This document shows positions 1-43,967 of a stretch of DNA of 43,967 bases, in pieces. The DNA comes from an uncultured bacterium (GTDB lineage: Bacteria; RBG-13-66-14). The notes below the pieces were generated by a model. The model did no database searches, was not told the origin of the DNA, and saw only the letters and a list, made by a program, of their open reading frames with translations. Where the stretch lies: contig CAZNZF010000003.1 in assembly GCA_964577465.1 (NCBI GenBank), positions 28,880 through 72,846 on the forward strand, read 5' to 3'. Made by a program: the position numbers and the translations under genes. The stretch's first letter is position 1; each line of letters starts with the position of its first letter.

Positions 1-70
1 TGGACGCCCTTCGGCTAAACCGACACTTTTCTGCGGGACAGTGCTCAGATTCGCGCCCACCACACCCCAC

Positions 71-100
71 AAAAAGGGCGCCCCCTGGACGCCCTTTTTT
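71..100. terminator. Intrinsic (bidirectional) terminator downstream of the 117..1532 gene
   Basis: AAAAA-GGGCGCCC / GGACGCCC-TTTTTT hairpin with A- and T-tracts, 16 nt beyond the stop codon. Confidence 0.75.
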
Positions 101-116
101 CGGGAAAGAATCGGTT

Positions 117-1532
117 TTAGAACGAGGCTTTGATGGTGCCCCAGGTCGTATCCGTAATATCGGCGTCCGGGAGCCGCGGCGGCTCGGTCACATCCAGCCA
201 GTAGTGGTATTCGGGGCCGCCGGGGGCGTCGGTGTTGGTGGACTCGGTGTAACCCCAACCGTCGGTGGCAAAGACCGCGAGCTGGTAGTGTTCGCAGGTA
301 ACCGTCTTGTCCGAGTCCTCGCCGTCGGGCCTATCGTACGGAACGGGAAGGAGGGTGGAGGTGTCTATCGTATAGCTGGTGCTGGTCGTCGTGGCCTGGA
401 ACTTGATGCCCTCATCCCAACCCACCACGACCTCGGGGGAGATGATCCGGTCGGCCGCTTGCATGTCCTCCCAAAGCTCGACCGAGTAGGCGATCTGCGA
501 GGGTCCGTAGGGGTTGTTCTGGGAGCTGGCGGACCAGGAGAAGGGCCCGTAGGGATCACCCTGCTCGACCTCATAGGCGCCGTCGCTGTCGGGGTCGTTT
601 CCGCCCGGGTCGCCGAGGTTGAAGTTGTTGGGCTGGGTGTACACGAAGACCGCCAGCGCCATGTTGTCGCGCGCGGACAGGTTCACGTCGTCCATGTAGG
701 AGTACATGAACCCGAGGAGCCCCCGCTTGTCCTCGGCGCCTATGGTCGCGCTGCCGCCGTTGTCATGCGCCGTTCCCGGTACCGTGGTGTCCTTGTAGTT
801 GACCCTAATTTCGTAGGAGGTCATGTCGAGGACGACCTGGAGGCTGATCGTTCCGTCATTCAGGTCCTCGTACCCCCGGATGCCCCAGTCGTTCCAGGAG
901 ATGATGAAGAGGTTGCCCACCGATTTGTAGTAGCAATGGCTGTTCTCGAGCTTCACCCCGTCGTCCCAGAAGGGGACGAAGAACGCGTGGGGAGGATAGA
1001 GCGTACCCTCCGAGGGCAGGGGACGGTTCGCGTAATCGGTGTATGAACCGTCGTTGTAGTACATGCTCTCGAAACCGATGAGGAAGTTCGTGCTGACATA
1101 CACGTGACTGTATGAGCCACCGCTGCCGTACCTCGTGTTGTTGTAGAAATCGAAGTTGCCGTCCAGGGGCACAGAGGTCACGTGGTCGTCGGGGCCGCCG
1201 AAGGTGATTTCGTGGCCGTCGGAGATGTCGTACCAGTGGTAGGTCGGGCCGCCGCTCTGATCCGGGGCGTTGTCGATGTACACGTAGTACTCGGGGTTTC
1301 TCATCGTCTCGAGGCTGGTCGAATCAAAGCCGCCGTCGTACCCGAAACCGAGATCGTCCCCGCCCTGCACATCATCGTGTCGCTCAAGAACGCGGTCCAG
1401 ATGCAGACCGATGAAGTCGGGAACCCGGGTCGAAATGCACAGCGTCTCATCGGCGCTGATGGCGAAGGGGGTTTCGGCGTGCACAACGCACACCAAGACC
1501 AACAAAGAGAGAACCAGCAGGAGTTTCCGCAT
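117..1532 (-). CDS. Secreted acidic protein with nidogen-like extracellular domain and C-terminal TWGxIK tag
   Basis: Signal peptide MRKLLLVLSLLVLVCVVHA; motifs YVSTN, PFWDD and SATIG are typical of nidogen-like modules; ends TTWGTIKASF; GGAGG RBS. Confidence 0.7.
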   Translation of the reverse strand: MRKLLLVLSLLVLVCVVHAETPFAISADETLCISTRVPDFIGLHLDRVLERHDDVQGGDDLGFGYDGGFDSTSLETMRNPEYYVYIDNAPDQSGGPTYHWYDISDGHEITFGGPDDHVTSVPLDGNFDFYNNTRYGSGGSYSHVYVSTNFLIGFESMYYNDGSYTDYANRPLPSEGTLYPPHAFFVPFWDDGVKLENSHCYYKSVGNLFIISWNDWGIRGYEDLNDGTISLQVVLDMTSYEIRVNYKDTTVPGTAHDNGGSATIGAEDKRGLLGFMYSYMDDVNLSARDNMALAVFVYTQPNNFNLGDPGGNDPDSDGAYEVEQGDPYGPFSWSASSQNNPYGPSQIAYSVELWEDMQAADRIISPEVVVGWDEGIKFQATTTSTSYTIDTSTLLPVPYDRPDGEDSDKTVTCEHYQLAVFATDGWGYTESTNTDAPGGPEYHYWLDVTEPPRLPDADITDTTWGTIKASF

Positions 1533-1619
1533 GAGTCTCCTCCATGTATGGCTGAAAGTTAATCCTTATGAGTGCGCAAGAGAGTTACCCTTTGCACCGT
1601 AAGGGTGTGTTGAAGAGCT

Positions 1620-1662
1620 ATTATACCTTGCAAACCTTACCATGTGTCCCTGGGTGTGTCAA
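1620..1662 (-). promoter_or_regulatory. sigma70-type promoter(s) for 117..1532
   Basis: TTGACA (1657-1662), 17 nt, TAAGGT (1634-1639), plus a second TATAAT at 1620-1625. Confidence 0.55.
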
Positions 1663-1691
1663 GGGTTTTCCGGCTTCGCCGGCGCATTTAT

Positions 1692-2594
1692 TCAACCGTG
1701 TCTGGAACGCCGTCCTTTCTGCACCGAAGCGGTCAGAAGGGTGAAACGGTTGATCATCCGGTTGTTCAGGTCCTCGGCCCAGTAGCGCCCCGGCGAGCGC
1801 AGGCCCAATCTGACCGCCAGGGCGCCCACCCCGTCGGTCGCGTACATGCCCGTCCGGGCCACGGCCAGGGGATTTCGACGGCTCCATCCCGGCCTCGACG
1901 TCACGGCGATTCCATAGTTGTACCCGGCCTTCCGCAGGGCGGCCGTCACCCGGGCGTCGCAGCGGCCGAAGGGATAGCTGAAGGCCTCCGGGACCCGGCC
2001 CAGCTCCCCGGTTATCACCGTCCGGGACTCGCGAAACTCCCGTTCCAGATCATCGTCGTCCAGGGTAGTAAGGTCCCGGTGATTGACGCCGTGGCTCGCG
2101 AAACGGACTCCTCCTCCGGCGGCCATCTCCCGCGCCTGGTCCCAGCTCAGATGGCGGAAGGCGCCGCGGGCCAGGGGCTGTTCCCAGTCGTTGGGCCGCC
2201 CCATGTAGCCGGTCACCAGAAAAACGGTGGCCGGCAGACCCAACTCCCGCAACACGGGCCACGCCCCCGTGTACACCGATTCGTAGCCGTCGTCGAAGGT
2301 CAGCACCACCCCCCGCCCAGCGTCCTCGCCGCGCCCGAGGGTGTCCAGGTAATCCGTGAGGTGGAGGACCGGGAGCCCTGAGGAACGGATAAATTCCATC
2401 TGCCGCCGGAAGGCTCCCACGGTGAGCCAGGTCCCGCCGAGCTCGGGGCGATTCTGCACCTTGTGGTAGGTCAGGATGACGACCGGCTCGGGGCGCACCG
2501 TCCCGTAGCGCCGCCGGTGGTAAAGGCGCAGAAAAACGACGAGTAAAAGGAGCCCCGCCCCGAAGGAGAGGAGAAGCCATTCCGGGTTCATCAC
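1692..2594 (-). CDS. Polysaccharide deacetylase (CE4/NodB), N-terminally membrane-anchored
   Basis: LTYHKV, TFDDG, SHGVNH and SYPFG motifs; N-terminal TM helix; GTGA overlap with the upstream GH57 stop. Confidence 0.9.
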   Translation of the reverse strand: MMNPEWLLLSFGAGLLLLVVFLRLYHRRRYGTVRPEPVVILTYHKVQNRPELGGTWLTVGAFRRQMEFIRSSGLPVLHLTDYLDTLGRGEDAGRGVVLTFDDGYESVYTGAWPVLRELGLPATVFLVTGYMGRPNDWEQPLARGAFRHLSWDQAREMAAGGGVRFASHGVNHRDLTTLDDDDLEREFRESRTVITGELGRVPEAFSYPFGRCDARVTAALRKAGYNYGIAVTSRPGWSRRNPLAVARTGMYATDGVGALAVRLGLRSPGRYWAEDLNNRMINRFTLLTASVQKGRRSRHG

Positions 2595-4762
2595 GGCCCA
2601 CCGCCGCCCGACAGGGTGAAGCGCGCCCCCATCCGCATCTTTTCGCCGGGCACCAGGCGAACCGACCAGGTCCAGGCGAGCTGCAGCCCCTGCCAGCTCC
2701 TTTTAATACCCGCCTCGGTGCCCTCGACGGTGAGTACGGGGGATGACCAGAGGCCCGCGGCCGGGTCGGCCTCGCTTTTTACGACGAGGCCCGCCCGGCG
2801 ATCGGCCAGCGACCAGGAGACGACTGACCCGTGCCCGTCGCGTCGGGTGATTTTTAACGGAACCGGCCCCGGACTTCCCGCACACAGGATGCTCAAATCG
2901 AGGTCGCGGGGGCCGCTGGGCGGCGAGGGGGAGGAATCCAGCGCCAGGGTCAATGCAATCGGCTTGGGTTCGGGGTTGACGATGTGCACCCCGCAATTCC
3001 ACCCGCCACGGACGAAGGAGTACGCGAGCTCGACCTCGATCCTTCCCCGCCCGAGCGGGACCGACCCGGAGTAGCGGACCTCGGACCCGCGCACCTCGGG
3101 ACCCGCCAGCTCGGGGAAGAGGGCCTCCCCCCTTCCGGCCAGCAGGCGCTCCTTCGCGGCGTCGCCCGGCATGACGACCAGCCGGCAGAATCCGCGTCGG
3201 GCCCGGTCCACGGTGAAACCGCGCTCGCCCCCCCGGTGGTACGGCTCGGCGATGCGGGTGAACCCCCCGGCCAGACCGGCGGGCGGGGCCTTGGACAGCC
3301 AGTCCAGCACCGCCCCCCCGTGATCCAGCACCACCGTCTGCGCCGGGTCGGAAACGACGACCCCGGGCCGGCCGAGCCTCTCGTAGTCGCACGGGGCGAC
3401 CCGGCGGCGGGTGCCGCGGTCCAGCCGGGCCAGCACCCCGGCCAGGCAGCGGTAGCAGTGGTGGCGGAGGAAGTGGTAGTACACGCCCCCGAAGAGGCCG
3501 TGCCAGTAGACGTCGTTCACGGCGGCGGCGTCGAGGAGGTCCAGCAGGCGTTCCGCCTCGGGTGGTTCCAGGGCGCCCTCCGCGTCGGCGAGACGGTCGC
3601 GGGTGTGGAGGTAGGCCAGGTGCAGACGGCCGGATGCGGGGTACTTCGCCAGGAAGTTGCGCCAGTGGGTCCCCCGGGCGAACCGTTCCACCTCCAACTG
3701 GAGCTCGGGCGCCAGGCCGGCTTTTTCGAGCCGCCCGGGAAGCGACTCCAGACGGGACCGGGCCTCGGTGGGGAGCGCCCAGACCCCCATCCGGTCGTAG
3801 GAGGCCGTGGGGAGGTAAACGAGACTTCGCGGCGGCTCTTGCTCTAAAATCTCGGACAGGAGCGCCGTCTCGAGCCAGGGCGGGGCCGAGAGTCCATCCA
3901 GGAAGCGGGCCATCCACCCGTTGCGGTAGCACAGGTCGTAGGTCGTGCCCCGGCGGGCGGGCCAGAGGCCCATCTTCTCCGCGTCGCTCATAACGACCGC
4001 CACGGCGCGCCTTTCGGGGTCGGCCGGACGGCAACCCTCCAAATACTCCACGGTCCGCTCCGGCGCCTCCCAGGGGATGAGGTATCGGATGGGCTCGTTG
4101 ATGGGGAAGACCGCTAAAACCTCCCCGTCGTGCTCCGTGGAGAAAATGGCGTGCGCCTCATCCCGCCGCCAGCCCAAATCGAGGAAGTGCCGGTCGTCCA
4201 GCAGCGTGTAGCGATAACCCGCCCGGGCCAGGTCGGCGGCCAGCTCCGGCTCCCAGACCCGCTCGGCCAGCCAGGCGCCCCAGGGCCGACGCCCGAAAAG
4301 ACCCTCCACGCGGTCGGCCAGCCGGGTGAGTTGCCGGCGGCGGTCACCGGCGGGAATCATGGGCAGAATCGGCTCGTAGTAGCCGCCCCCAAGAATCTCC
4401 AGCCGACCGTCGGCGACGAGCGAGTGAAGAAGCTCGATGAACGGGCGCTGACGGGCGAAAAGCCAGTCCAGGAGCGCCCCGGAGATGTGGAGGTTGAACT
4501 TCAGCCCGCTCGCCGAGAGCGCCCCGACGAGCGGCGAGTAGCTCCGCTCGAAGGCGTGCTCGAAGGTTCCGGGAAAATTACCGACGGGCTGGTGCAGGTG
4601 AAACAGGACCGGCACCGACAACCGGCCCGCGGGGGACGGTGAGGCAAGGGGTTTACGGCTACGCCGTCGCAGGTATGCCAGAGGCATAGCTCGGTTTGCC
4701 GGGGGCATAACTCGCTGCGCTCGGTTCGCTCGGTTAAGCCCCTCGTCCTGTTTGGGGGGCAT
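2591..4762 (-). CDS. GH57 alpha-amylase / 4-alpha-glucanotransferase (N-terminus carries repeat insertion)
   Basis: HLHQP, GGGYYEPIL, WLAERVWEP (nucleophile Glu), SDAEKMGLWP (acid/base Asp), NDVYWHGLFGGVY; TGATG coupling to the kinase stop. Confidence 0.88.
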   Translation of the reverse strand: MPPKQDEGLNRANRAQRVMPPANRAMPLAYLRRRSRKPLASPSPAGRLSVPVLFHLHQPVGNFPGTFEHAFERSYSPLVGALSASGLKFNLHISGALLDWLFARQRPFIELLHSLVADGRLEILGGGYYEPILPMIPAGDRRRQLTRLADRVEGLFGRRPWGAWLAERVWEPELAADLARAGYRYTLLDDRHFLDLGWRRDEAHAIFSTEHDGEVLAVFPINEPIRYLIPWEAPERTVEYLEGCRPADPERRAVAVVMSDAEKMGLWPARRGTTYDLCYRNGWMARFLDGLSAPPWLETALLSEILEQEPPRSLVYLPTASYDRMGVWALPTEARSRLESLPGRLEKAGLAPELQLEVERFARGTHWRNFLAKYPASGRLHLAYLHTRDRLADAEGALEPPEAERLLDLLDAAAVNDVYWHGLFGGVYYHFLRHHCYRCLAGVLARLDRGTRRRVAPCDYERLGRPGVVVSDPAQTVVLDHGGAVLDWLSKAPPAGLAGGFTRIAEPYHRGGERGFTVDRARRGFCRLVVMPGDAAKERLLAGRGEALFPELAGPEVRGSEVRYSGSVPLGRGRIEVELAYSFVRGGWNCGVHIVNPEPKPIALTLALDSSPSPPSGPRDLDLSILCAGSPGPVPLKITRRDGHGSVVSWSLADRRAGLVVKSEADPAAGLWSSPVLTVEGTEAGIKRSWQGLQLAWTWSVRLVPGEKMRMGARFTLSGGGGP
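4641..4748 (-). repeat. Mini-insertion copy A: 81 nt inside a CAAGGGG/CCCCTTG-type palindrome, in frame in the GH57 N-terminus
   Basis: 4676-4737 is the exact reverse complement of 35209-35270 (62/62); the extra 21-nt module matches 28213-28242. Confidence 0.9.
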
Positions 4763-7700
4763 CAGACGGAACCGCCCGGGGGCTCCGGGGGTCTGACGAC
4801 TTCGGAGGCGGACGCACCGGGGCGCTCGACTATAGTGAAGTGTTTCGGCAGCGTGAAGATGAACCGGCTGCCCTCGCCGAGCTCCGACTCCACCCAGATA
4901 CGCCCGTGGTGCCGCTCGATGATGGCCCGCGTAACCGCCAGGCCCAGGCCCGTTCCTCCGTAGTGGCGGGTCAGCGTCGAGTCCACCTGGTACAGACGCT
5001 CGAAGATGCGCTCGAACTCCACCTCGGGGATGCCGATGCCGGTGTCGGCGACCGTGAAGCGGTAGTGCTCCTCGGTCTCGGTGCAGGAAATGGTCACCGT
5101 GCCCTCGCCGATGGTGAACTTGTTGGCGTTCGACAACAGGTGGGTGAAGACGGTCCGTATCTTGGGGAGGTCGACGTCGATGTTGATCGGCTGCTTGGGG
5201 AGCTCTAGAACCAGGCTCATCCGCGGGGTGTCGATGTACTTCGACTGATCGACGAAGAACTCCTCCAGCATCGTGGTCAGGTTGGCGGTGGTGAGGTCCG
5301 GGGTGTACTGGCCGGTTTCGATTTTCAACAGGTCCAGGAGCTCGATGATGAGGTGGCCCAGATGGTCGGATTTTTCGATGATGGTTTCCAGGATGTCCTG
5401 CTGCTTCTCGTTGACCTCGCCGATGACGCGACCGGCCATGAGCTGGGCGTAGCCCTTGATGACGGTTACCGGTGTGTTGAGCTCGTGGGAGACCATGGAG
5501 ACGAAGTCGGACTTCATCTTGTCCACCTTCAGGAGCTCCTCGTTGGCCAGGGCGAGAGCCAGGGCGCGCTCTCGCAGCTCCTGGTACAGGTTGATGTTGT
5601 GGATCGCCTGGGAGAGCTGGTCGGCGACCGTTTCCAGGGCGGAGATATCCGCCGGGTCGAAGGCCTCGGCCTGGGTCGTTTCGAGGTCGAGCACCCCCTT
5701 GACCTCCCCCTCGACGAGGAGGGGAATCGCGAGCTCCGCCCCGATTTCAAAGATGCCGGCGGGCATGATGTAGTGGGGGTCCTTCGAGGTGTCGGGGACG
5801 TAGCGGGTGACGCCGGACCGGGCCGTCCACCCCACGACGCCCTCGGTGGCGGGGACCCGGTAACCTCGACCGACCAGCACGTCGAAGATGCCCGATTGAG
5901 CCTCCAGAACGAGCTCGCCCGCCTCGGAGTCCAGCATGAAAAGGGAGACGTTGTCGTAGCCCAGGGACGCGCCGATGGCGTTCACGGTTTCCCGGAACAG
6001 GGGCTCCAGGTCGAAGGAGGACAGCGCCAACCGGCCGAGGGTGTTGATTATTTTGAGCTGCTCCTGTCGCCGCAGGAGCTCGCGTTCGGCCTCCTTCGCG
6101 GCGGTGATGTCGCGCAGGGAACCCTGGTAGCGGATGTAACCCCCGTCCACCGCCAGGTCGAGGTCCGTCTTGGGGTCCATCACCTCCCGCAGCTCGCCGG
6201 TGCCCCCTTCGTGGCTGGATGAAAACCCCAGTTCCTCGCCGGTCATGTGGCGGGGGAAGGCCTTGGCCTCGACGCTCATAGCGACGACGCGCGATGGTTT
6301 TGTGCCCACGCGCGATTGCAGGTGGAACTCCAGCTCCTGGCGTCCCAGGCCCGACCGCACCCTCTCGAAGGCGCGCTTCACCGCGGCCCGCCAGTCGGGC
6401 ATCACGAGGTCCAGGAAGCTCGTCCCGACGAAGTCGCCCCCCGGCTCACCCACCAGGTTGGAGAATTGGCGGTTGAAGGCCCTGATCCCCAGCTCCTCGT
6501 CGAGAACGTAGAGCGCGTCGGTGGCGTCCCGGAAGAGGTTGCGGTAATCGTTCTGCGAGCGTTCCAGCTCCCACCGCAGCTTGGACGTCGTGATGGCCTG
6601 GGCCGCCAGATAGGCGAAGGATTCCAGCGGCTGTATCGTCGCCTCTGTGGGCGCGAGCCCATCCCGGGGGTCGTCCAGCGAGATGATACCCAGCATCCCC
6701 GAGGGCCCCTCGAGGGGTACGAAGAAGAAATCGTTGGGGTCCCAGTCTATGAACTCTTCCCGCGTGCGGCTCGAGGTCAATCCCTGCTCGCCTATGGTCC
6801 CCTCGACCAGCGCCGCGGGCAGGTAGTACGAGCGGCTGATTTTATCGGCGTTCGCCTTTATCCTCTCCACATCCTCCAGGCTGAACGGCCGCCGTTCCAT
6901 GAGCTCGTCTATCTCCTCCTGGGTCAGCTTGGAGAACGCCACCCTGCGCATCCCGTCCCCCTCGACGAGGGACAGGACCGCCCGCGAGAACGTGGAGTAA
7001 GTGGTTATCGCGTCCACGATGGTCTGGCCTATCTTGTAAAAATTCTTCTGGAGGACGATTTCGGCGCCGATGCGCGAGAAGGCCCTCAACCGCCCATAGG
7101 CCCGGTCCAGCTCCTCGAGCGTTCTCTTCTGGTGCTCGATGTCGTGTGCACCGGCAATCGCCTGGGCGAGGTTCGCGGCGAAGGTTTCGTAGAGCTCCAG
7201 GGGAATCCCTCCCCTGGACGGCAGGAACACCGCCACCCCCTCGAAGTGGTCCTTCGACACCAGGGGGGACACGATGAACTCCGCAATCCCGACCCCCCGG
7301 GCCGACCTGAGGGCTTCGTCCCACAGGGGAGTGAGCTCGCCGAACAACCGCGTGCCTTCCCCGCTCTCCCCGTCATCCCCACTGTCGTGGCCCAGACGCA
7401 GGGAACGTCCCGTCGTCTTCATCCGCTCCACGACGTCGCCCATTACCCGCGGGAGTGATTCGGCGGAGAAGAGGGGGTTGCCGCGGGACGGGGTGTCCTT
7501 GCCTCCCGTGCCTTTACGTCGGTCCAGGGCCCGGGTCAGTTCGTCGGATAAGTGGCTCGCCAGCAGGCGGTACTTCACGTCCCGCGTAGGCTGAGCCTCT
7601 CCGACCGGGGCGAGAACCTGGAGGCCGACCAGCCCCAGAGCCTCGGATATCTTCCCGCAAAGGAGTTCCAGGAGCTGCGACAGCTCGAGCTCCCGGGTGA

Positions 7701-8841
7701 GGGCCTGGCTTATCTCCCGTATATTCGTCAGGCCGACCATTTCCAGCTCATGCGCTTCGGCGAGCCGCTCGCGGTCGCCCTCCTCCCGGTCCCGTTTCAG
7801 GCGGATGAGGTTATAGCGCCAGTAAATGATGCCGCCCGCCACCAGGAGGAGGAAGAATCCCAGGAACGCGAAGAAGTACCTGTTCTGTGCGCTCTTCGCC
7901 GGCGCGATGACCCCTTCGGTGTCTCTGAGGCTCAGAAGCTCGAAGCGGTGCCCGCCGAGCTCGAAGGGGTGCAGGACGCCCACCGCTTCGGCGAGCCGCG
8001 TAGGCCGCGCCCCCCGGTGCGTGTCGGCCGGGGTCAGCCGGACGAAACCGCCGTAGCCGTGGGTCACGAAGATGGAAAAGAGCGCCGACCGTGGATCATC
8101 CGCATCCGCTATGCCGCCCATCACCCCGCCGGGTGCCGCTTCCCGGACCACCGCCCCCGCGGGCTGAACCAGGGCGCCATACGCCGCGCTTTTCCAGTCC
8201 GGCGACCTGTCGGGACCCTGGAGGACGGCGCCCGATCCGTCGAGGACGTAACAGGTCGCCCCCGAATGGATGACCCCCGAGAGGTAGCCGCCCTCGTCCC
8301 GCCCGGCGGTAAAGGCGCGGGAGAGGTTCAGATAGCCGACGATTCGGCCCTGAACGGCCCCGTTACGAACCGGGGTGCTGACGGTTACGACGCATCCCTG
8401 GTCGGTGACTCGGGGCACGGACACGCTCACCCCGTCGAGCGACTCCGCCGGGGATGGGGTGTCCGGGGGAAGAGAAGGGGCGGTGGAACCGGGCGGGTAG
8501 ACGATGGCGGGGGCGCCGGACTCGTCGTAGAAGGCGATGTGGAGGAAGCTCTTGGTGCCGCGCAATTGGGAATGTTCATAAACGGCGGCCATGGCCGCTC
8601 GGAGTTCGGCCGGTCCCCGCGCGACCTCGGGGTGGGCCAGAATCGAGATGGAGTTGGAGAGGTCGTTGAAGGCCTCGGTGATGCCGTACGCCGCCGAGTG
8701 CAGAAGGTCCTCCTGCTCCGCGGCGAAATCCTGCACCGCCTCCCTCCCGGCCCCGATGTCGAACAACAGGGTCAGGGTGGTCAGCACGACCAGAAGCAGC
8801 GGGAGGGCGATCCAGCCGAACTTGAAGATCTTTATCCGCAT
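4762..8841 (-). CDS. Membrane sensor histidine kinase (periplasmic Cache-like, GAF, PAS, GAF, HisKA, HATPase)
   Basis: Two TM helices; PAS (LFRDATDALYVLD...RDIT); GAF (GVVGWTARSG...ELAIPL); H-box SHELNTP; N-box LLSNANKF; DTGIGI and GGTGLGL. Confidence 0.93.
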   Translation of the reverse strand: MRIKIFKFGWIALPLLLVVLTTLTLLFDIGAGREAVQDFAAEQEDLLHSAAYGITEAFNDLSNSISILAHPEVARGPAELRAAMAAVYEHSQLRGTKSFLHIAFYDESGAPAIVYPPGSTAPSLPPDTPSPAESLDGVSVSVPRVTDQGCVVTVSTPVRNGAVQGRIVGYLNLSRAFTAGRDEGGYLSGVIHSGATCYVLDGSGAVLQGPDRSPDWKSAAYGALVQPAGAVVREAAPGGVMGGIADADDPRSALFSIFVTHGYGGFVRLTPADTHRGARPTRLAEAVGVLHPFELGGHRFELLSLRDTEGVIAPAKSAQNRYFFAFLGFFLLLVAGGIIYWRYNLIRLKRDREEGDRERLAEAHELEMVGLTNIREISQALTRELELSQLLELLCGKISEALGLVGLQVLAPVGEAQPTRDVKYRLLASHLSDELTRALDRRKGTGGKDTPSRGNPLFSAESLPRVMGDVVERMKTTGRSLRLGHDSGDDGESGEGTRLFGELTPLWDEALRSARGVGIAEFIVSPLVSKDHFEGVAVFLPSRGGIPLELYETFAANLAQAIAGAHDIEHQKRTLEELDRAYGRLRAFSRIGAEIVLQKNFYKIGQTIVDAITTYSTFSRAVLSLVEGDGMRRVAFSKLTQEEIDELMERRPFSLEDVERIKANADKISRSYYLPAALVEGTIGEQGLTSSRTREEFIDWDPNDFFFVPLEGPSGMLGIISLDDPRDGLAPTEATIQPLESFAYLAAQAITTSKLRWELERSQNDYRNLFRDATDALYVLDEELGIRAFNRQFSNLVGEPGGDFVGTSFLDLVMPDWRAAVKRAFERVRSGLGRQELEFHLQSRVGTKPSRVVAMSVEAKAFPRHMTGEELGFSSSHEGGTGELREVMDPKTDLDLAVDGGYIRYQGSLRDITAAKEAERELLRRQEQLKIINTLGRLALSSFDLEPLFRETVNAIGASLGYDNVSLFMLDSEAGELVLEAQSGIFDVLVGRGYRVPATEGVVGWTARSGVTRYVPDTSKDPHYIMPAGIFEIGAELAIPLLVEGEVKGVLDLETTQAEAFDPADISALETVADQLSQAIHNINLYQELRERALALALANEELLKVDKMKSDFVSMVSHELNTPVTVIKGYAQLMAGRVIGEVNEKQQDILETIIEKSDHLGHLIIELLDLLKIETGQYTPDLTTANLTTMLEEFFVDQSKYIDTPRMSLVLELPKQPINIDVDLPKIRTVFTHLLSNANKFTIGEGTVTISCTETEEHYRFTVADTGIGIPEVEFERIFERLYQVDSTLTRHYGGTGLGLAVTRAIIERHHGRIWVESELGEGSRFIFTLPKHFTIVERPGASASEVVRPPEPPGGSV

Positions 8842-8925
8842 GTGGTTAAACGGCCGCAGTTTAGAATAAAAACCAATGATACCACAACCCGCAATGACAC
8901 GGGCACGGGCGGGGGAGTGCCGGCG

Positions 8926-10809
8926 TCAATCCCAACGGGCGTCGGCCAGCGCCAGCTCCGCCAGGAGGAGGAGGACGACGAGCGCCAGGAGCACGCGCCA
9001 CAGGGGGAATGGACTACCGACGGCCTCCGGGGCCAATCCCTCCGTACTCAGCACCTCGATGGTCGGGCCGAGCCGCCCGTAGTCGCCGGGGTCCAGGACG
9101 GTGAGGTCGCCCTCGCCGGTCGGGGCGTTGACGGCGAACAGCTTTTCGCCCGCGTCCGATTCCAACCTCCAAACTCCGAGACGATTGAGCTCGACGCTCC
9201 AGGGCCCGTCCCCGTTCAGGCCGGTCTGTTCTCCGTCGGGCGCCGTGAGACTCCCCCCGCCCGCAGCCGGGACGGTCAGGACCCGCCCCGCGGTGTACGC
9301 CGCGGGCTCGGTCTCGCCGTAAGCGCAGAACCGGAGCGCCTGGTTGAACAGGGACGGGAAGGCCTCCGTCGCGGCGAAGGTCCCGTCCTGGAGCCGATAG
9401 GGCAGCAGCCACAGGAGCAGCCGTCCATCCGAGAATGGGCGGTAAGCCAGTGCGGGATCGCCGCTCGAGTAGCGCACGAGGACCCGCCACTCGTCGCTCA
9501 GGGCGCAGGCGGCGATGCGGTCGGCGACCGCGCTCCGGGTCAGCTCGCCGAGTGGACCGGCGAGGGGTCGGGTGACCTCGTTCTCGGGAACTTGGCCCAG
9601 CCTGTACCCCGCCGCCGCCTCCCGGCGGACCGCCGACCCGATGCCCGTCCAGGGGGGTAAGTCGAGCCCGTCCTCGGGCGGCACGGCGAGCACCAGGCCG
9701 GCGCCTCTATCCAGCCGGCCCCTCACCAGTGCTTCCTGCTCCGCGCTCAGGGGCCGCTCGGCGTTCCAGAGCAGCACGTCGGCCCCGGCGGCGTCGGTCG
9801 TCCTGACGGCCAGCCCGGGGGCGGTGTCCAGGGCCGTTCCGAGAAGCCCCGCGTCGTCGAGGGTGAAAACGAGCGGCGCCGGATGCACGAGGACCGCCAG
9901 CCGAAACACATCGTCCACCCCGAAGGCGTCGGACGGCTCGGCGGTGAGCTGGACGACCGTCCAGCCGGGCTCGGCGGGAACGAGGCCCATGTCGAACCGA
10001 CCCCCGACCGATCCCCGCGACGACGCCTCCTCGCCGTCGGTGGACAGCCGGTAGTCCCGGGGTGGGCCGGTGACCTCGGCGGTCAGCCCCAGCTCCGCCC
10101 CGGCGAGGGGCAGGGCGTTGAGGGTTGATAGCTCCGTAATGCCCCCGTTCCGGGCCGAGACACCGGCGGGGTAGACCAGGAGGGGGTAGGGGAAGGCCAG
10201 CGGTTCGGTGACGCAGGCGGCGGGGAGGTCGCTGAACAGCGCCGCCAGGCCGTTCCCGCCGGAGGAGTCCAATCGGGAAGCGGCGAGAGCGAGGGCCGAG
10301 GCGAGGTCGGTGCCGCCGAGCCCCGCTTCGACGCCGCCCAGGGCCGCCAACGCCTCGCTCGGCCCCACGGATTCGGCCACGGGGCGCGGGCGGTCGTCGA
10401 AGGCGATTAGGTCCACCGGGGTCCCGGCGGGCAGCAGCTTGAGATACCGGGCGCAGGCGCTCTTGGCCCTTTCGAACCGCTCCCCGCCCGAATCCACGGC
10501 GGTCATGGAGAGCGATTTATCCAGAAGGACGACCACCCTCTCCGGGGCGCCGCCCAGGAGGCCCTCGGGACGGATGACGGGTCCCGCCGCCGCCAGGACG
10601 AGGCACGCCAGGACCAGGATGCGCAACACCAGCAGCAGGATTTCCCGGAGCCGCAGACGACGGGCCTGCTCCGCGGCCGTCTCCCGGACGAGCTGCAGGG
10701 ACGGGAAGCGGCGCCGGTGCCGCCGTCTGCGCTTCCACCAGTACAACAGGAGCGGCAGGAGCGCCGCCGGAAGGGCGGCCAGCAGCCAGGGGGCGGAAAA
10801 TTGCAGCAC
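8926..10809 (-). CDS. BatA-type N-terminal double-TM / VWA domain protein
   Basis: BatA N-terminus (FSAPWLL...FPSLQLV...LLLVLRIL); MIDAS motif DKSLS; C-terminal TM. Confidence 0.85.
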   Translation of the reverse strand: MLQFSAPWLLAALPAALLPLLLYWWKRRRRHRRRFPSLQLVRETAAEQARRLRLREILLLVLRILVLACLVLAAAGPVIRPEGLLGGAPERVVVLLDKSLSMTAVDSGGERFERAKSACARYLKLLPAGTPVDLIAFDDRPRPVAESVGPSEALAALGGVEAGLGGTDLASALALAASRLDSSGGNGLAALFSDLPAACVTEPLAFPYPLLVYPAGVSARNGGITELSTLNALPLAGAELGLTAEVTGPPRDYRLSTDGEEASSRGSVGGRFDMGLVPAEPGWTVVQLTAEPSDAFGVDDVFRLAVLVHPAPLVFTLDDAGLLGTALDTAPGLAVRTTDAAGADVLLWNAERPLSAEQEALVRGRLDRGAGLVLAVPPEDGLDLPPWTGIGSAVRREAAAGYRLGQVPENEVTRPLAGPLGELTRSAVADRIAACALSDEWRVLVRYSSGDPALAYRPFSDGRLLLWLLPYRLQDGTFAATEAFPSLFNQALRFCAYGETEPAAYTAGRVLTVPAAGGGSLTAPDGEQTGLNGDGPWSVELNRLGVWRLESDAGEKLFAVNAPTGEGDLTVLDPGDYGRLGPTIEVLSTEGLAPEAVGSPFPLWRVLLALVVLLLLAELALADARWD

Positions 10810-10811
10810 GG

Positions 10812-11744
10812 CTACCGTCTCATGGTTCTGCGGCCCACCGCGGACACGAGGTCGGCCCTCCGGGAGAGGAAGCGGCGGAGCGGGCCGGTGAAGGGCTCGT
10901 CGGTGGTCAGGCGGAGGTAGTCGATGCCCGCCGAGCGCAGCCGGGCGGAGATTTTTTCGAAATGCTCCCGGGCGCGCCGGCGGTAGCGCAGGGCCAGCGC
11001 CTCGCCGTCCACCGGCAGGCGGCTGGAATCCTCGGCGTCCTCCAGCAGCAGGGCCCCCTTGAAATCGGGCTCCAGCTCGTCGGGGTCCAGGACGTGCAGG
11101 CAGAGTAATTCGTGCTTGCGGGCGGCCAGCGCGACCAGGGAGGTCCCCAGTACGTCGGGGTCGCCCCAGAGGTCGGAGATGACCACGAAGAGGCCGCGGC
11201 GGGTGGTCCGGGCGGCGAGCTCCCGGGCCAGGGCGGCGAAATCGGTCTGACCGCCCGTTTTCAGCTCACCCAGGGCGGCCAGGACGATGGAAAGCTGTAG
11301 CGGTCCCCTTCGCGGCGGCAGGTAGGGCTCGATTCCTTCGCCGAAGCCGGCCAGCGCCAGGCCGTCCCCCTGGCGGACGACGATGTAGGCCAGGGCGGCC
11401 GCCAGGCTCACCGCGTAGCCCAGCTTCGTCACGCCCCGCGAGCGCCCGCCGGCGTAATCCATCGAGGCCGAGGTGTCCACCGCCAGCCAGCAGCGCAGGT
11501 CGGCCTCCTGCCGGAAATTCTTCACGTACAGCCGGTCGGTTTTGGCCCAGACGCGCCAGTCCACCAGGCGCGGCTCGTCGCCGGGTCGGTAGGGGCGATG
11601 CTCGACAAACTCCTGGGCCACCCCGCGCAGCGGCGAGCGGTGCAGGCCGGCCAGCAGGCCCTCCACCACCAGGCGCGCCCGAAGGCGGAGGTCCCCGATT
11701 TCGGCCACGGCCGCCGGCTCGAGCGGGTTGAACGCCTCGACCAT
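10812..11744 (-). CDS. DUF58 family protein
   Basis: GLHRS...EFVEHRPYRPGDEPRLVDWRVWAKTDRLYVK; DTSASM; VISD. Confidence 0.92.
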   Translation of the reverse strand: MVEAFNPLEPAAVAEIGDLRLRARLVVEGLLAGLHRSPLRGVAQEFVEHRPYRPGDEPRLVDWRVWAKTDRLYVKNFRQEADLRCWLAVDTSASMDYAGGRSRGVTKLGYAVSLAAALAYIVVRQGDGLALAGFGEGIEPYLPPRRGPLQLSIVLAALGELKTGGQTDFAALARELAARTTRRGLFVVISDLWGDPDVLGTSLVALAARKHELLCLHVLDPDELEPDFKGALLLEDAEDSSRLPVDGEALALRYRRRAREHFEKISARLRSAGIDYLRLTTDEPFTGPLRRFLSRRADLVSAVGRRTMRR

Positions 11745-11812
11745 CCCATCCTTTTAATTCGACATAAATCCGCAAACGCGCCCGGCGCCATCGGTCCCGG
11801 GACCGGGCTAAT

Positions 11813-13654
11813 TCAACGAGTCACGGCCAGGCGCGTGGTGACGGCTTCACCATCGGCGACGAGGCGTACCAGGTACACGCCCGACGGCAAATCGGACGTG
11901 TCCAGGGCGAGGGAATGGCGGCCTCCCGGCAGGGACGCGTCCAGCGGCGTCGCCACCCGGCGCCCCGCCAGGTCGTAGAGGCCGACGGTCACCCGGGCCT
12001 CCCCCGGCAGGTTGAAGGAAACGGCCGCCGCAATCCCCGCCGGGTTGGGATAGGGCGCCGCGAGCCACAGCCCATCCCCGTCCGGGCCGTACTCCACCTC
12101 GACGGGGCCCGCTTCGACGTACACCCCGGCCTCATCGTAGGCGCGCAGGGTGTAGGCGTAGGTCCCGGCGGAGCCCAATCCCGTGTCCAGATAGGCGCCC
12201 CAGGCCGGGAGCGGTGAATCCGCGAGCGGTTCCCCGTCCCGCGCGATTTCAACCCCTACGGCCCCTTCCGCGCACCAGCGCACGAGTACCCCTTCATCCG
12301 CCGACTCGGCCTCGAAGGAGACGACCGCGACGTCGGACTCCGGGTCCACATAGGCGGCGAAGACGTCCCCGCCGGAGCCCATCTGGTTGGCGTGCACCCC
12401 CTTGCCGGCGCTGGCCACGTACTCCCCCCCGGGGGAGATGTCCACCCCGAAGACGGACCCCGGCGTGTAGTAGCCGAACCACAGGCCGTCGGGCTTGGAA
12501 TCCCGCAGAATCTGCACCTCGGGGTTGGCCTTGGTCTGGTCGCCCCAGTACCCGACGCAAATCCATTCGCCGTCCCCGGAGAGCTCGATCCAGGCGGGGA
12601 CGTCCTGGTAACCGCCGCCGCCGGGATGGGTCTCGTACACCCACAGCGGTTCGGGGCCGTCGGAGACGTTGAAGCGGGTGACCCAGTTCTGGAGGTAGGT
12701 GGTCGAGTACCAGACCAGGACGATTTCCTCGTCGTCCGCGGCCACGTCGGCCACCCCCGCGTAGTTGGAACCGGGGTGGGCGTAGTACCACAGGTGCTCG
12801 TACTCGCTGCCGTTCCACCCCAGGACGTTCATCCCACCGAAGCCGTACACGACGATGGAGCCATCGGGGCTGACTCCGAGGCAGTCCGTGGAGGCGCCCA
12901 GGTCGTAGGAATCCTCGAGGGCGGCCGTGGCCACGTCTACGCGGTAGCAGACGGCGTTGGCCCGGAAGATGCACTTGGAGCCGTCGGCGGTCAGGCGAAG
13001 CTGCCGGGGGTTGTAGGGAATCCCCTCGTCCTCGTAGACGGCGAAGGGCTCCGGGGAATTTTTCGAGAAGAACATCACCGCCAGGGAATCGCCGTCGTTG
13101 CCCCCCACGGCCAGGACACCCCCGTCGGCGGAGCAGGCGACGCGCCCCGGCTTGTCGACGCCGTAGGGGGCGTAGCCCGCATATTGTCCGTCCCAGGTCC
13201 AGTCCGGCTCGGGGGAGGAGGCGTGGAACCTGAACACCTCGAAGCTGCCGTCGCGGTCGTCGTACCAGACGCCGTAGAACACGTCGGCGTCCTCGGCCGC
13301 CGCCACCCCGAATTCGCGCTCCCGGTCGAATTCCCACAGCGGGGTCCCGTCGCCCTGCATCTCGAACATCTTCCCCCCGCCGTACCAGCCGCCGCTCCAC
13401 ACGTACCCGTCGTCGAAGCCGATGGCGACGCAGTTGCGCTGCGGCCCACCGTCGTCGATGTGGTACTGCCAGAGCACGTCGCAATCGGGCGGCGGCGGGA
13501 TGGGGCACACCGCCGCGGAGGGCGAGACGCGGGTATCGTAACCGAGCTGCGCCACGGTCCCGTCCCCGCCGGTCACTAGGACCGTGTCGGTGTCGGTCAC
13601 GCCGGCCGCCGCCAGCACCGGCAGCAGAAAAATCAACCCTGTCGCTCTTTTCAT
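11813..13654 (-). CDS. Secreted beta-propeller protein with T9SS type-A-like C-terminal domain
   Basis: Start at ATG 13654 after GGAGGT; signal peptide; WD40/PQQ-like blades (SPDGS, SGDGEW, SPGGEY); C-terminal PYPNP...YDLAGRRV...SGVYLVRL. Confidence 0.8.
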   Translation of the reverse strand: MKRATGLIFLLPVLAAAGVTDTDTVLVTGGDGTVAQLGYDTRVSPSAAVCPIPPPPDCDVLWQYHIDDGGPQRNCVAIGFDDGYVWSGGWYGGGKMFEMQGDGTPLWEFDREREFGVAAAEDADVFYGVWYDDRDGSFEVFRFHASSPEPDWTWDGQYAGYAPYGVDKPGRVACSADGGVLAVGGNDGDSLAVMFFSKNSPEPFAVYEDEGIPYNPRQLRLTADGSKCIFRANAVCYRVDVATAALEDSYDLGASTDCLGVSPDGSIVVYGFGGMNVLGWNGSEYEHLWYYAHPGSNYAGVADVAADDEEIVLVWYSTTYLQNWVTRFNVSDGPEPLWVYETHPGGGGYQDVPAWIELSGDGEWICVGYWGDQTKANPEVQILRDSKPDGLWFGYYTPGSVFGVDISPGGEYVASAGKGVHANQMGSGGDVFAAYVDPESDVAVVSFEAESADEGVLVRWCAEGAVGVEIARDGEPLADSPLPAWGAYLDTGLGSAGTYAYTLRAYDEAGVYVEAGPVEVEYGPDGDGLWLAAPYPNPAGIAAAVSFNLPGEARVTVGLYDLAGRRVATPLDASLPGGRHSLALDTSDLPSGVYLVRLVADGEAVTTRLAVTR

Positions 13655-13678
13655 CGGCACCTCCGGTAGGCTGCGATG

Positions 13679-13707
13679 ATTATAGGCGACCCCCGCCCCA
13701 CGGTCAA
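13679..13707 (-). promoter_or_regulatory. sigma70 promoter
   Basis: TTGACC (13702-13707), 17 nt, TATAAT (13679-13684). Confidence 0.75.
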
Positions 13708-13762
13708 TCGCACGAAAAGGGGGGAAAGCCGACCGTCGCTACGGTGTAACTGGGGTTGCGTG

Positions 13763-13791
13763 AAGGCCGGAGGAAAATCCGCTCCGGCCTT
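13763..13791. terminator. Hairpin downstream of the NHL gene (possible terminator)
   Basis: AAGGCCGGAG / CTCCGGCCTT 10-bp stem; weak U-tract. Confidence 0.45.
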
Positions 13792-13816
13792 GTCCCACGC
13801 TTTTTCAGGGGTTTAT

Positions 13817-14809
13817 CTACCGCTGTACGAACACCTGGACCTGGTGGTTCGACGTGTCCACTATGTAGACGCCGCCCTGGGAGTCGACGACGACGTCCTG
13901 GGGCTGGTTGAACTCGCCCTCGGCGTCTCCCTCGACGCCGAACTTGAGCTCGTAAGCTCCATCGGCGTCGAACCGCTGAACACGGTCGTTGTTGGTGTCG
14001 GCGACGAAAACCTCATCGTCGCCCGAGACCGCGACGCCCTGCGGATAGCGGAAATCGCCGTTTTCCTCGCCCAGCCCGCCCCACGCGGTCAGATACGTTC
14101 CGTCGGAGGCGAACTTCTGGATGCGGCAATTCATCAGGTCCGCCACGTAGATGTTGTCCGCGGAGTCGACGGCCACGGCCGCGGGCCGGTCGAACTCTCC
14201 GTCGCCATCGCCCTTGGTTCCCCAGGAGGAGATGAAGCCGCCCTCCGTGTCGAAGATCTGGATACGATGGTTGTAAGTGTCGGCGACGATGACCCGAGCC
14301 TGGGAATCCACGGCAATCCCGAAGGGACGGTCGAACTCGCCGTCGCCCAGGCCCGATCCCCCCCAAGCCCTGAGGAACGTCCCGGCGGTGTCGAAGACCT
14401 GGATGCGGTCGTTAAAGGTGTCCACGACGTAAACGTCGTTGCCGCCGTCGAGCGCGACGTCGTTGGGGTACAGGAACTCGCCGTCCCCGGTGCCGAGGCT
14501 TCCCCAGGTCAGAAGGAAGGCTCCCTCCGAGTCGAAGACCTGTATCCGGTTGTTCTCCACATCCGCGACGTAGACGTTCGTCTGGTCATCGAGCGCGATG
14601 CCGCGCGGGCTTTGGAACTGCCCCTCCCCCTCCCCCTCGCCCCCCCAGGCGAAGGAGAACTCATAACCTTTATCGCCGGGGCCCGTTCCCGTGTCACAAT
14701 AAACCGACAGAAGGGAGAGAACGGCCAGGCAGGCCAATAGAACCTTTGCGTTTTCCCTTCGGGCGCAGTTACGCCGGGGGGTTACTCGGTTCGTTTCGTT
14801 TCTACCCAT
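13817..14809 (-). CDS. NHL-repeat six-bladed beta-propeller, probable lipoprotein
   Basis: Six repeats of GxGDGEFxxPxGxAxDxxxxxYVADTxNxRIQxF; hydrophobic stretch ending LSVYC. Confidence 0.9.
   Translation of the reverse strand: MGRNETNRVTPRRNCARRENAKVLLACLAVLSLLSVYCDTGTGPGDKGYEFSFAWGGEGEGEGQFQSPRGIALDDQTNVYVADVENNRIQVFDSEGAFLLTWGSLGTGDGEFLYPNDVALDGGNDVYVVDTFNDRIQVFDTAGTFLRAWGGSGLGDGEFDRPFGIAVDSQARVIVADTYNHRIQIFDTEGGFISSWGTKGDGDGEFDRPAAVAVDSADNIYVADLMNCRIQKFASDGTYLTAWGGLGEENGDFRYPQGVAVSGDDEVFVADTNNDRVQRFDADGAYELKFGVEGDAEGEFNQPQDVVVDSQGGVYIVDTSNHQVQVFVQR
14764..14800 (-). repeat. Degenerate mini-insertion copy E in the NHL gene 5' end
   Basis: CGCAGTTACGCC is identical to 28229-28240; the segment from 14773 matches the 30-nt unit at about 22/29 with one gap. 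Confidence 0.55.
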
Positions 14810-14836
14810 GTCCCACCTTTTAAGTGCGGGTTATCG

Positions 14837-17545
14837 TCAACGGGCGATGACCAGTCTCTTGACGGTGGCGAAATCACCGGCCTGGAAACGGTAGAAATAA
14901 ACACCGCTGGGGAGTGGGGTTCCGCCGGCGTCACGGCCGATCCAGACGACTTCGTGCTCGCCCGCTTCGATGTAGCCGTCCACCAGTGTATCCACCAAAC
15001 GCCCCGCGAGGTTGTAGACGCTCAACCGGATGTATCCACTCTCGGGCAGGCTGTAGCGGATGGTGGACTGGACGGCGAAGGGGTTCGGGAAGTTCTGGGC
15101 CAGGGCGTACCGGCTCGGACGGGCCTCCCGGCCGGCCACGGCGCTGATGGGACCGTAGTCGGAAACAGAGTCTGTTAAAACCGCCTGCAGCTTATACTCG
15201 TAGGTCTCACCGTCCCTCACACCGGTATCGGTATAGGCGAGAGGCGGATCACCGATGAGCAGGAGGTCGTTGAGCTTCATCCAACCCGCCTGGGTGGTCG
15301 ACGGCGAAGAGGCCGCGACCCGGTCGCCGATACCGATCACGGCCCCGCGACCATTCTGGCGACGGTAGAGGTTCCAGCCCTTCAGGTCCTCAACGGTATC
15401 GGCGGTGTCCCAGTAAAGTTCGACGCCCTCCTCGACGACGCGGGCGTAAAAATCCGTCAGTTCGATGTCCAGTGCATCCTGATCAATGTAGAGACGGACG
15501 GTGACGTCCCCGACCTGGGCGCAGTTGACCTGATCGGTGTTGGAAAAAACCAGATACCACTCGTCGTTGTCGGGAAGCATGAAGGTCAGCGAGCCGGAGC
15601 CGGAATCCTCGGTCACCCCGTAAGCCTCGAAGGGCTCGCCGGAGACGAAGGACTGGTAGTTTGCCTCGTCGCAGAAGAAGAGCTCGAGGTTGCCCGTATC
15701 CGTGCTGTTATAGGTGTAGGTGGTGCCGTAAACGCACTCGCCGAACTTGTACTCCCAGGGCAGCGCGTAATCCACCTCGAGCTTGTACTGGTTGGCGGGG
15801 TTCGACGGGGGGTCCGCCTCGCTCACCGGCAACAGCGGCATGGTCCCGCCGTTCTCCAGCTTCACGTCCAGCTCATAGTGCTCCCCCGCCTGGGCGTTGT
15901 TAATGACCTGCATCGTGCCGCTGCCCTGGGGGTAGCCGCCGCCGAGCTCGGCCGAAAAAACCTTGAGGTAGTAATCCCTGCCCTGTGCGGGCCCGTAGCC
16001 GGGGTCATCGTCGCCGAGGACGAAAAAGGCATGGCCGGTCGAATCGGTGGTATCCCAGGCCGTCCAGCCCATGCCCCCGTACAGGCCGTCCGTGGCTATC
16101 TTGCAGAAGGCGCCGTCGACCAGGTTGCCGTCCAGGTCCCGCACGACCAGGTCCAGGGTGCAGTACTCCGAGTACCGGTCGATCACCTGGTAGTTGTAGT
16201 GGTCGTTGCGCCAGTCCCAGATGCCGGACACCTCCTTGCCGCCGCCCGAATCGGGGTCGTAGCAGATGCCGTAGTTGTCTATGTGTGTCGGACCGGGGGA
16301 GGGCGGAGAGCCGGAGGGGGCCCCCCAGCTCACCTGATACGGGTGCCAGCCTTCGTCCCAGAACTCGCACCACACGTGGTCCTCGACGATGTCCATCGCC
16401 GAGATACACGGGATGAGGGCGGTCCGCGTGCCGGCGCACAGCAGGTCCTGAAGCTCGCCGCAGTTGCCGTTGTGGTCGGTGATGATGAGGTTCGGCTGGA
16501 TGGGCCGCGGGTTCGAGGCCTGGTTGGCGACGTGGCGCGACACCCAGTTACCGATGACGTCCAGCGCCATGTCGTCGTCCGAGAAGGGCCGACCGCCGTC
16601 CAGGGTGTCGTGCTCCTCGCGGTCCCAGACGACTTCCGTCTCCCTGAGCAGGTCGAAGAGCTCGCGGTTCAGGTAGTCGGGATGGGTGTAGTCGAAGAGG
16701 AACTCACGCCAGAACTCGTTGTAGACCTCTTCGTCCATCTTGGGCGCCTCGTCGGAGCACTTGGGATGAACGATGTACCAGTAGTAAATCTCCCGCGGCA
16801 TCTCGACCCAGGTCTTGACGCCCCCGTCTTCCACGCAGTACTCGACGGTGGAGTAGTAGTCACCCGGGGGAGCGCCGTGGTCCACGATGTTCACGTAGTT
16901 CAGCTTCTCGTCGTTGGTGTAGCACTGCCGGGCGTTTACCTCCAACAGGGCCTCGTCGAGTGGGATGAAGTTGAAGTAGGAGATGTGGGCCACCTGGAAG
17001 GCGACTTCGTCCACGTAGGGGGGGCTCGCCGAGAGGATGGCCTGAGCCGCCCTGTCCTGGATGGATGGGCCGAATCGGCCGAGATTGGTTGCAAGATCGT
17101 CGTAAAGCCAGTCCGGCGCGTAATCGAGCGCCTGGTGGGCCAGCTCGGTCAACGGGTCCTCCGGCGGCACATCGACCAGGGATTCACTCGCCCGATCGAA
17201 GTACAGAGCGAAGTACTCCGACTCCGGCACCATCTGCCGCCCGTGGTAGACGTCGATGAGCTGCCAGTCGTAGGTCGGCTCCATCTCAGGCGATAGGACG
17301 CCCTCTCCCTCCGAGGTTTCCTCCCGGAAAGCAAAAGGGGCGAGCCCCTTCACGCCGGTTATTAAAATGCCGGTGGTGGCCAGGTCGATCCCGACGCAGG
17401 CGCCCGGCCCCTCGACCCCGTCGGGTAGAACGGTGGTGCATCCGACATCCGTCGGAACATCCTCAGCCGCAGAAAGAAAGGGAGAGGCCGCAAGGACAAC
17501 GATACAGACGGCCAACCGGTTGAATCCGCTTCTTCTCCGGATCAT
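14837..17545 (-). CDS. Secreted transglutaminase-like (Cys-His) protein with FlgD-Ig/T9SS-like C-terminal domain
   Basis: Signal peptide; GNCGE...DHVWCEFW core; C-terminal QNFPNPF...YNLAGRLV...W.GRD..G..LPSGVYFYR. Confidence 0.8.
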   Translation of the reverse strand: MIRRRSGFNRLAVCIVVLAASPFLSAAEDVPTDVGCTTVLPDGVEGPGACVGIDLATTGILITGVKGLAPFAFREETSEGEGVLSPEMEPTYDWQLIDVYHGRQMVPESEYFALYFDRASESLVDVPPEDPLTELAHQALDYAPDWLYDDLATNLGRFGPSIQDRAAQAILSASPPYVDEVAFQVAHISYFNFIPLDEALLEVNARQCYTNDEKLNYVNIVDHGAPPGDYYSTVEYCVEDGGVKTWVEMPREIYYWYIVHPKCSDEAPKMDEEVYNEFWREFLFDYTHPDYLNRELFDLLRETEVVWDREEHDTLDGGRPFSDDDMALDVIGNWVSRHVANQASNPRPIQPNLIITDHNGNCGELQDLLCAGTRTALIPCISAMDIVEDHVWCEFWDEGWHPYQVSWGAPSGSPPSPGPTHIDNYGICYDPDSGGGKEVSGIWDWRNDHYNYQVIDRYSEYCTLDLVVRDLDGNLVDGAFCKIATDGLYGGMGWTAWDTTDSTGHAFFVLGDDDPGYGPAQGRDYYLKVFSAELGGGYPQGSGTMQVINNAQAGEHYELDVKLENGGTMPLLPVSEADPPSNPANQYKLEVDYALPWEYKFGECVYGTTYTYNSTDTGNLELFFCDEANYQSFVSGEPFEAYGVTEDSGSGSLTFMLPDNDEWYLVFSNTDQVNCAQVGDVTVRLYIDQDALDIELTDFYARVVEEGVELYWDTADTVEDLKGWNLYRRQNGRGAVIGIGDRVAASSPSTTQAGWMKLNDLLLIGDPPLAYTDTGVRDGETYEYKLQAVLTDSVSDYGPISAVAGREARPSRYALAQNFPNPFAVQSTIRYSLPESGYIRLSVYNLAGRLVDTLVDGYIEAGEHEVVWIGRDAGGTPLPSGVYFYRFQAGDFATVKRLVIAR

Positions 17546-17589
17546 CGCTCCAACCTCCCAGGTATAAAATCTTTTACCCCAACCACCAT

Positions 17590-17618
17590 ACGATAATAAA
17601 AGTCGCCAACTTTATCAA
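17590..17618 (-). promoter_or_regulatory. sigma70-type promoter
   Basis: TTGATA (17613-17618), 17 nt, TATCGT (17590-17595) in an AT-rich intergenic region. Confidence 0.55.
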
Positions 17619-17701
17619 TCCCATAAATTCCCCCGCCGGTAGTTGACCGCACTTCCCCCTTGTCCCTCCCTTTAGGCGGTGGGCTCGCCCGCGTTCGGGC
17701 G

Positions 17702-17731
17702 AAAAAAAAGGGCGGTCCGCACCGACCGCCC
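17702..17731 (-). terminator. Intrinsic terminator after lptC
   Basis: GGGCGGTC / GACCGCCC stem followed by T8 on the minus strand. Confidence 0.8.
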
Positions 17732-17754
17732 CCGAAGTCCCCTTTGATTGCGAG

Positions 17755-18288
17755 CTAGAACACCTCGCCCCCGAGCTCCTCGGGCGGGACAGTGCCCCGG
17801 GGATGACGGATTTTCCAGTCGGTGAGGTCGGCGTCGGACTCGAAGCCCGAGCCGGTGAGGGAAAGTCCCGCCTTCTCGTAGCTCACGGCCCGCTCGGTGA
17901 ACAGGCGCTGCTGGCGGTTGTCCCACCCGAGCACCTCGGTCCTCAACGTGGCCCCGGCGTCGGAAACGACCACCACGCCGGTCCGGGCCTCCATGTCGTT
18001 GGTCAGCAGGTTGACCGTGCCCTCCTCGGCGTTGAGGACGGCCACGTGCCCGCCGTTCTTGTAAAAATCCACCCGGGGGTGCCTGGCCACCGCCTGATGC
18101 GTGTCGTCCCAGACGAGGGCCAGCTCGGCCACCAGCTCCCAGGTGAGCTCGCCGCCCTCGCTCTGCCGGAGGGTGAACTTCTCTATCTCCTGGTCGGGGT
18201 CCCCCTCCACCGGGACGAAGTCCACCGGGCGCTCCTCCCCGCAGGCCAGGAGCAAAAGGGCGAAGAGCGATATCAGGATTCTTTTCAT
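17755..18288 (-). CDS. lptC: LPS export periplasmic protein LptC (lipoprotein type)
   Basis: MKRILISLFALLLLAC; PDQEI.KFTL...G.L.WEL.A, VDFY, L.TE.L.WD, L.G.GFESD motifs; ATGA overlap with the upstream gene. Confidence 0.8.
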   Translation of the reverse strand: MKRILISLFALLLLACGEERPVDFVPVEGDPDQEIEKFTLRQSEGGELTWELVAELALVWDDTHQAVARHPRVDFYKNGGHVAVLNAEEGTVNLLTNDMEARTGVVVVSDAGATLRTEVLGWDNRQQRLFTERAVSYEKAGLSLTGSGFESDADLTDWKIRHPRGTVPPEELGGEVF

Positions 18289-18728
18289 GTCCCTCGCGTC
18301 GTATCGAATACGTCGGTCAGAAGCCTCCAGCCGTCCTCGCGCCACACCGCCCGTCGGGTTTCCTCCTCGACCGCGCCGTCAGCGTAATGGAAAACGAGCT
18401 GCATCTCGACGCATTCCGCGGTCAGCTTGAACCCAACCATCTGCACCGTGAGCGCCAGCTCCCCGGCCTCCCGGGCGGCACGGACCCGCTCGTTATCCAT
18501 CGCGGCGGCGGCCTCCACCCTCGCCGCGGCAACCTCCTCCGCGGTGAGTTGGTCCCAGGCCGGCGTCCAGTACAGCTCGAGGAGCAGGTCCGCGTCGGCG
18601 GTGCCCAGCGCGTAACCGAGGGATTCGACGAGCTGCTCGACGGACTGGGGGTCGGCGGTAATCGGCTGGGGCGCCGTCGCCGAGGTGACGGCGTCGACGA
18701 CCAGGAGGCAGGTCAAGGGGAAGCTCAT
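18285..18728 (-). CDS. Hypothetical protein (NTF2/SnoaL-like pattern)
   Basis: GGAGG RBS before ATG 18728; coding-like 3' part of ORF 18285..19064; ends with the W.EDGWRL motif; coupled to lptC. Confidence 0.6.
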   Translation of the reverse strand: MSFPLTCLLVVDAVTSATAPQPITADPQSVEQLVESLGYALGTADADLLLELYWTPAWDQLTAEEVAAARVEAAAAMDNERVRAAREAGELALTVQMVGFKLTAECVEMQLVFHYADGAVEEETRRAVWREDGWRLLTDVFDTTRGT

Positions 18729-18741
18729 CCAACCTCCCGAG

Positions 18742-20013
18742 TCAAAGGCCCTCGAAGAGCGCGGCCGTCTCCGCGGCCAGCCTCGACCGCTCGTACGCCT
18801 CCACCCGCCCCCGGTCGATCGGCTCTGGCGGGTCGTCGAGGAGGAGGCGGAGCGCCCCGGCGATTTTCTCCGCGTCGTCGGGGTCGGCCGTCGGCCCCGC
18901 GCCCAGGGAACGGACCAGGTCGGCGGCGTCGCCGGGCGGACAGCAGGCCAGAATCGGCCGCCCCAGGCGGAGGTACTCGAAGAGCTTCCCCGTAAGTACG
19001 GTCTGCGCTCCGGGCTGGTTCCCCACGACCACGAGGAGCAGGCGGCAGCGGGCCAATTCTTCAAGGGTCCGCCGGTGGGGCAGGTTCCCCCGGCGGGTGA
19101 TGAGCTCGGGTCGGCGCCGGGCGAAACGGCCCAGGGCGTCCTCGGCCTCCAGCCCCGACGTGCCGATTTCGAGGAAGCGCAGGCCGGCCTCCGGCCGCTC
19201 GTCCGCGACGGTCTCCAGGGCGGCGAGGAAGGCGTCGGGCCGCCGCGCCCCGTAGAACGTCCCCGCGTGACCGATTGCCGTCCCGGGATGGGGAGACAAA
19301 ACGTCCAGACCGGCGAAGTCCGCCTCGTCGTAGCCGTTGGTGATGACGGTGATTTTTCCGGCGGAGTCGGGAAAGAACCGGCGGTAAATCTCCGCCATCC
19401 GCGGCGTGGCGCAGACCAGGGCGTCCGCCGCCTCCACGACGGCCCGCTCCAGCCGCCGCTGCAGGAGCCGATGGAGGGGCGTGGCCGGGTCGAAGAAGGG
19501 GCCGAGGGTCCAGGAGTCGCGCAAATCGGCGACCCATTTCAGCCCCAGCTCCCGCTTGAGCGCCAGGCCCACCAGGTGGCCGCTCACCGGGGGTGAGGTG
19601 GTCCAGACGGTGGAGTAGCGCCCCTGCCGGGCCAGCTTGAGGCCCAGGGACCGGGCGGTGCGCGACCAGCCCACCTGCTGGTCGGGCAGGTTCCCCAGGC
19701 GGGCCAGGAGTGTGCGCAGCCTCCCCCGCCACCCGGAACCGGCGGCTTTTGCAACGGTCGAACCGCCGCCGACGCGCAGTAGCCGGGCCGCGCTGGGATA
19801 GCGCCGTGCGGGCGCCCGGTGGACCGGGCAGTCCACCTCCCCCAGCGCCGCCTCGTCCCGCAGGTGATACCGGGAATCGTCCGCGGTGAGCACCTCGGGC
19901 TCCCACCCCGCGGCGGGGAGGTACTTCGCCAGTTTCAGGGCGCGCAGCATCCCCCCGCCGCCCAGCGGTGGGAAGAAGTAGCCGACCAGCAGCACCCGGC
20001 GTTCAGCGAGCAC
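18742..20013 (-). CDS. Glycosyltransferase family 4
   Basis: YFFPPLGGGG..R..K.AKYL, TTSPP, DLRDSW, NGYD, GKLFEYL. Confidence 0.9.
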   Translation of the reverse strand: MLAERRVLLVGYFFPPLGGGGMLRALKLAKYLPAAGWEPEVLTADDSRYHLRDEAALGEVDCPVHRAPARRYPSAARLLRVGGGSTVAKAAGSGWRGRLRTLLARLGNLPDQQVGWSRTARSLGLKLARQGRYSTVWTTSPPVSGHLVGLALKRELGLKWVADLRDSWTLGPFFDPATPLHRLLQRRLERAVVEAADALVCATPRMAEIYRRFFPDSAGKITVITNGYDEADFAGLDVLSPHPGTAIGHAGTFYGARRPDAFLAALETVADERPEAGLRFLEIGTSGLEAEDALGRFARRRPELITRRGNLPHRRTLEELARCRLLLVVVGNQPGAQTVLTGKLFEYLRLGRPILACCPPGDAADLVRSLGAGPTADPDDAEKIAGALRLLLDDPPEPIDRGRVEAYERSRLAAETAALFEGL

Positions 20014-21283
20014 GGCCGCCGTCCCAATGGTCGAGGATTTCAGCGAGCTGCTCCGCCCGGGCCGGAGCGGCGAAGAAGCGTCGGGCCGTCTCGGGAACGG
20101 ACCGGCTCAGCGGACCCGTCCCCTCCAGGGCGCCTTTGAGCGAACGGTACACGCCCCCGTCGTCGTCGTCGTCGTGGGCCGCGCCCAGATTGAAGCGTTC
20201 CAGCGTCCGGCGGGCGGCCCGGTTGGCCGAGACCAAAAGGATGGGCCGTCCGGCGCCGACGTAATCCGAGGTGCGCCCCGGCAGCCCGTGGGGGTTGTCC
20301 CGGGCGGCGGTGAGGAGGAGCACGTCCGCCTCGCGCTGCCGACGCAGGCTCTCACGGTACGGGACCTGGCCCGGCGCCTCGGTGAAGGCACCGGCGCCGT
20401 TCTCCCGGGCCACGTCCAGGAATGGCCGCCCGACGCTGGTCCCCACGTGGCGCAGGACGATTCTGCGCGAGGGGTTCTCCCCGGCCAGCCGGGCCAGGGC
20501 GCGGCACACCGCCGGCAGGCCCTCGTCGTCCCGGTGGGTGCCGACCATGGAGACCAGGAACCGGGACGGGTCGCGCTCGACGGGGCCGAGGTCGGCATCC
20601 GGCTCCGGGTCGTAGGACAGCGGCGCCCAGGCGATTTTCCGAGCCGCGGCGGGATAGCGCTTACGCAGGTCCTCCGTCTCCACGGGCGAGGCGCACAGAA
20701 GCGCACGAGCGCGCGCCACCGCCCGGGCCTCCCCACGCAGGGCGATGGGCCGGGCCAAATGACCCGTGGTCTTCGCCACCCAGCCGTCCACCCACCGGTC
20801 GGCCAGGTAGGCGACCCAGGGGATATTCAGGCTCCGGGCCAGGCGGTCGGCCAACCGCAGGTGGCTGAAGGGGGGCGCGATGACCAGGAGCGCGTCGTAC
20901 CGTCCTGTGCGTCCCAGCTGTCGGCCCCGCGCATAGAAGAAGGGGACGGAAAGGACCTTGGGGTCGGGCTTCAGCAGGACGTGCTGGAGGCGGGACAGGG
21001 GACCGCCGTGGCGGAATCCGCCGGAGCCGAACCCCGCCCGGCGCGCGCCCGCCAGCCATAAAAGCCGCGCCGGGTCCAGCGAGCCCGCCCGGTGCACCTC
21101 GGCGAACCGGGCGAAGTCGCGCTCCAGCTCGCGGTCGTAGGCGTAGTAGAGAATCGGCTTCACGGTGAGCACCTCGGGCCGCCAGCCGAAATCCGCCATG
21201 TACTTGACGTAGGGCAGCGGTTCTTTCACGCCGCCCATCCCCAGCGGCGGATAGTAGTAGGCGATGATTAAAAGCCGCCTCAT
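20003..21283 (-). CDS. Glycosyltransferase family 4-like
   Basis: AYYYPPLGMGGV, APPFS, PGRTSDY (divergent GK..EY); paralog of the neighbouring gene; overlapping start/stop. Confidence 0.8.
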   Translation of the reverse strand: MRRLLIIAYYYPPLGMGGVKEPLPYVKYMADFGWRPEVLTVKPILYYAYDRELERDFARFAEVHRAGSLDPARLLWLAGARRAGFGSGGFRHGGPLSRLQHVLLKPDPKVLSVPFFYARGRQLGRTGRYDALLVIAPPFSHLRLADRLARSLNIPWVAYLADRWVDGWVAKTTGHLARPIALRGEARAVARARALLCASPVETEDLRKRYPAAARKIAWAPLSYDPEPDADLGPVERDPSRFLVSMVGTHRDDEGLPAVCRALARLAGENPSRRIVLRHVGTSVGRPFLDVARENGAGAFTEAPGQVPYRESLRRQREADVLLLTAARDNPHGLPGRTSDYVGAGRPILLVSANRAARRTLERFNLGAAHDDDDDGGVYRSLKGALEGTGPLSRSVPETARRFFAAPARAEQLAEILDHWDGGRAR

Positions 21284-22377
21284 ACCGGTCCCCGCGCCCA
21301 GGTCTCGCCGACGAAGGGCTCGCCCCCGACCAGGGCCGCGAGCCGCCGCTCGACCAGGGCCAGGTTGTCCTCCAGCCGCCCCACGCGGCGGAATGTGTCG
21401 AGGTTCACCCGCCGGTCCTCATCCAATCCACCCGGCTCGCCCAGGCGTGCTATCAGCCGTTCGGCGAGGGCGGAAGTGTCCCCCACTCCGAAGAGGTCCG
21501 CCCGCGCCCCGGCCTCGACAATCTCCCGGTCGGCGGGGATGTCGGTCACCACGGGGTAGGCGCCGCAGGCCAGCGCCTCCAGGAGCGAGATGGACATCCC
21601 GTCCACCTCGGAGCAGGAGACGTAGAGCGAGGAGCGTTGCAGGTACCCCGCTGTGGCCTTCGGGTCGAGCCTCCCGACGAACTCGCAGTTGTTGCGGACG
21701 CCCAGCTTTTCCGCAAGTTTTTCCAGGGACACGCGCCGCGGCCCGTCGTTGGCGAAGACGACGCGCACGTCGGGGACGTGACCGACGACCTCGGGTAGGG
21801 CCCGAATCAGGGTCTCCACGTGGAGGATGTCCTTGTGCTCGCGGTTGGTGAAGATAAGATGCGGCTCACGAACCCCGTCCGCGCCCGGATGGAATACGGC
21901 CGGGTCCACCCCCACGTAGGTCGCCGCCGTCCGTCGCTCATCGGCCCCCAGCCGCCGGGCGTGGTCCAGGAGATGCCGGCCGCAGACCAGCGTCAGGTCG
22001 GCCCGCCGCAGAATCAGCCCCACGCGCCACCGGTCGTAGGGGTGGCGGTCCACGGCGTAGGGGATGTCCGGGCTCCAGGCCACCACGGCGAGCGGGTGCC
22101 GGTCCACCAGCGCGGCCAGGAAGCCGTGGCTCGGGAGGTACTGGCCGAGGACGACGTCGGGGTCTATTTCCCGAATCAGGCGGCGGGCCCGGCCCACCGA
22201 GCCGAAGACCTTCCACTGGCTGACGCCGTCCGTCCCGGTGAGGTCGTGCTGATTCGCGCAGAGCTTCACGCCGCGCTCCAGGCTCACCAGGTGCAGCTCG
22301 TGGCCGCGCCCGGTGAAGAAGTCCACCCAGCGGGGGGTGTGCACGTTGGCGGCGCTGGAGAAGAGGGCTATGCGCAT
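21280..22377 (-). CDS. Glycosyltransferase family 4
   Basis: SSAANVHTPRW; DGMSISLLEALACG (EX7E-type motif); TDIPAD.E. Confidence 0.9.
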   Translation of the reverse strand: MRIALFSSAANVHTPRWVDFFTGRGHELHLVSLERGVKLCANQHDLTGTDGVSQWKVFGSVGRARRLIREIDPDVVLGQYLPSHGFLAALVDRHPLAVVAWSPDIPYAVDRHPYDRWRVGLILRRADLTLVCGRHLLDHARRLGADERRTAATYVGVDPAVFHPGADGVREPHLIFTNREHKDILHVETLIRALPEVVGHVPDVRVVFANDGPRRVSLEKLAEKLGVRNNCEFVGRLDPKATAGYLQRSSLYVSCSEVDGMSISLLEALACGAYPVVTDIPADREIVEAGARADLFGVGDTSALAERLIARLGEPGGLDEDRRVNLDTFRRVGRLEDNLALVERRLAALVGGEPFVGETWARGPV

Positions 22378-22489
22378 GGGCCTCGTCCGTTTCAGACGTG
22401 GATTTTAGCACGGATTGCGCCCGGCGTGAGTCGACTGGGGCCGCCCCGCGGGACGGCCCGATAAATCACTTCCGCCGGAGCGATGAACG

Positions 22490-22517
22490 AAAAGGGGCGA
22501 GTCCCGCCCGCCCCTTC
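22490..22517 (-). terminator. Intrinsic terminator
   Basis: AAAAGGGGCG / CGCCCCTTC hairpin immediately after the 22524 stop. Confidence 0.6.
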
Positions 22518-22523
22518 AATCCG

Positions 22524-24233
22524 CTACGTCTGCGGCTTTTTCCGGGTCACGAGGACCACGACCAGGATGACGACAATCGCGGCACCCAGGCCGATTACGA
22601 GCCACAACCACCAGGGCAGGCCCCGGGCGATTTCACTCCGGGTCACCTCGCCGTCCGGCGAGTAGGCGCGCGTGGAGACCAAAAGGACCGCCTCGGCGAC
22701 GCCCCCGTCGAGGGTGACGCCCCCCGAGACCAGGGCGTAGTGGTCGGCCAGAATCTGCACCGCCTCGGGCAGTTCCAGCCCCGGCGTCATGGCCAGGAGC
22801 TTGACCAGCTTGTCCGCGCTGGCGAAGCCCAGCAGCCTGTACCCGGGCAACTGGCCCTCGAGGAGCTTGTAGTCGGAGTTGGATGTAATCCCCTCGGCCC
22901 GGCCCAGGTCCACGTCCCGGACCTGGGACACGATCCCGGAGTCGGAGGTCAGGATGAGGTAGCCGTCGTAGAAGGCCAGCGCCGGCTTCACCGGCAGTGA
23001 AATCGGCCCGGCCACGGCCAGCTCGTCCAGCTCCACGTCGCCGTCGGTGCGGCGCTCCAGCGATACGTCGCCGCCCATCTCGCCCTCGATGGCCGCCGCC
23101 ATGAGCGGCCGGAGCTTGGAGTCGTAGATGAGCTTGAAGAGCGCCGGGTCGTCCAACGTGAGCCCCAGGGTGAAGCCCGGTATCATTCCCGTGTCGGTGA
23201 GGAAGAGGAAGAAGCCCCCACCGACGCTCTGGATGAGGCTCGTCAGATTCTCCTCACCCACGGCCGCGATGAACTGCGACGCCTCCGGGAACTGGGAGAG
23301 GAGCCCGATGAGCATCCCGGATATCCCCTCTTTTTCCTCCAGTGGAACCAGGCCCTTATCCCCGCCGAGGAAGGCGAGGCTGTCCCGGGGCACGGGCAGC
23401 TTGGTCTCCGGCTCGTCCGACTTGGTGAATTCGCCGCAGGCCAGCGCGGAGAACGTCACTCCCTCGGGCTGGATCCTGAGCCCCAGCCCGGCGCTCTGGA
23501 CCTTGGTCAGCATGTCCTTGACCGCCGCGGGGACCTGCGGGGCCTGGGTCAGGGCCAGGGCCAGGAAACCGCGGATGGAGCTCATGTCGACGATGACGGA
23601 GACGGTATCGTTCTGGAAGCGCTCCGCCAGCGGGCTGACGCTCTCGGAGGCGAAGAACCGCTTCTCGGGGTCGCCCAGGGCGTCCAGGCAGCTCTTCACG
23701 AGGGACAGGGACTCGCCCGCGATGAAGAGGCCGCCGGTTTCGGTGCTGTAAACGCCGCTGACGACCCTGATTTCGGCCTTCGCGTAATTCTCGACGGGCT
23801 CCGGCTTTTCCACACCCAGGGTTTTATAGAAGAAATCGGAGAAGGTTTCAGGGTCCTGGAGGGAGATGATGACGACCGGCTGCGGCTCCGGAATACCGCC
23901 CAGGGCGATGCAGAGCGGCTTGTCCACGTCGATGCCCAGGTCCCAGAGGCCCTGGAGGGAATCCGCGGGTGGCTCTTCGGTGTCGAACATCTCTTTGACG
24001 AGCTCCCCGATTCTCCCCACGACCTCGTCCGCCAGATTCGGGGCCACGGCGCGCAGCTCGTTCACCAGGTTTTCGGCGCCGTCCCACAGGCCGGCGACGG
24101 ATGGAACGTAGACCACCTGAAAGACTCCCGTCGGGACGGCCTCGGTGGGGTCGCCGCCCTCGGTGGCGCAACCGGCGAGCCCGAGGAACAGGCAGGCTGT
24201 CAGCAGGGGGATGAATAAACGACGCATTTTCAA
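22524..24233 (-). CDS. Lipoprotein with C-terminal TM anchor (DUF3352-like)
   Basis: Lipobox LGLAGC; C-terminal PWWLWLVIGLGAAIVVILVVVLV-TRKKPQT; start at TTG 24233 or ATG 24227. Confidence 0.65.
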   Translation of the reverse strand: MKMRRLFIPLLTACLFLGLAGCATEGGDPTEAVPTGVFQVVYVPSVAGLWDGAENLVNELRAVAPNLADEVVGRIGELVKEMFDTEEPPADSLQGLWDLGIDVDKPLCIALGGIPEPQPVVIISLQDPETFSDFFYKTLGVEKPEPVENYAKAEIRVVSGVYSTETGGLFIAGESLSLVKSCLDALGDPEKRFFASESVSPLAERFQNDTVSVIVDMSSIRGFLALALTQAPQVPAAVKDMLTKVQSAGLGLRIQPEGVTFSALACGEFTKSDEPETKLPVPRDSLAFLGGDKGLVPLEEKEGISGMLIGLLSQFPEASQFIAAVGEENLTSLIQSVGGGFFLFLTDTGMIPGFTLGLTLDDPALFKLIYDSKLRPLMAAAIEGEMGGDVSLERRTDGDVELDELAVAGPISLPVKPALAFYDGYLILTSDSGIVSQVRDVDLGRAEGITSNSDYKLLEGQLPGYRLLGFASADKLVKLLAMTPGLELPEAVQILADHYALVSGGVTLDGGVAEAVLLVSTRAYSPDGEVTRSEIARGLPWWLWLVIGLGAAIVVILVVVLVTRKKPQT

Positions 24234-24251
24234 TCCTTCGGTTGGGGTTCG

Positions 24252-24527
24252 TTAAAAGGAGAGGAGGTCGTCCCGGCCGCCCTTCCGCTCGAGGACGGTG
24301 TAGAGGGATTCGGCCTCGCCCTTGGGCACGGTTTCGGAAATACTCTCTATGCGCACCACCAGCGTGGTCGGGCCGAGCCGGATTTCCAGCTCGTCCCCCA
24401 CGGCGACCTGCTTGCCCGCGTCGGCGGCCCGGCCGTTCACCTTTATCCGGCCGGCGTCGGCGACCTGCTTGGCCACGGGGCGGCGCTTGATAATCCGCGA
24501 AACCTTCAGAAACTTGTCCAGGCGCAT
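24252..24527 (-). CDS. rqcP: S4-domain RNA-binding protein, YabO/RqcP (Hsp15) family
   Basis: MRLDKFLKVSRIIKRR..AK.VAD.GRI.VNG...GDEL.I closely follows Bacillus YabO/RqcP. Confidence 0.85.
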   Translation of the reverse strand: MRLDKFLKVSRIIKRRPVAKQVADAGRIKVNGRAADAGKQVAVGDELEIRLGPTTLVVRIESISETVPKGEAESLYTVLERKGGRDDLLSF

Positions 24528-24534
24528 CTCGTTC

Positions 24535-25407
24535 CTACGGGTTGGAGTAGCGGACGCCGAGGAAAACACGGAGCAGGTTCAGCTCGTGCATGCGGGCCAC
24601 CCAGTCCGGCGCCCCGGCGTCGGCGTGGTAATCGGAGAGCGGCGCGGCCTCGAGCCAGGCGGGCGGCGGCTCGTCTTCCACTTCCAAGGGTACGTCCCGC
24701 GGCAGCCCCGCCGTCCGGTCCAGCACCCAGCGGAGATAGGCCAGGGCGTAATCGAGGGCCCTCCCGGCGTGCTCCCCGGCGAGGGGGACGCCGTGCCCCG
24801 GAATGATAATCTCCGGCGAGAGCGACCGGGCGCGCTCCAGGGCGCCGACGAGCCGCCAGGGGTCCCCCCAGTAGAAGTAGGGGATGGCCGGGTCTTCGGG
24901 CCGGTCACCGGCCAGGAGGTTGTCCCCGGCGACGAGGGTTCTCCGCGCCGGGTCCCAGACCATCACCAGGTCCGGGCTGTGCCCCGGGGCGTGGAGGAGC
25001 TCGACGGTCCCGGCCCCCAGGCGCAGGTCCAGCCGGCGGTCCACCAGGATGCGCGGCCGTACGAGGCGCTCGAAGGCGATGCGCGCCGGGCCGCGGGAGA
25101 CCATGTTCCGCTCCAGGGAGATGGTCTCGAAGTGGCGCCGGTGGGCGACTAACGGCATCCCGTCGTCCAGGAGGCCGGCGTTGCCCCCGCAGTGGTCCGA
25201 GTGCCAGTGGGTGTTGACCAGGGCGACCGGCCGCAGGCCCGCGTCCAGCAGGCGGCGGCGGATTTGACCGGCCTGGGCCACGGTGGCCGTCGAGTCCACC
25301 ACCACGGCCTCGCCCCCGTCGATGAGCGCCGCGACGTTGACCTTGAGCGGGCTGCCGGTGAAGACCAGCAGGCCCGTGTGCGGTTCTTGGACGCTAAGCT
25401 CTGCCAC
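24535..25407 (-). CDS. MBL-fold metallo-hydrolase
   Basis: THWHSDH, PGHSPD, AGD and PGHG motifs. Confidence 0.9.
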   Translation of the reverse strand: MAELSVQEPHTGLLVFTGSPLKVNVAALIDGGEAVVVDSTATVAQAGQIRRRLLDAGLRPVALVNTHWHSDHCGGNAGLLDDGMPLVAHRRHFETISLERNMVSRGPARIAFERLVRPRILVDRRLDLRLGAGTVELLHAPGHSPDLVMVWDPARRTLVAGDNLLAGDRPEDPAIPYFYWGDPWRLVGALERARSLSPEIIIPGHGVPLAGEHAGRALDYALAYLRWVLDRTAGLPRDVPLEVEDEPPPAWLEAAPLSDYHADAGAPDWVARMHELNLLRVFLGVRYSNP

Positions 25408-25465
25408 GTCCGTCCGAGGGTGCGGAATGAAATCAGGTTCAGTTTATCCCGCCGGCGGACCGCGG

Positions 25466-27406
25466 TCAAGTGACGCGCACCACCGACCGACGGCCGCCCA
25501 GCACGAGCTCGATTTCACCGATGGGGGGATAGCCCAACTCCGCCCGCCAGGCCGTTTTCAACCCCATCACCCCGCCGATGGGCCTGAAATCCGGCCGGGT
25601 AAGGGTGCCGTCGGGCCAGCGCACCTCGAGGCCGCCCGAAGTAGCCAGTTGCACGAAGAGCCGCGTCCCCGCCGAAATCCCCACGTCCCCCCGCTCGGGG
25701 GTCCAGACGAGGTAGTCCAGAATCACCGGGCGGTCGAGCTCCGCGGGAACGGGCAGACCCGCAGTCCGGTACGCGGCGGCCAGGTGGGCGCGGAACAGGC
25801 GGTCGAACTCGCGCTCCGCCTTGGGCGCCGCCGCCTGGTCCGTCCCGTACCACCAGAACCAGTCCGACCCCTCGGCGGCGTATACGTTGAAAAACACGTC
25901 GGGTCGGGATTCGGCGGTCACTCCCGCGTCATCCAGTGCGCGGCGCAGCGCGGCGACCAGCTCCCAGGCCCGGTTCTCCTCCGGTTCGCCGATCCAGGTG
26001 CCCAGGTCGTTCCCCGGCGCCGAGCCGAACTCGTCGATCCAGCTCGCGTGGGGCAGGTTCTCGATGACGGGCAATTTTACGCCCCGCTCCCGGAGCTCGG
26101 ACAGATACTCGCCGGGGGTCGTCAGGGCGATGTCCTGTGCCCGGAGGAGATCGTCGTAGAGGGCGAGGAGGAAGTCCCGCCCGTCGCGGGCGTAGGCGCC
26201 CCAGGCGTTGTCGCCGTCCAGAATCACCGTGGCGCAGCCGCCCGACCGCCCGGCGTAGCGATGCCGCAGGCCCCAGAGGAAATCCCCGGCCGCCTCCCGG
26301 GGGGCGAGGCGGCTGTAGTGAAAACCGACGGCGTCCGACAGCGGGTGGTCGCGGAAGAAGACGGGCACCCCGGCGTTCCAGGGCACGGCCAGCTCGGCCG
26401 CCGTAGGCTCGCGGCCCAGGGCCAGCGCCAGGACCCCCTCGTCGGTGGCCAGCCAGCGCGCCCCGGCGTCCTTGAAAATCCCGACGACGTTCCGGCCGAC
26501 CGCCCCCTCCGCGGGCCACCAACCCGAGGGGGCGAAGCCGTACGCCTCGCGGAGCACGTCTAAACCCAATTCCAATTGCCCCCTCGCGTCGGCGGGGTAC
26601 GAGAAGCGCGGCGGGTGGACGCTGCCGGCGCGGTCGAGGAAGGCGTCATCCGAATCCACCAGAATCGGCAGGATGGGGTGGGCGAAGGGGGTCGCGGTGA
26701 GTTCCACCTGGCCGCGTCCCGCCAGGGCGCGGTGCAGGGGGATGACGGCCGCCAGGGTGCGCCGCCAGGCCCGCCCGAGCTCGGCCACGTCGCCGGAGTC
26801 GAAGTCCGCACCTTTGTCAACGAGACCGGTAACGGAGAGCGCCTCTCCCGAAGGAGTCACCCATTCCCCCTCGCGCAGCTCCACGGGGAACCAGGCCAGG
26901 TTGGCCCAGACGGCGAGGTCCACCAGGTCCCGCCGGGGTATGCCCACCGCCTCCGCCGCGAGTCGGGACGGGACGCCCTTCGCCTCCCACAGGTCCAGGT
27001 CGGCGAGGGATTGGCTCAGCGGCGAGTACCGCCCGAAGAGCTCGGCGTAACGGGGGTGGATGTCAATCTGACCTGAAAAGTCGGCGTCGAAGGCGTCCCG
27101 CAGGAGCCGGAGCGTCTCGGCGGGGTTCAGGCCGTCCACGGATTTTTCGCAAAACTCCCACAGCCGGTCCGTGGCCCCCGCGAGGTAGTCGTTCAACTGC
27201 CGAATAAGGATGGGCGTAAGGTTGACCACGCACCGCATCCCGGGACGTTCCCAGAGCCTCGCCGCCATGCCGAAATAATCCCGCAGCCCGTGGAGCCTGA
27301 CCCAGGGCAGGCGGTAGCTCCCGCGGGGCCCGGAGGCGGCCGGGTCGCGGTAGAGCGGCTGGTGCTGGTGCCAGATTAAGCAAAGATTCAGTTTATCGGG
27401 AGGCAT
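25466..27406 (-). CDS. GH57 family glycoside hydrolase (amylopullulanase-like)
   Basis: HQHQP, HPILP, GWWPAEGAV, LDGDNAW, AEGSDWFWWYG. Confidence 0.9.
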   Translation of the reverse strand: MPPDKLNLCLIWHQHQPLYRDPAASGPRGSYRLPWVRLHGLRDYFGMAARLWERPGMRCVVNLTPILIRQLNDYLAGATDRLWEFCEKSVDGLNPAETLRLLRDAFDADFSGQIDIHPRYAELFGRYSPLSQSLADLDLWEAKGVPSRLAAEAVGIPRRDLVDLAVWANLAWFPVELREGEWVTPSGEALSVTGLVDKGADFDSGDVAELGRAWRRTLAAVIPLHRALAGRGQVELTATPFAHPILPILVDSDDAFLDRAGSVHPPRFSYPADARGQLELGLDVLREAYGFAPSGWWPAEGAVGRNVVGIFKDAGARWLATDEGVLALALGREPTAAELAVPWNAGVPVFFRDHPLSDAVGFHYSRLAPREAAGDFLWGLRHRYAGRSGGCATVILDGDNAWGAYARDGRDFLLALYDDLLRAQDIALTTPGEYLSELRERGVKLPVIENLPHASWIDEFGSAPGNDLGTWIGEPEENRAWELVAALRRALDDAGVTAESRPDVFFNVYAAEGSDWFWWYGTDQAAAPKAEREFDRLFRAHLAAAYRTAGLPVPAELDRPVILDYLVWTPERGDVGISAGTRLFVQLATSGGLEVRWPDGTLTRPDFRPIGGVMGLKTAWRAELGYPPIGEIELVLGGRRSVVRVT

Positions 27407-27430
27407 GGGCGGCTCATTCCGGGGAAGGTG

Positions 27431-27456
27431 AAAAAAGCGCGAACCGAGGTCCGCGC
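27431..27456 (-). terminator. Intrinsic terminator downstream of rplS
   Basis: GCGCGGACC / GGTTCGCGC stem followed by T6 on the minus strand. Confidence 0.7.
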
Positions 27457-27518
27457 GACTTCAACCCGTCAATTCGTTGGGGCGCTCCTTCGTTTCGCCG
27501 GGAGAACCCCGCTATCCG

Positions 27519-27549
27519 AGGAGACAAGGGGTCCAAATACCTTGCCTCT
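27519..27549 (+). repeat. Empty palindromic repeat (AGGAGACAAGGGG...CCTTGCCTCT), same family as the flanks of insertions A and B
   Basis: 25/31 identical to the reconstructed empty site of copy B (AGGAGACAAGGGATTTAAACCCCTTGCCCCT). Confidence 0.65.
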
Positions 27550-27567
27550 TTCAGGCGGCCGACCGGC

Positions 27568-27921
27568 TCAGCTCAGGCGTTTGTCCTTTATCCGGGCCGC
27601 CTTGCCGATTTTCCGGCGCAGGAAGTAGAGCTTCGACCGGCGGACCTTGCCCTGGCGCACGACGACGACGCCGTCCACGTTGGGGGAGTGGAGGGCGAAG
27701 ATGCGCTCGACGCCGATGTTCCCGGTCCCGGAAACGCGGCGGACGGTGAAGGTCTCGCGCACACCACCGTGGTTCTTGGCGATGACGATGCCGGTGAATT
27801 TCTGGATGCGCGTCTTGGCTCCCTCGACGATGCGGACCGACACCTCGACGGTATCGCCCACCTCGAACTCGGGGACGGTCTCGCGCATGTCGTTTTTTTC
27901 CAGGCGGTGCAGCCGGAGCAT
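27568..27921 (-). CDS. rplS: 50S ribosomal protein L19
   Basis: PEFEVGDTVEV...EGAKTRIQ.FTGIVI, TFTVRR, GVERIF..HSP, GKVRRSKLYFLR. Confidence 0.97.
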   Translation of the reverse strand: MLRLHRLEKNDMRETVPEFEVGDTVEVSVRIVEGAKTRIQKFTGIVIAKNHGGVRETFTVRRVSGTGNIGVERIFALHSPNVDGVVVVRQGKVRRSKLYFLRRKIGKAARIKDKRLS

Positions 27922-27969
27922 ACTTACCTGCCGAAGGGTGTGAGCCGGGAAAGGTTCGCCGGGCGGTGG

Positions 27970-27998
27970 AGTGTAATAAAGAACGGAAAAAAAGGCAA
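27970..27998 (-). promoter_or_regulatory. sigma70 promoter of rplS
   Basis: TTGCCT (27993-27998), 17 nt, TACACT (27970-27975), followed by a GC-rich discriminator. Confidence 0.7.
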
Positions 27999-28081
27999 GG
28001 GAAAAAGTGCGCCGCGGGCCGGTTTTCCGGCTTCTCCGGCGCGGATTAGGGGTATCCGGCGGGAACGGCGGGGACGGCATG

Positions 28082-28110
28082 TTGCCAAGTGGTACAAAGT
28101 GTACTATATT
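28082..28110 (+). promoter_or_regulatory. sigma70 promoter of 28271..30397 with a GTACA-N3-TGTAC inverted repeat in the spacer
   Basis: TTGCCA (28082-28087), 17 nt, TATATT (28105-28110). Confidence 0.6.
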
Positions 28111-28212
28111 AATGTAGGGAGTATTGTCTACCTGAGTTGATTAAAAAGCACACTTCGCGCCGCACCCGACGGAGACGAGGGAGCCGTCGATCAGCCGGGA
28201 GTACAAACTTCA

Positions 28213-28242
28213 TTTACGGCTGCGCCGTCGCAGTTACGCCAG
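28213..28242 (+). repeat. Mini-insertion family module copy F in the 5' UTR
   Basis: TTTACGGCTGCGCCGTCGCAGTTACGCCAG vs 4652-4681 TTTACGGCTACGCCGTCGCAGGTATGCCAG (27/30). Confidence 0.75.
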
Positions 28243-28270
28243 TAGCGTTACTTCGTATCCGGGAGGGGTC

Positions 28271-30397
28271 ATGCGACGTTTAACGGTTGTCATCCTGTTG
28301 CTGGTCCTCGCCCTGGCCGCTTTCGGCAACCGGCGGCGCCAGAACGACTGGACCGGCGGACCGGGTCACACGGAGCCGGATTCGGCCTGGGGCACGACCT
28401 TCTACATCAGCTCGAACATCAACTTCTACTACTTCGAGCAGCTATGGCTCGCCTTCTCACCGAACCTGTCTCCGACGCAGCAGCACATCGGGGACGTCAA
28501 CGGGGCCTACTACGTCAAGGCGGGCTACATAGACATGGACAGCTACATGGACGTGGTTGTCTCGTCCTCGGACGCATCCATCTTCGTGTGGTTCAAAAAC
28601 CTGGGGAACGGGGAGTTCGACCCGACGCCGCGCTCCATCATCCCCAACCAGTGGGCCGCCTTCAACATCGTGGACCTCAACGAGGACGGCTACGGGGACA
28701 TCATCATCGGCATAGACAACCCCGGCCCGGCGCACCTCTCCTGGCTGGAAAACGACGGCGACGGTAACTTCACCGAGCACGTCGTGGATCCGAGCTTCAC
28801 CGAGGTGGACCTGCCCGTGGCGGTGGACTTCGACCGGGACTCGGACCTCGACCTCTTCGCCGGCGCGTACCAGTCGTCACCCCTGCGCTGGTACGAAAAC
28901 CTGGGCGACGAGACATTCGATATCCACACCCTCGTCCCCTCGGGCCACTACGGCGGCGAGAACATCGGCCTCACCACGGGCGACTTCAACGGCGACGGCT
29001 GGACGGATGTGGCCTTCAGCTGCCGCTGGAACGGCGAGGTCGTCTGGTGGGAGTACCTGGAGGACTGGACCGACCCCACTCTGGCCTTCACCGAGCACGT
29101 CATCTACACCGGGATGACCGAAGCCTACACCTGCGTCGCCTTCGACATGGACTGGGACCAGGACCCCGACCTGGTGACGAGCTCGCGCAACGGCCGCATC
29201 GACTGGTTCGAGAACGACGGGGCGGGCAATTTCACCGACCATCCCATCACCTCGAGCTACGCCGAATGCCGTGAGGTTTACCCCATAGACGCCGATTACG
29301 ACGGCGACATCGATATACTCGGCGCCACGGAGACCGGCGACAGCCTGGACTGGTGGGAGAACGACGGCGGGATGAGCTTCACCCAGCGGTCGTGGACCAC
29401 GAGCTACGACGGCGCCCACGGCGTCCGCACGGGAGACATCACCGACACCAAGGCCCCCATCGCCATCTCCACCGCCCGCATCGAGGACACAGTCGACTGG
29501 TGGGCGATAACCGAGGGCTTCCGCGACCACGGCACGCTCGACTCGGGTATCCTGGAGTGCGAGTTCGAGAACCCCGACTGGCTCTACTGCGTCTGGGAGG
29601 GATTCGAGGAGACCGGCACGGACATCGCCTTCTACGTCCGCGGGGGAAACGACGTGGACGAGCTCCTGGCCTCCTCCTGGAGCGGACCCTTCCACTCCCA
29701 GTTCGACGTCGGGGACCAAATCGGAGACGGCACGCGCTACTTACAGTACAGGGTGGAAATGACCAGCAGTGACTCCGACGTGTCGCCCAGCCTGTACCAG
29801 GTGGACGTGTACTACCTGGACGGCGACCTGGACGCGGATTCCGTGGCCGTGGAGGCCGAGACCCACGACGAGGGGGTGCTGGTGAGCTGGACCGCCGAGG
29901 GTGAATTCAGCGCCTTCGACCTCCTCCGCGCTTCGGCTGCGAATGCCGACCACCGCGAGCTGTACGTCAAGCTGAACGACCTGCCGCTGCCCGCGGCGTC
30001 CCTCGGCCGCTACCTGGACTACGATGTCGAGGCCGGACGGGGCTACGCCTACATGATTCGGGCGGTGGACGGGGAAGGCTCCGTCTCCGAGTTCGGGCCT
30101 GCCCTCGCCGTGGCGGGCCCAGACGGGGAGATGAGACGCCTGGTGCTGGAGCAGAGCCACCCGAACCCGACCACGGGCCTCACGGTCATTAACTTCAACC
30201 TGCCCACGGAGGGCCCGGCGGAGCTGGCGGTCTACGACCTGGCCGGACGCCGGGTGACGACCCTGGTCTCGGGCGTACTCGCCGCCGGCCGTCACGAGGT
30301 AGGGTTCGACGCCTCCTCCCTGACCGCGGGGGTCTACCTCTACCGCCTGACGGCGTCGGAGGGGACCCTAACGCGACGGCTGGTCGTCGGCCGGTAG
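28271..30397 (+). CDS. Secreted FG-GAP/VCBS repeat protein with T9SS-like C-terminal domain
   Basis: Signal peptide; repeated DxDxDGDxD + W.ENDG.G.F blades; C-terminal QSHPNP...YDLAGRRV...AGVYLYRL. Confidence 0.9.
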   Translation: MRRLTVVILLLVLALAAFGNRRRQNDWTGGPGHTEPDSAWGTTFYISSNINFYYFEQLWLAFSPNLSPTQQHIGDVNGAYYVKAGYIDMDSYMDVVVSSSDASIFVWFKNLGNGEFDPTPRSIIPNQWAAFNIVDLNEDGYGDIIIGIDNPGPAHLSWLENDGDGNFTEHVVDPSFTEVDLPVAVDFDRDSDLDLFAGAYQSSPLRWYENLGDETFDIHTLVPSGHYGGENIGLTTGDFNGDGWTDVAFSCRWNGEVVWWEYLEDWTDPTLAFTEHVIYTGMTEAYTCVAFDMDWDQDPDLVTSSRNGRIDWFENDGAGNFTDHPITSSYAECREVYPIDADYDGDIDILGATETGDSLDWWENDGGMSFTQRSWTTSYDGAHGVRTGDITDTKAPIAISTARIEDTVDWWAITEGFRDHGTLDSGILECEFENPDWLYCVWEGFEETGTDIAFYVRGGNDVDELLASSWSGPFHSQFDVGDQIGDGTRYLQYRVEMTSSDSDVSPSLYQVDVYYLDGDLDADSVAVEAETHDEGVLVSWTAEGEFSAFDLLRASAANADHRELYVKLNDLPLPAASLGRYLDYDVEAGRGYAYMIRAVDGEGSVSEFGPALAVAGPDGEMRRLVLEQSHPNPTTGLTVINFNLPTEGPAELAVYDLAGRRVTTLVSGVLAAGRHEVGFDASSLTAGVYLYRLTASEGTLTRRLVVGR

Positions 30398-30438
30398 GAC
30401 CGGCTCGGCACCGGCTCGCTATCAGGGGTAATCTGAAG

Positions 30439-30465
30439 AAAACGGGCGTCCGGACGCCCGTTTTT
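30439..30465. terminator. Bidirectional terminator between convergent genes
   Basis: Perfect 26-nt palindrome AAAACGGGCGTCCGGACGCCCGTTTT. Confidence 0.8.
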
Positions 30466-30504
30466 GAATAGACGAACCTACCGTCAGGCCCCGGCGTCCC
30501 TCCT

Positions 30505-31290
30505 CTAGGTGGACGGATTCAGCGCTTTTTCGATGGCCTCCCGGATGCCCTCACGCGGCGCCTCGTAGCCCCAGAAAATTTCCTTCCCGTCCACGTAGAT
30601 GCCGCGGGGCAGCCCGCTACGGGCGAGTACGACCGGCTCGTGGGCCGGGAACTCGCGCAGGGACACGCGGTCGCCGAACTCCGCCGCCACCTCGCGCACG
30701 CGCTGGGCCTCGATTTCCGAGGTCTGGCACAGGCGGTTCCAGAAGAGGTCCACCACGACCCTGCCGGGGACGGGCTCGAAGCGGTAGGTGCTATCCAAAA
30801 AGCGGGGCGGCTCGGCGGAACCAATGAACGGCTTCCATAGGAGAGCTTGGTCACCCCGGCGTTCGACCACAGTGTAGCCGAGCTTCTCGTAGAACCCGCC
30901 GGGCAGGAACCAGAAATCCCAGTAGTACGCCTCGGTGCAGACGCCCTTCGATTTCCGTTTTCTCGCCTCCCTCTCCGCCTCGGCCACCAGCCCCTTACCG
31001 GCGCCGACGCCGCGACCCTTCTCCAGAACCCACAGGCAGGGAACCGCCGTCAGTCCGCGGCCCGCCGGGCCCCAGGGGCAGACCTCGACGGGCATGGAGT
31101 AGATGAAGCCCACCGGCTCCGAGCCCAGGAGCGCGACGTGCACCCGGAGGCCCTTTCCGCGCATCCCTTTCAGCCACTCCACCCGCCGCCGCCCGCAGGC
31201 GTCGATTTCGGCGCTCTCCCCCACGTGGGAGCAGGTGCCCACGAAGTACTCGGTGGAGGGGTCCATCTCCCCGATTTCCAGTTGAGCCAT
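30505..31290 (-). CDS. GNAT N-acetyltransferase with C-terminal thioredoxin-like (YoaP-like) region
   Basis: GFIYSMP, CLWV...RGVGAGKGLV (motif A), FYEKLGY; GGAGGGAG RBS before ATG 31290. Confidence 0.8.
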   Translation of the reverse strand: MAQLEIGEMDPSTEYFVGTCSHVGESAEIDACGRRRVEWLKGMRGKGLRVHVALLGSEPVGFIYSMPVEVCPWGPAGRGLTAVPCLWVLEKGRGVGAGKGLVAEAEREARKRKSKGVCTEAYYWDFWFLPGGFYEKLGYTVVERRGDQALLWKPFIGSAEPPRFLDSTYRFEPVPGRVVVDLFWNRLCQTSEIEAQRVREVAAEFGDRVSLREFPAHEPVVLARSGLPRGIYVDGKEIFWGYEAPREGIREAIEKALNPST

Positions 31291-31330
31291 GATACTCCCT
31301 CCGTTCCGCGTCCCAACCACGACTTTCCCG

Positions 31331-32377
31331 TCAGCGCCGGACCCTGAACCGCAGGAGCGCCCCGACGGCGCCCAGGCCGTCGAGGATTCCGCCCCTCCCC
31401 GGAACGTACTCCACGTGGGCGTCGGTGGATTCGGCGAGGTCGGTCAGGCGCTCCCGCACGTCGGCGGCGAGGGTATCCCCAACCAGGAGCACGTCCGCCG
31501 CGCCCATAGTGAGGGCGATCCGCGTGTCCTCGGGTCCCGCGACGGCCAGGCCGCCACGCCGCAGCTCGGCCGTAAGGTGCTCCAGGTAGCTCTTCTCCTG
31601 CTTCCTCTCCACCGCCTCTACCAGGGGCTCCATTTTGTCCAAAAGCTCGGAGTCCCCCTCCTTCAGGTTCCAGGGAATCTCGCCGATGACCTTCTCCGCG
31701 AGCGACCGGGGCAGCGCCTCTTTCAGGGCGGTGAGCATCCGCGCGTGGCCGGCCAGGACGACGCGGCCGACGCCCTCCTCCCGGAAAATTTCCTCGGCCC
31801 GGTCGGCCAGCTCCTTGGCCAGGTGCTTCACCTGGTTCTCGCGGCGGCGCTGGTAGCGCATCTGCGACCAGCCGCCCACCTTGGACCGGTGGTGTATTTT
31901 CTCGCGCAGGGAGTCCTCCGCTTCGGCCGTCTCGCCGGCGGTGACGAGAATCCTCGCCCCCGAGGCATCCAGGAGAATCACACCCACCGGCTCGTACTCG
32001 TCGAGCTGGACCGCCAGCGGGAAGAGGACGGCCCCTGAGTCCACGGCCAGAAGCGGCTTCGGAGGTGCGGGCAACTCCACGCCCCGGACGTAGGACGGCG
32101 CGCCGTCGGCGCCCAGGTCGGCGAAGAAGGCCAGACCGGGACCGGTGAAGCCGTGCGTCTTTTTTTCCTTCAGAAAATCGGCCAGGAAGGAGACCGACGC
32201 CTCCAGGTACTCCCGCTCCTCGCCGGATACCAGGCGCTCCACGCGGGAGGATTCCCGCTTAATGAACGCCTCCGCCCCGTCCCAGCCCCGCGAGAGGTCC
32301 AGGTAAACGGACAGGACGGTCCGCTCGCTCTCGGCGAGCCGGGCGAGCTCCCGCATCAGGCCTTCGGTGATGTCCAT
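31331..32377 (-). CDS. Bacterial archaeo-eukaryotic release factor (baeRF / eRF1-like) protein
   Basis: VLSVYLD N-domain; central RNase H-like domain with GGWSQMRYQRRRE; C-terminal L7Ae/pelota-like domain (GLAVAG...GAADVLLV...GAVGALLRF). Confidence 0.85.
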   Translation of the reverse strand: MDITEGLMRELARLAESERTVLSVYLDLSRGWDGAEAFIKRESSRVERLVSGEEREYLEASVSFLADFLKEKKTHGFTGPGLAFFADLGADGAPSYVRGVELPAPPKPLLAVDSGAVLFPLAVQLDEYEPVGVILLDASGARILVTAGETAEAEDSLREKIHHRSKVGGWSQMRYQRRRENQVKHLAKELADRAEEIFREEGVGRVVLAGHARMLTALKEALPRSLAEKVIGEIPWNLKEGDSELLDKMEPLVEAVERKQEKSYLEHLTAELRRGGLAVAGPEDTRIALTMGAADVLLVGDTLAADVRERLTDLAESTDAHVEYVPGRGGILDGLGAVGALLRFRVRR

Positions 32378-32533
32378 GAGTGTCTCCCGTCGATGTGCGG
32401 TCGGTTGGATGAATGATACCTCATTTAGCCGGGGACGTTACCTCTTTCAGTTTGCGACGGGGCGCAGAAGCCCCGCCCGGCATTCGGATAACAAGAGGCC
32501 CCCGAAGGGGCCGTACCAGTAAGAAACACTGAC

Positions 32534-33280
32534 TCAAGGCTCGCCCGAATCCAGGTAGTTGTCGAGGAGAACCCTCGCCTGGCGGTGGTTGGGGTTTATC
32601 TCCAGGGCGCGGCGCAGCTTGGCGATGGCCTTGGGCGTCTGGTACAGGCAGCTGTAGGCGTAGCCCATGTGGTACATGAGCGCCGGGTCGTTGGGGTTGC
32701 GCTCCTCGACCTGCTCGAAATTTTCGATGGCCTTGGCGTACTCCCCCAGGGCGTTGCAGACGATTCCCAGATGGTAGTTCGCGATGCGCGACTCGGGGTG
32801 GAGCTTGATGAGCTTCTCGTTGTACTCCTTGGCCCGGGGCAGGTCGCCCATGTGGTAGCAGGCGATTCCCAGCCAGTAGTAGGCCATGGCAAAGTCGGGG
32901 TCGCACTCGAGGCAGCGCTTCAGGGCCTCCACGGCCTTGCCGACGTACCCGCCCCGGTAGTACGCGATGCCGAGGGCGTACCAGGTGAAGCTCTGGTTGT
33001 CGAGGAGCTCCAGGGAGTGCTTGAACGTCGCGATGGCCTTGTCCGGCTCCCCACGCAGGTAGTACAGGTCGCCGAGGTTCTTATAGACGGCGGGGTCGTC
33101 CTTGACGAGCTTCGCCGCCTTTTCGTAAGCCTTGATGGCATCGATGATTTTGCCCCGGGAACGCAGACGGGCTCCCTCGCGGCGGTAGCACTCGCTGTCG
33201 TCGACCCCCAGGATCACGCCGCAGTAGGGGCAAAACCTGAAGTCGTCCACCGCTTCCCGGCCGCAGCACGTGCAGTTCAT
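32534..33280 (-). CDS. Zinc-ribbon + TPR repeat protein
   Basis: CTCCG...FCPYCG followed by about six TPRs (YKNLGDLY, WYALGIAY, YYWLGIAC, NYHLGIV, YHMGYAY). Confidence 0.85.
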   Translation of the reverse strand: MNCTCCGREAVDDFRFCPYCGVILGVDDSECYRREGARLRSRGKIIDAIKAYEKAAKLVKDDPAVYKNLGDLYYLRGEPDKAIATFKHSLELLDNQSFTWYALGIAYYRGGYVGKAVEALKRCLECDPDFAMAYYWLGIACYHMGDLPRAKEYNEKLIKLHPESRIANYHLGIVCNALGEYAKAIENFEQVEERNPNDPALMYHMGYAYSCLYQTPKAIAKLRRALEINPNHRQARVLLDNYLDSGEP

Positions 33281-33288
33281 CGGTCCCC

Positions 33289-34572
33289 CTAGGGGAGGTT
33301 GGCCGCGATGGCCTTGGCGAATTCGCTGGCCTTGACCGGCCGGACGCCGTCCAGTTGCCGGGCGAGGTCGTAGGTCACGACGCGGTCCAGGATGGTTTTC
33401 TCGAGGGCGGTCTTGATGGCGTCGGCGGCCTCGTTCCAGCCCAGGTACTCCAGGAGCATCACCCCGGACAGCATGAGCGAACCGGGGTTGACCTTGTCCT
33501 GTCCGCGGTACTTGGGGGCGGTGCCGTGGGTGGCCTCGAAGAGGGCGACGTAGTCCCCGATGTTGGCTCCGGGGGCCAAGCCCAGGCCGCCGACCTGGGC
33601 CGCGCACGCGTCGGAGAGGTAATCACCGTTGAGGTTGGGCGTGGCCAGGACGTCGTACTCGTCGGGGCGCAGGAGCACCTGCTGGAACATCTGGTCGGCG
33701 ATGCGGTCCTTGACCACCACGCGCCCGCCGGGGTCGCCCGCCGGCTTGCCGCCGCGCAGACCGGCGAAGGCGCCGTCCTTGACCGTCGGGGTTACGCCGT
33801 CCTCGGCCATCACCTGGTCCCAGAGCTCCGTCTCGGTGATGACCTTGTCGCGGAACTCGTCCCGCGCCACCTCGTAGCCCCAGAGCTTGAACGCGCCCTC
33901 GGTATACTTCATGATGTTGCCCTTGTGCACGAAGGTGACGGAGGAACGCCCCTGGTCCACGGCGTGCCGGAGCGCCTTACGCGCGAGGCGCTTGGAGCCG
34001 GTGATGGAGATGGGCTTGATGCCGATGCCGGAGTCGGGGCGGATTTTCTTCCCCAGCTCGTTCCCGATGAAGCCGATGAGCTTTTTGGCCTCCGGGGTTC
34101 CCTCCTCCCACTCTATTCCGGCGTAGACATCCTCGGTGTTCTCCCGGTAGATGACCACGTCGAGCTTTTCGGGCTCGCGCATGGGCGAGGGGACACCGCG
34201 GTAGTATTTGACCGGCCGGACGCAGGCGTAGAGGTCGAGAATCTGCCGCAGGCTGACGTTCAGGCTGCGGAACCCGCCGCCCACCGGGGTGGTCAGCGGC
34301 CCCTTGATGGCGACCACGTACTCCCGGATGTCGTCGATGGTCTGGTCGGGGAGGTAGGAGCCGGTCTTCTCGAAGGCCTTATCACCGGCGTAGATTTCCC
34401 TCCAGTGGATTTTCCGGCGGCCGCCGTAGAGCTTCTCCACGGCCGCGTTCCACACGTGCATCGAAGCCCGCGTGATGTCGGGGCCGATGCCGTCCCCCTC
34501 GATGAAGGGGATTACGGGCTCGTCGGGAATATCCAGCCGCCCGTCCCTCACGGTGATTTTATCGGGGCTCAT
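33289..34572 (-). CDS. icd: NADP-dependent isocitrate dehydrogenase (E. coli-type)
   Basis: [53 protein letters not shown] and VTYDLAR (NADP determinants). Confidence 0.96.
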
Positions 34573-34678
34573 ACTCTCCTTTATCTGAGGAATGCGTCGA
34601 AGATTCTTTCTCCTACGACCTCCGCCTCCCCCTGTACCCCTGTAAACCTACTTTAACGGAAGGAGAGGCACAACCCCC

Positions 34679-35179
34679 TTACAGCTTGAAGGTTCCGTGC
34701 TTGACGATGTGCTCGGTGAGGCCGCCGTCGGCTAAAAGCGCCTGCATGGAGTCCGGGATGGGGGTGAAGCGGAGCTCGGTGCGTTTGGTGATGTCGCGGA
34801 TGACGCCCGAGCCCAGGTCCACCTCGAGCTCGTCCCCGTCTCCAATCGCGTCGGTGTCGCACACCAGGGCGGGCAGCCCCACGTTGAACGAGTTGCGGTA
34901 GAAGATGCGGGCGAAGGATTTCGCCAGCACCGCCGACACGCCGCACAACTTTATCACGCGGGGGGCGTGCTCGCGGGAGGAGCCCAGGCCGAAGTTGCGG
35001 CCGCCCACCACGAAGTCGCCCGGCTTCACCCGGGAGGCGAAGGTGGGGTCGGCGTCCTCCAGGGTGTGCTCGGCCAGCTTGGGCAGGTCGTTGCGGAGGT
35101 GGAAGTAGCGCCCCGGGGCGATGTGGTCGGTGGAGATGTCGTCGCCGAACTTGAACGCCCGGCCTTTCAGTACGTCCAC
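34679..35179 (-). CDS. leuD: Isopropylmalate isomerase/homoaconitase-family small subunit (LeuD/HacB type)
   Basis: FGDDISTDHIAPGRY, GRNFGLGSSREHA, SFARIFYRNS.NVGLP; AAGGAGG RBS 7 nt before GTG 35179. Confidence 0.88.
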   Translation of the reverse strand: MDVLKGRAFKFGDDISTDHIAPGRYFHLRNDLPKLAEHTLEDADPTFASRVKPGDFVVGGRNFGLGSSREHAPRVIKLCGVSAVLAKSFARIFYRNSFNVGLPALVCDTDAIGDGDELEVDLGSGVIRDITKRTELRFTPIPDSMQALLADGGLTEHIVKHGTFKL

Positions 35180-35195
35180 GTGCATTCCTCCTTGC

Positions 35196-35286
35196 AGGGG
35201 CAAGGGGTTTAACCGAGCGAACCGAGCGCAGCGAGTTATGCCCCCGGCAAACCGAGCTATGCCTCTGGCAAAATCCCTTGTCTCCT
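35196..35286 (+). repeat. Mini-insertion copy B: 60 nt in the centre of a GGCAAGGGG/CCCTTGTC palindrome, leuC-leuD intergenic region
   Basis: 35209-35270 is identical to the reverse complement of 4676-4737; made of 9+30+21 nt sub-units. Confidence 0.9.
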
Positions 35287-35298
35287 TGCCCGACGGGC

Positions 35299-36549
35299 TC
35301 AGATACGACGCGGGTCGGTGATTTCCCCGGTCAGCGCCGAGGCGGCCACCGTCGCCGGGGAGGCGAGGTAGATGAATCCCTCGGGGTTGCCCATACGGCC
35401 GTGGAAGTTGCGGTTCTGGGTGGCGATGCAGACCTCGCCGTCGCCCAGCACACCCTGGTGGATACCCACGCAGGGCCCGCAGCCCGGCGGCAGCACCGTC
35501 GCGCCCGCGTCCACGAAAATCCCCACGAGTCCCGCGTCGAGGGCGGCGCGGTACACCTTCCGCGAGGCGGGGCAGACGAGGAAGCGGACCCCGGCCGCCG
35601 CCGTCTTCCCCTTGACGATTCCGGCGGCGACCTCCAGGTCGTCCAGGCGGCCGTTGGTGCAGGTGCCGATGAAGGCCTGGTCGATTTTTATCCCCTTCGC
35701 CTCGCCCACGGGGTGCGTGTTGTCCACCGTGTGGGGGAAGCTCACCGTGGGCTCGAGCTTTCCCAGGTCGAAGGCGAAGGTTTTTTCGTACACCGCGTCG
35801 GGGTCGGGGGCGATGGGGGAGAAATCCCCCGGCCGGCCCATCTCGGCGAGGAACGCCTTCGTCTTGTCATCGGCGGCGAAGATGCCGGACTTGGCCCCGG
35901 CCTCCACCGCCATGTTGGAGAGGGTGAAGCGCTCGGACATGGTCAGCCCCGACGCCCCGGGCCCGGTGAAGTCGAGGGACTTGTAGGTCGCCCCGTCGGC
36001 GCCGATGTGCCCGATGATTGAAAGCATCAGGTCCTTGGCGTACACCCCGGGCGGGAAGGAACCGGCGAGCTCGATCTTGAAGCTCTCCGGCACCCGCAGC
36101 CAGACCTTCCCCAGCGCGATGGCGAAGGCCACGTCGGTGGAGCCCATGCCGGTGGCGAAGGCCCCCAGGGCGCCCGAGGTGACGGTGTGGGAATCCGCCC
36201 CGACGAGAAGGTCGCCGGGGCGGATGTAGTCCTCGACCATGCGCTGGTGACAGACGCCCTGGCCGATCTCGGAGACGATCACGCCGGTCTTGGCGGCGAA
36301 ATCCCGCAGGATGGCGTGGGCGTTGGAGAGCTCCTTGCGCGGGCTCGGCGAGGCGTGGTCCAGGAAGATGACCGTCCGTTTCGGGTGGGCGGCCTGGACT
36401 TTCCCGGCCTTCTCCAGCTCCCGCACCGACAGGGGGCCGGTGCCGTCCTGAACCAGGGCGGCGTCCACGTCGGCGATGACGAGCTCCCCCGGCGCGGCCG
36501 GACCGCCCGCGTGGGCGGAGATGATTTTCTCGGCGAGTGTCTGTCCCAT
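35299..36549 (-). CDS. leuC: Isopropylmalate isomerase/homoaconitase-family large subunit (LeuC/HacA type)
   Basis: MGQTLAEKI, GVCHQ, GADSHT, IGTCTNGR, PGCGPC (4Fe-4S Cys), NRNF.GRMG. Confidence 0.9.
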   Translation of the reverse strand: MGQTLAEKIISAHAGGPAAPGELVIADVDAALVQDGTGPLSVRELEKAGKVQAAHPKRTVIFLDHASPSPRKELSNAHAILRDFAAKTGVIVSEIGQGVCHQRMVEDYIRPGDLLVGADSHTVTSGALGAFATGMGSTDVAFAIALGKVWLRVPESFKIELAGSFPPGVYAKDLMLSIIGHIGADGATYKSLDFTGPGASGLTMSERFTLSNMAVEAGAKSGIFAADDKTKAFLAEMGRPGDFSPIAPDPDAVYEKTFAFDLGKLEPTVSFPHTVDNTHPVGEAKGIKIDQAFIGTCTNGRLDDLEVAAGIVKGKTAAAGVRFLVCPASRKVYRAALDAGLVGIFVDAGATVLPPGCGPCVGIHQGVLGDGEVCIATQNRNFHGRMGNPEGFIYLASPATVAASALTGEITDPRRI

Positions 36550-36559
36550 GGGGCTCCTA

Positions 36560-37990
36560 CTACTGGGTGTCCTGGACGAAGAAACCGGTGCGGCGCAGCC
36601 TGTCCACCTCTTCCTTCATCTTGGGGAACTCCTTGGCCACGACCTCTATCATCTCCTGCTGGGAGATGGCCGTGGTGCGGCCCTCGTTGTACTGCTGCTC
36701 GACCCAGGCGGCGACGCGCTTGATGCGCTCGTCGTTCTTGTCGATTTTGTCCGCGTCCTTGGCGCCGGAGAAGAACGAATGGGCCCAGTAGGCGATGCCG
36801 GCGAGTCCGGACTTGTCGGTGATTGCGATTCCGGGCGGGCGGTTCAGGATTTTAGTGGTGTCGAAGATGTTGTAGATTTCCTCGTCCTTGGTGAGCCCGT
36901 CGGCGTGGATGCCGGCCCGTGTCGTGTTGAAACTCGCCCCCACGAAGGGCATGTTCGAGGGGATTTTCTGGTGGGGGAAGTTCATCTGGTAGTAGTCGGT
37001 AATATCGTGGATGGCCACGGTGTCCATCCCGTCCAGGGTCCCCCTCAGGCCGGCGTACTCGAAGACCAGGCCCTCGATGGGGGTGTTGCCGGTGCGCTCG
37101 CCGTAGCCCAGGAGGGTCCCGTTGGCGTACATGCAGCCGTAGAGCCAGGCCGTGCTGGCGTTGATGAGCACCTTATAGAAGTCGTTGTGGCCGTGCCACT
37201 CGATCTGGGATTTGGGGACCCCCGCCTCGTGGTGCAGGCCGTAGACCAGCTTGGGCACGCTGCGCGGCAGCGCGGCGCCGGGGTAGGGGACGCCGTAGCC
37301 CATCGTGTCGCACAGGCGGATGGTGATGGGTATCTTGGCCTGGCTCGAGCGCTCCATCAGGACCTGGGCGAAGGGGATGACGCAGCCGTAGTAGTCGGCG
37401 CGGGTGACGTCCTCGAAGTGGCAGCGTATTTCGATGCCATCGGCCAGCGCCGCGTCCACCACCTTGAGGAATCCGTCCACGGCCTGCTGGCGCGTCTTCT
37501 TGAACTTGCGGTAGATGTGGTAGTCGGAGATGGAGGTGAGGACGCCGGTCTCCTTGAGGCCCATACCCTTGAGCAACTTGAAGTCGTTGATGTTGGCCCG
37601 AATCCAGGCCGTCACCTTGGGGTAGTCATACCCCAGCTCCAGGCACTTGCGCACCGCCTCCCGGTCCTTCTCCGTGTAGAGGAAGAACTCGGATTTGCGC
37701 AGGATGCCCTTCGGGCCCGCGAGCTTGTGCTCGAGCTTGAACAGGTCCACGGTCTGCTTGACCGAATAGGGCGGCCGGGCCTGCTGGCCGTCGCGGAATG
37801 TGGTACTGGTGATGAAAATTTCGTCGGGGGGGTCCATCGGCACGTCTTTGCCGTCGAAGGGAATCATGGGTGGGGCGGTGTAGGGGAACGCCTCGCGGAA
37901 GAGCTCCGGCTCGGCCCTGTCGTCGACGCCCACCTTCTTGCCCGTAGGCTCCCGCCAGACGCTCTTATTTTCCGGGATGAACCAGCTCAT
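36560..37990 (-). CDS. Re-citrate synthase (DRE-TIM / isopropylmalate synthase-related)
   Basis: N-terminal P.LFRE.FPY..PP extension, TTFRDGQQARPPY, SEFFLY, SDYHI, RCHFEDVTRAD, EWHGHNDF, FNTTRAGIHADGL.KDEEIYNIFDT; GGAGG RBS. Confidence 0.82.
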   Translation of the reverse strand: MSWFIPENKSVWREPTGKKVGVDDRAEPELFREAFPYTAPPMIPFDGKDVPMDPPDEIFITSTTFRDGQQARPPYSVKQTVDLFKLEHKLAGPKGILRKSEFFLYTEKDREAVRKCLELGYDYPKVTAWIRANINDFKLLKGMGLKETGVLTSISDYHIYRKFKKTRQQAVDGFLKVVDAALADGIEIRCHFEDVTRADYYGCVIPFAQVLMERSSQAKIPITIRLCDTMGYGVPYPGAALPRSVPKLVYGLHHEAGVPKSQIEWHGHNDFYKVLINASTAWLYGCMYANGTLLGYGERTGNTPIEGLVFEYAGLRGTLDGMDTVAIHDITDYYQMNFPHQKIPSNMPFVGASFNTTRAGIHADGLTKDEEIYNIFDTTKILNRPPGIAITDKSGLAGIAYWAHSFFSGAKDADKIDKNDERIKRVAAWVEQQYNEGRTTAISQQEMIEVVAKEFPKMKEEVDRLRRTGFFVQDTQ

Positions 37991-38119
37991 CTGAACCTCC
38001 TGACATGCAAGCTTCAGTGCTTCATTGAAAGTGTTTACGGGATTTTCGTGAAAAGAGCGCCTGACTGAATTAACACCGTTGCGGGGTAAGAAGAGTTCAT
38101 TCATTCAAACGCATTTTCT

Positions 38120-38148
38120 AGAGTAAGGTACGAAAAGGGTATTGTCAA
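38120..38148 (-). promoter_or_regulatory. sigma70 promoter of the Re-CS operon
   Basis: TTGACA (38143-38148), 17 nt, TACTCT (38120-38125). Confidence 0.7.
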
Positions 38149-38207
38149 GGGAAGGGCTCGGCCATCCCGGAGGTGTAAAATCCAATTTATGTCCAGTATT
38201 TACAAAT

Positions 38208-38246
38208 AAAAAGGCCACTCGATGGTAAATCGGAGTGGCAAAAAAA
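38208..38246. terminator. Intrinsic terminator after the methionine operon
   Basis: GCCACTC / GAGTGGC stem with a T-tract on the minus strand. Confidence 0.7.
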
Positions 38247-38265
38247 TATATAAATCCCTAGTCAA

Positions 38266-39429
38266 TTACGGTGATAAGCCGAGCCTCTCCGCCGCCAGGT
38301 TTCGGCCCGCGACCATGCTGGAGAGCTTGGCGAAGGTCACCTCCCAGTTGCGGGTGCGCAGGCCGCAGTCCGGCGCCACGAAGACCCGCCCCGGGTCCCC
38401 GATGACCTCGCAGGCGTAGAGAATGCGGTCGCGTACCAGCTCCGGCGGCTCGATGAAATCGGTGTGCACGTCCAGCACGCCCAGCCCCACGATGAAGCCG
38501 GTGTCCTTGAGGGAGTCCAGGATGCCGTAGCCGATTCTTTTATCCTTCGAGACGCCGGGCTCCCGGGAGTCGCGGTTGGCGTACTCCAGGTGCACTTCAT
38601 CGAGCACCCCCTCGAGCTCGGTGAGCCGGGGGAAGAGGAGGTCGTAGTTCGAGAAGCAGATGTGGACGGTGAAGAAGGCCTTCCCCGCCAGGTCGCCGAC
38701 GCTCGCGCGCGTGGCCTCGATGAACTCGGGAATTTCGTCGCGCTTGGTGGTGGCGGCGGGCTCGTCGATTTGCAGGAACCGGGCGCCCGCCTCATGGAGG
38801 GCGCGCAGGTTGGGATAGACTATGTCCCCGGCCACGTCGGTGAGGAACCGTCTGCGCGCCTCTTTTCGGGTTTCTCCGACGTCCCGGGCGCCGGGGGTGA
38901 CGCCGCTCTGGTAGTGCTCGTCGAAGGACCAGTCCACCAGCGTGTAGGCGCCGGTGACCGGAATCTTGACCTCCCGCCGGGCGAAGGCGGCGATGGTCCG
39001 GTACTCATCGGTGTGGTAGGGCGCTTCGAGGATGGGCTTCTCGACGCAGGAGGCCTTGCGGTAGTATTTGTCGTCGAAGCTGCGCACGTGGCCCCGGAAG
39101 GTGAAGCCGCCCATCCGGCGGACCGGGTACTCGTACATCTCCACCCGGTGCTGCTCACCGTCCCACACCAGGTCGAGCCCCGCCCGCTCCTGGAGGCGAA
39201 TGCCGTAGAGGGAGGAGAACCGGACGATACGGTCCTTCTCCTCGGCGGTGAAGCCGTCCCGCTTGGAGAGCAATTCCAGGAGCCCGCCCGCCTCCTCGAT
39301 ACCCAGCCGCGCTCCCCACTCCCGGGCGTGGTCGAGGTCGCCCTCGTCCAACGGGATGCGGCGGAAGGGCTTGACCCGCCAGGGGGGCTTGGCCATGGAG
39401 CCGATTTCGTGCGTCGGAAGCGGCCTCAT
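38266..39429 (-). CDS. metE: Cobalamin-independent methionine synthase, catalytic (C-terminal barrel) subunit
   Basis: EIGS, DGEQ.R, TGAYTL, QIDEPA; Zn ligands HIC, LEY and PDCGLR; single-barrel length. Confidence 0.85.
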   Translation of the reverse strand: MRPLPTHEIGSMAKPPWRVKPFRRIPLDEGDLDHAREWGARLGIEEAGGLLELLSKRDGFTAEEKDRIVRFSSLYGIRLQERAGLDLVWDGEQHRVEMYEYPVRRMGGFTFRGHVRSFDDKYYRKASCVEKPILEAPYHTDEYRTIAAFARREVKIPVTGAYTLVDWSFDEHYQSGVTPGARDVGETRKEARRRFLTDVAGDIVYPNLRALHEAGARFLQIDEPAATTKRDEIPEFIEATRASVGDLAGKAFFTVHICFSNYDLLFPRLTELEGVLDEVHLEYANRDSREPGVSKDKRIGYGILDSLKDTGFIVGLGVLDVHTDFIEPPELVRDRILYACEVIGDPGRVFVAPDCGLRTRNWEVTFAKLSSMVAGRNLAAERLGLSP

Positions 39430-40355
39430 CCCAGTATCTCCCGAAGATTAGTTACCTTGGCCTCCAGCACGGTCCGGGGGAGGAGCTCCGCCGGCCCGCT
39501 GGGGGTCAGGTGGATTTTATCATCCGGCAGCCTGTCGCGCAGGCTCGCCAGAACGCCCCGCAGCACGTCGGGGGATTCGACCAGTGTCGAGCCGGTGGCC
39601 AGGACGCCCGCCAGGAAAGCTTTGCCGTCCGGGATGCGCCCGAGGACGTCGTCCAGCGGATTCGCGTAGAGGTCCACCCCGAAGCCGTCCGCCGGCAGCC
39701 CGAAGAAATACTCCAGGTCATCGCCCAGGGGGAAGAAGGCGCTCACCAGATAAACGGGCGTCGGGGACAGGGCCTTGAGCCGGGCGATGAAGTCGGTGCC
39801 GATACGCCGGTCCTCATCGCCGAAGCCGCGGTAGCCGAAGCCGGGCTCGAAGAGGCACAGGGCCTTGTTCGGCAGCTTCACCAAAGGCTCCGCGGCCTCC
39901 AGCAGAATCTCGGCGATGCGCGGCAGACCGAGGCCCCGGGAGAAATCGCGGAAGACGAAGGGGAAGGGGAGCGTGAAGACCAGCCCCTCGTCCTTGTTAA
40001 AGAGGCCGTCGGTCAGGAAGTATCGGCCGACCCAGTCGTCCAGGCGGGAGGCGTCCACCGCGGCGTCGGGGGGGAATTCGAGGGTGCGCCAGAAGGAGTT
40101 GGTCTCGAAGAACCTCGCCAGGCCGTCCACCGCGCAGCCGGGGACGATTTCCGAAAAGGGACGCAACAGGTCGCCCCAGGCGAGCATACCGGGGGAGGCG
40201 TGGGGCAGCCCCTCCTGGAGACGCCGCAGGCCCAGGACGTCGGCCCGTCTCGCCTTCTCGAGCTCCCGGCGCCCGATGCGCCCCCGCTCGAAATCCCGCG
40301 TGGCGCGGACCAGCCCCTCGGAACGCGGCATGATGCCCGGCAGAAGAACGTCCAT
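39426..40355 (-). CDS. MetE N-terminal-barrel-like subunit (split MetE partner)
   Basis: GIMPRSE.L..ATR, G.L.W.DLLRP, L.RFFETNSFWR, G..G.D, VE, LPR.V...KV..L; no Zn ligands; ATGA overlap with the catalytic subunit. Confidence 0.75.
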   Translation of the reverse strand: MDVLLPGIMPRSEGLVRATRDFERGRIGRRELEKARRADVLGLRRLQEGLPHASPGMLAWGDLLRPFSEIVPGCAVDGLARFFETNSFWRTLEFPPDAAVDASRLDDWVGRYFLTDGLFNKDEGLVFTLPFPFVFRDFSRGLGLPRIAEILLEAAEPLVKLPNKALCLFEPGFGYRGFGDEDRRIGTDFIARLKALSPTPVYLVSAFFPLGDDLEYFFGLPADGFGVDLYANPLDDVLGRIPDGKAFLAGVLATGSTLVESPDVLRGVLASLRDRLPDDKIHLTPSGPAELLPRTVLEAKVTNLREILG

Positions 40356-40356
40356 C

Positions 40357-41244
40357 TCAGCCCAATCTCCCCAGGATGCGGCCCAGAATCCTCTCGGAGA
40401 GCCCCAGGTTCGAGTACATCACGTGCTCGACGTTGAACCCCAGCTTTATCCCGGTATCCTGCAGGTCCTTGGCCTTTAAATCGAAAACCTCATCGATGAC
40501 CCGCTCCACCACCTCGAAGGTGCGCTGCTCGATTCGCTCCTCCTCCTCCACCAGGTAGTCCAGCACGGCCGAGGGAAACTCGACACCCAGCCAGGTCATG
40601 AACTCGATGTCCCGGATGCGCGAGGCCGGGGTGAGGGAGACGTAGATCTCGGGGAACGGGAGTCCCTCCTCCCGACACCGGCGGTCGAGCTGGGCGAGAA
40701 CCTGCTTCATGTTGGCCGTCTCGAAGACGATCTGGGAGCAGAAGAAATCGATGCCCGCCTTTATCTTGGCCACGATGCGGTCCGCCTCGCGGGGGCGGGT
40801 GAAGATGGTGATGCCGCCAAGCCTCACGTCGGGGTAATTCTCCCGGACGAAGGACGCCGCCTCGGGGACGGACCAGCCCGGGTAATCGATGCGGTTGGAC
40901 TCGCCGCCCACCAGAATGAGGTCCCGGACGCCCCCGGCGTGGACCTCCCCGACCCAGTCCCGGAACTTGGGCGGCGGGACGCGGACGCAGATTTTATTCG
41001 GGACCAGGGCCACTCCCGGCAAGACCTCCCGCACCATCTCACCGAAGCGCACCTGGTCCATCTTCTTCAAAAAGCTCACCGCCCGGTTGCCGTCCCGGCT
41101 TTCGCTCACCACCTCGGGGATGTTCAACCGGGTGAGGTCGTTGGCCGCCAGGATACGGGCGACGCGGGAGGCCCAGACCCGGGCCTTGTCCTCCCGCCAG
41201 GACTGGGGGGGCGTGATGATTTCGAAGATGATGCCTTCAACCAT
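40357..41244 (-). CDS. Methylenetetrahydrofolate reductase-like protein (divergent/mycobacterial-type MTHFR fold)
   Basis: FEIITPP, NIPEV, LVGGES, GGITIF.R..E..R...K...G.DFF.SQIVF; first gene of the met operon; probable start ATG 41244 (the ORF extension to 41403 runs through the repeat). Confidence 0.72.
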   Translation of the reverse strand: MVEGIIFEIITPPQSWREDKARVWASRVARILAANDLTRLNIPEVVSESRDGNRAVSFLKKMDQVRFGEMVREVLPGVALVPNKICVRVPPPKFRDWVGEVHAGGVRDLILVGGESNRIDYPGWSVPEAASFVRENYPDVRLGGITIFTRPREADRIVAKIKAGIDFFCSQIVFETANMKQVLAQLDRRCREEGLPFPEIYVSLTPASRIRDIEFMTWLGVEFPSAVLDYLVEEEERIEQRTFEVVERVIDEVFDLKAKDLQDTGIKLGFNVEHVMYSNLGLSERILGRILGRLG

Positions 41245-41305
41245 AAAAAACCGTCGTACCAGTTCCCGATTCCAATCCGGTGAAACCCGGGGCACGCGCC
41301 GCGAC

Positions 41306-41389
41306 CGGAGGATAATTTGCCGGGGGCATAGCTCGCTTCGCTCGGTTCGCCGGAGGCGTAGCTCGCCGAGCTCAGTTTCGCGGAGGATA
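41306..41389 (-). repeat. Mini-insertion copy C: two tandem 30-nt units between 9-bp direct repeats CGGAGGATA
   Basis: DRs at 41306-41314 and 41381-41389; units at 41318-41347 and 41348-41377. Confidence 0.88.
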
Positions 41390-41433
41390 GCACACCGGCT
41401 CATCGGTCGCCAGGGTGAACCCGTCCCGTCTCC

Positions 41434-41442
41434 ATTATACCA
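41434..41442 (-). promoter_or_regulatory. Extended -10 promoter of the met operon
   Basis: TGGTATAAT (TGnTATAAT); no clear -35. Confidence 0.55.
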
Positions 41443-41520
41443 TCCGGCGACCCGGGCTCCGATGGTTGGCTCAACGCGCGACCGGGCTGGAGGTGAGCCT
41501 CGACCGGACCACCCTTTTAT

Positions 41521-42879
41521 CTATACCCCGACTCCCTTCCGGCGCTGGGTCGAGGTATCGGCAAGGAGTGATTGGGTTATCCCCCGAAAATTCCCGAGCC
41601 GGGTGGCGAAGACTATCGAGGCGAGAATGGCGGCGACCCCGCCCGCGAACATCGTCCACGGCGCGGTTATGAGGTCTGCGAGGCCGCCCACGAGAAGGCT
41701 CCCGAAGGGGAGGACCCCCATCATGGCGGTCGTGTAAAAGGCCATCACCCGGCCGCGCTTCGATTCGTCCACGATGTTCTGGATGACCGTGTTCGACGTG
41801 GCCAGTTGGGCCATCATCCCGAAACCGGCGACGACCATGAGGACGAGCGAAAGCCAGAGCGTTCTCGAAAAAGAGGCGAGAAGCAGCCCCGTGCCGAAGA
41901 TGAAAGCGGCGATGGGGATGATTTTCCACAGGCCGACGAAGGCCTTGCGCGACGCGAGAAACACCGCTCCGCCCAGCGCGCCCACGCCGATGGCGCCCAT
42001 GAGGAATCCGTAGGTGCTGGCGTCGCCCGCCAGCACGAGCTTCGCCATGACCGGCATGATCGTTATATAAGGCATGGCCGTGAGACTCAAAAATGAGAGC
42101 ATGATAAGGATGGACCGTATGGGCAGCGAGCGGAAGGTGTAGGACAGGCCTTCCTTGAGCTCGGTAAACACCTTTCCTGCGCCCCCGGCCGGCCTTGCGT
42201 GCTCGATGCGCATGGCGGCGAGCGAGACGATGACCGCGAGATAGCTCACCGCATTCAACAGGAAGCAGACCTTCTCGCCGAATCCGGCGATTACGAGCCC
42301 CGCGATTAGGGGTCCGACGAGCCTCGCGCCGTTGAACAGGGCCGAGTTCATCGCTATGGCCGAGGCCAAATCCTCCCGGCGGTCGACCATCTTTATGACG
42401 AACGCCTGCCGCGTGGGCATATCCACGGAGTTCACCAGGCCGATGAAGAGGCCCAGGGCGAATATGTGCCAGATTTGGACGACGCCGGTGTAGACGATGA
42501 CGGTCAGAATGACCGCCTGAAGCGTCGCAAGCCCCTGCGTCCAGATGAGTATGCGCCGGCGGTCGAGTCGGTCTATGAGGACGCCGGCGAAAGGCATGAT
42601 GAAGAGGGAGGGAATCTGGGTGACGAACCCCACCGCGCCGAGGAGCAGGGCCGAGCCCGTGAGCTTATAGACGAGCCAGGACATGGCTATCATCTGCATC
42701 CACGTGCCGACGACGGAAATGCCCTGACCCAGGAAAAAGAGCCGGTAGTTGCGATACCTGAAGGCCCGCAGCATGTGCTTCAAATCTGTGACCAATTTCG
42801 GATGATTTGCCAGGGGCATAGCTCGCTTCGCTCGGTTTGCCGGCGACGCCTCGGGATGATTTTCTTCCGGACCCATCAC
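41521..42879 (-). CDS. MFS transporter (MFS_3 / EntS-like), N-terminus carries repeat insertion
   Basis: RAFRYRNYRLFFLGQ.IS..GTWMQ, GVLIDRLDRRR (motif A), D.P.RQA, RGRVMA; 12 TM pattern. Confidence 0.92.
   Translation of the reverse strand: MMGPEENHPEASPANRAKRAMPLANHPKLVTDLKHMLRAFRYRNYRLFFLGQGISVVGTWMQMIAMSWLVYKLTGSALLLGAVGFVTQIPSLFIMPFAGVLIDRLDRRRILIWTQGLATLQAVILTVIVYTGVVQIWHIFALGLFIGLVNSVDMPTRQAFVIKMVDRREDLASAIAMNSALFNGARLVGPLIAGLVIAGFGEKVCFLLNAVSYLAVIVSLAAMRIEHARPAGGAGKVFTELKEGLSYTFRSLPIRSILIMLSFLSLTAMPYITIMPVMAKLVLAGDASTYGFLMGAIGVGALGGAVFLASRKAFVGLWKIIPIAAFIFGTGLLLASFSRTLWLSLVLMVVAGFGMMAQLATSNTVIQNIVDESKRGRVMAFYTTAMMGVLPFGSLLVGGLADLITAPWTMFAGGVAAILASIVFATRLGNFRGITQSLLADTSTQRRKGVGV
42800..42862 (-). 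repeat. Mini-insertion copy D: 54 nt in frame, between 9-bp direct repeats GGATGATTT
   Basis: DRs at 42800-42808 and 42854-42862; the unit at 42808-42837 is 29/30 identical to 41318-41347; protein reads NHP-EASPANRAKRAMPLA-NHP. Confidence 0.88.
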
Positions 42880-43022
42880 TCACCTGTTAATCTGTGTAGG
42901 GTATGGGCCGAAGTGGGGGATTTCCCCCCTCAAGGTCAAAACCGGGCCGATTATACCACCGGACATCCCGACGGCTGCGCCCTAATAACCGCCGCCCAGC
43001 GCCACCGGGCGGGAGACGAACC

Positions 43023-43051
43023 TTGACCGTCCCCGCCCTTTTCTTTATAAT
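43023..43051 (+). promoter_or_regulatory. sigma70 promoter
   Basis: TTGACC (43023-43028), 17 nt, TATAAT (43046-43051); a divergent TGGTATAAT for the MFS lies at 42950-42958. Confidence 0.75.
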
Positions 43052-43083
43052 TTACTTCCTTCTGGCGAACAAAAGGGGCGGTT

Positions 43084-43590
43084 TTGCACGAGGACCTGTC
43101 CAGCGCACAGCTCCACCGTCTCATCCGGGCCTACGCCAAGAGCTGGCTGGCCCACGACGGCTGCTGGTTCCTGGCGGTGGAGGAAGAGCGCGGCCTGGAG
43201 GAGGCGATTCGGCAGGACGAGCGCTCCTGGTCCCGCTTCGCCCCCCTCGAGGCCCGCCGGGTGATGGAGGCCCGGCAAATCGCCCCGGGAGGCGGTCTCG
43301 CGGCCCTGGCCGAGGCGCTGCGATTCCGGATGTACTCTTTTTTGAACGAGCAGGAGTCCGAGCTGGAGGGCGACCGGCTGCTCTTCACCATGACCGAATG
43401 CCGCGTCCAGGCGGCCCGACGCCGGAAGGGCCTCCCCCTCTTCCCCTGCAAGCCGGTGGGGACCACGGAATTCTCCGGCTTCGCCGGGACGGTCGACCCC
43501 CGAATTACCACCCGCTGTATCTTCTGCCCCCCCGATGAGCTTCCCGCGGGGGGTTTTTGCTCCTGGGAGTTCCGGATTAAGGAAGAATAG
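43084..43590 (+). CDS. DUF6125 family protein (Cys-rich, V4R-like)
   Basis: WLAHDG.WF.AVE, EARR, CRVQ.AR.RKGL..FPCK.VG, DPRI.T.C..CPPD, C.WEF. Confidence 0.75.
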   Translation: MHEDLSSAQLHRLIRAYAKSWLAHDGCWFLAVEEERGLEEAIRQDERSWSRFAPLEARRVMEARQIAPGGGLAALAEALRFRMYSFLNEQESELEGDRLLFTMTECRVQAARRRKGLPLFPCKPVGTTEFSGFAGTVDPRITTRCIFCPPDELPAGGFCSWEFRIKEE

Positions 43591-43718
43591 CGATATAAAT
43601 AAGATGTGGCCTTACACCCCGGACGGCGACCGTTGACAACCCGGGGCGGCCGTGATAGAAATAGCCCGTTTAACGGCCCATCGACCGGGCGGCGACGACC
43701 CGCCCCCCACCACCCGCA

Positions 43719-43865
43719 ATGACGAAGGACGAGCGCATCGGCACGGTTCAGGTTTACACCGGCGACGGCAAGGGCAAAACAACCGCCGCACTGGGACAGG
43801 CGCTGCGGGCCTGGGGCCACGGGCGCCCGCAGAGAGGCGCCCCTACGGGGGCGGGTTCGGGCTAG
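43719..43865 (+). pseudogene. cobO: Truncated cob(I)alamin adenosyltransferase (CobO/BtuR)
   Basis: MTKDERIGTVQVYTGDGKGKTTAALGQALRAWGHG is the CobO N-terminal P-loop; homology stops at a REP and TAG occurs at codon 49. Confidence 0.85.
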
Positions 43866-43905
43866 GGTGAGGGTCGCAGCGGCGGCCCGCGGGGGGCCGC
43901 CCTAC
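43821..43905 (-). repeat. Two GTAG-type REP palindromes
   Basis: GTAGGGGCGCCTCTCTGCGGGCGCCC (43821-43846) and GTAGGGCGGCCCCCCGCGGGCCGCC (43881-43905) on the minus strand. Confidence 0.8.
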
Positions 43906-43967
43906 ACCATCGCAACGAGCGAGGCACGGGCAGGGGTGAGGGCTACATTTGATAAAAGGTGAATTAT

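Follow-up and report, generated by a model that had tools for sequence, protein, structure and literature searches.

Why should one stretch of bacterial DNA carry, at the beginnings of several of its genes, pieces of the same very short sequence? The window considered here, the whole stretch of 43,967 nucleotides that was analysed, comes from an uncultured salt-marsh bacterium whose sister species carry the same repeats. It contains six loci (A to F; Table 1), all found where the original prediction had placed them and all lying, as claimed, within the first ~40 codons of a gene or no more than ~150 nt upstream of a start. With up to 3 mismatches allowed, a 30-nt unit occurs four times in the window and never in 100 shuffles, and a 21-nt M module occurs twice against 0 expected. 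These had been taken for copies of a non-autonomous, dispersed, frame-preserving element aimed at gene 5' ends. That the family is non-autonomous and dispersed, and that its insertions are precise and recent, is borne out by empty orthologous sites at B, C, D and E; what becomes of the aim at gene starts is seen only on the scale of the genome.

Table 1. Repeat loci of the window and their modules, in window coordinates
Feature	Position	Strand	Description
Locus A	4643..4747	-	arms 4736-4747 and 4643-4654 around 81 nt of modules
A, 9-mer	4727-4735	-	
A, 30-nt unit	4697-4726	-	
A, 21-nt short unit	4676-4696	-	
A, 21-nt M module	4655-4675	-	
Locus E	14744..14800	-	diverged modules after codon 3 of lipoprotein-like ORF 13817..14809
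E, 9-mer	14792-14800	-	
E, 20-nt unit	14772-14791	-	
E, 18-nt module	14754-14771	-	CCC-GAA-GGG
E, tail	14744-14753	-	
Locus F	28216..28256	-	
F, 21-nt M module	28216-28236	-	
F, short unit	28237-28256	-	degenerate
Locus B	35199..35285	+	arms 35199-35210 and 35271-35285
B, 9-mer	35211-35219	+	
B, 30-nt unit	35220-35249	+	
B, 21-nt unit	35250-35270	+	
Locus C	41318..41378	-	two tandem units
C, 30-nt unit	41318-41347	-	consensus
C, second unit	41348-41378	-	diverged
Locus D	42808..42861	-	
D, 30-nt unit	42808-42837	-	
D, second module	42838-42861	-	older, degenerate

The family is assembled from blocks: a 9-mer (AACCGAGCG), a 21-nt unit, the 30-nt unit that combines the two (9 + 21), a 28-nt variant and M modules of 18-22 nt, with the 9-mer in 1-4 tandem copies and arrays that reach ~150 nt. 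Blocks terminate in a stem of 3-5 bp that closes a 3-nt loop, and several bear the DNA mini-hairpin motif GC-GNA-GC; the stems of the 30-nt unit are 4 bp of TGCC/GGCA and 2-3 bp of GC-GNA-GC. With stems of 3-5 bp only, the unit is, as first described, neither a palindrome nor bounded by terminal inverted repeats. No position of the unit varies more than the N of GCGNAGC (A44/C9/T9/G3); the M module varies at the N of its GNA as well (14/8/2/1), and pair 20-30 of the unit covaries (T-A 54, C-G 8, C-A 3), a pattern that could represent one inherited subfamily change. Because nearest-neighbour DNA folding of a single unit gives a stability no better than that of shuffles (z -0.04 and +0.94), the case for mini-hairpins extends no further than the identity of the motif, which is a published one (PMC13037366), and its pattern of variation. 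The insertion point is N^AA(A/T) throughout; AA flanks every insert on both sides and occurs once at the junction of every empty site read, which would fit a 2-nt target duplication or, equally, a fixed target and an element ending in AA.

Several quantitative claims of the original prediction can be set against this anatomy. Loci A and B do split into 9-, 21- and 30-nt blocks (A = 9+30+21+21 = 81 nt; B = 9+30+21 = 60 nt), and neither insert is bare: inverted arms of a palindrome family enclose both, and over a 73-nt arm B is 96% complementary to A. The lengths of 81 and 60 nt stand, whereas the 75 and 54 nt given for two further inserts do not, the differences from orthologous empty sites being 30 nt at D, 48 nt at E and 0, 30 or 60 nt at C. 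The absence of stop codons from five of the six frames of the unit is nothing special, as 79% of random 30-mers from this genome (66% GC) are open in 5 or 6 frames.

The sister species (G001 to G005) allow the loci to be read as filled and empty sites. At D, where the unit supplies codons 14-23 of ORF 41521..42876 (MGPEENHPEASPAN[RAKRAMPLAN]HPKLV...), G001 has the unit-free GGATGATT^TGCCGGCGACG and this genome is exactly 30 nt longer; the site is also empty in G002 and G003, and the start codon upstream of the insert is conserved. At E, MGRNETNRVTPRRNCARRENAKVLLACLAV here stands against MGRYATVLLACLAV in G002, a gain of 48 nt here; G001, G002 and G005 all keep the start codon and the ribosome-binding site. 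Locus A falls within the N-terminal extension of an ORF (2591..4762) whose ATG shares bases with the stop before it (TGATG); the site is a bare palindrome, GGGGCTT^AAGCCCC, in G001 and holds an independent palindrome-plus-module insert in G003, and the stretch that separates the coupled ATG from the conserved core (147/75/63/129/45 nt) is open and a multiple of three in 5/5 species. This spacing, together with the conserved upstream starts at D and E, upholds the claim that the units add N-terminal peptides to real coding sequences. The other three loci lie upstream of genes. Locus C, in the 5' leader of gene 40357..41244 and downstream of a promoter-like TGGTATAAT site near 41440, has 0 units in G002, 1 in G001 and 2 in both this genome and G004, while one environmental contig (run X10), from a strain identical in all else, is short of exactly 30 nt at 41315. 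Locus B occupies the spacer of two minus-strand genes, is antisense to both and closely precedes the ribosome-binding site of the leuD-like gene 34679..35185. It is absent from G001, G002 and G005; G004 has instead an independent single unit in frame after codon ~4 of its leuD-like gene. Locus F directly precedes the ribosome-binding site of the plus-strand gene 28271..30397, to which it is antisense; among the sister species its M module is common only to this genome and G002, G003 and G004 having the older short unit only and G001 and G005 neither.

The same kind of difference recurs beyond the window. Palindrome centres have gained 30 nt (L057 vs contig C85) and 60 nt (L067 vs C1), a REP loop (L084 vs C75) and a coding sequence (L093 vs C5) have each gained 30 nt, and contig C130 carries empty and filled paralogous REPs. 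Among 27 syntenic sites filled in G003/G004, 21 lack the unit here, 4 have it in common and 2 could not be read. Contigs assembled from independent environmental runs, the form that the environmental evidence takes, span the window junctions without conflict, and neither an excision product nor a circle junction was seen in them. Occupancy varies between sister species as well as inside the natural population, and there is little doubt that the family inserts precisely and is mobile now or was so recently.

It is also restricted to one genus. There are 65 of the 30-nt units in the 2.48-Mb genome and 107 loci by profile search; all five sister species, all within that genus, are positive with 13-208 copies, and none of 35 other genomes searched contains the 30-nt unit. 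Many copies are exactly centred in a 22-nt palindrome or lie inside the loops of REP hairpins flanking RAYT genes. The palindrome family has 85 unfilled copies and ~20 filled at TTT^AAA, in either orientation; the filled ones are ~17 of TTTAAA type vs 0-1 of CTTAAG type, the empties 51:18, a skew that conversion or hitch-hiking fits as well as direct targeting. REPs of the form GGCGGGG...CCCCGCC are filled in 17 cases vs 294 with short loops. The statement that no transposase is present holds for the window, but other parts of the genome encode five RAYTs, all five Y1 proteins scoring above the cut-off as REP-associated tyrosine transposase. The search for a trans-acting factor yields these five candidates, and no reverse transcriptase domain was found. 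GTAG-REPs that hold the unit flank the RAYT genes of contigs C13 and C130 and their orthologue on G003 C256; what flanks the RAYT genes is the REP and not the unit, which sits in the REP loop. Copy number does not track RAYT content: G001 (100% complete) has 38 units, yet only the C113-type RAYT. Palindrome centres and REP loops, the main structural context, and the candidate RAYTs had gone unnoticed in the original prediction.

These patterns can best be seen as the product of genus-restricted, ultra-short modular repeats that would be moved as single-stranded DNA by RAYT/HUH enzymes, with survivors filtered by selection, a reading to which a probability of about one half may be given. The modules would travel as single-stranded DNA, to be cut and pasted adjoining AA wherever single strands are exposed, as at hairpin tips or in the lagging-strand template; the enzyme would be of the HUH Y1 type, most plausibly one of the five RAYTs acting in the manner of IS200/IS605, and blocks might move singly, as composite arrays or as REP passengers. 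This mechanism, argued by analogy, is a tentative proposal with somewhat less than an even chance of being right; RAYTs recognise a GTAG tag and a palindrome, both missing from the units. In its favour, 26/32 loci are co-oriented (24/27 for solo copies) within regions with at least 85% of genes on one strand, though GC skew gave no replication-strand signal (45/94) and this strand bias is therefore not assignable to replication over transcription or selection. That selection explains the 5' and 3n pattern is, on the other hand, likely. Purifying selection would keep inserts of 21-30 nt where they are tolerated, in spacers and at gene starts and ends, and the 3n lengths of coding copies, along with part of the sense bias, would result from it and not from 5'-end targeting. 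The original prediction had itself conceded that selection alone could give such a bias, and this is judged the better reading.

The repeats might also have spread with no dedicated enzyme, through microhomology template switching, gene conversion between palindromes or REPs, and slippage or unequal exchange in arrays. New units are often found beside old ones (D, C, F), C and F growing as arrays in which units adjoin older degenerate ones, and recombination or slippage could be an alternative source of this adjacency. The empty site of D already ends in ...CCGGCAAAT, resembling the end of the unit; the tandem 9-mers, the near-restriction of filled palindromes to one subtype, the lack of a reverse transcriptase and the absence of an evident relation of copy number to RAYT content agree with such processes, and an orthologous palindrome (L078 vs contig C33) whose unit points one way in G003 and the other way here is what recombination between arms is expected to produce. 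This account nonetheless appears rather unlikely in the face of exact 30-nt gains in contexts that have AA alone in common (the G004 leuD-like N-terminus, several REP-loop subtypes, palindrome centres and the middle of a recG-like gene) and of identical composite arrays at several unrelated G003 sites, and homologous recombination usually calls for more than the 11-17 bp that the palindrome arms offer.

Orientation brings up a further alternative, that the unit is chiefly a functional motif kept in transcripts under positive selection, either a leader or translation-start element or a positive N-terminal tag (NRAKRAMPPA) for signal peptides, which would make sense copies build up at the 5' ends of genes. 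Core-CDS copies are sense in 16/18 cases, solo copies between co-directional genes are 20 sense vs 9 antisense, and convergent spacers are depleted (1 observed vs 8.7 expected). The unit has an in-frame ATG in frame 1, and signal-peptide or membrane N-termini occur among its hosts (locus E and copies on contigs C1 (120648), C43 and C60). A selected motif would nevertheless be hard to reconcile with the lack of a favoured peptide among the frames used, with the 21 of 27 sister-filled sites that are unit-free here, with palindrome copies in both orientations, with B and F antisense to the genes that they precede, or with spacers that have no preference for starts over stops; Rfam has no family matching the unit either, and the alternative seems quite improbable.

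Even less probable is templated insertion aimed at the first codons or the leader in a frame-preserving manner, as originally proposed, a reading that the genome-wide census largely refutes. All six window loci at 5' ends, 10 of the 18 core-CDS copies in the first 17% of their gene and the independent insertion in the G004 leuD-like N-terminus would agree with it. Yet 72 of the 107 loci are intergenic, those in co-directional spacers are near stops as often as starts (27 nearer the start vs 30 nearer the stop), and the other core-CDS copies lie in the last 4% of the gene (3) or between (5), so that mid-gene and C-terminal positions are represented. Frame preservation as a property of the mechanism finds no support: the reading frames are used 9/7/8, and modules of 22 and 20 nt are not multiples of three. 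It is chiefly in palindrome centres and REP loops that the units insert. That the family is an ancestral conserved motif or an assembly artefact, suggested at most by the few copies common to several species (the recG-like mid-gene copy, shared with G004, the contig C52 copy and the short unit at F), is refuted by the empty orthologous sites at B, C, D and E and many in the other direction, six independently assembled genomes carrying the family and environmental contigs agreeing at the junctions.

On the best reading the family is an ultra-small non-autonomous mobile repeat, with its closest precedents in REP/RAYT, SDR, RPE, IS200/IS605 and MIRU/BOX. REPs are likewise short, high-copy and mostly extragenic, with some in frame at N- or C-termini or inside ORFs (PMC3733652), and the GTAG-23 REPs of T. 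roseum sit in small palindromes, hundreds of copies of which are unoccupied (PMC3733652, Di Nocera et al. 2013). The likeness to REPs and REPINs extends to coding copies, small-palindrome nesting and RAYTs in the same genome. In contrast to the REP, a 20-40-bp imperfect palindrome, the unit is not palindromic; its consensus has neither GTAG nor CGTC (the CTAC that a minority variant shows on its sense strand, 5' of the hairpin, has the wrong polarity), and it occupies REP loops, with stems of 3-5 bp, modular lengths of 9/18/21/22/28/30 nt and insertion at N^AA. MITEs differ in having IS-matching inverted termini of 15-30 bp, which the unit lacks, the arms at A and B being a separate palindrome family, and in measuring about 70-300 bp against 18-30 nt. 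A parallel might also be struck with the SDRs of Nostoc punctiforme (Elhai et al. 2008), reportedly 21-27 nt long, regarded as mobile, nested in repeats or hairpin contexts and without a known transposase; size, nesting and the coexistence of filled and empty sites would fit, but phylum and sequence are different.

RPEs are palindromic elements of ~100-150 bp. In Rickettsia they insert in frame into functional ORFs (cited in PMC3733652 and PMC3184786). Loci D, E and A and the recG-like copy do the same, though the insert here is of 21-30 nt, non-palindromic and mainly intergenic. With IS200/IS605 the family would share, as those elements are generally described, the lack of terminal inverted repeats and of a clear target duplication, small end hairpins, a short fixed motif at insertion, the presence of the HUH Y1 family and local gene-strand orientation. 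Their single-strand 'peel and paste' transposition is a mechanistic analogue (PMC6006769). The unit, however, has 30 nt against ~700-2000 nt, encodes nothing and would have only AA as its target motif. MIRU units measure 40-100 bp and are not known to occupy hairpin tips or unrelated coding sequences; BOX modules exceed the present ones in size and are limited to spacers. Modular short units, variable tandem number and operon spacers would link the family to MIRU, BOX and BIME, and in MIRU fashion the insert at A leaves an ORF uninterrupted from a stop-start overlap to the core of the next gene. It differs from MIRU and BOX elements, the latter tabulated in PMC3184786, in its smaller units and their occurrence at hairpin tips and in unrelated coding sequences.

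Whether these repeats might amount to an undescribed class of mobile DNA, namely single-stranded cassettes of 21-30 nt with GNA-triloop mini-hairpins, pasted next to AA by a RAYT-type HUH enzyme, is a bolder and on present grounds unlikely proposition. If true, these would be the first RAYTs shown to move non-REP cargo, and an uncultured phylum would possess a natural means of varying its leaders and N-terminal peptides. The family illustrates how genes can be altered by the spread of DNA pieces as small as these.

The repeat considered here is genus-restricted, modular and ultra-short; across many unrelated sites with only AA in common it has been acquired, or else lost, with base precision, and it markedly favours the tips of hairpins of two kinds. 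The window holds four copies of its 30-nt unit (9 + 21 nt) at up to three mismatches, against none in 100 shuffles, and two of the related 21-nt module (the M module), where zero are expected. On reading each of the six loci, the coordinates and the modular anatomy of the original prediction were confirmed (Table). Its further observation, that the unit is open in five of six frames, is uninformative and is rejected as a sign of design: among random 30-mers drawn from the source genome (66% GC), 79% are open in five or all six frames.

The source genome is a 2.48-Mb assembly in 234 contigs, 99.8% complete; the closest public record with a name is a Candidatus Coatesbacteria MAG, a leuD-like protein being 83% identical in amino acids. 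It carries 65 copies of the unit at up to five mismatches and 21 of the module, some of the latter in tandem with a period of 22, all copy numbers being lower bounds because repeats break assemblies. A profile search found 107 loci, of which about 13, many at contig ends, are a 28-nt variant within one REP subtype and were left out of the orientation and spacer tests (94 remain). At up to three mismatches, the unit occurs 57 times in the source genome and in all five other species of the genus (38, 24, 208, 96 and 13 copies), thus spanning 16-fold in copy number across six species, and none of 35 genomes outside the genus has it (other genera of the family, 4; rest of the phylum, 15; more distant lineages, 16), every genome compared being a draft MAG and the kin genomes not being independent of each other. 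A literature search by topic found no description of the unit, and the window gave no match to Rfam at gathering thresholds, leaving the unit unsupported as an RNA family.

Synteny with the sister species is kept, with alignments interrupted at the repeat loci, where the empty orthologous sites whose search had been proposed earlier are indeed present. At locus D, sister species G001 reads GGATGATT^TGCCGGCG and the source genome is longer by exactly 30 nt; the site is also empty in G002 and G003. At locus E, G002 has MGRYATVLLACLAV against MGRNETNRVTPRRNCARRENAKVLLACLAV in the source genome, a difference of +48 nt, with the start codon and the ribosome-binding site upstream conserved. Locus C shows a graded series, with no unit in G002, one in G001 and two each in the source genome and G004. 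The element at locus B is absent from G001, G002 and G005; in G004, beside the same site, the neighbouring leuD-like gene instead carries one in-frame unit, placed behind codon ~4. The M module at locus F is common to the source genome and G002 only. Every empty site read has the junction N^AA(A/T), and AA flanks the insert on both sides. Direct repeats flanking loci C and D (TATCCTCCG, AATCATCC) were considered as target duplications and rejected, both copies being already in the empty orthologues.

The reverse comparison started from units of G003 and G004, in 40 surrounding regions that contain 46 arrays; the 27 with a syntenic pair in the source genome were scored and the 19 without a pair were not. 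The unit is absent from the source genome at 21 of these 27 and present in both genomes at four (a recG-like mid-gene copy, contig C1 at 7871, contig C52 and one palindrome with the unit in opposite orientation), the other two being unreadable through runs of N. Exact gains were read at palindrome centres, in a REP loop and in coding sequence (Table). One orthologous palindrome (L078 on G003 contig C121, against source contig C33:12555-12602) bears the 30-nt unit in opposite orientation in the two species, reflecting either two independent insertions or an inversion of the loop when its arms recombined. A composite array of a 10-mer, the 30-nt unit and a 20-nt unit, AACCGAGTAATGCCCCGGCA, is repeated at unrelated sites of G003 (L088, L093, L076), which suggests that arrays move as blocks.

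Table. Loci of the repeat family and associated features (C plus number, source-genome contigs; L plus number, loci of sister genomes G003/G004)
Feature	Location	Build or difference
Locus A	host palindrome, window 4643-4747	9+30+21+21 = 81 nt
Locus B	host palindrome, window 35199-35285	9+30+21 = 60 nt
Locus C	window 41318..41378, minus strand	two units in tandem
Locus D		single unit adjoining degenerate older unit
Loci E and F		diverged relatives, 18-21 nt
Direct repeats in locus E host gene (13817..14809, minus strand)	window 13959-14576	four, in register, 141 or 282 nt apart, 63-74% identity
Extended -10-like site, TGGTATAAT	window ~41436-41444, minus strand	upstream of locus C
Extended -10-like site, TGGTATAAT	window ~42948-42956, minus strand	upstream of locus D
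Palindrome example	C1 71102-71119	
Palindrome example	C85 near 7564-7589	
RAYT gene	C13:190-636	
RAYT gene	C130:224-685	
RAYT gene	C113:1484-1954	
RAYT gene	C128:2311-2784	
RAYT gene	C123:4383-4775	
28-nt-variant REP at contig ends	C32:1-80, C116:1-230, C93, C153, C175, C199	GGCGGGG-AACCGAGCGAAGCGAGCTATGCGAAGCA-AATCCTTTCCCCGCC
Palindrome centre	L057 vs C85	+30
Palindrome centre	L067 vs C1	+60
REP loop	L084 vs C75	+30
Coding sequence	L093 vs C5	+30

The first kind of hairpin is a palindrome family, (AAGGAG)ACAAGGGGTTT^AAACCCCTTGT(CTCCTT), between whose inverted arms loci A and B sit. It is abundant as a perfect palindrome of 22-34 nt, (AAGGAG)ACAAGGGGTTTAAACCCCTTGT(CTCCTT): the source genome has 85 unfilled copies (centre TTTAAA in 51, CTTAAG in 18), and about 17-20 among the copies listed carry a unit at their precise centre, pointing either way. 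The palindrome is both older and more widespread than the unit, with 2-66 copies in the sister species, 36 in another genus of the family that lacks the unit and one or two in some genomes from other families. Its outer arms resemble the Shine-Dalgarno sequence and its complement.

The second kind comprises the loops of REPs. Genome-wide there are about 294 short-loop GGCGGGG...CCCCGCC hairpins and 17 filled ones, and on contig C130 an unfilled REP, GGCGGGGATGGG^AATCCCCGCC-CTAC, lies next to two otherwise identical copies that contain the 30-nt unit. One REP subtype holds the 28-nt variant, with a second hairpin, TGC-GAA-GCA. This variant has multiplied together with its REP, and the composite, found at many contig ends, is a main cause of assembly breaks, its copy number probably being underestimated. 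The source genome codes for five Y1 proteins, all above the curated cut-off as REP-associated tyrosine transposases (RAYTs); their genes, with products of 131-158 aa, are 38-49% GC in a genome of 66%, and each is flanked by its own, different GTAG-REP subtype.

Placement was assessed with our own simple gene caller, which also supplied the gene starts (2135 genes, 86% coding). Most loci are intergenic (72 of 107, against 14% non-coding DNA genome-wide), core coding sequence holds 18, of which 16 are sense and 2 antisense, and putative N-terminal extensions hold 17, with 10 sense and 7 antisense. Over the 94 loci, without the 28-nt variant, the observed and expected numbers by spacer class are 57 and 44.1 for co-directional, 9 and 14.2 for divergent, and 1 and 8.7 for convergent spacers; within co-directional spacers, 27 loci lie closer to the start and 30 to the stop. 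Of the core coding copies, 10 lie within the opening 17% of the gene and 3 within its final 4%, the other 5 falling between these, and the sense coding copies use the three reading frames 9, 7 and 8 times. The original prediction had held that the insertions are targeted to gene 5' ends in multiples of three, while allowing that selection alone might account for this. The intergenic majority, the even split between starts and stops and the mixed frames speak against targeting, and the 5' and 3n pattern is most readily accounted for by selection acting on the places that can accept an insert of 21-30 nt. From the coupled ATG of locus A to the conserved core, five species have 147, 75, 63, 129 and 45 nt, all multiples of three and open, and the N-terminal extension therefore appears to be translated. 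The -10-like sites, spotted by eye, would place the units at loci C and D in the transcribed leader or first codons. The direct repeats in the host gene of locus E suggest a repeated domain of ~47 aa in its lipoprotein-like product.

Unit orientation matches the local majority gene strand at 59 of 94 loci; where 85% or more of the genes share a strand, 26 of 32 loci follow it (solo copies 24/27, palindrome-hosted copies 2/4). GC skew, tried as a proxy for replication direction, bears no relation to unit orientation (45/94) and agrees with the gene-strand majority in 9 of 31, and was not used further.

The unit can be written as AACCGAGCG + AAGCGAGCT + ATGCCCCCGGCA. Its most variable position is the N of GCGNAGC (A44/C9/T9/G3, n=65), a motif published as 'mini-hairpin DNA' (PMC13037366); the loop of TGCC-NNN-GGCA is variable too, as is the N of CGGC-GNA-GCCG in the M module (A14/C8/T2/G1, n=25). 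The pair 20-30 is T-A in 54, C-G in 8 and C-A in 3 copies of the source genome (48, 9 and 1 in the G003/G004 sample), a covariation that may be one inherited change. Folded as DNA with ViennaRNA, single units do not outperform their shuffles, so that folding energy does not single the unit out and a mini-hairpin structure would be read from the motif and its variation.

As to mechanism, RAYT movement of REPs is itself only presumed. The lack of inverted ends and of a clear duplication, the end-proximal hairpins, the fixed short target, the strand bias and the presence of RAYTs without a reverse transcriptase would fit a unit that moves as single-stranded DNA via an HUH Y1 enzyme, in the manner of IS200/IS605. 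Recombination or template switching fits as well as a means of spreading units: the unit has no GTAG tag, RAYT content has no clear relation to unit copy number across the six genomes, the filled palindromes are biased by subtype, and new units grow beside older ones, all of which count against movement by an HUH enzyme. Retro-insertion was set aside, the 99.8%-complete genome yielding no reverse transcriptase domain (RVT_1).

Variation may also exist in the environment, where contigs from four sequencing runs agree with the window, and one 288-nt contig of run X10 (depth 4.5), otherwise identical to it, lacks exactly 30 nt at 41315, in locus C. The comparison used contigs, with uncovered stretches and contigs ending within units counted neither way; a look for RNA runs found none on record. 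An assembly error would hardly yield such a difference, since the reads must contain the junction word, and this single contig suggests, as a lead rather than proof, that the number of units in the locus C leader is polymorphic in a natural population.

The very small mobile repeats of Nostoc known as SDRs (small dispersed repeats) were reportedly described by Elhai et al. in 2008, and the cyanobacterial SDRs are not known to have a mover. Being neither palindromic nor tagged, the unit is not a REP, and with no inverted termini and too small a size it is not a MITE; it is provisionally filed with the small-dispersed-repeat kind, among which it is notable for its size, base-exact junctions, loop-only position in REPs and mini-hairpin motifs. 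In-frame small repeats at ORF termini, and REPs inside small palindromes that are also present unoccupied in hundreds of copies, have already been published (PMC3733652, PMC3184786).

The genus offers an unusually clean natural experiment, in which 30-nt gains are readable to the base, with several target types in one genome (the unfilled palindromes, REP subtypes and coding sequences), five candidate enzymes, a wide range of copy number and at least one presence/absence variant that appears still to segregate in the environment. For annotation, such repeats upset start-codon calls and break assemblies at predictable places. For the organisms themselves, these tiny repeats lengthen leaders and the N-termini of real proteins, including the n-regions of signal peptides and, as it appears, a translationally coupled extension.
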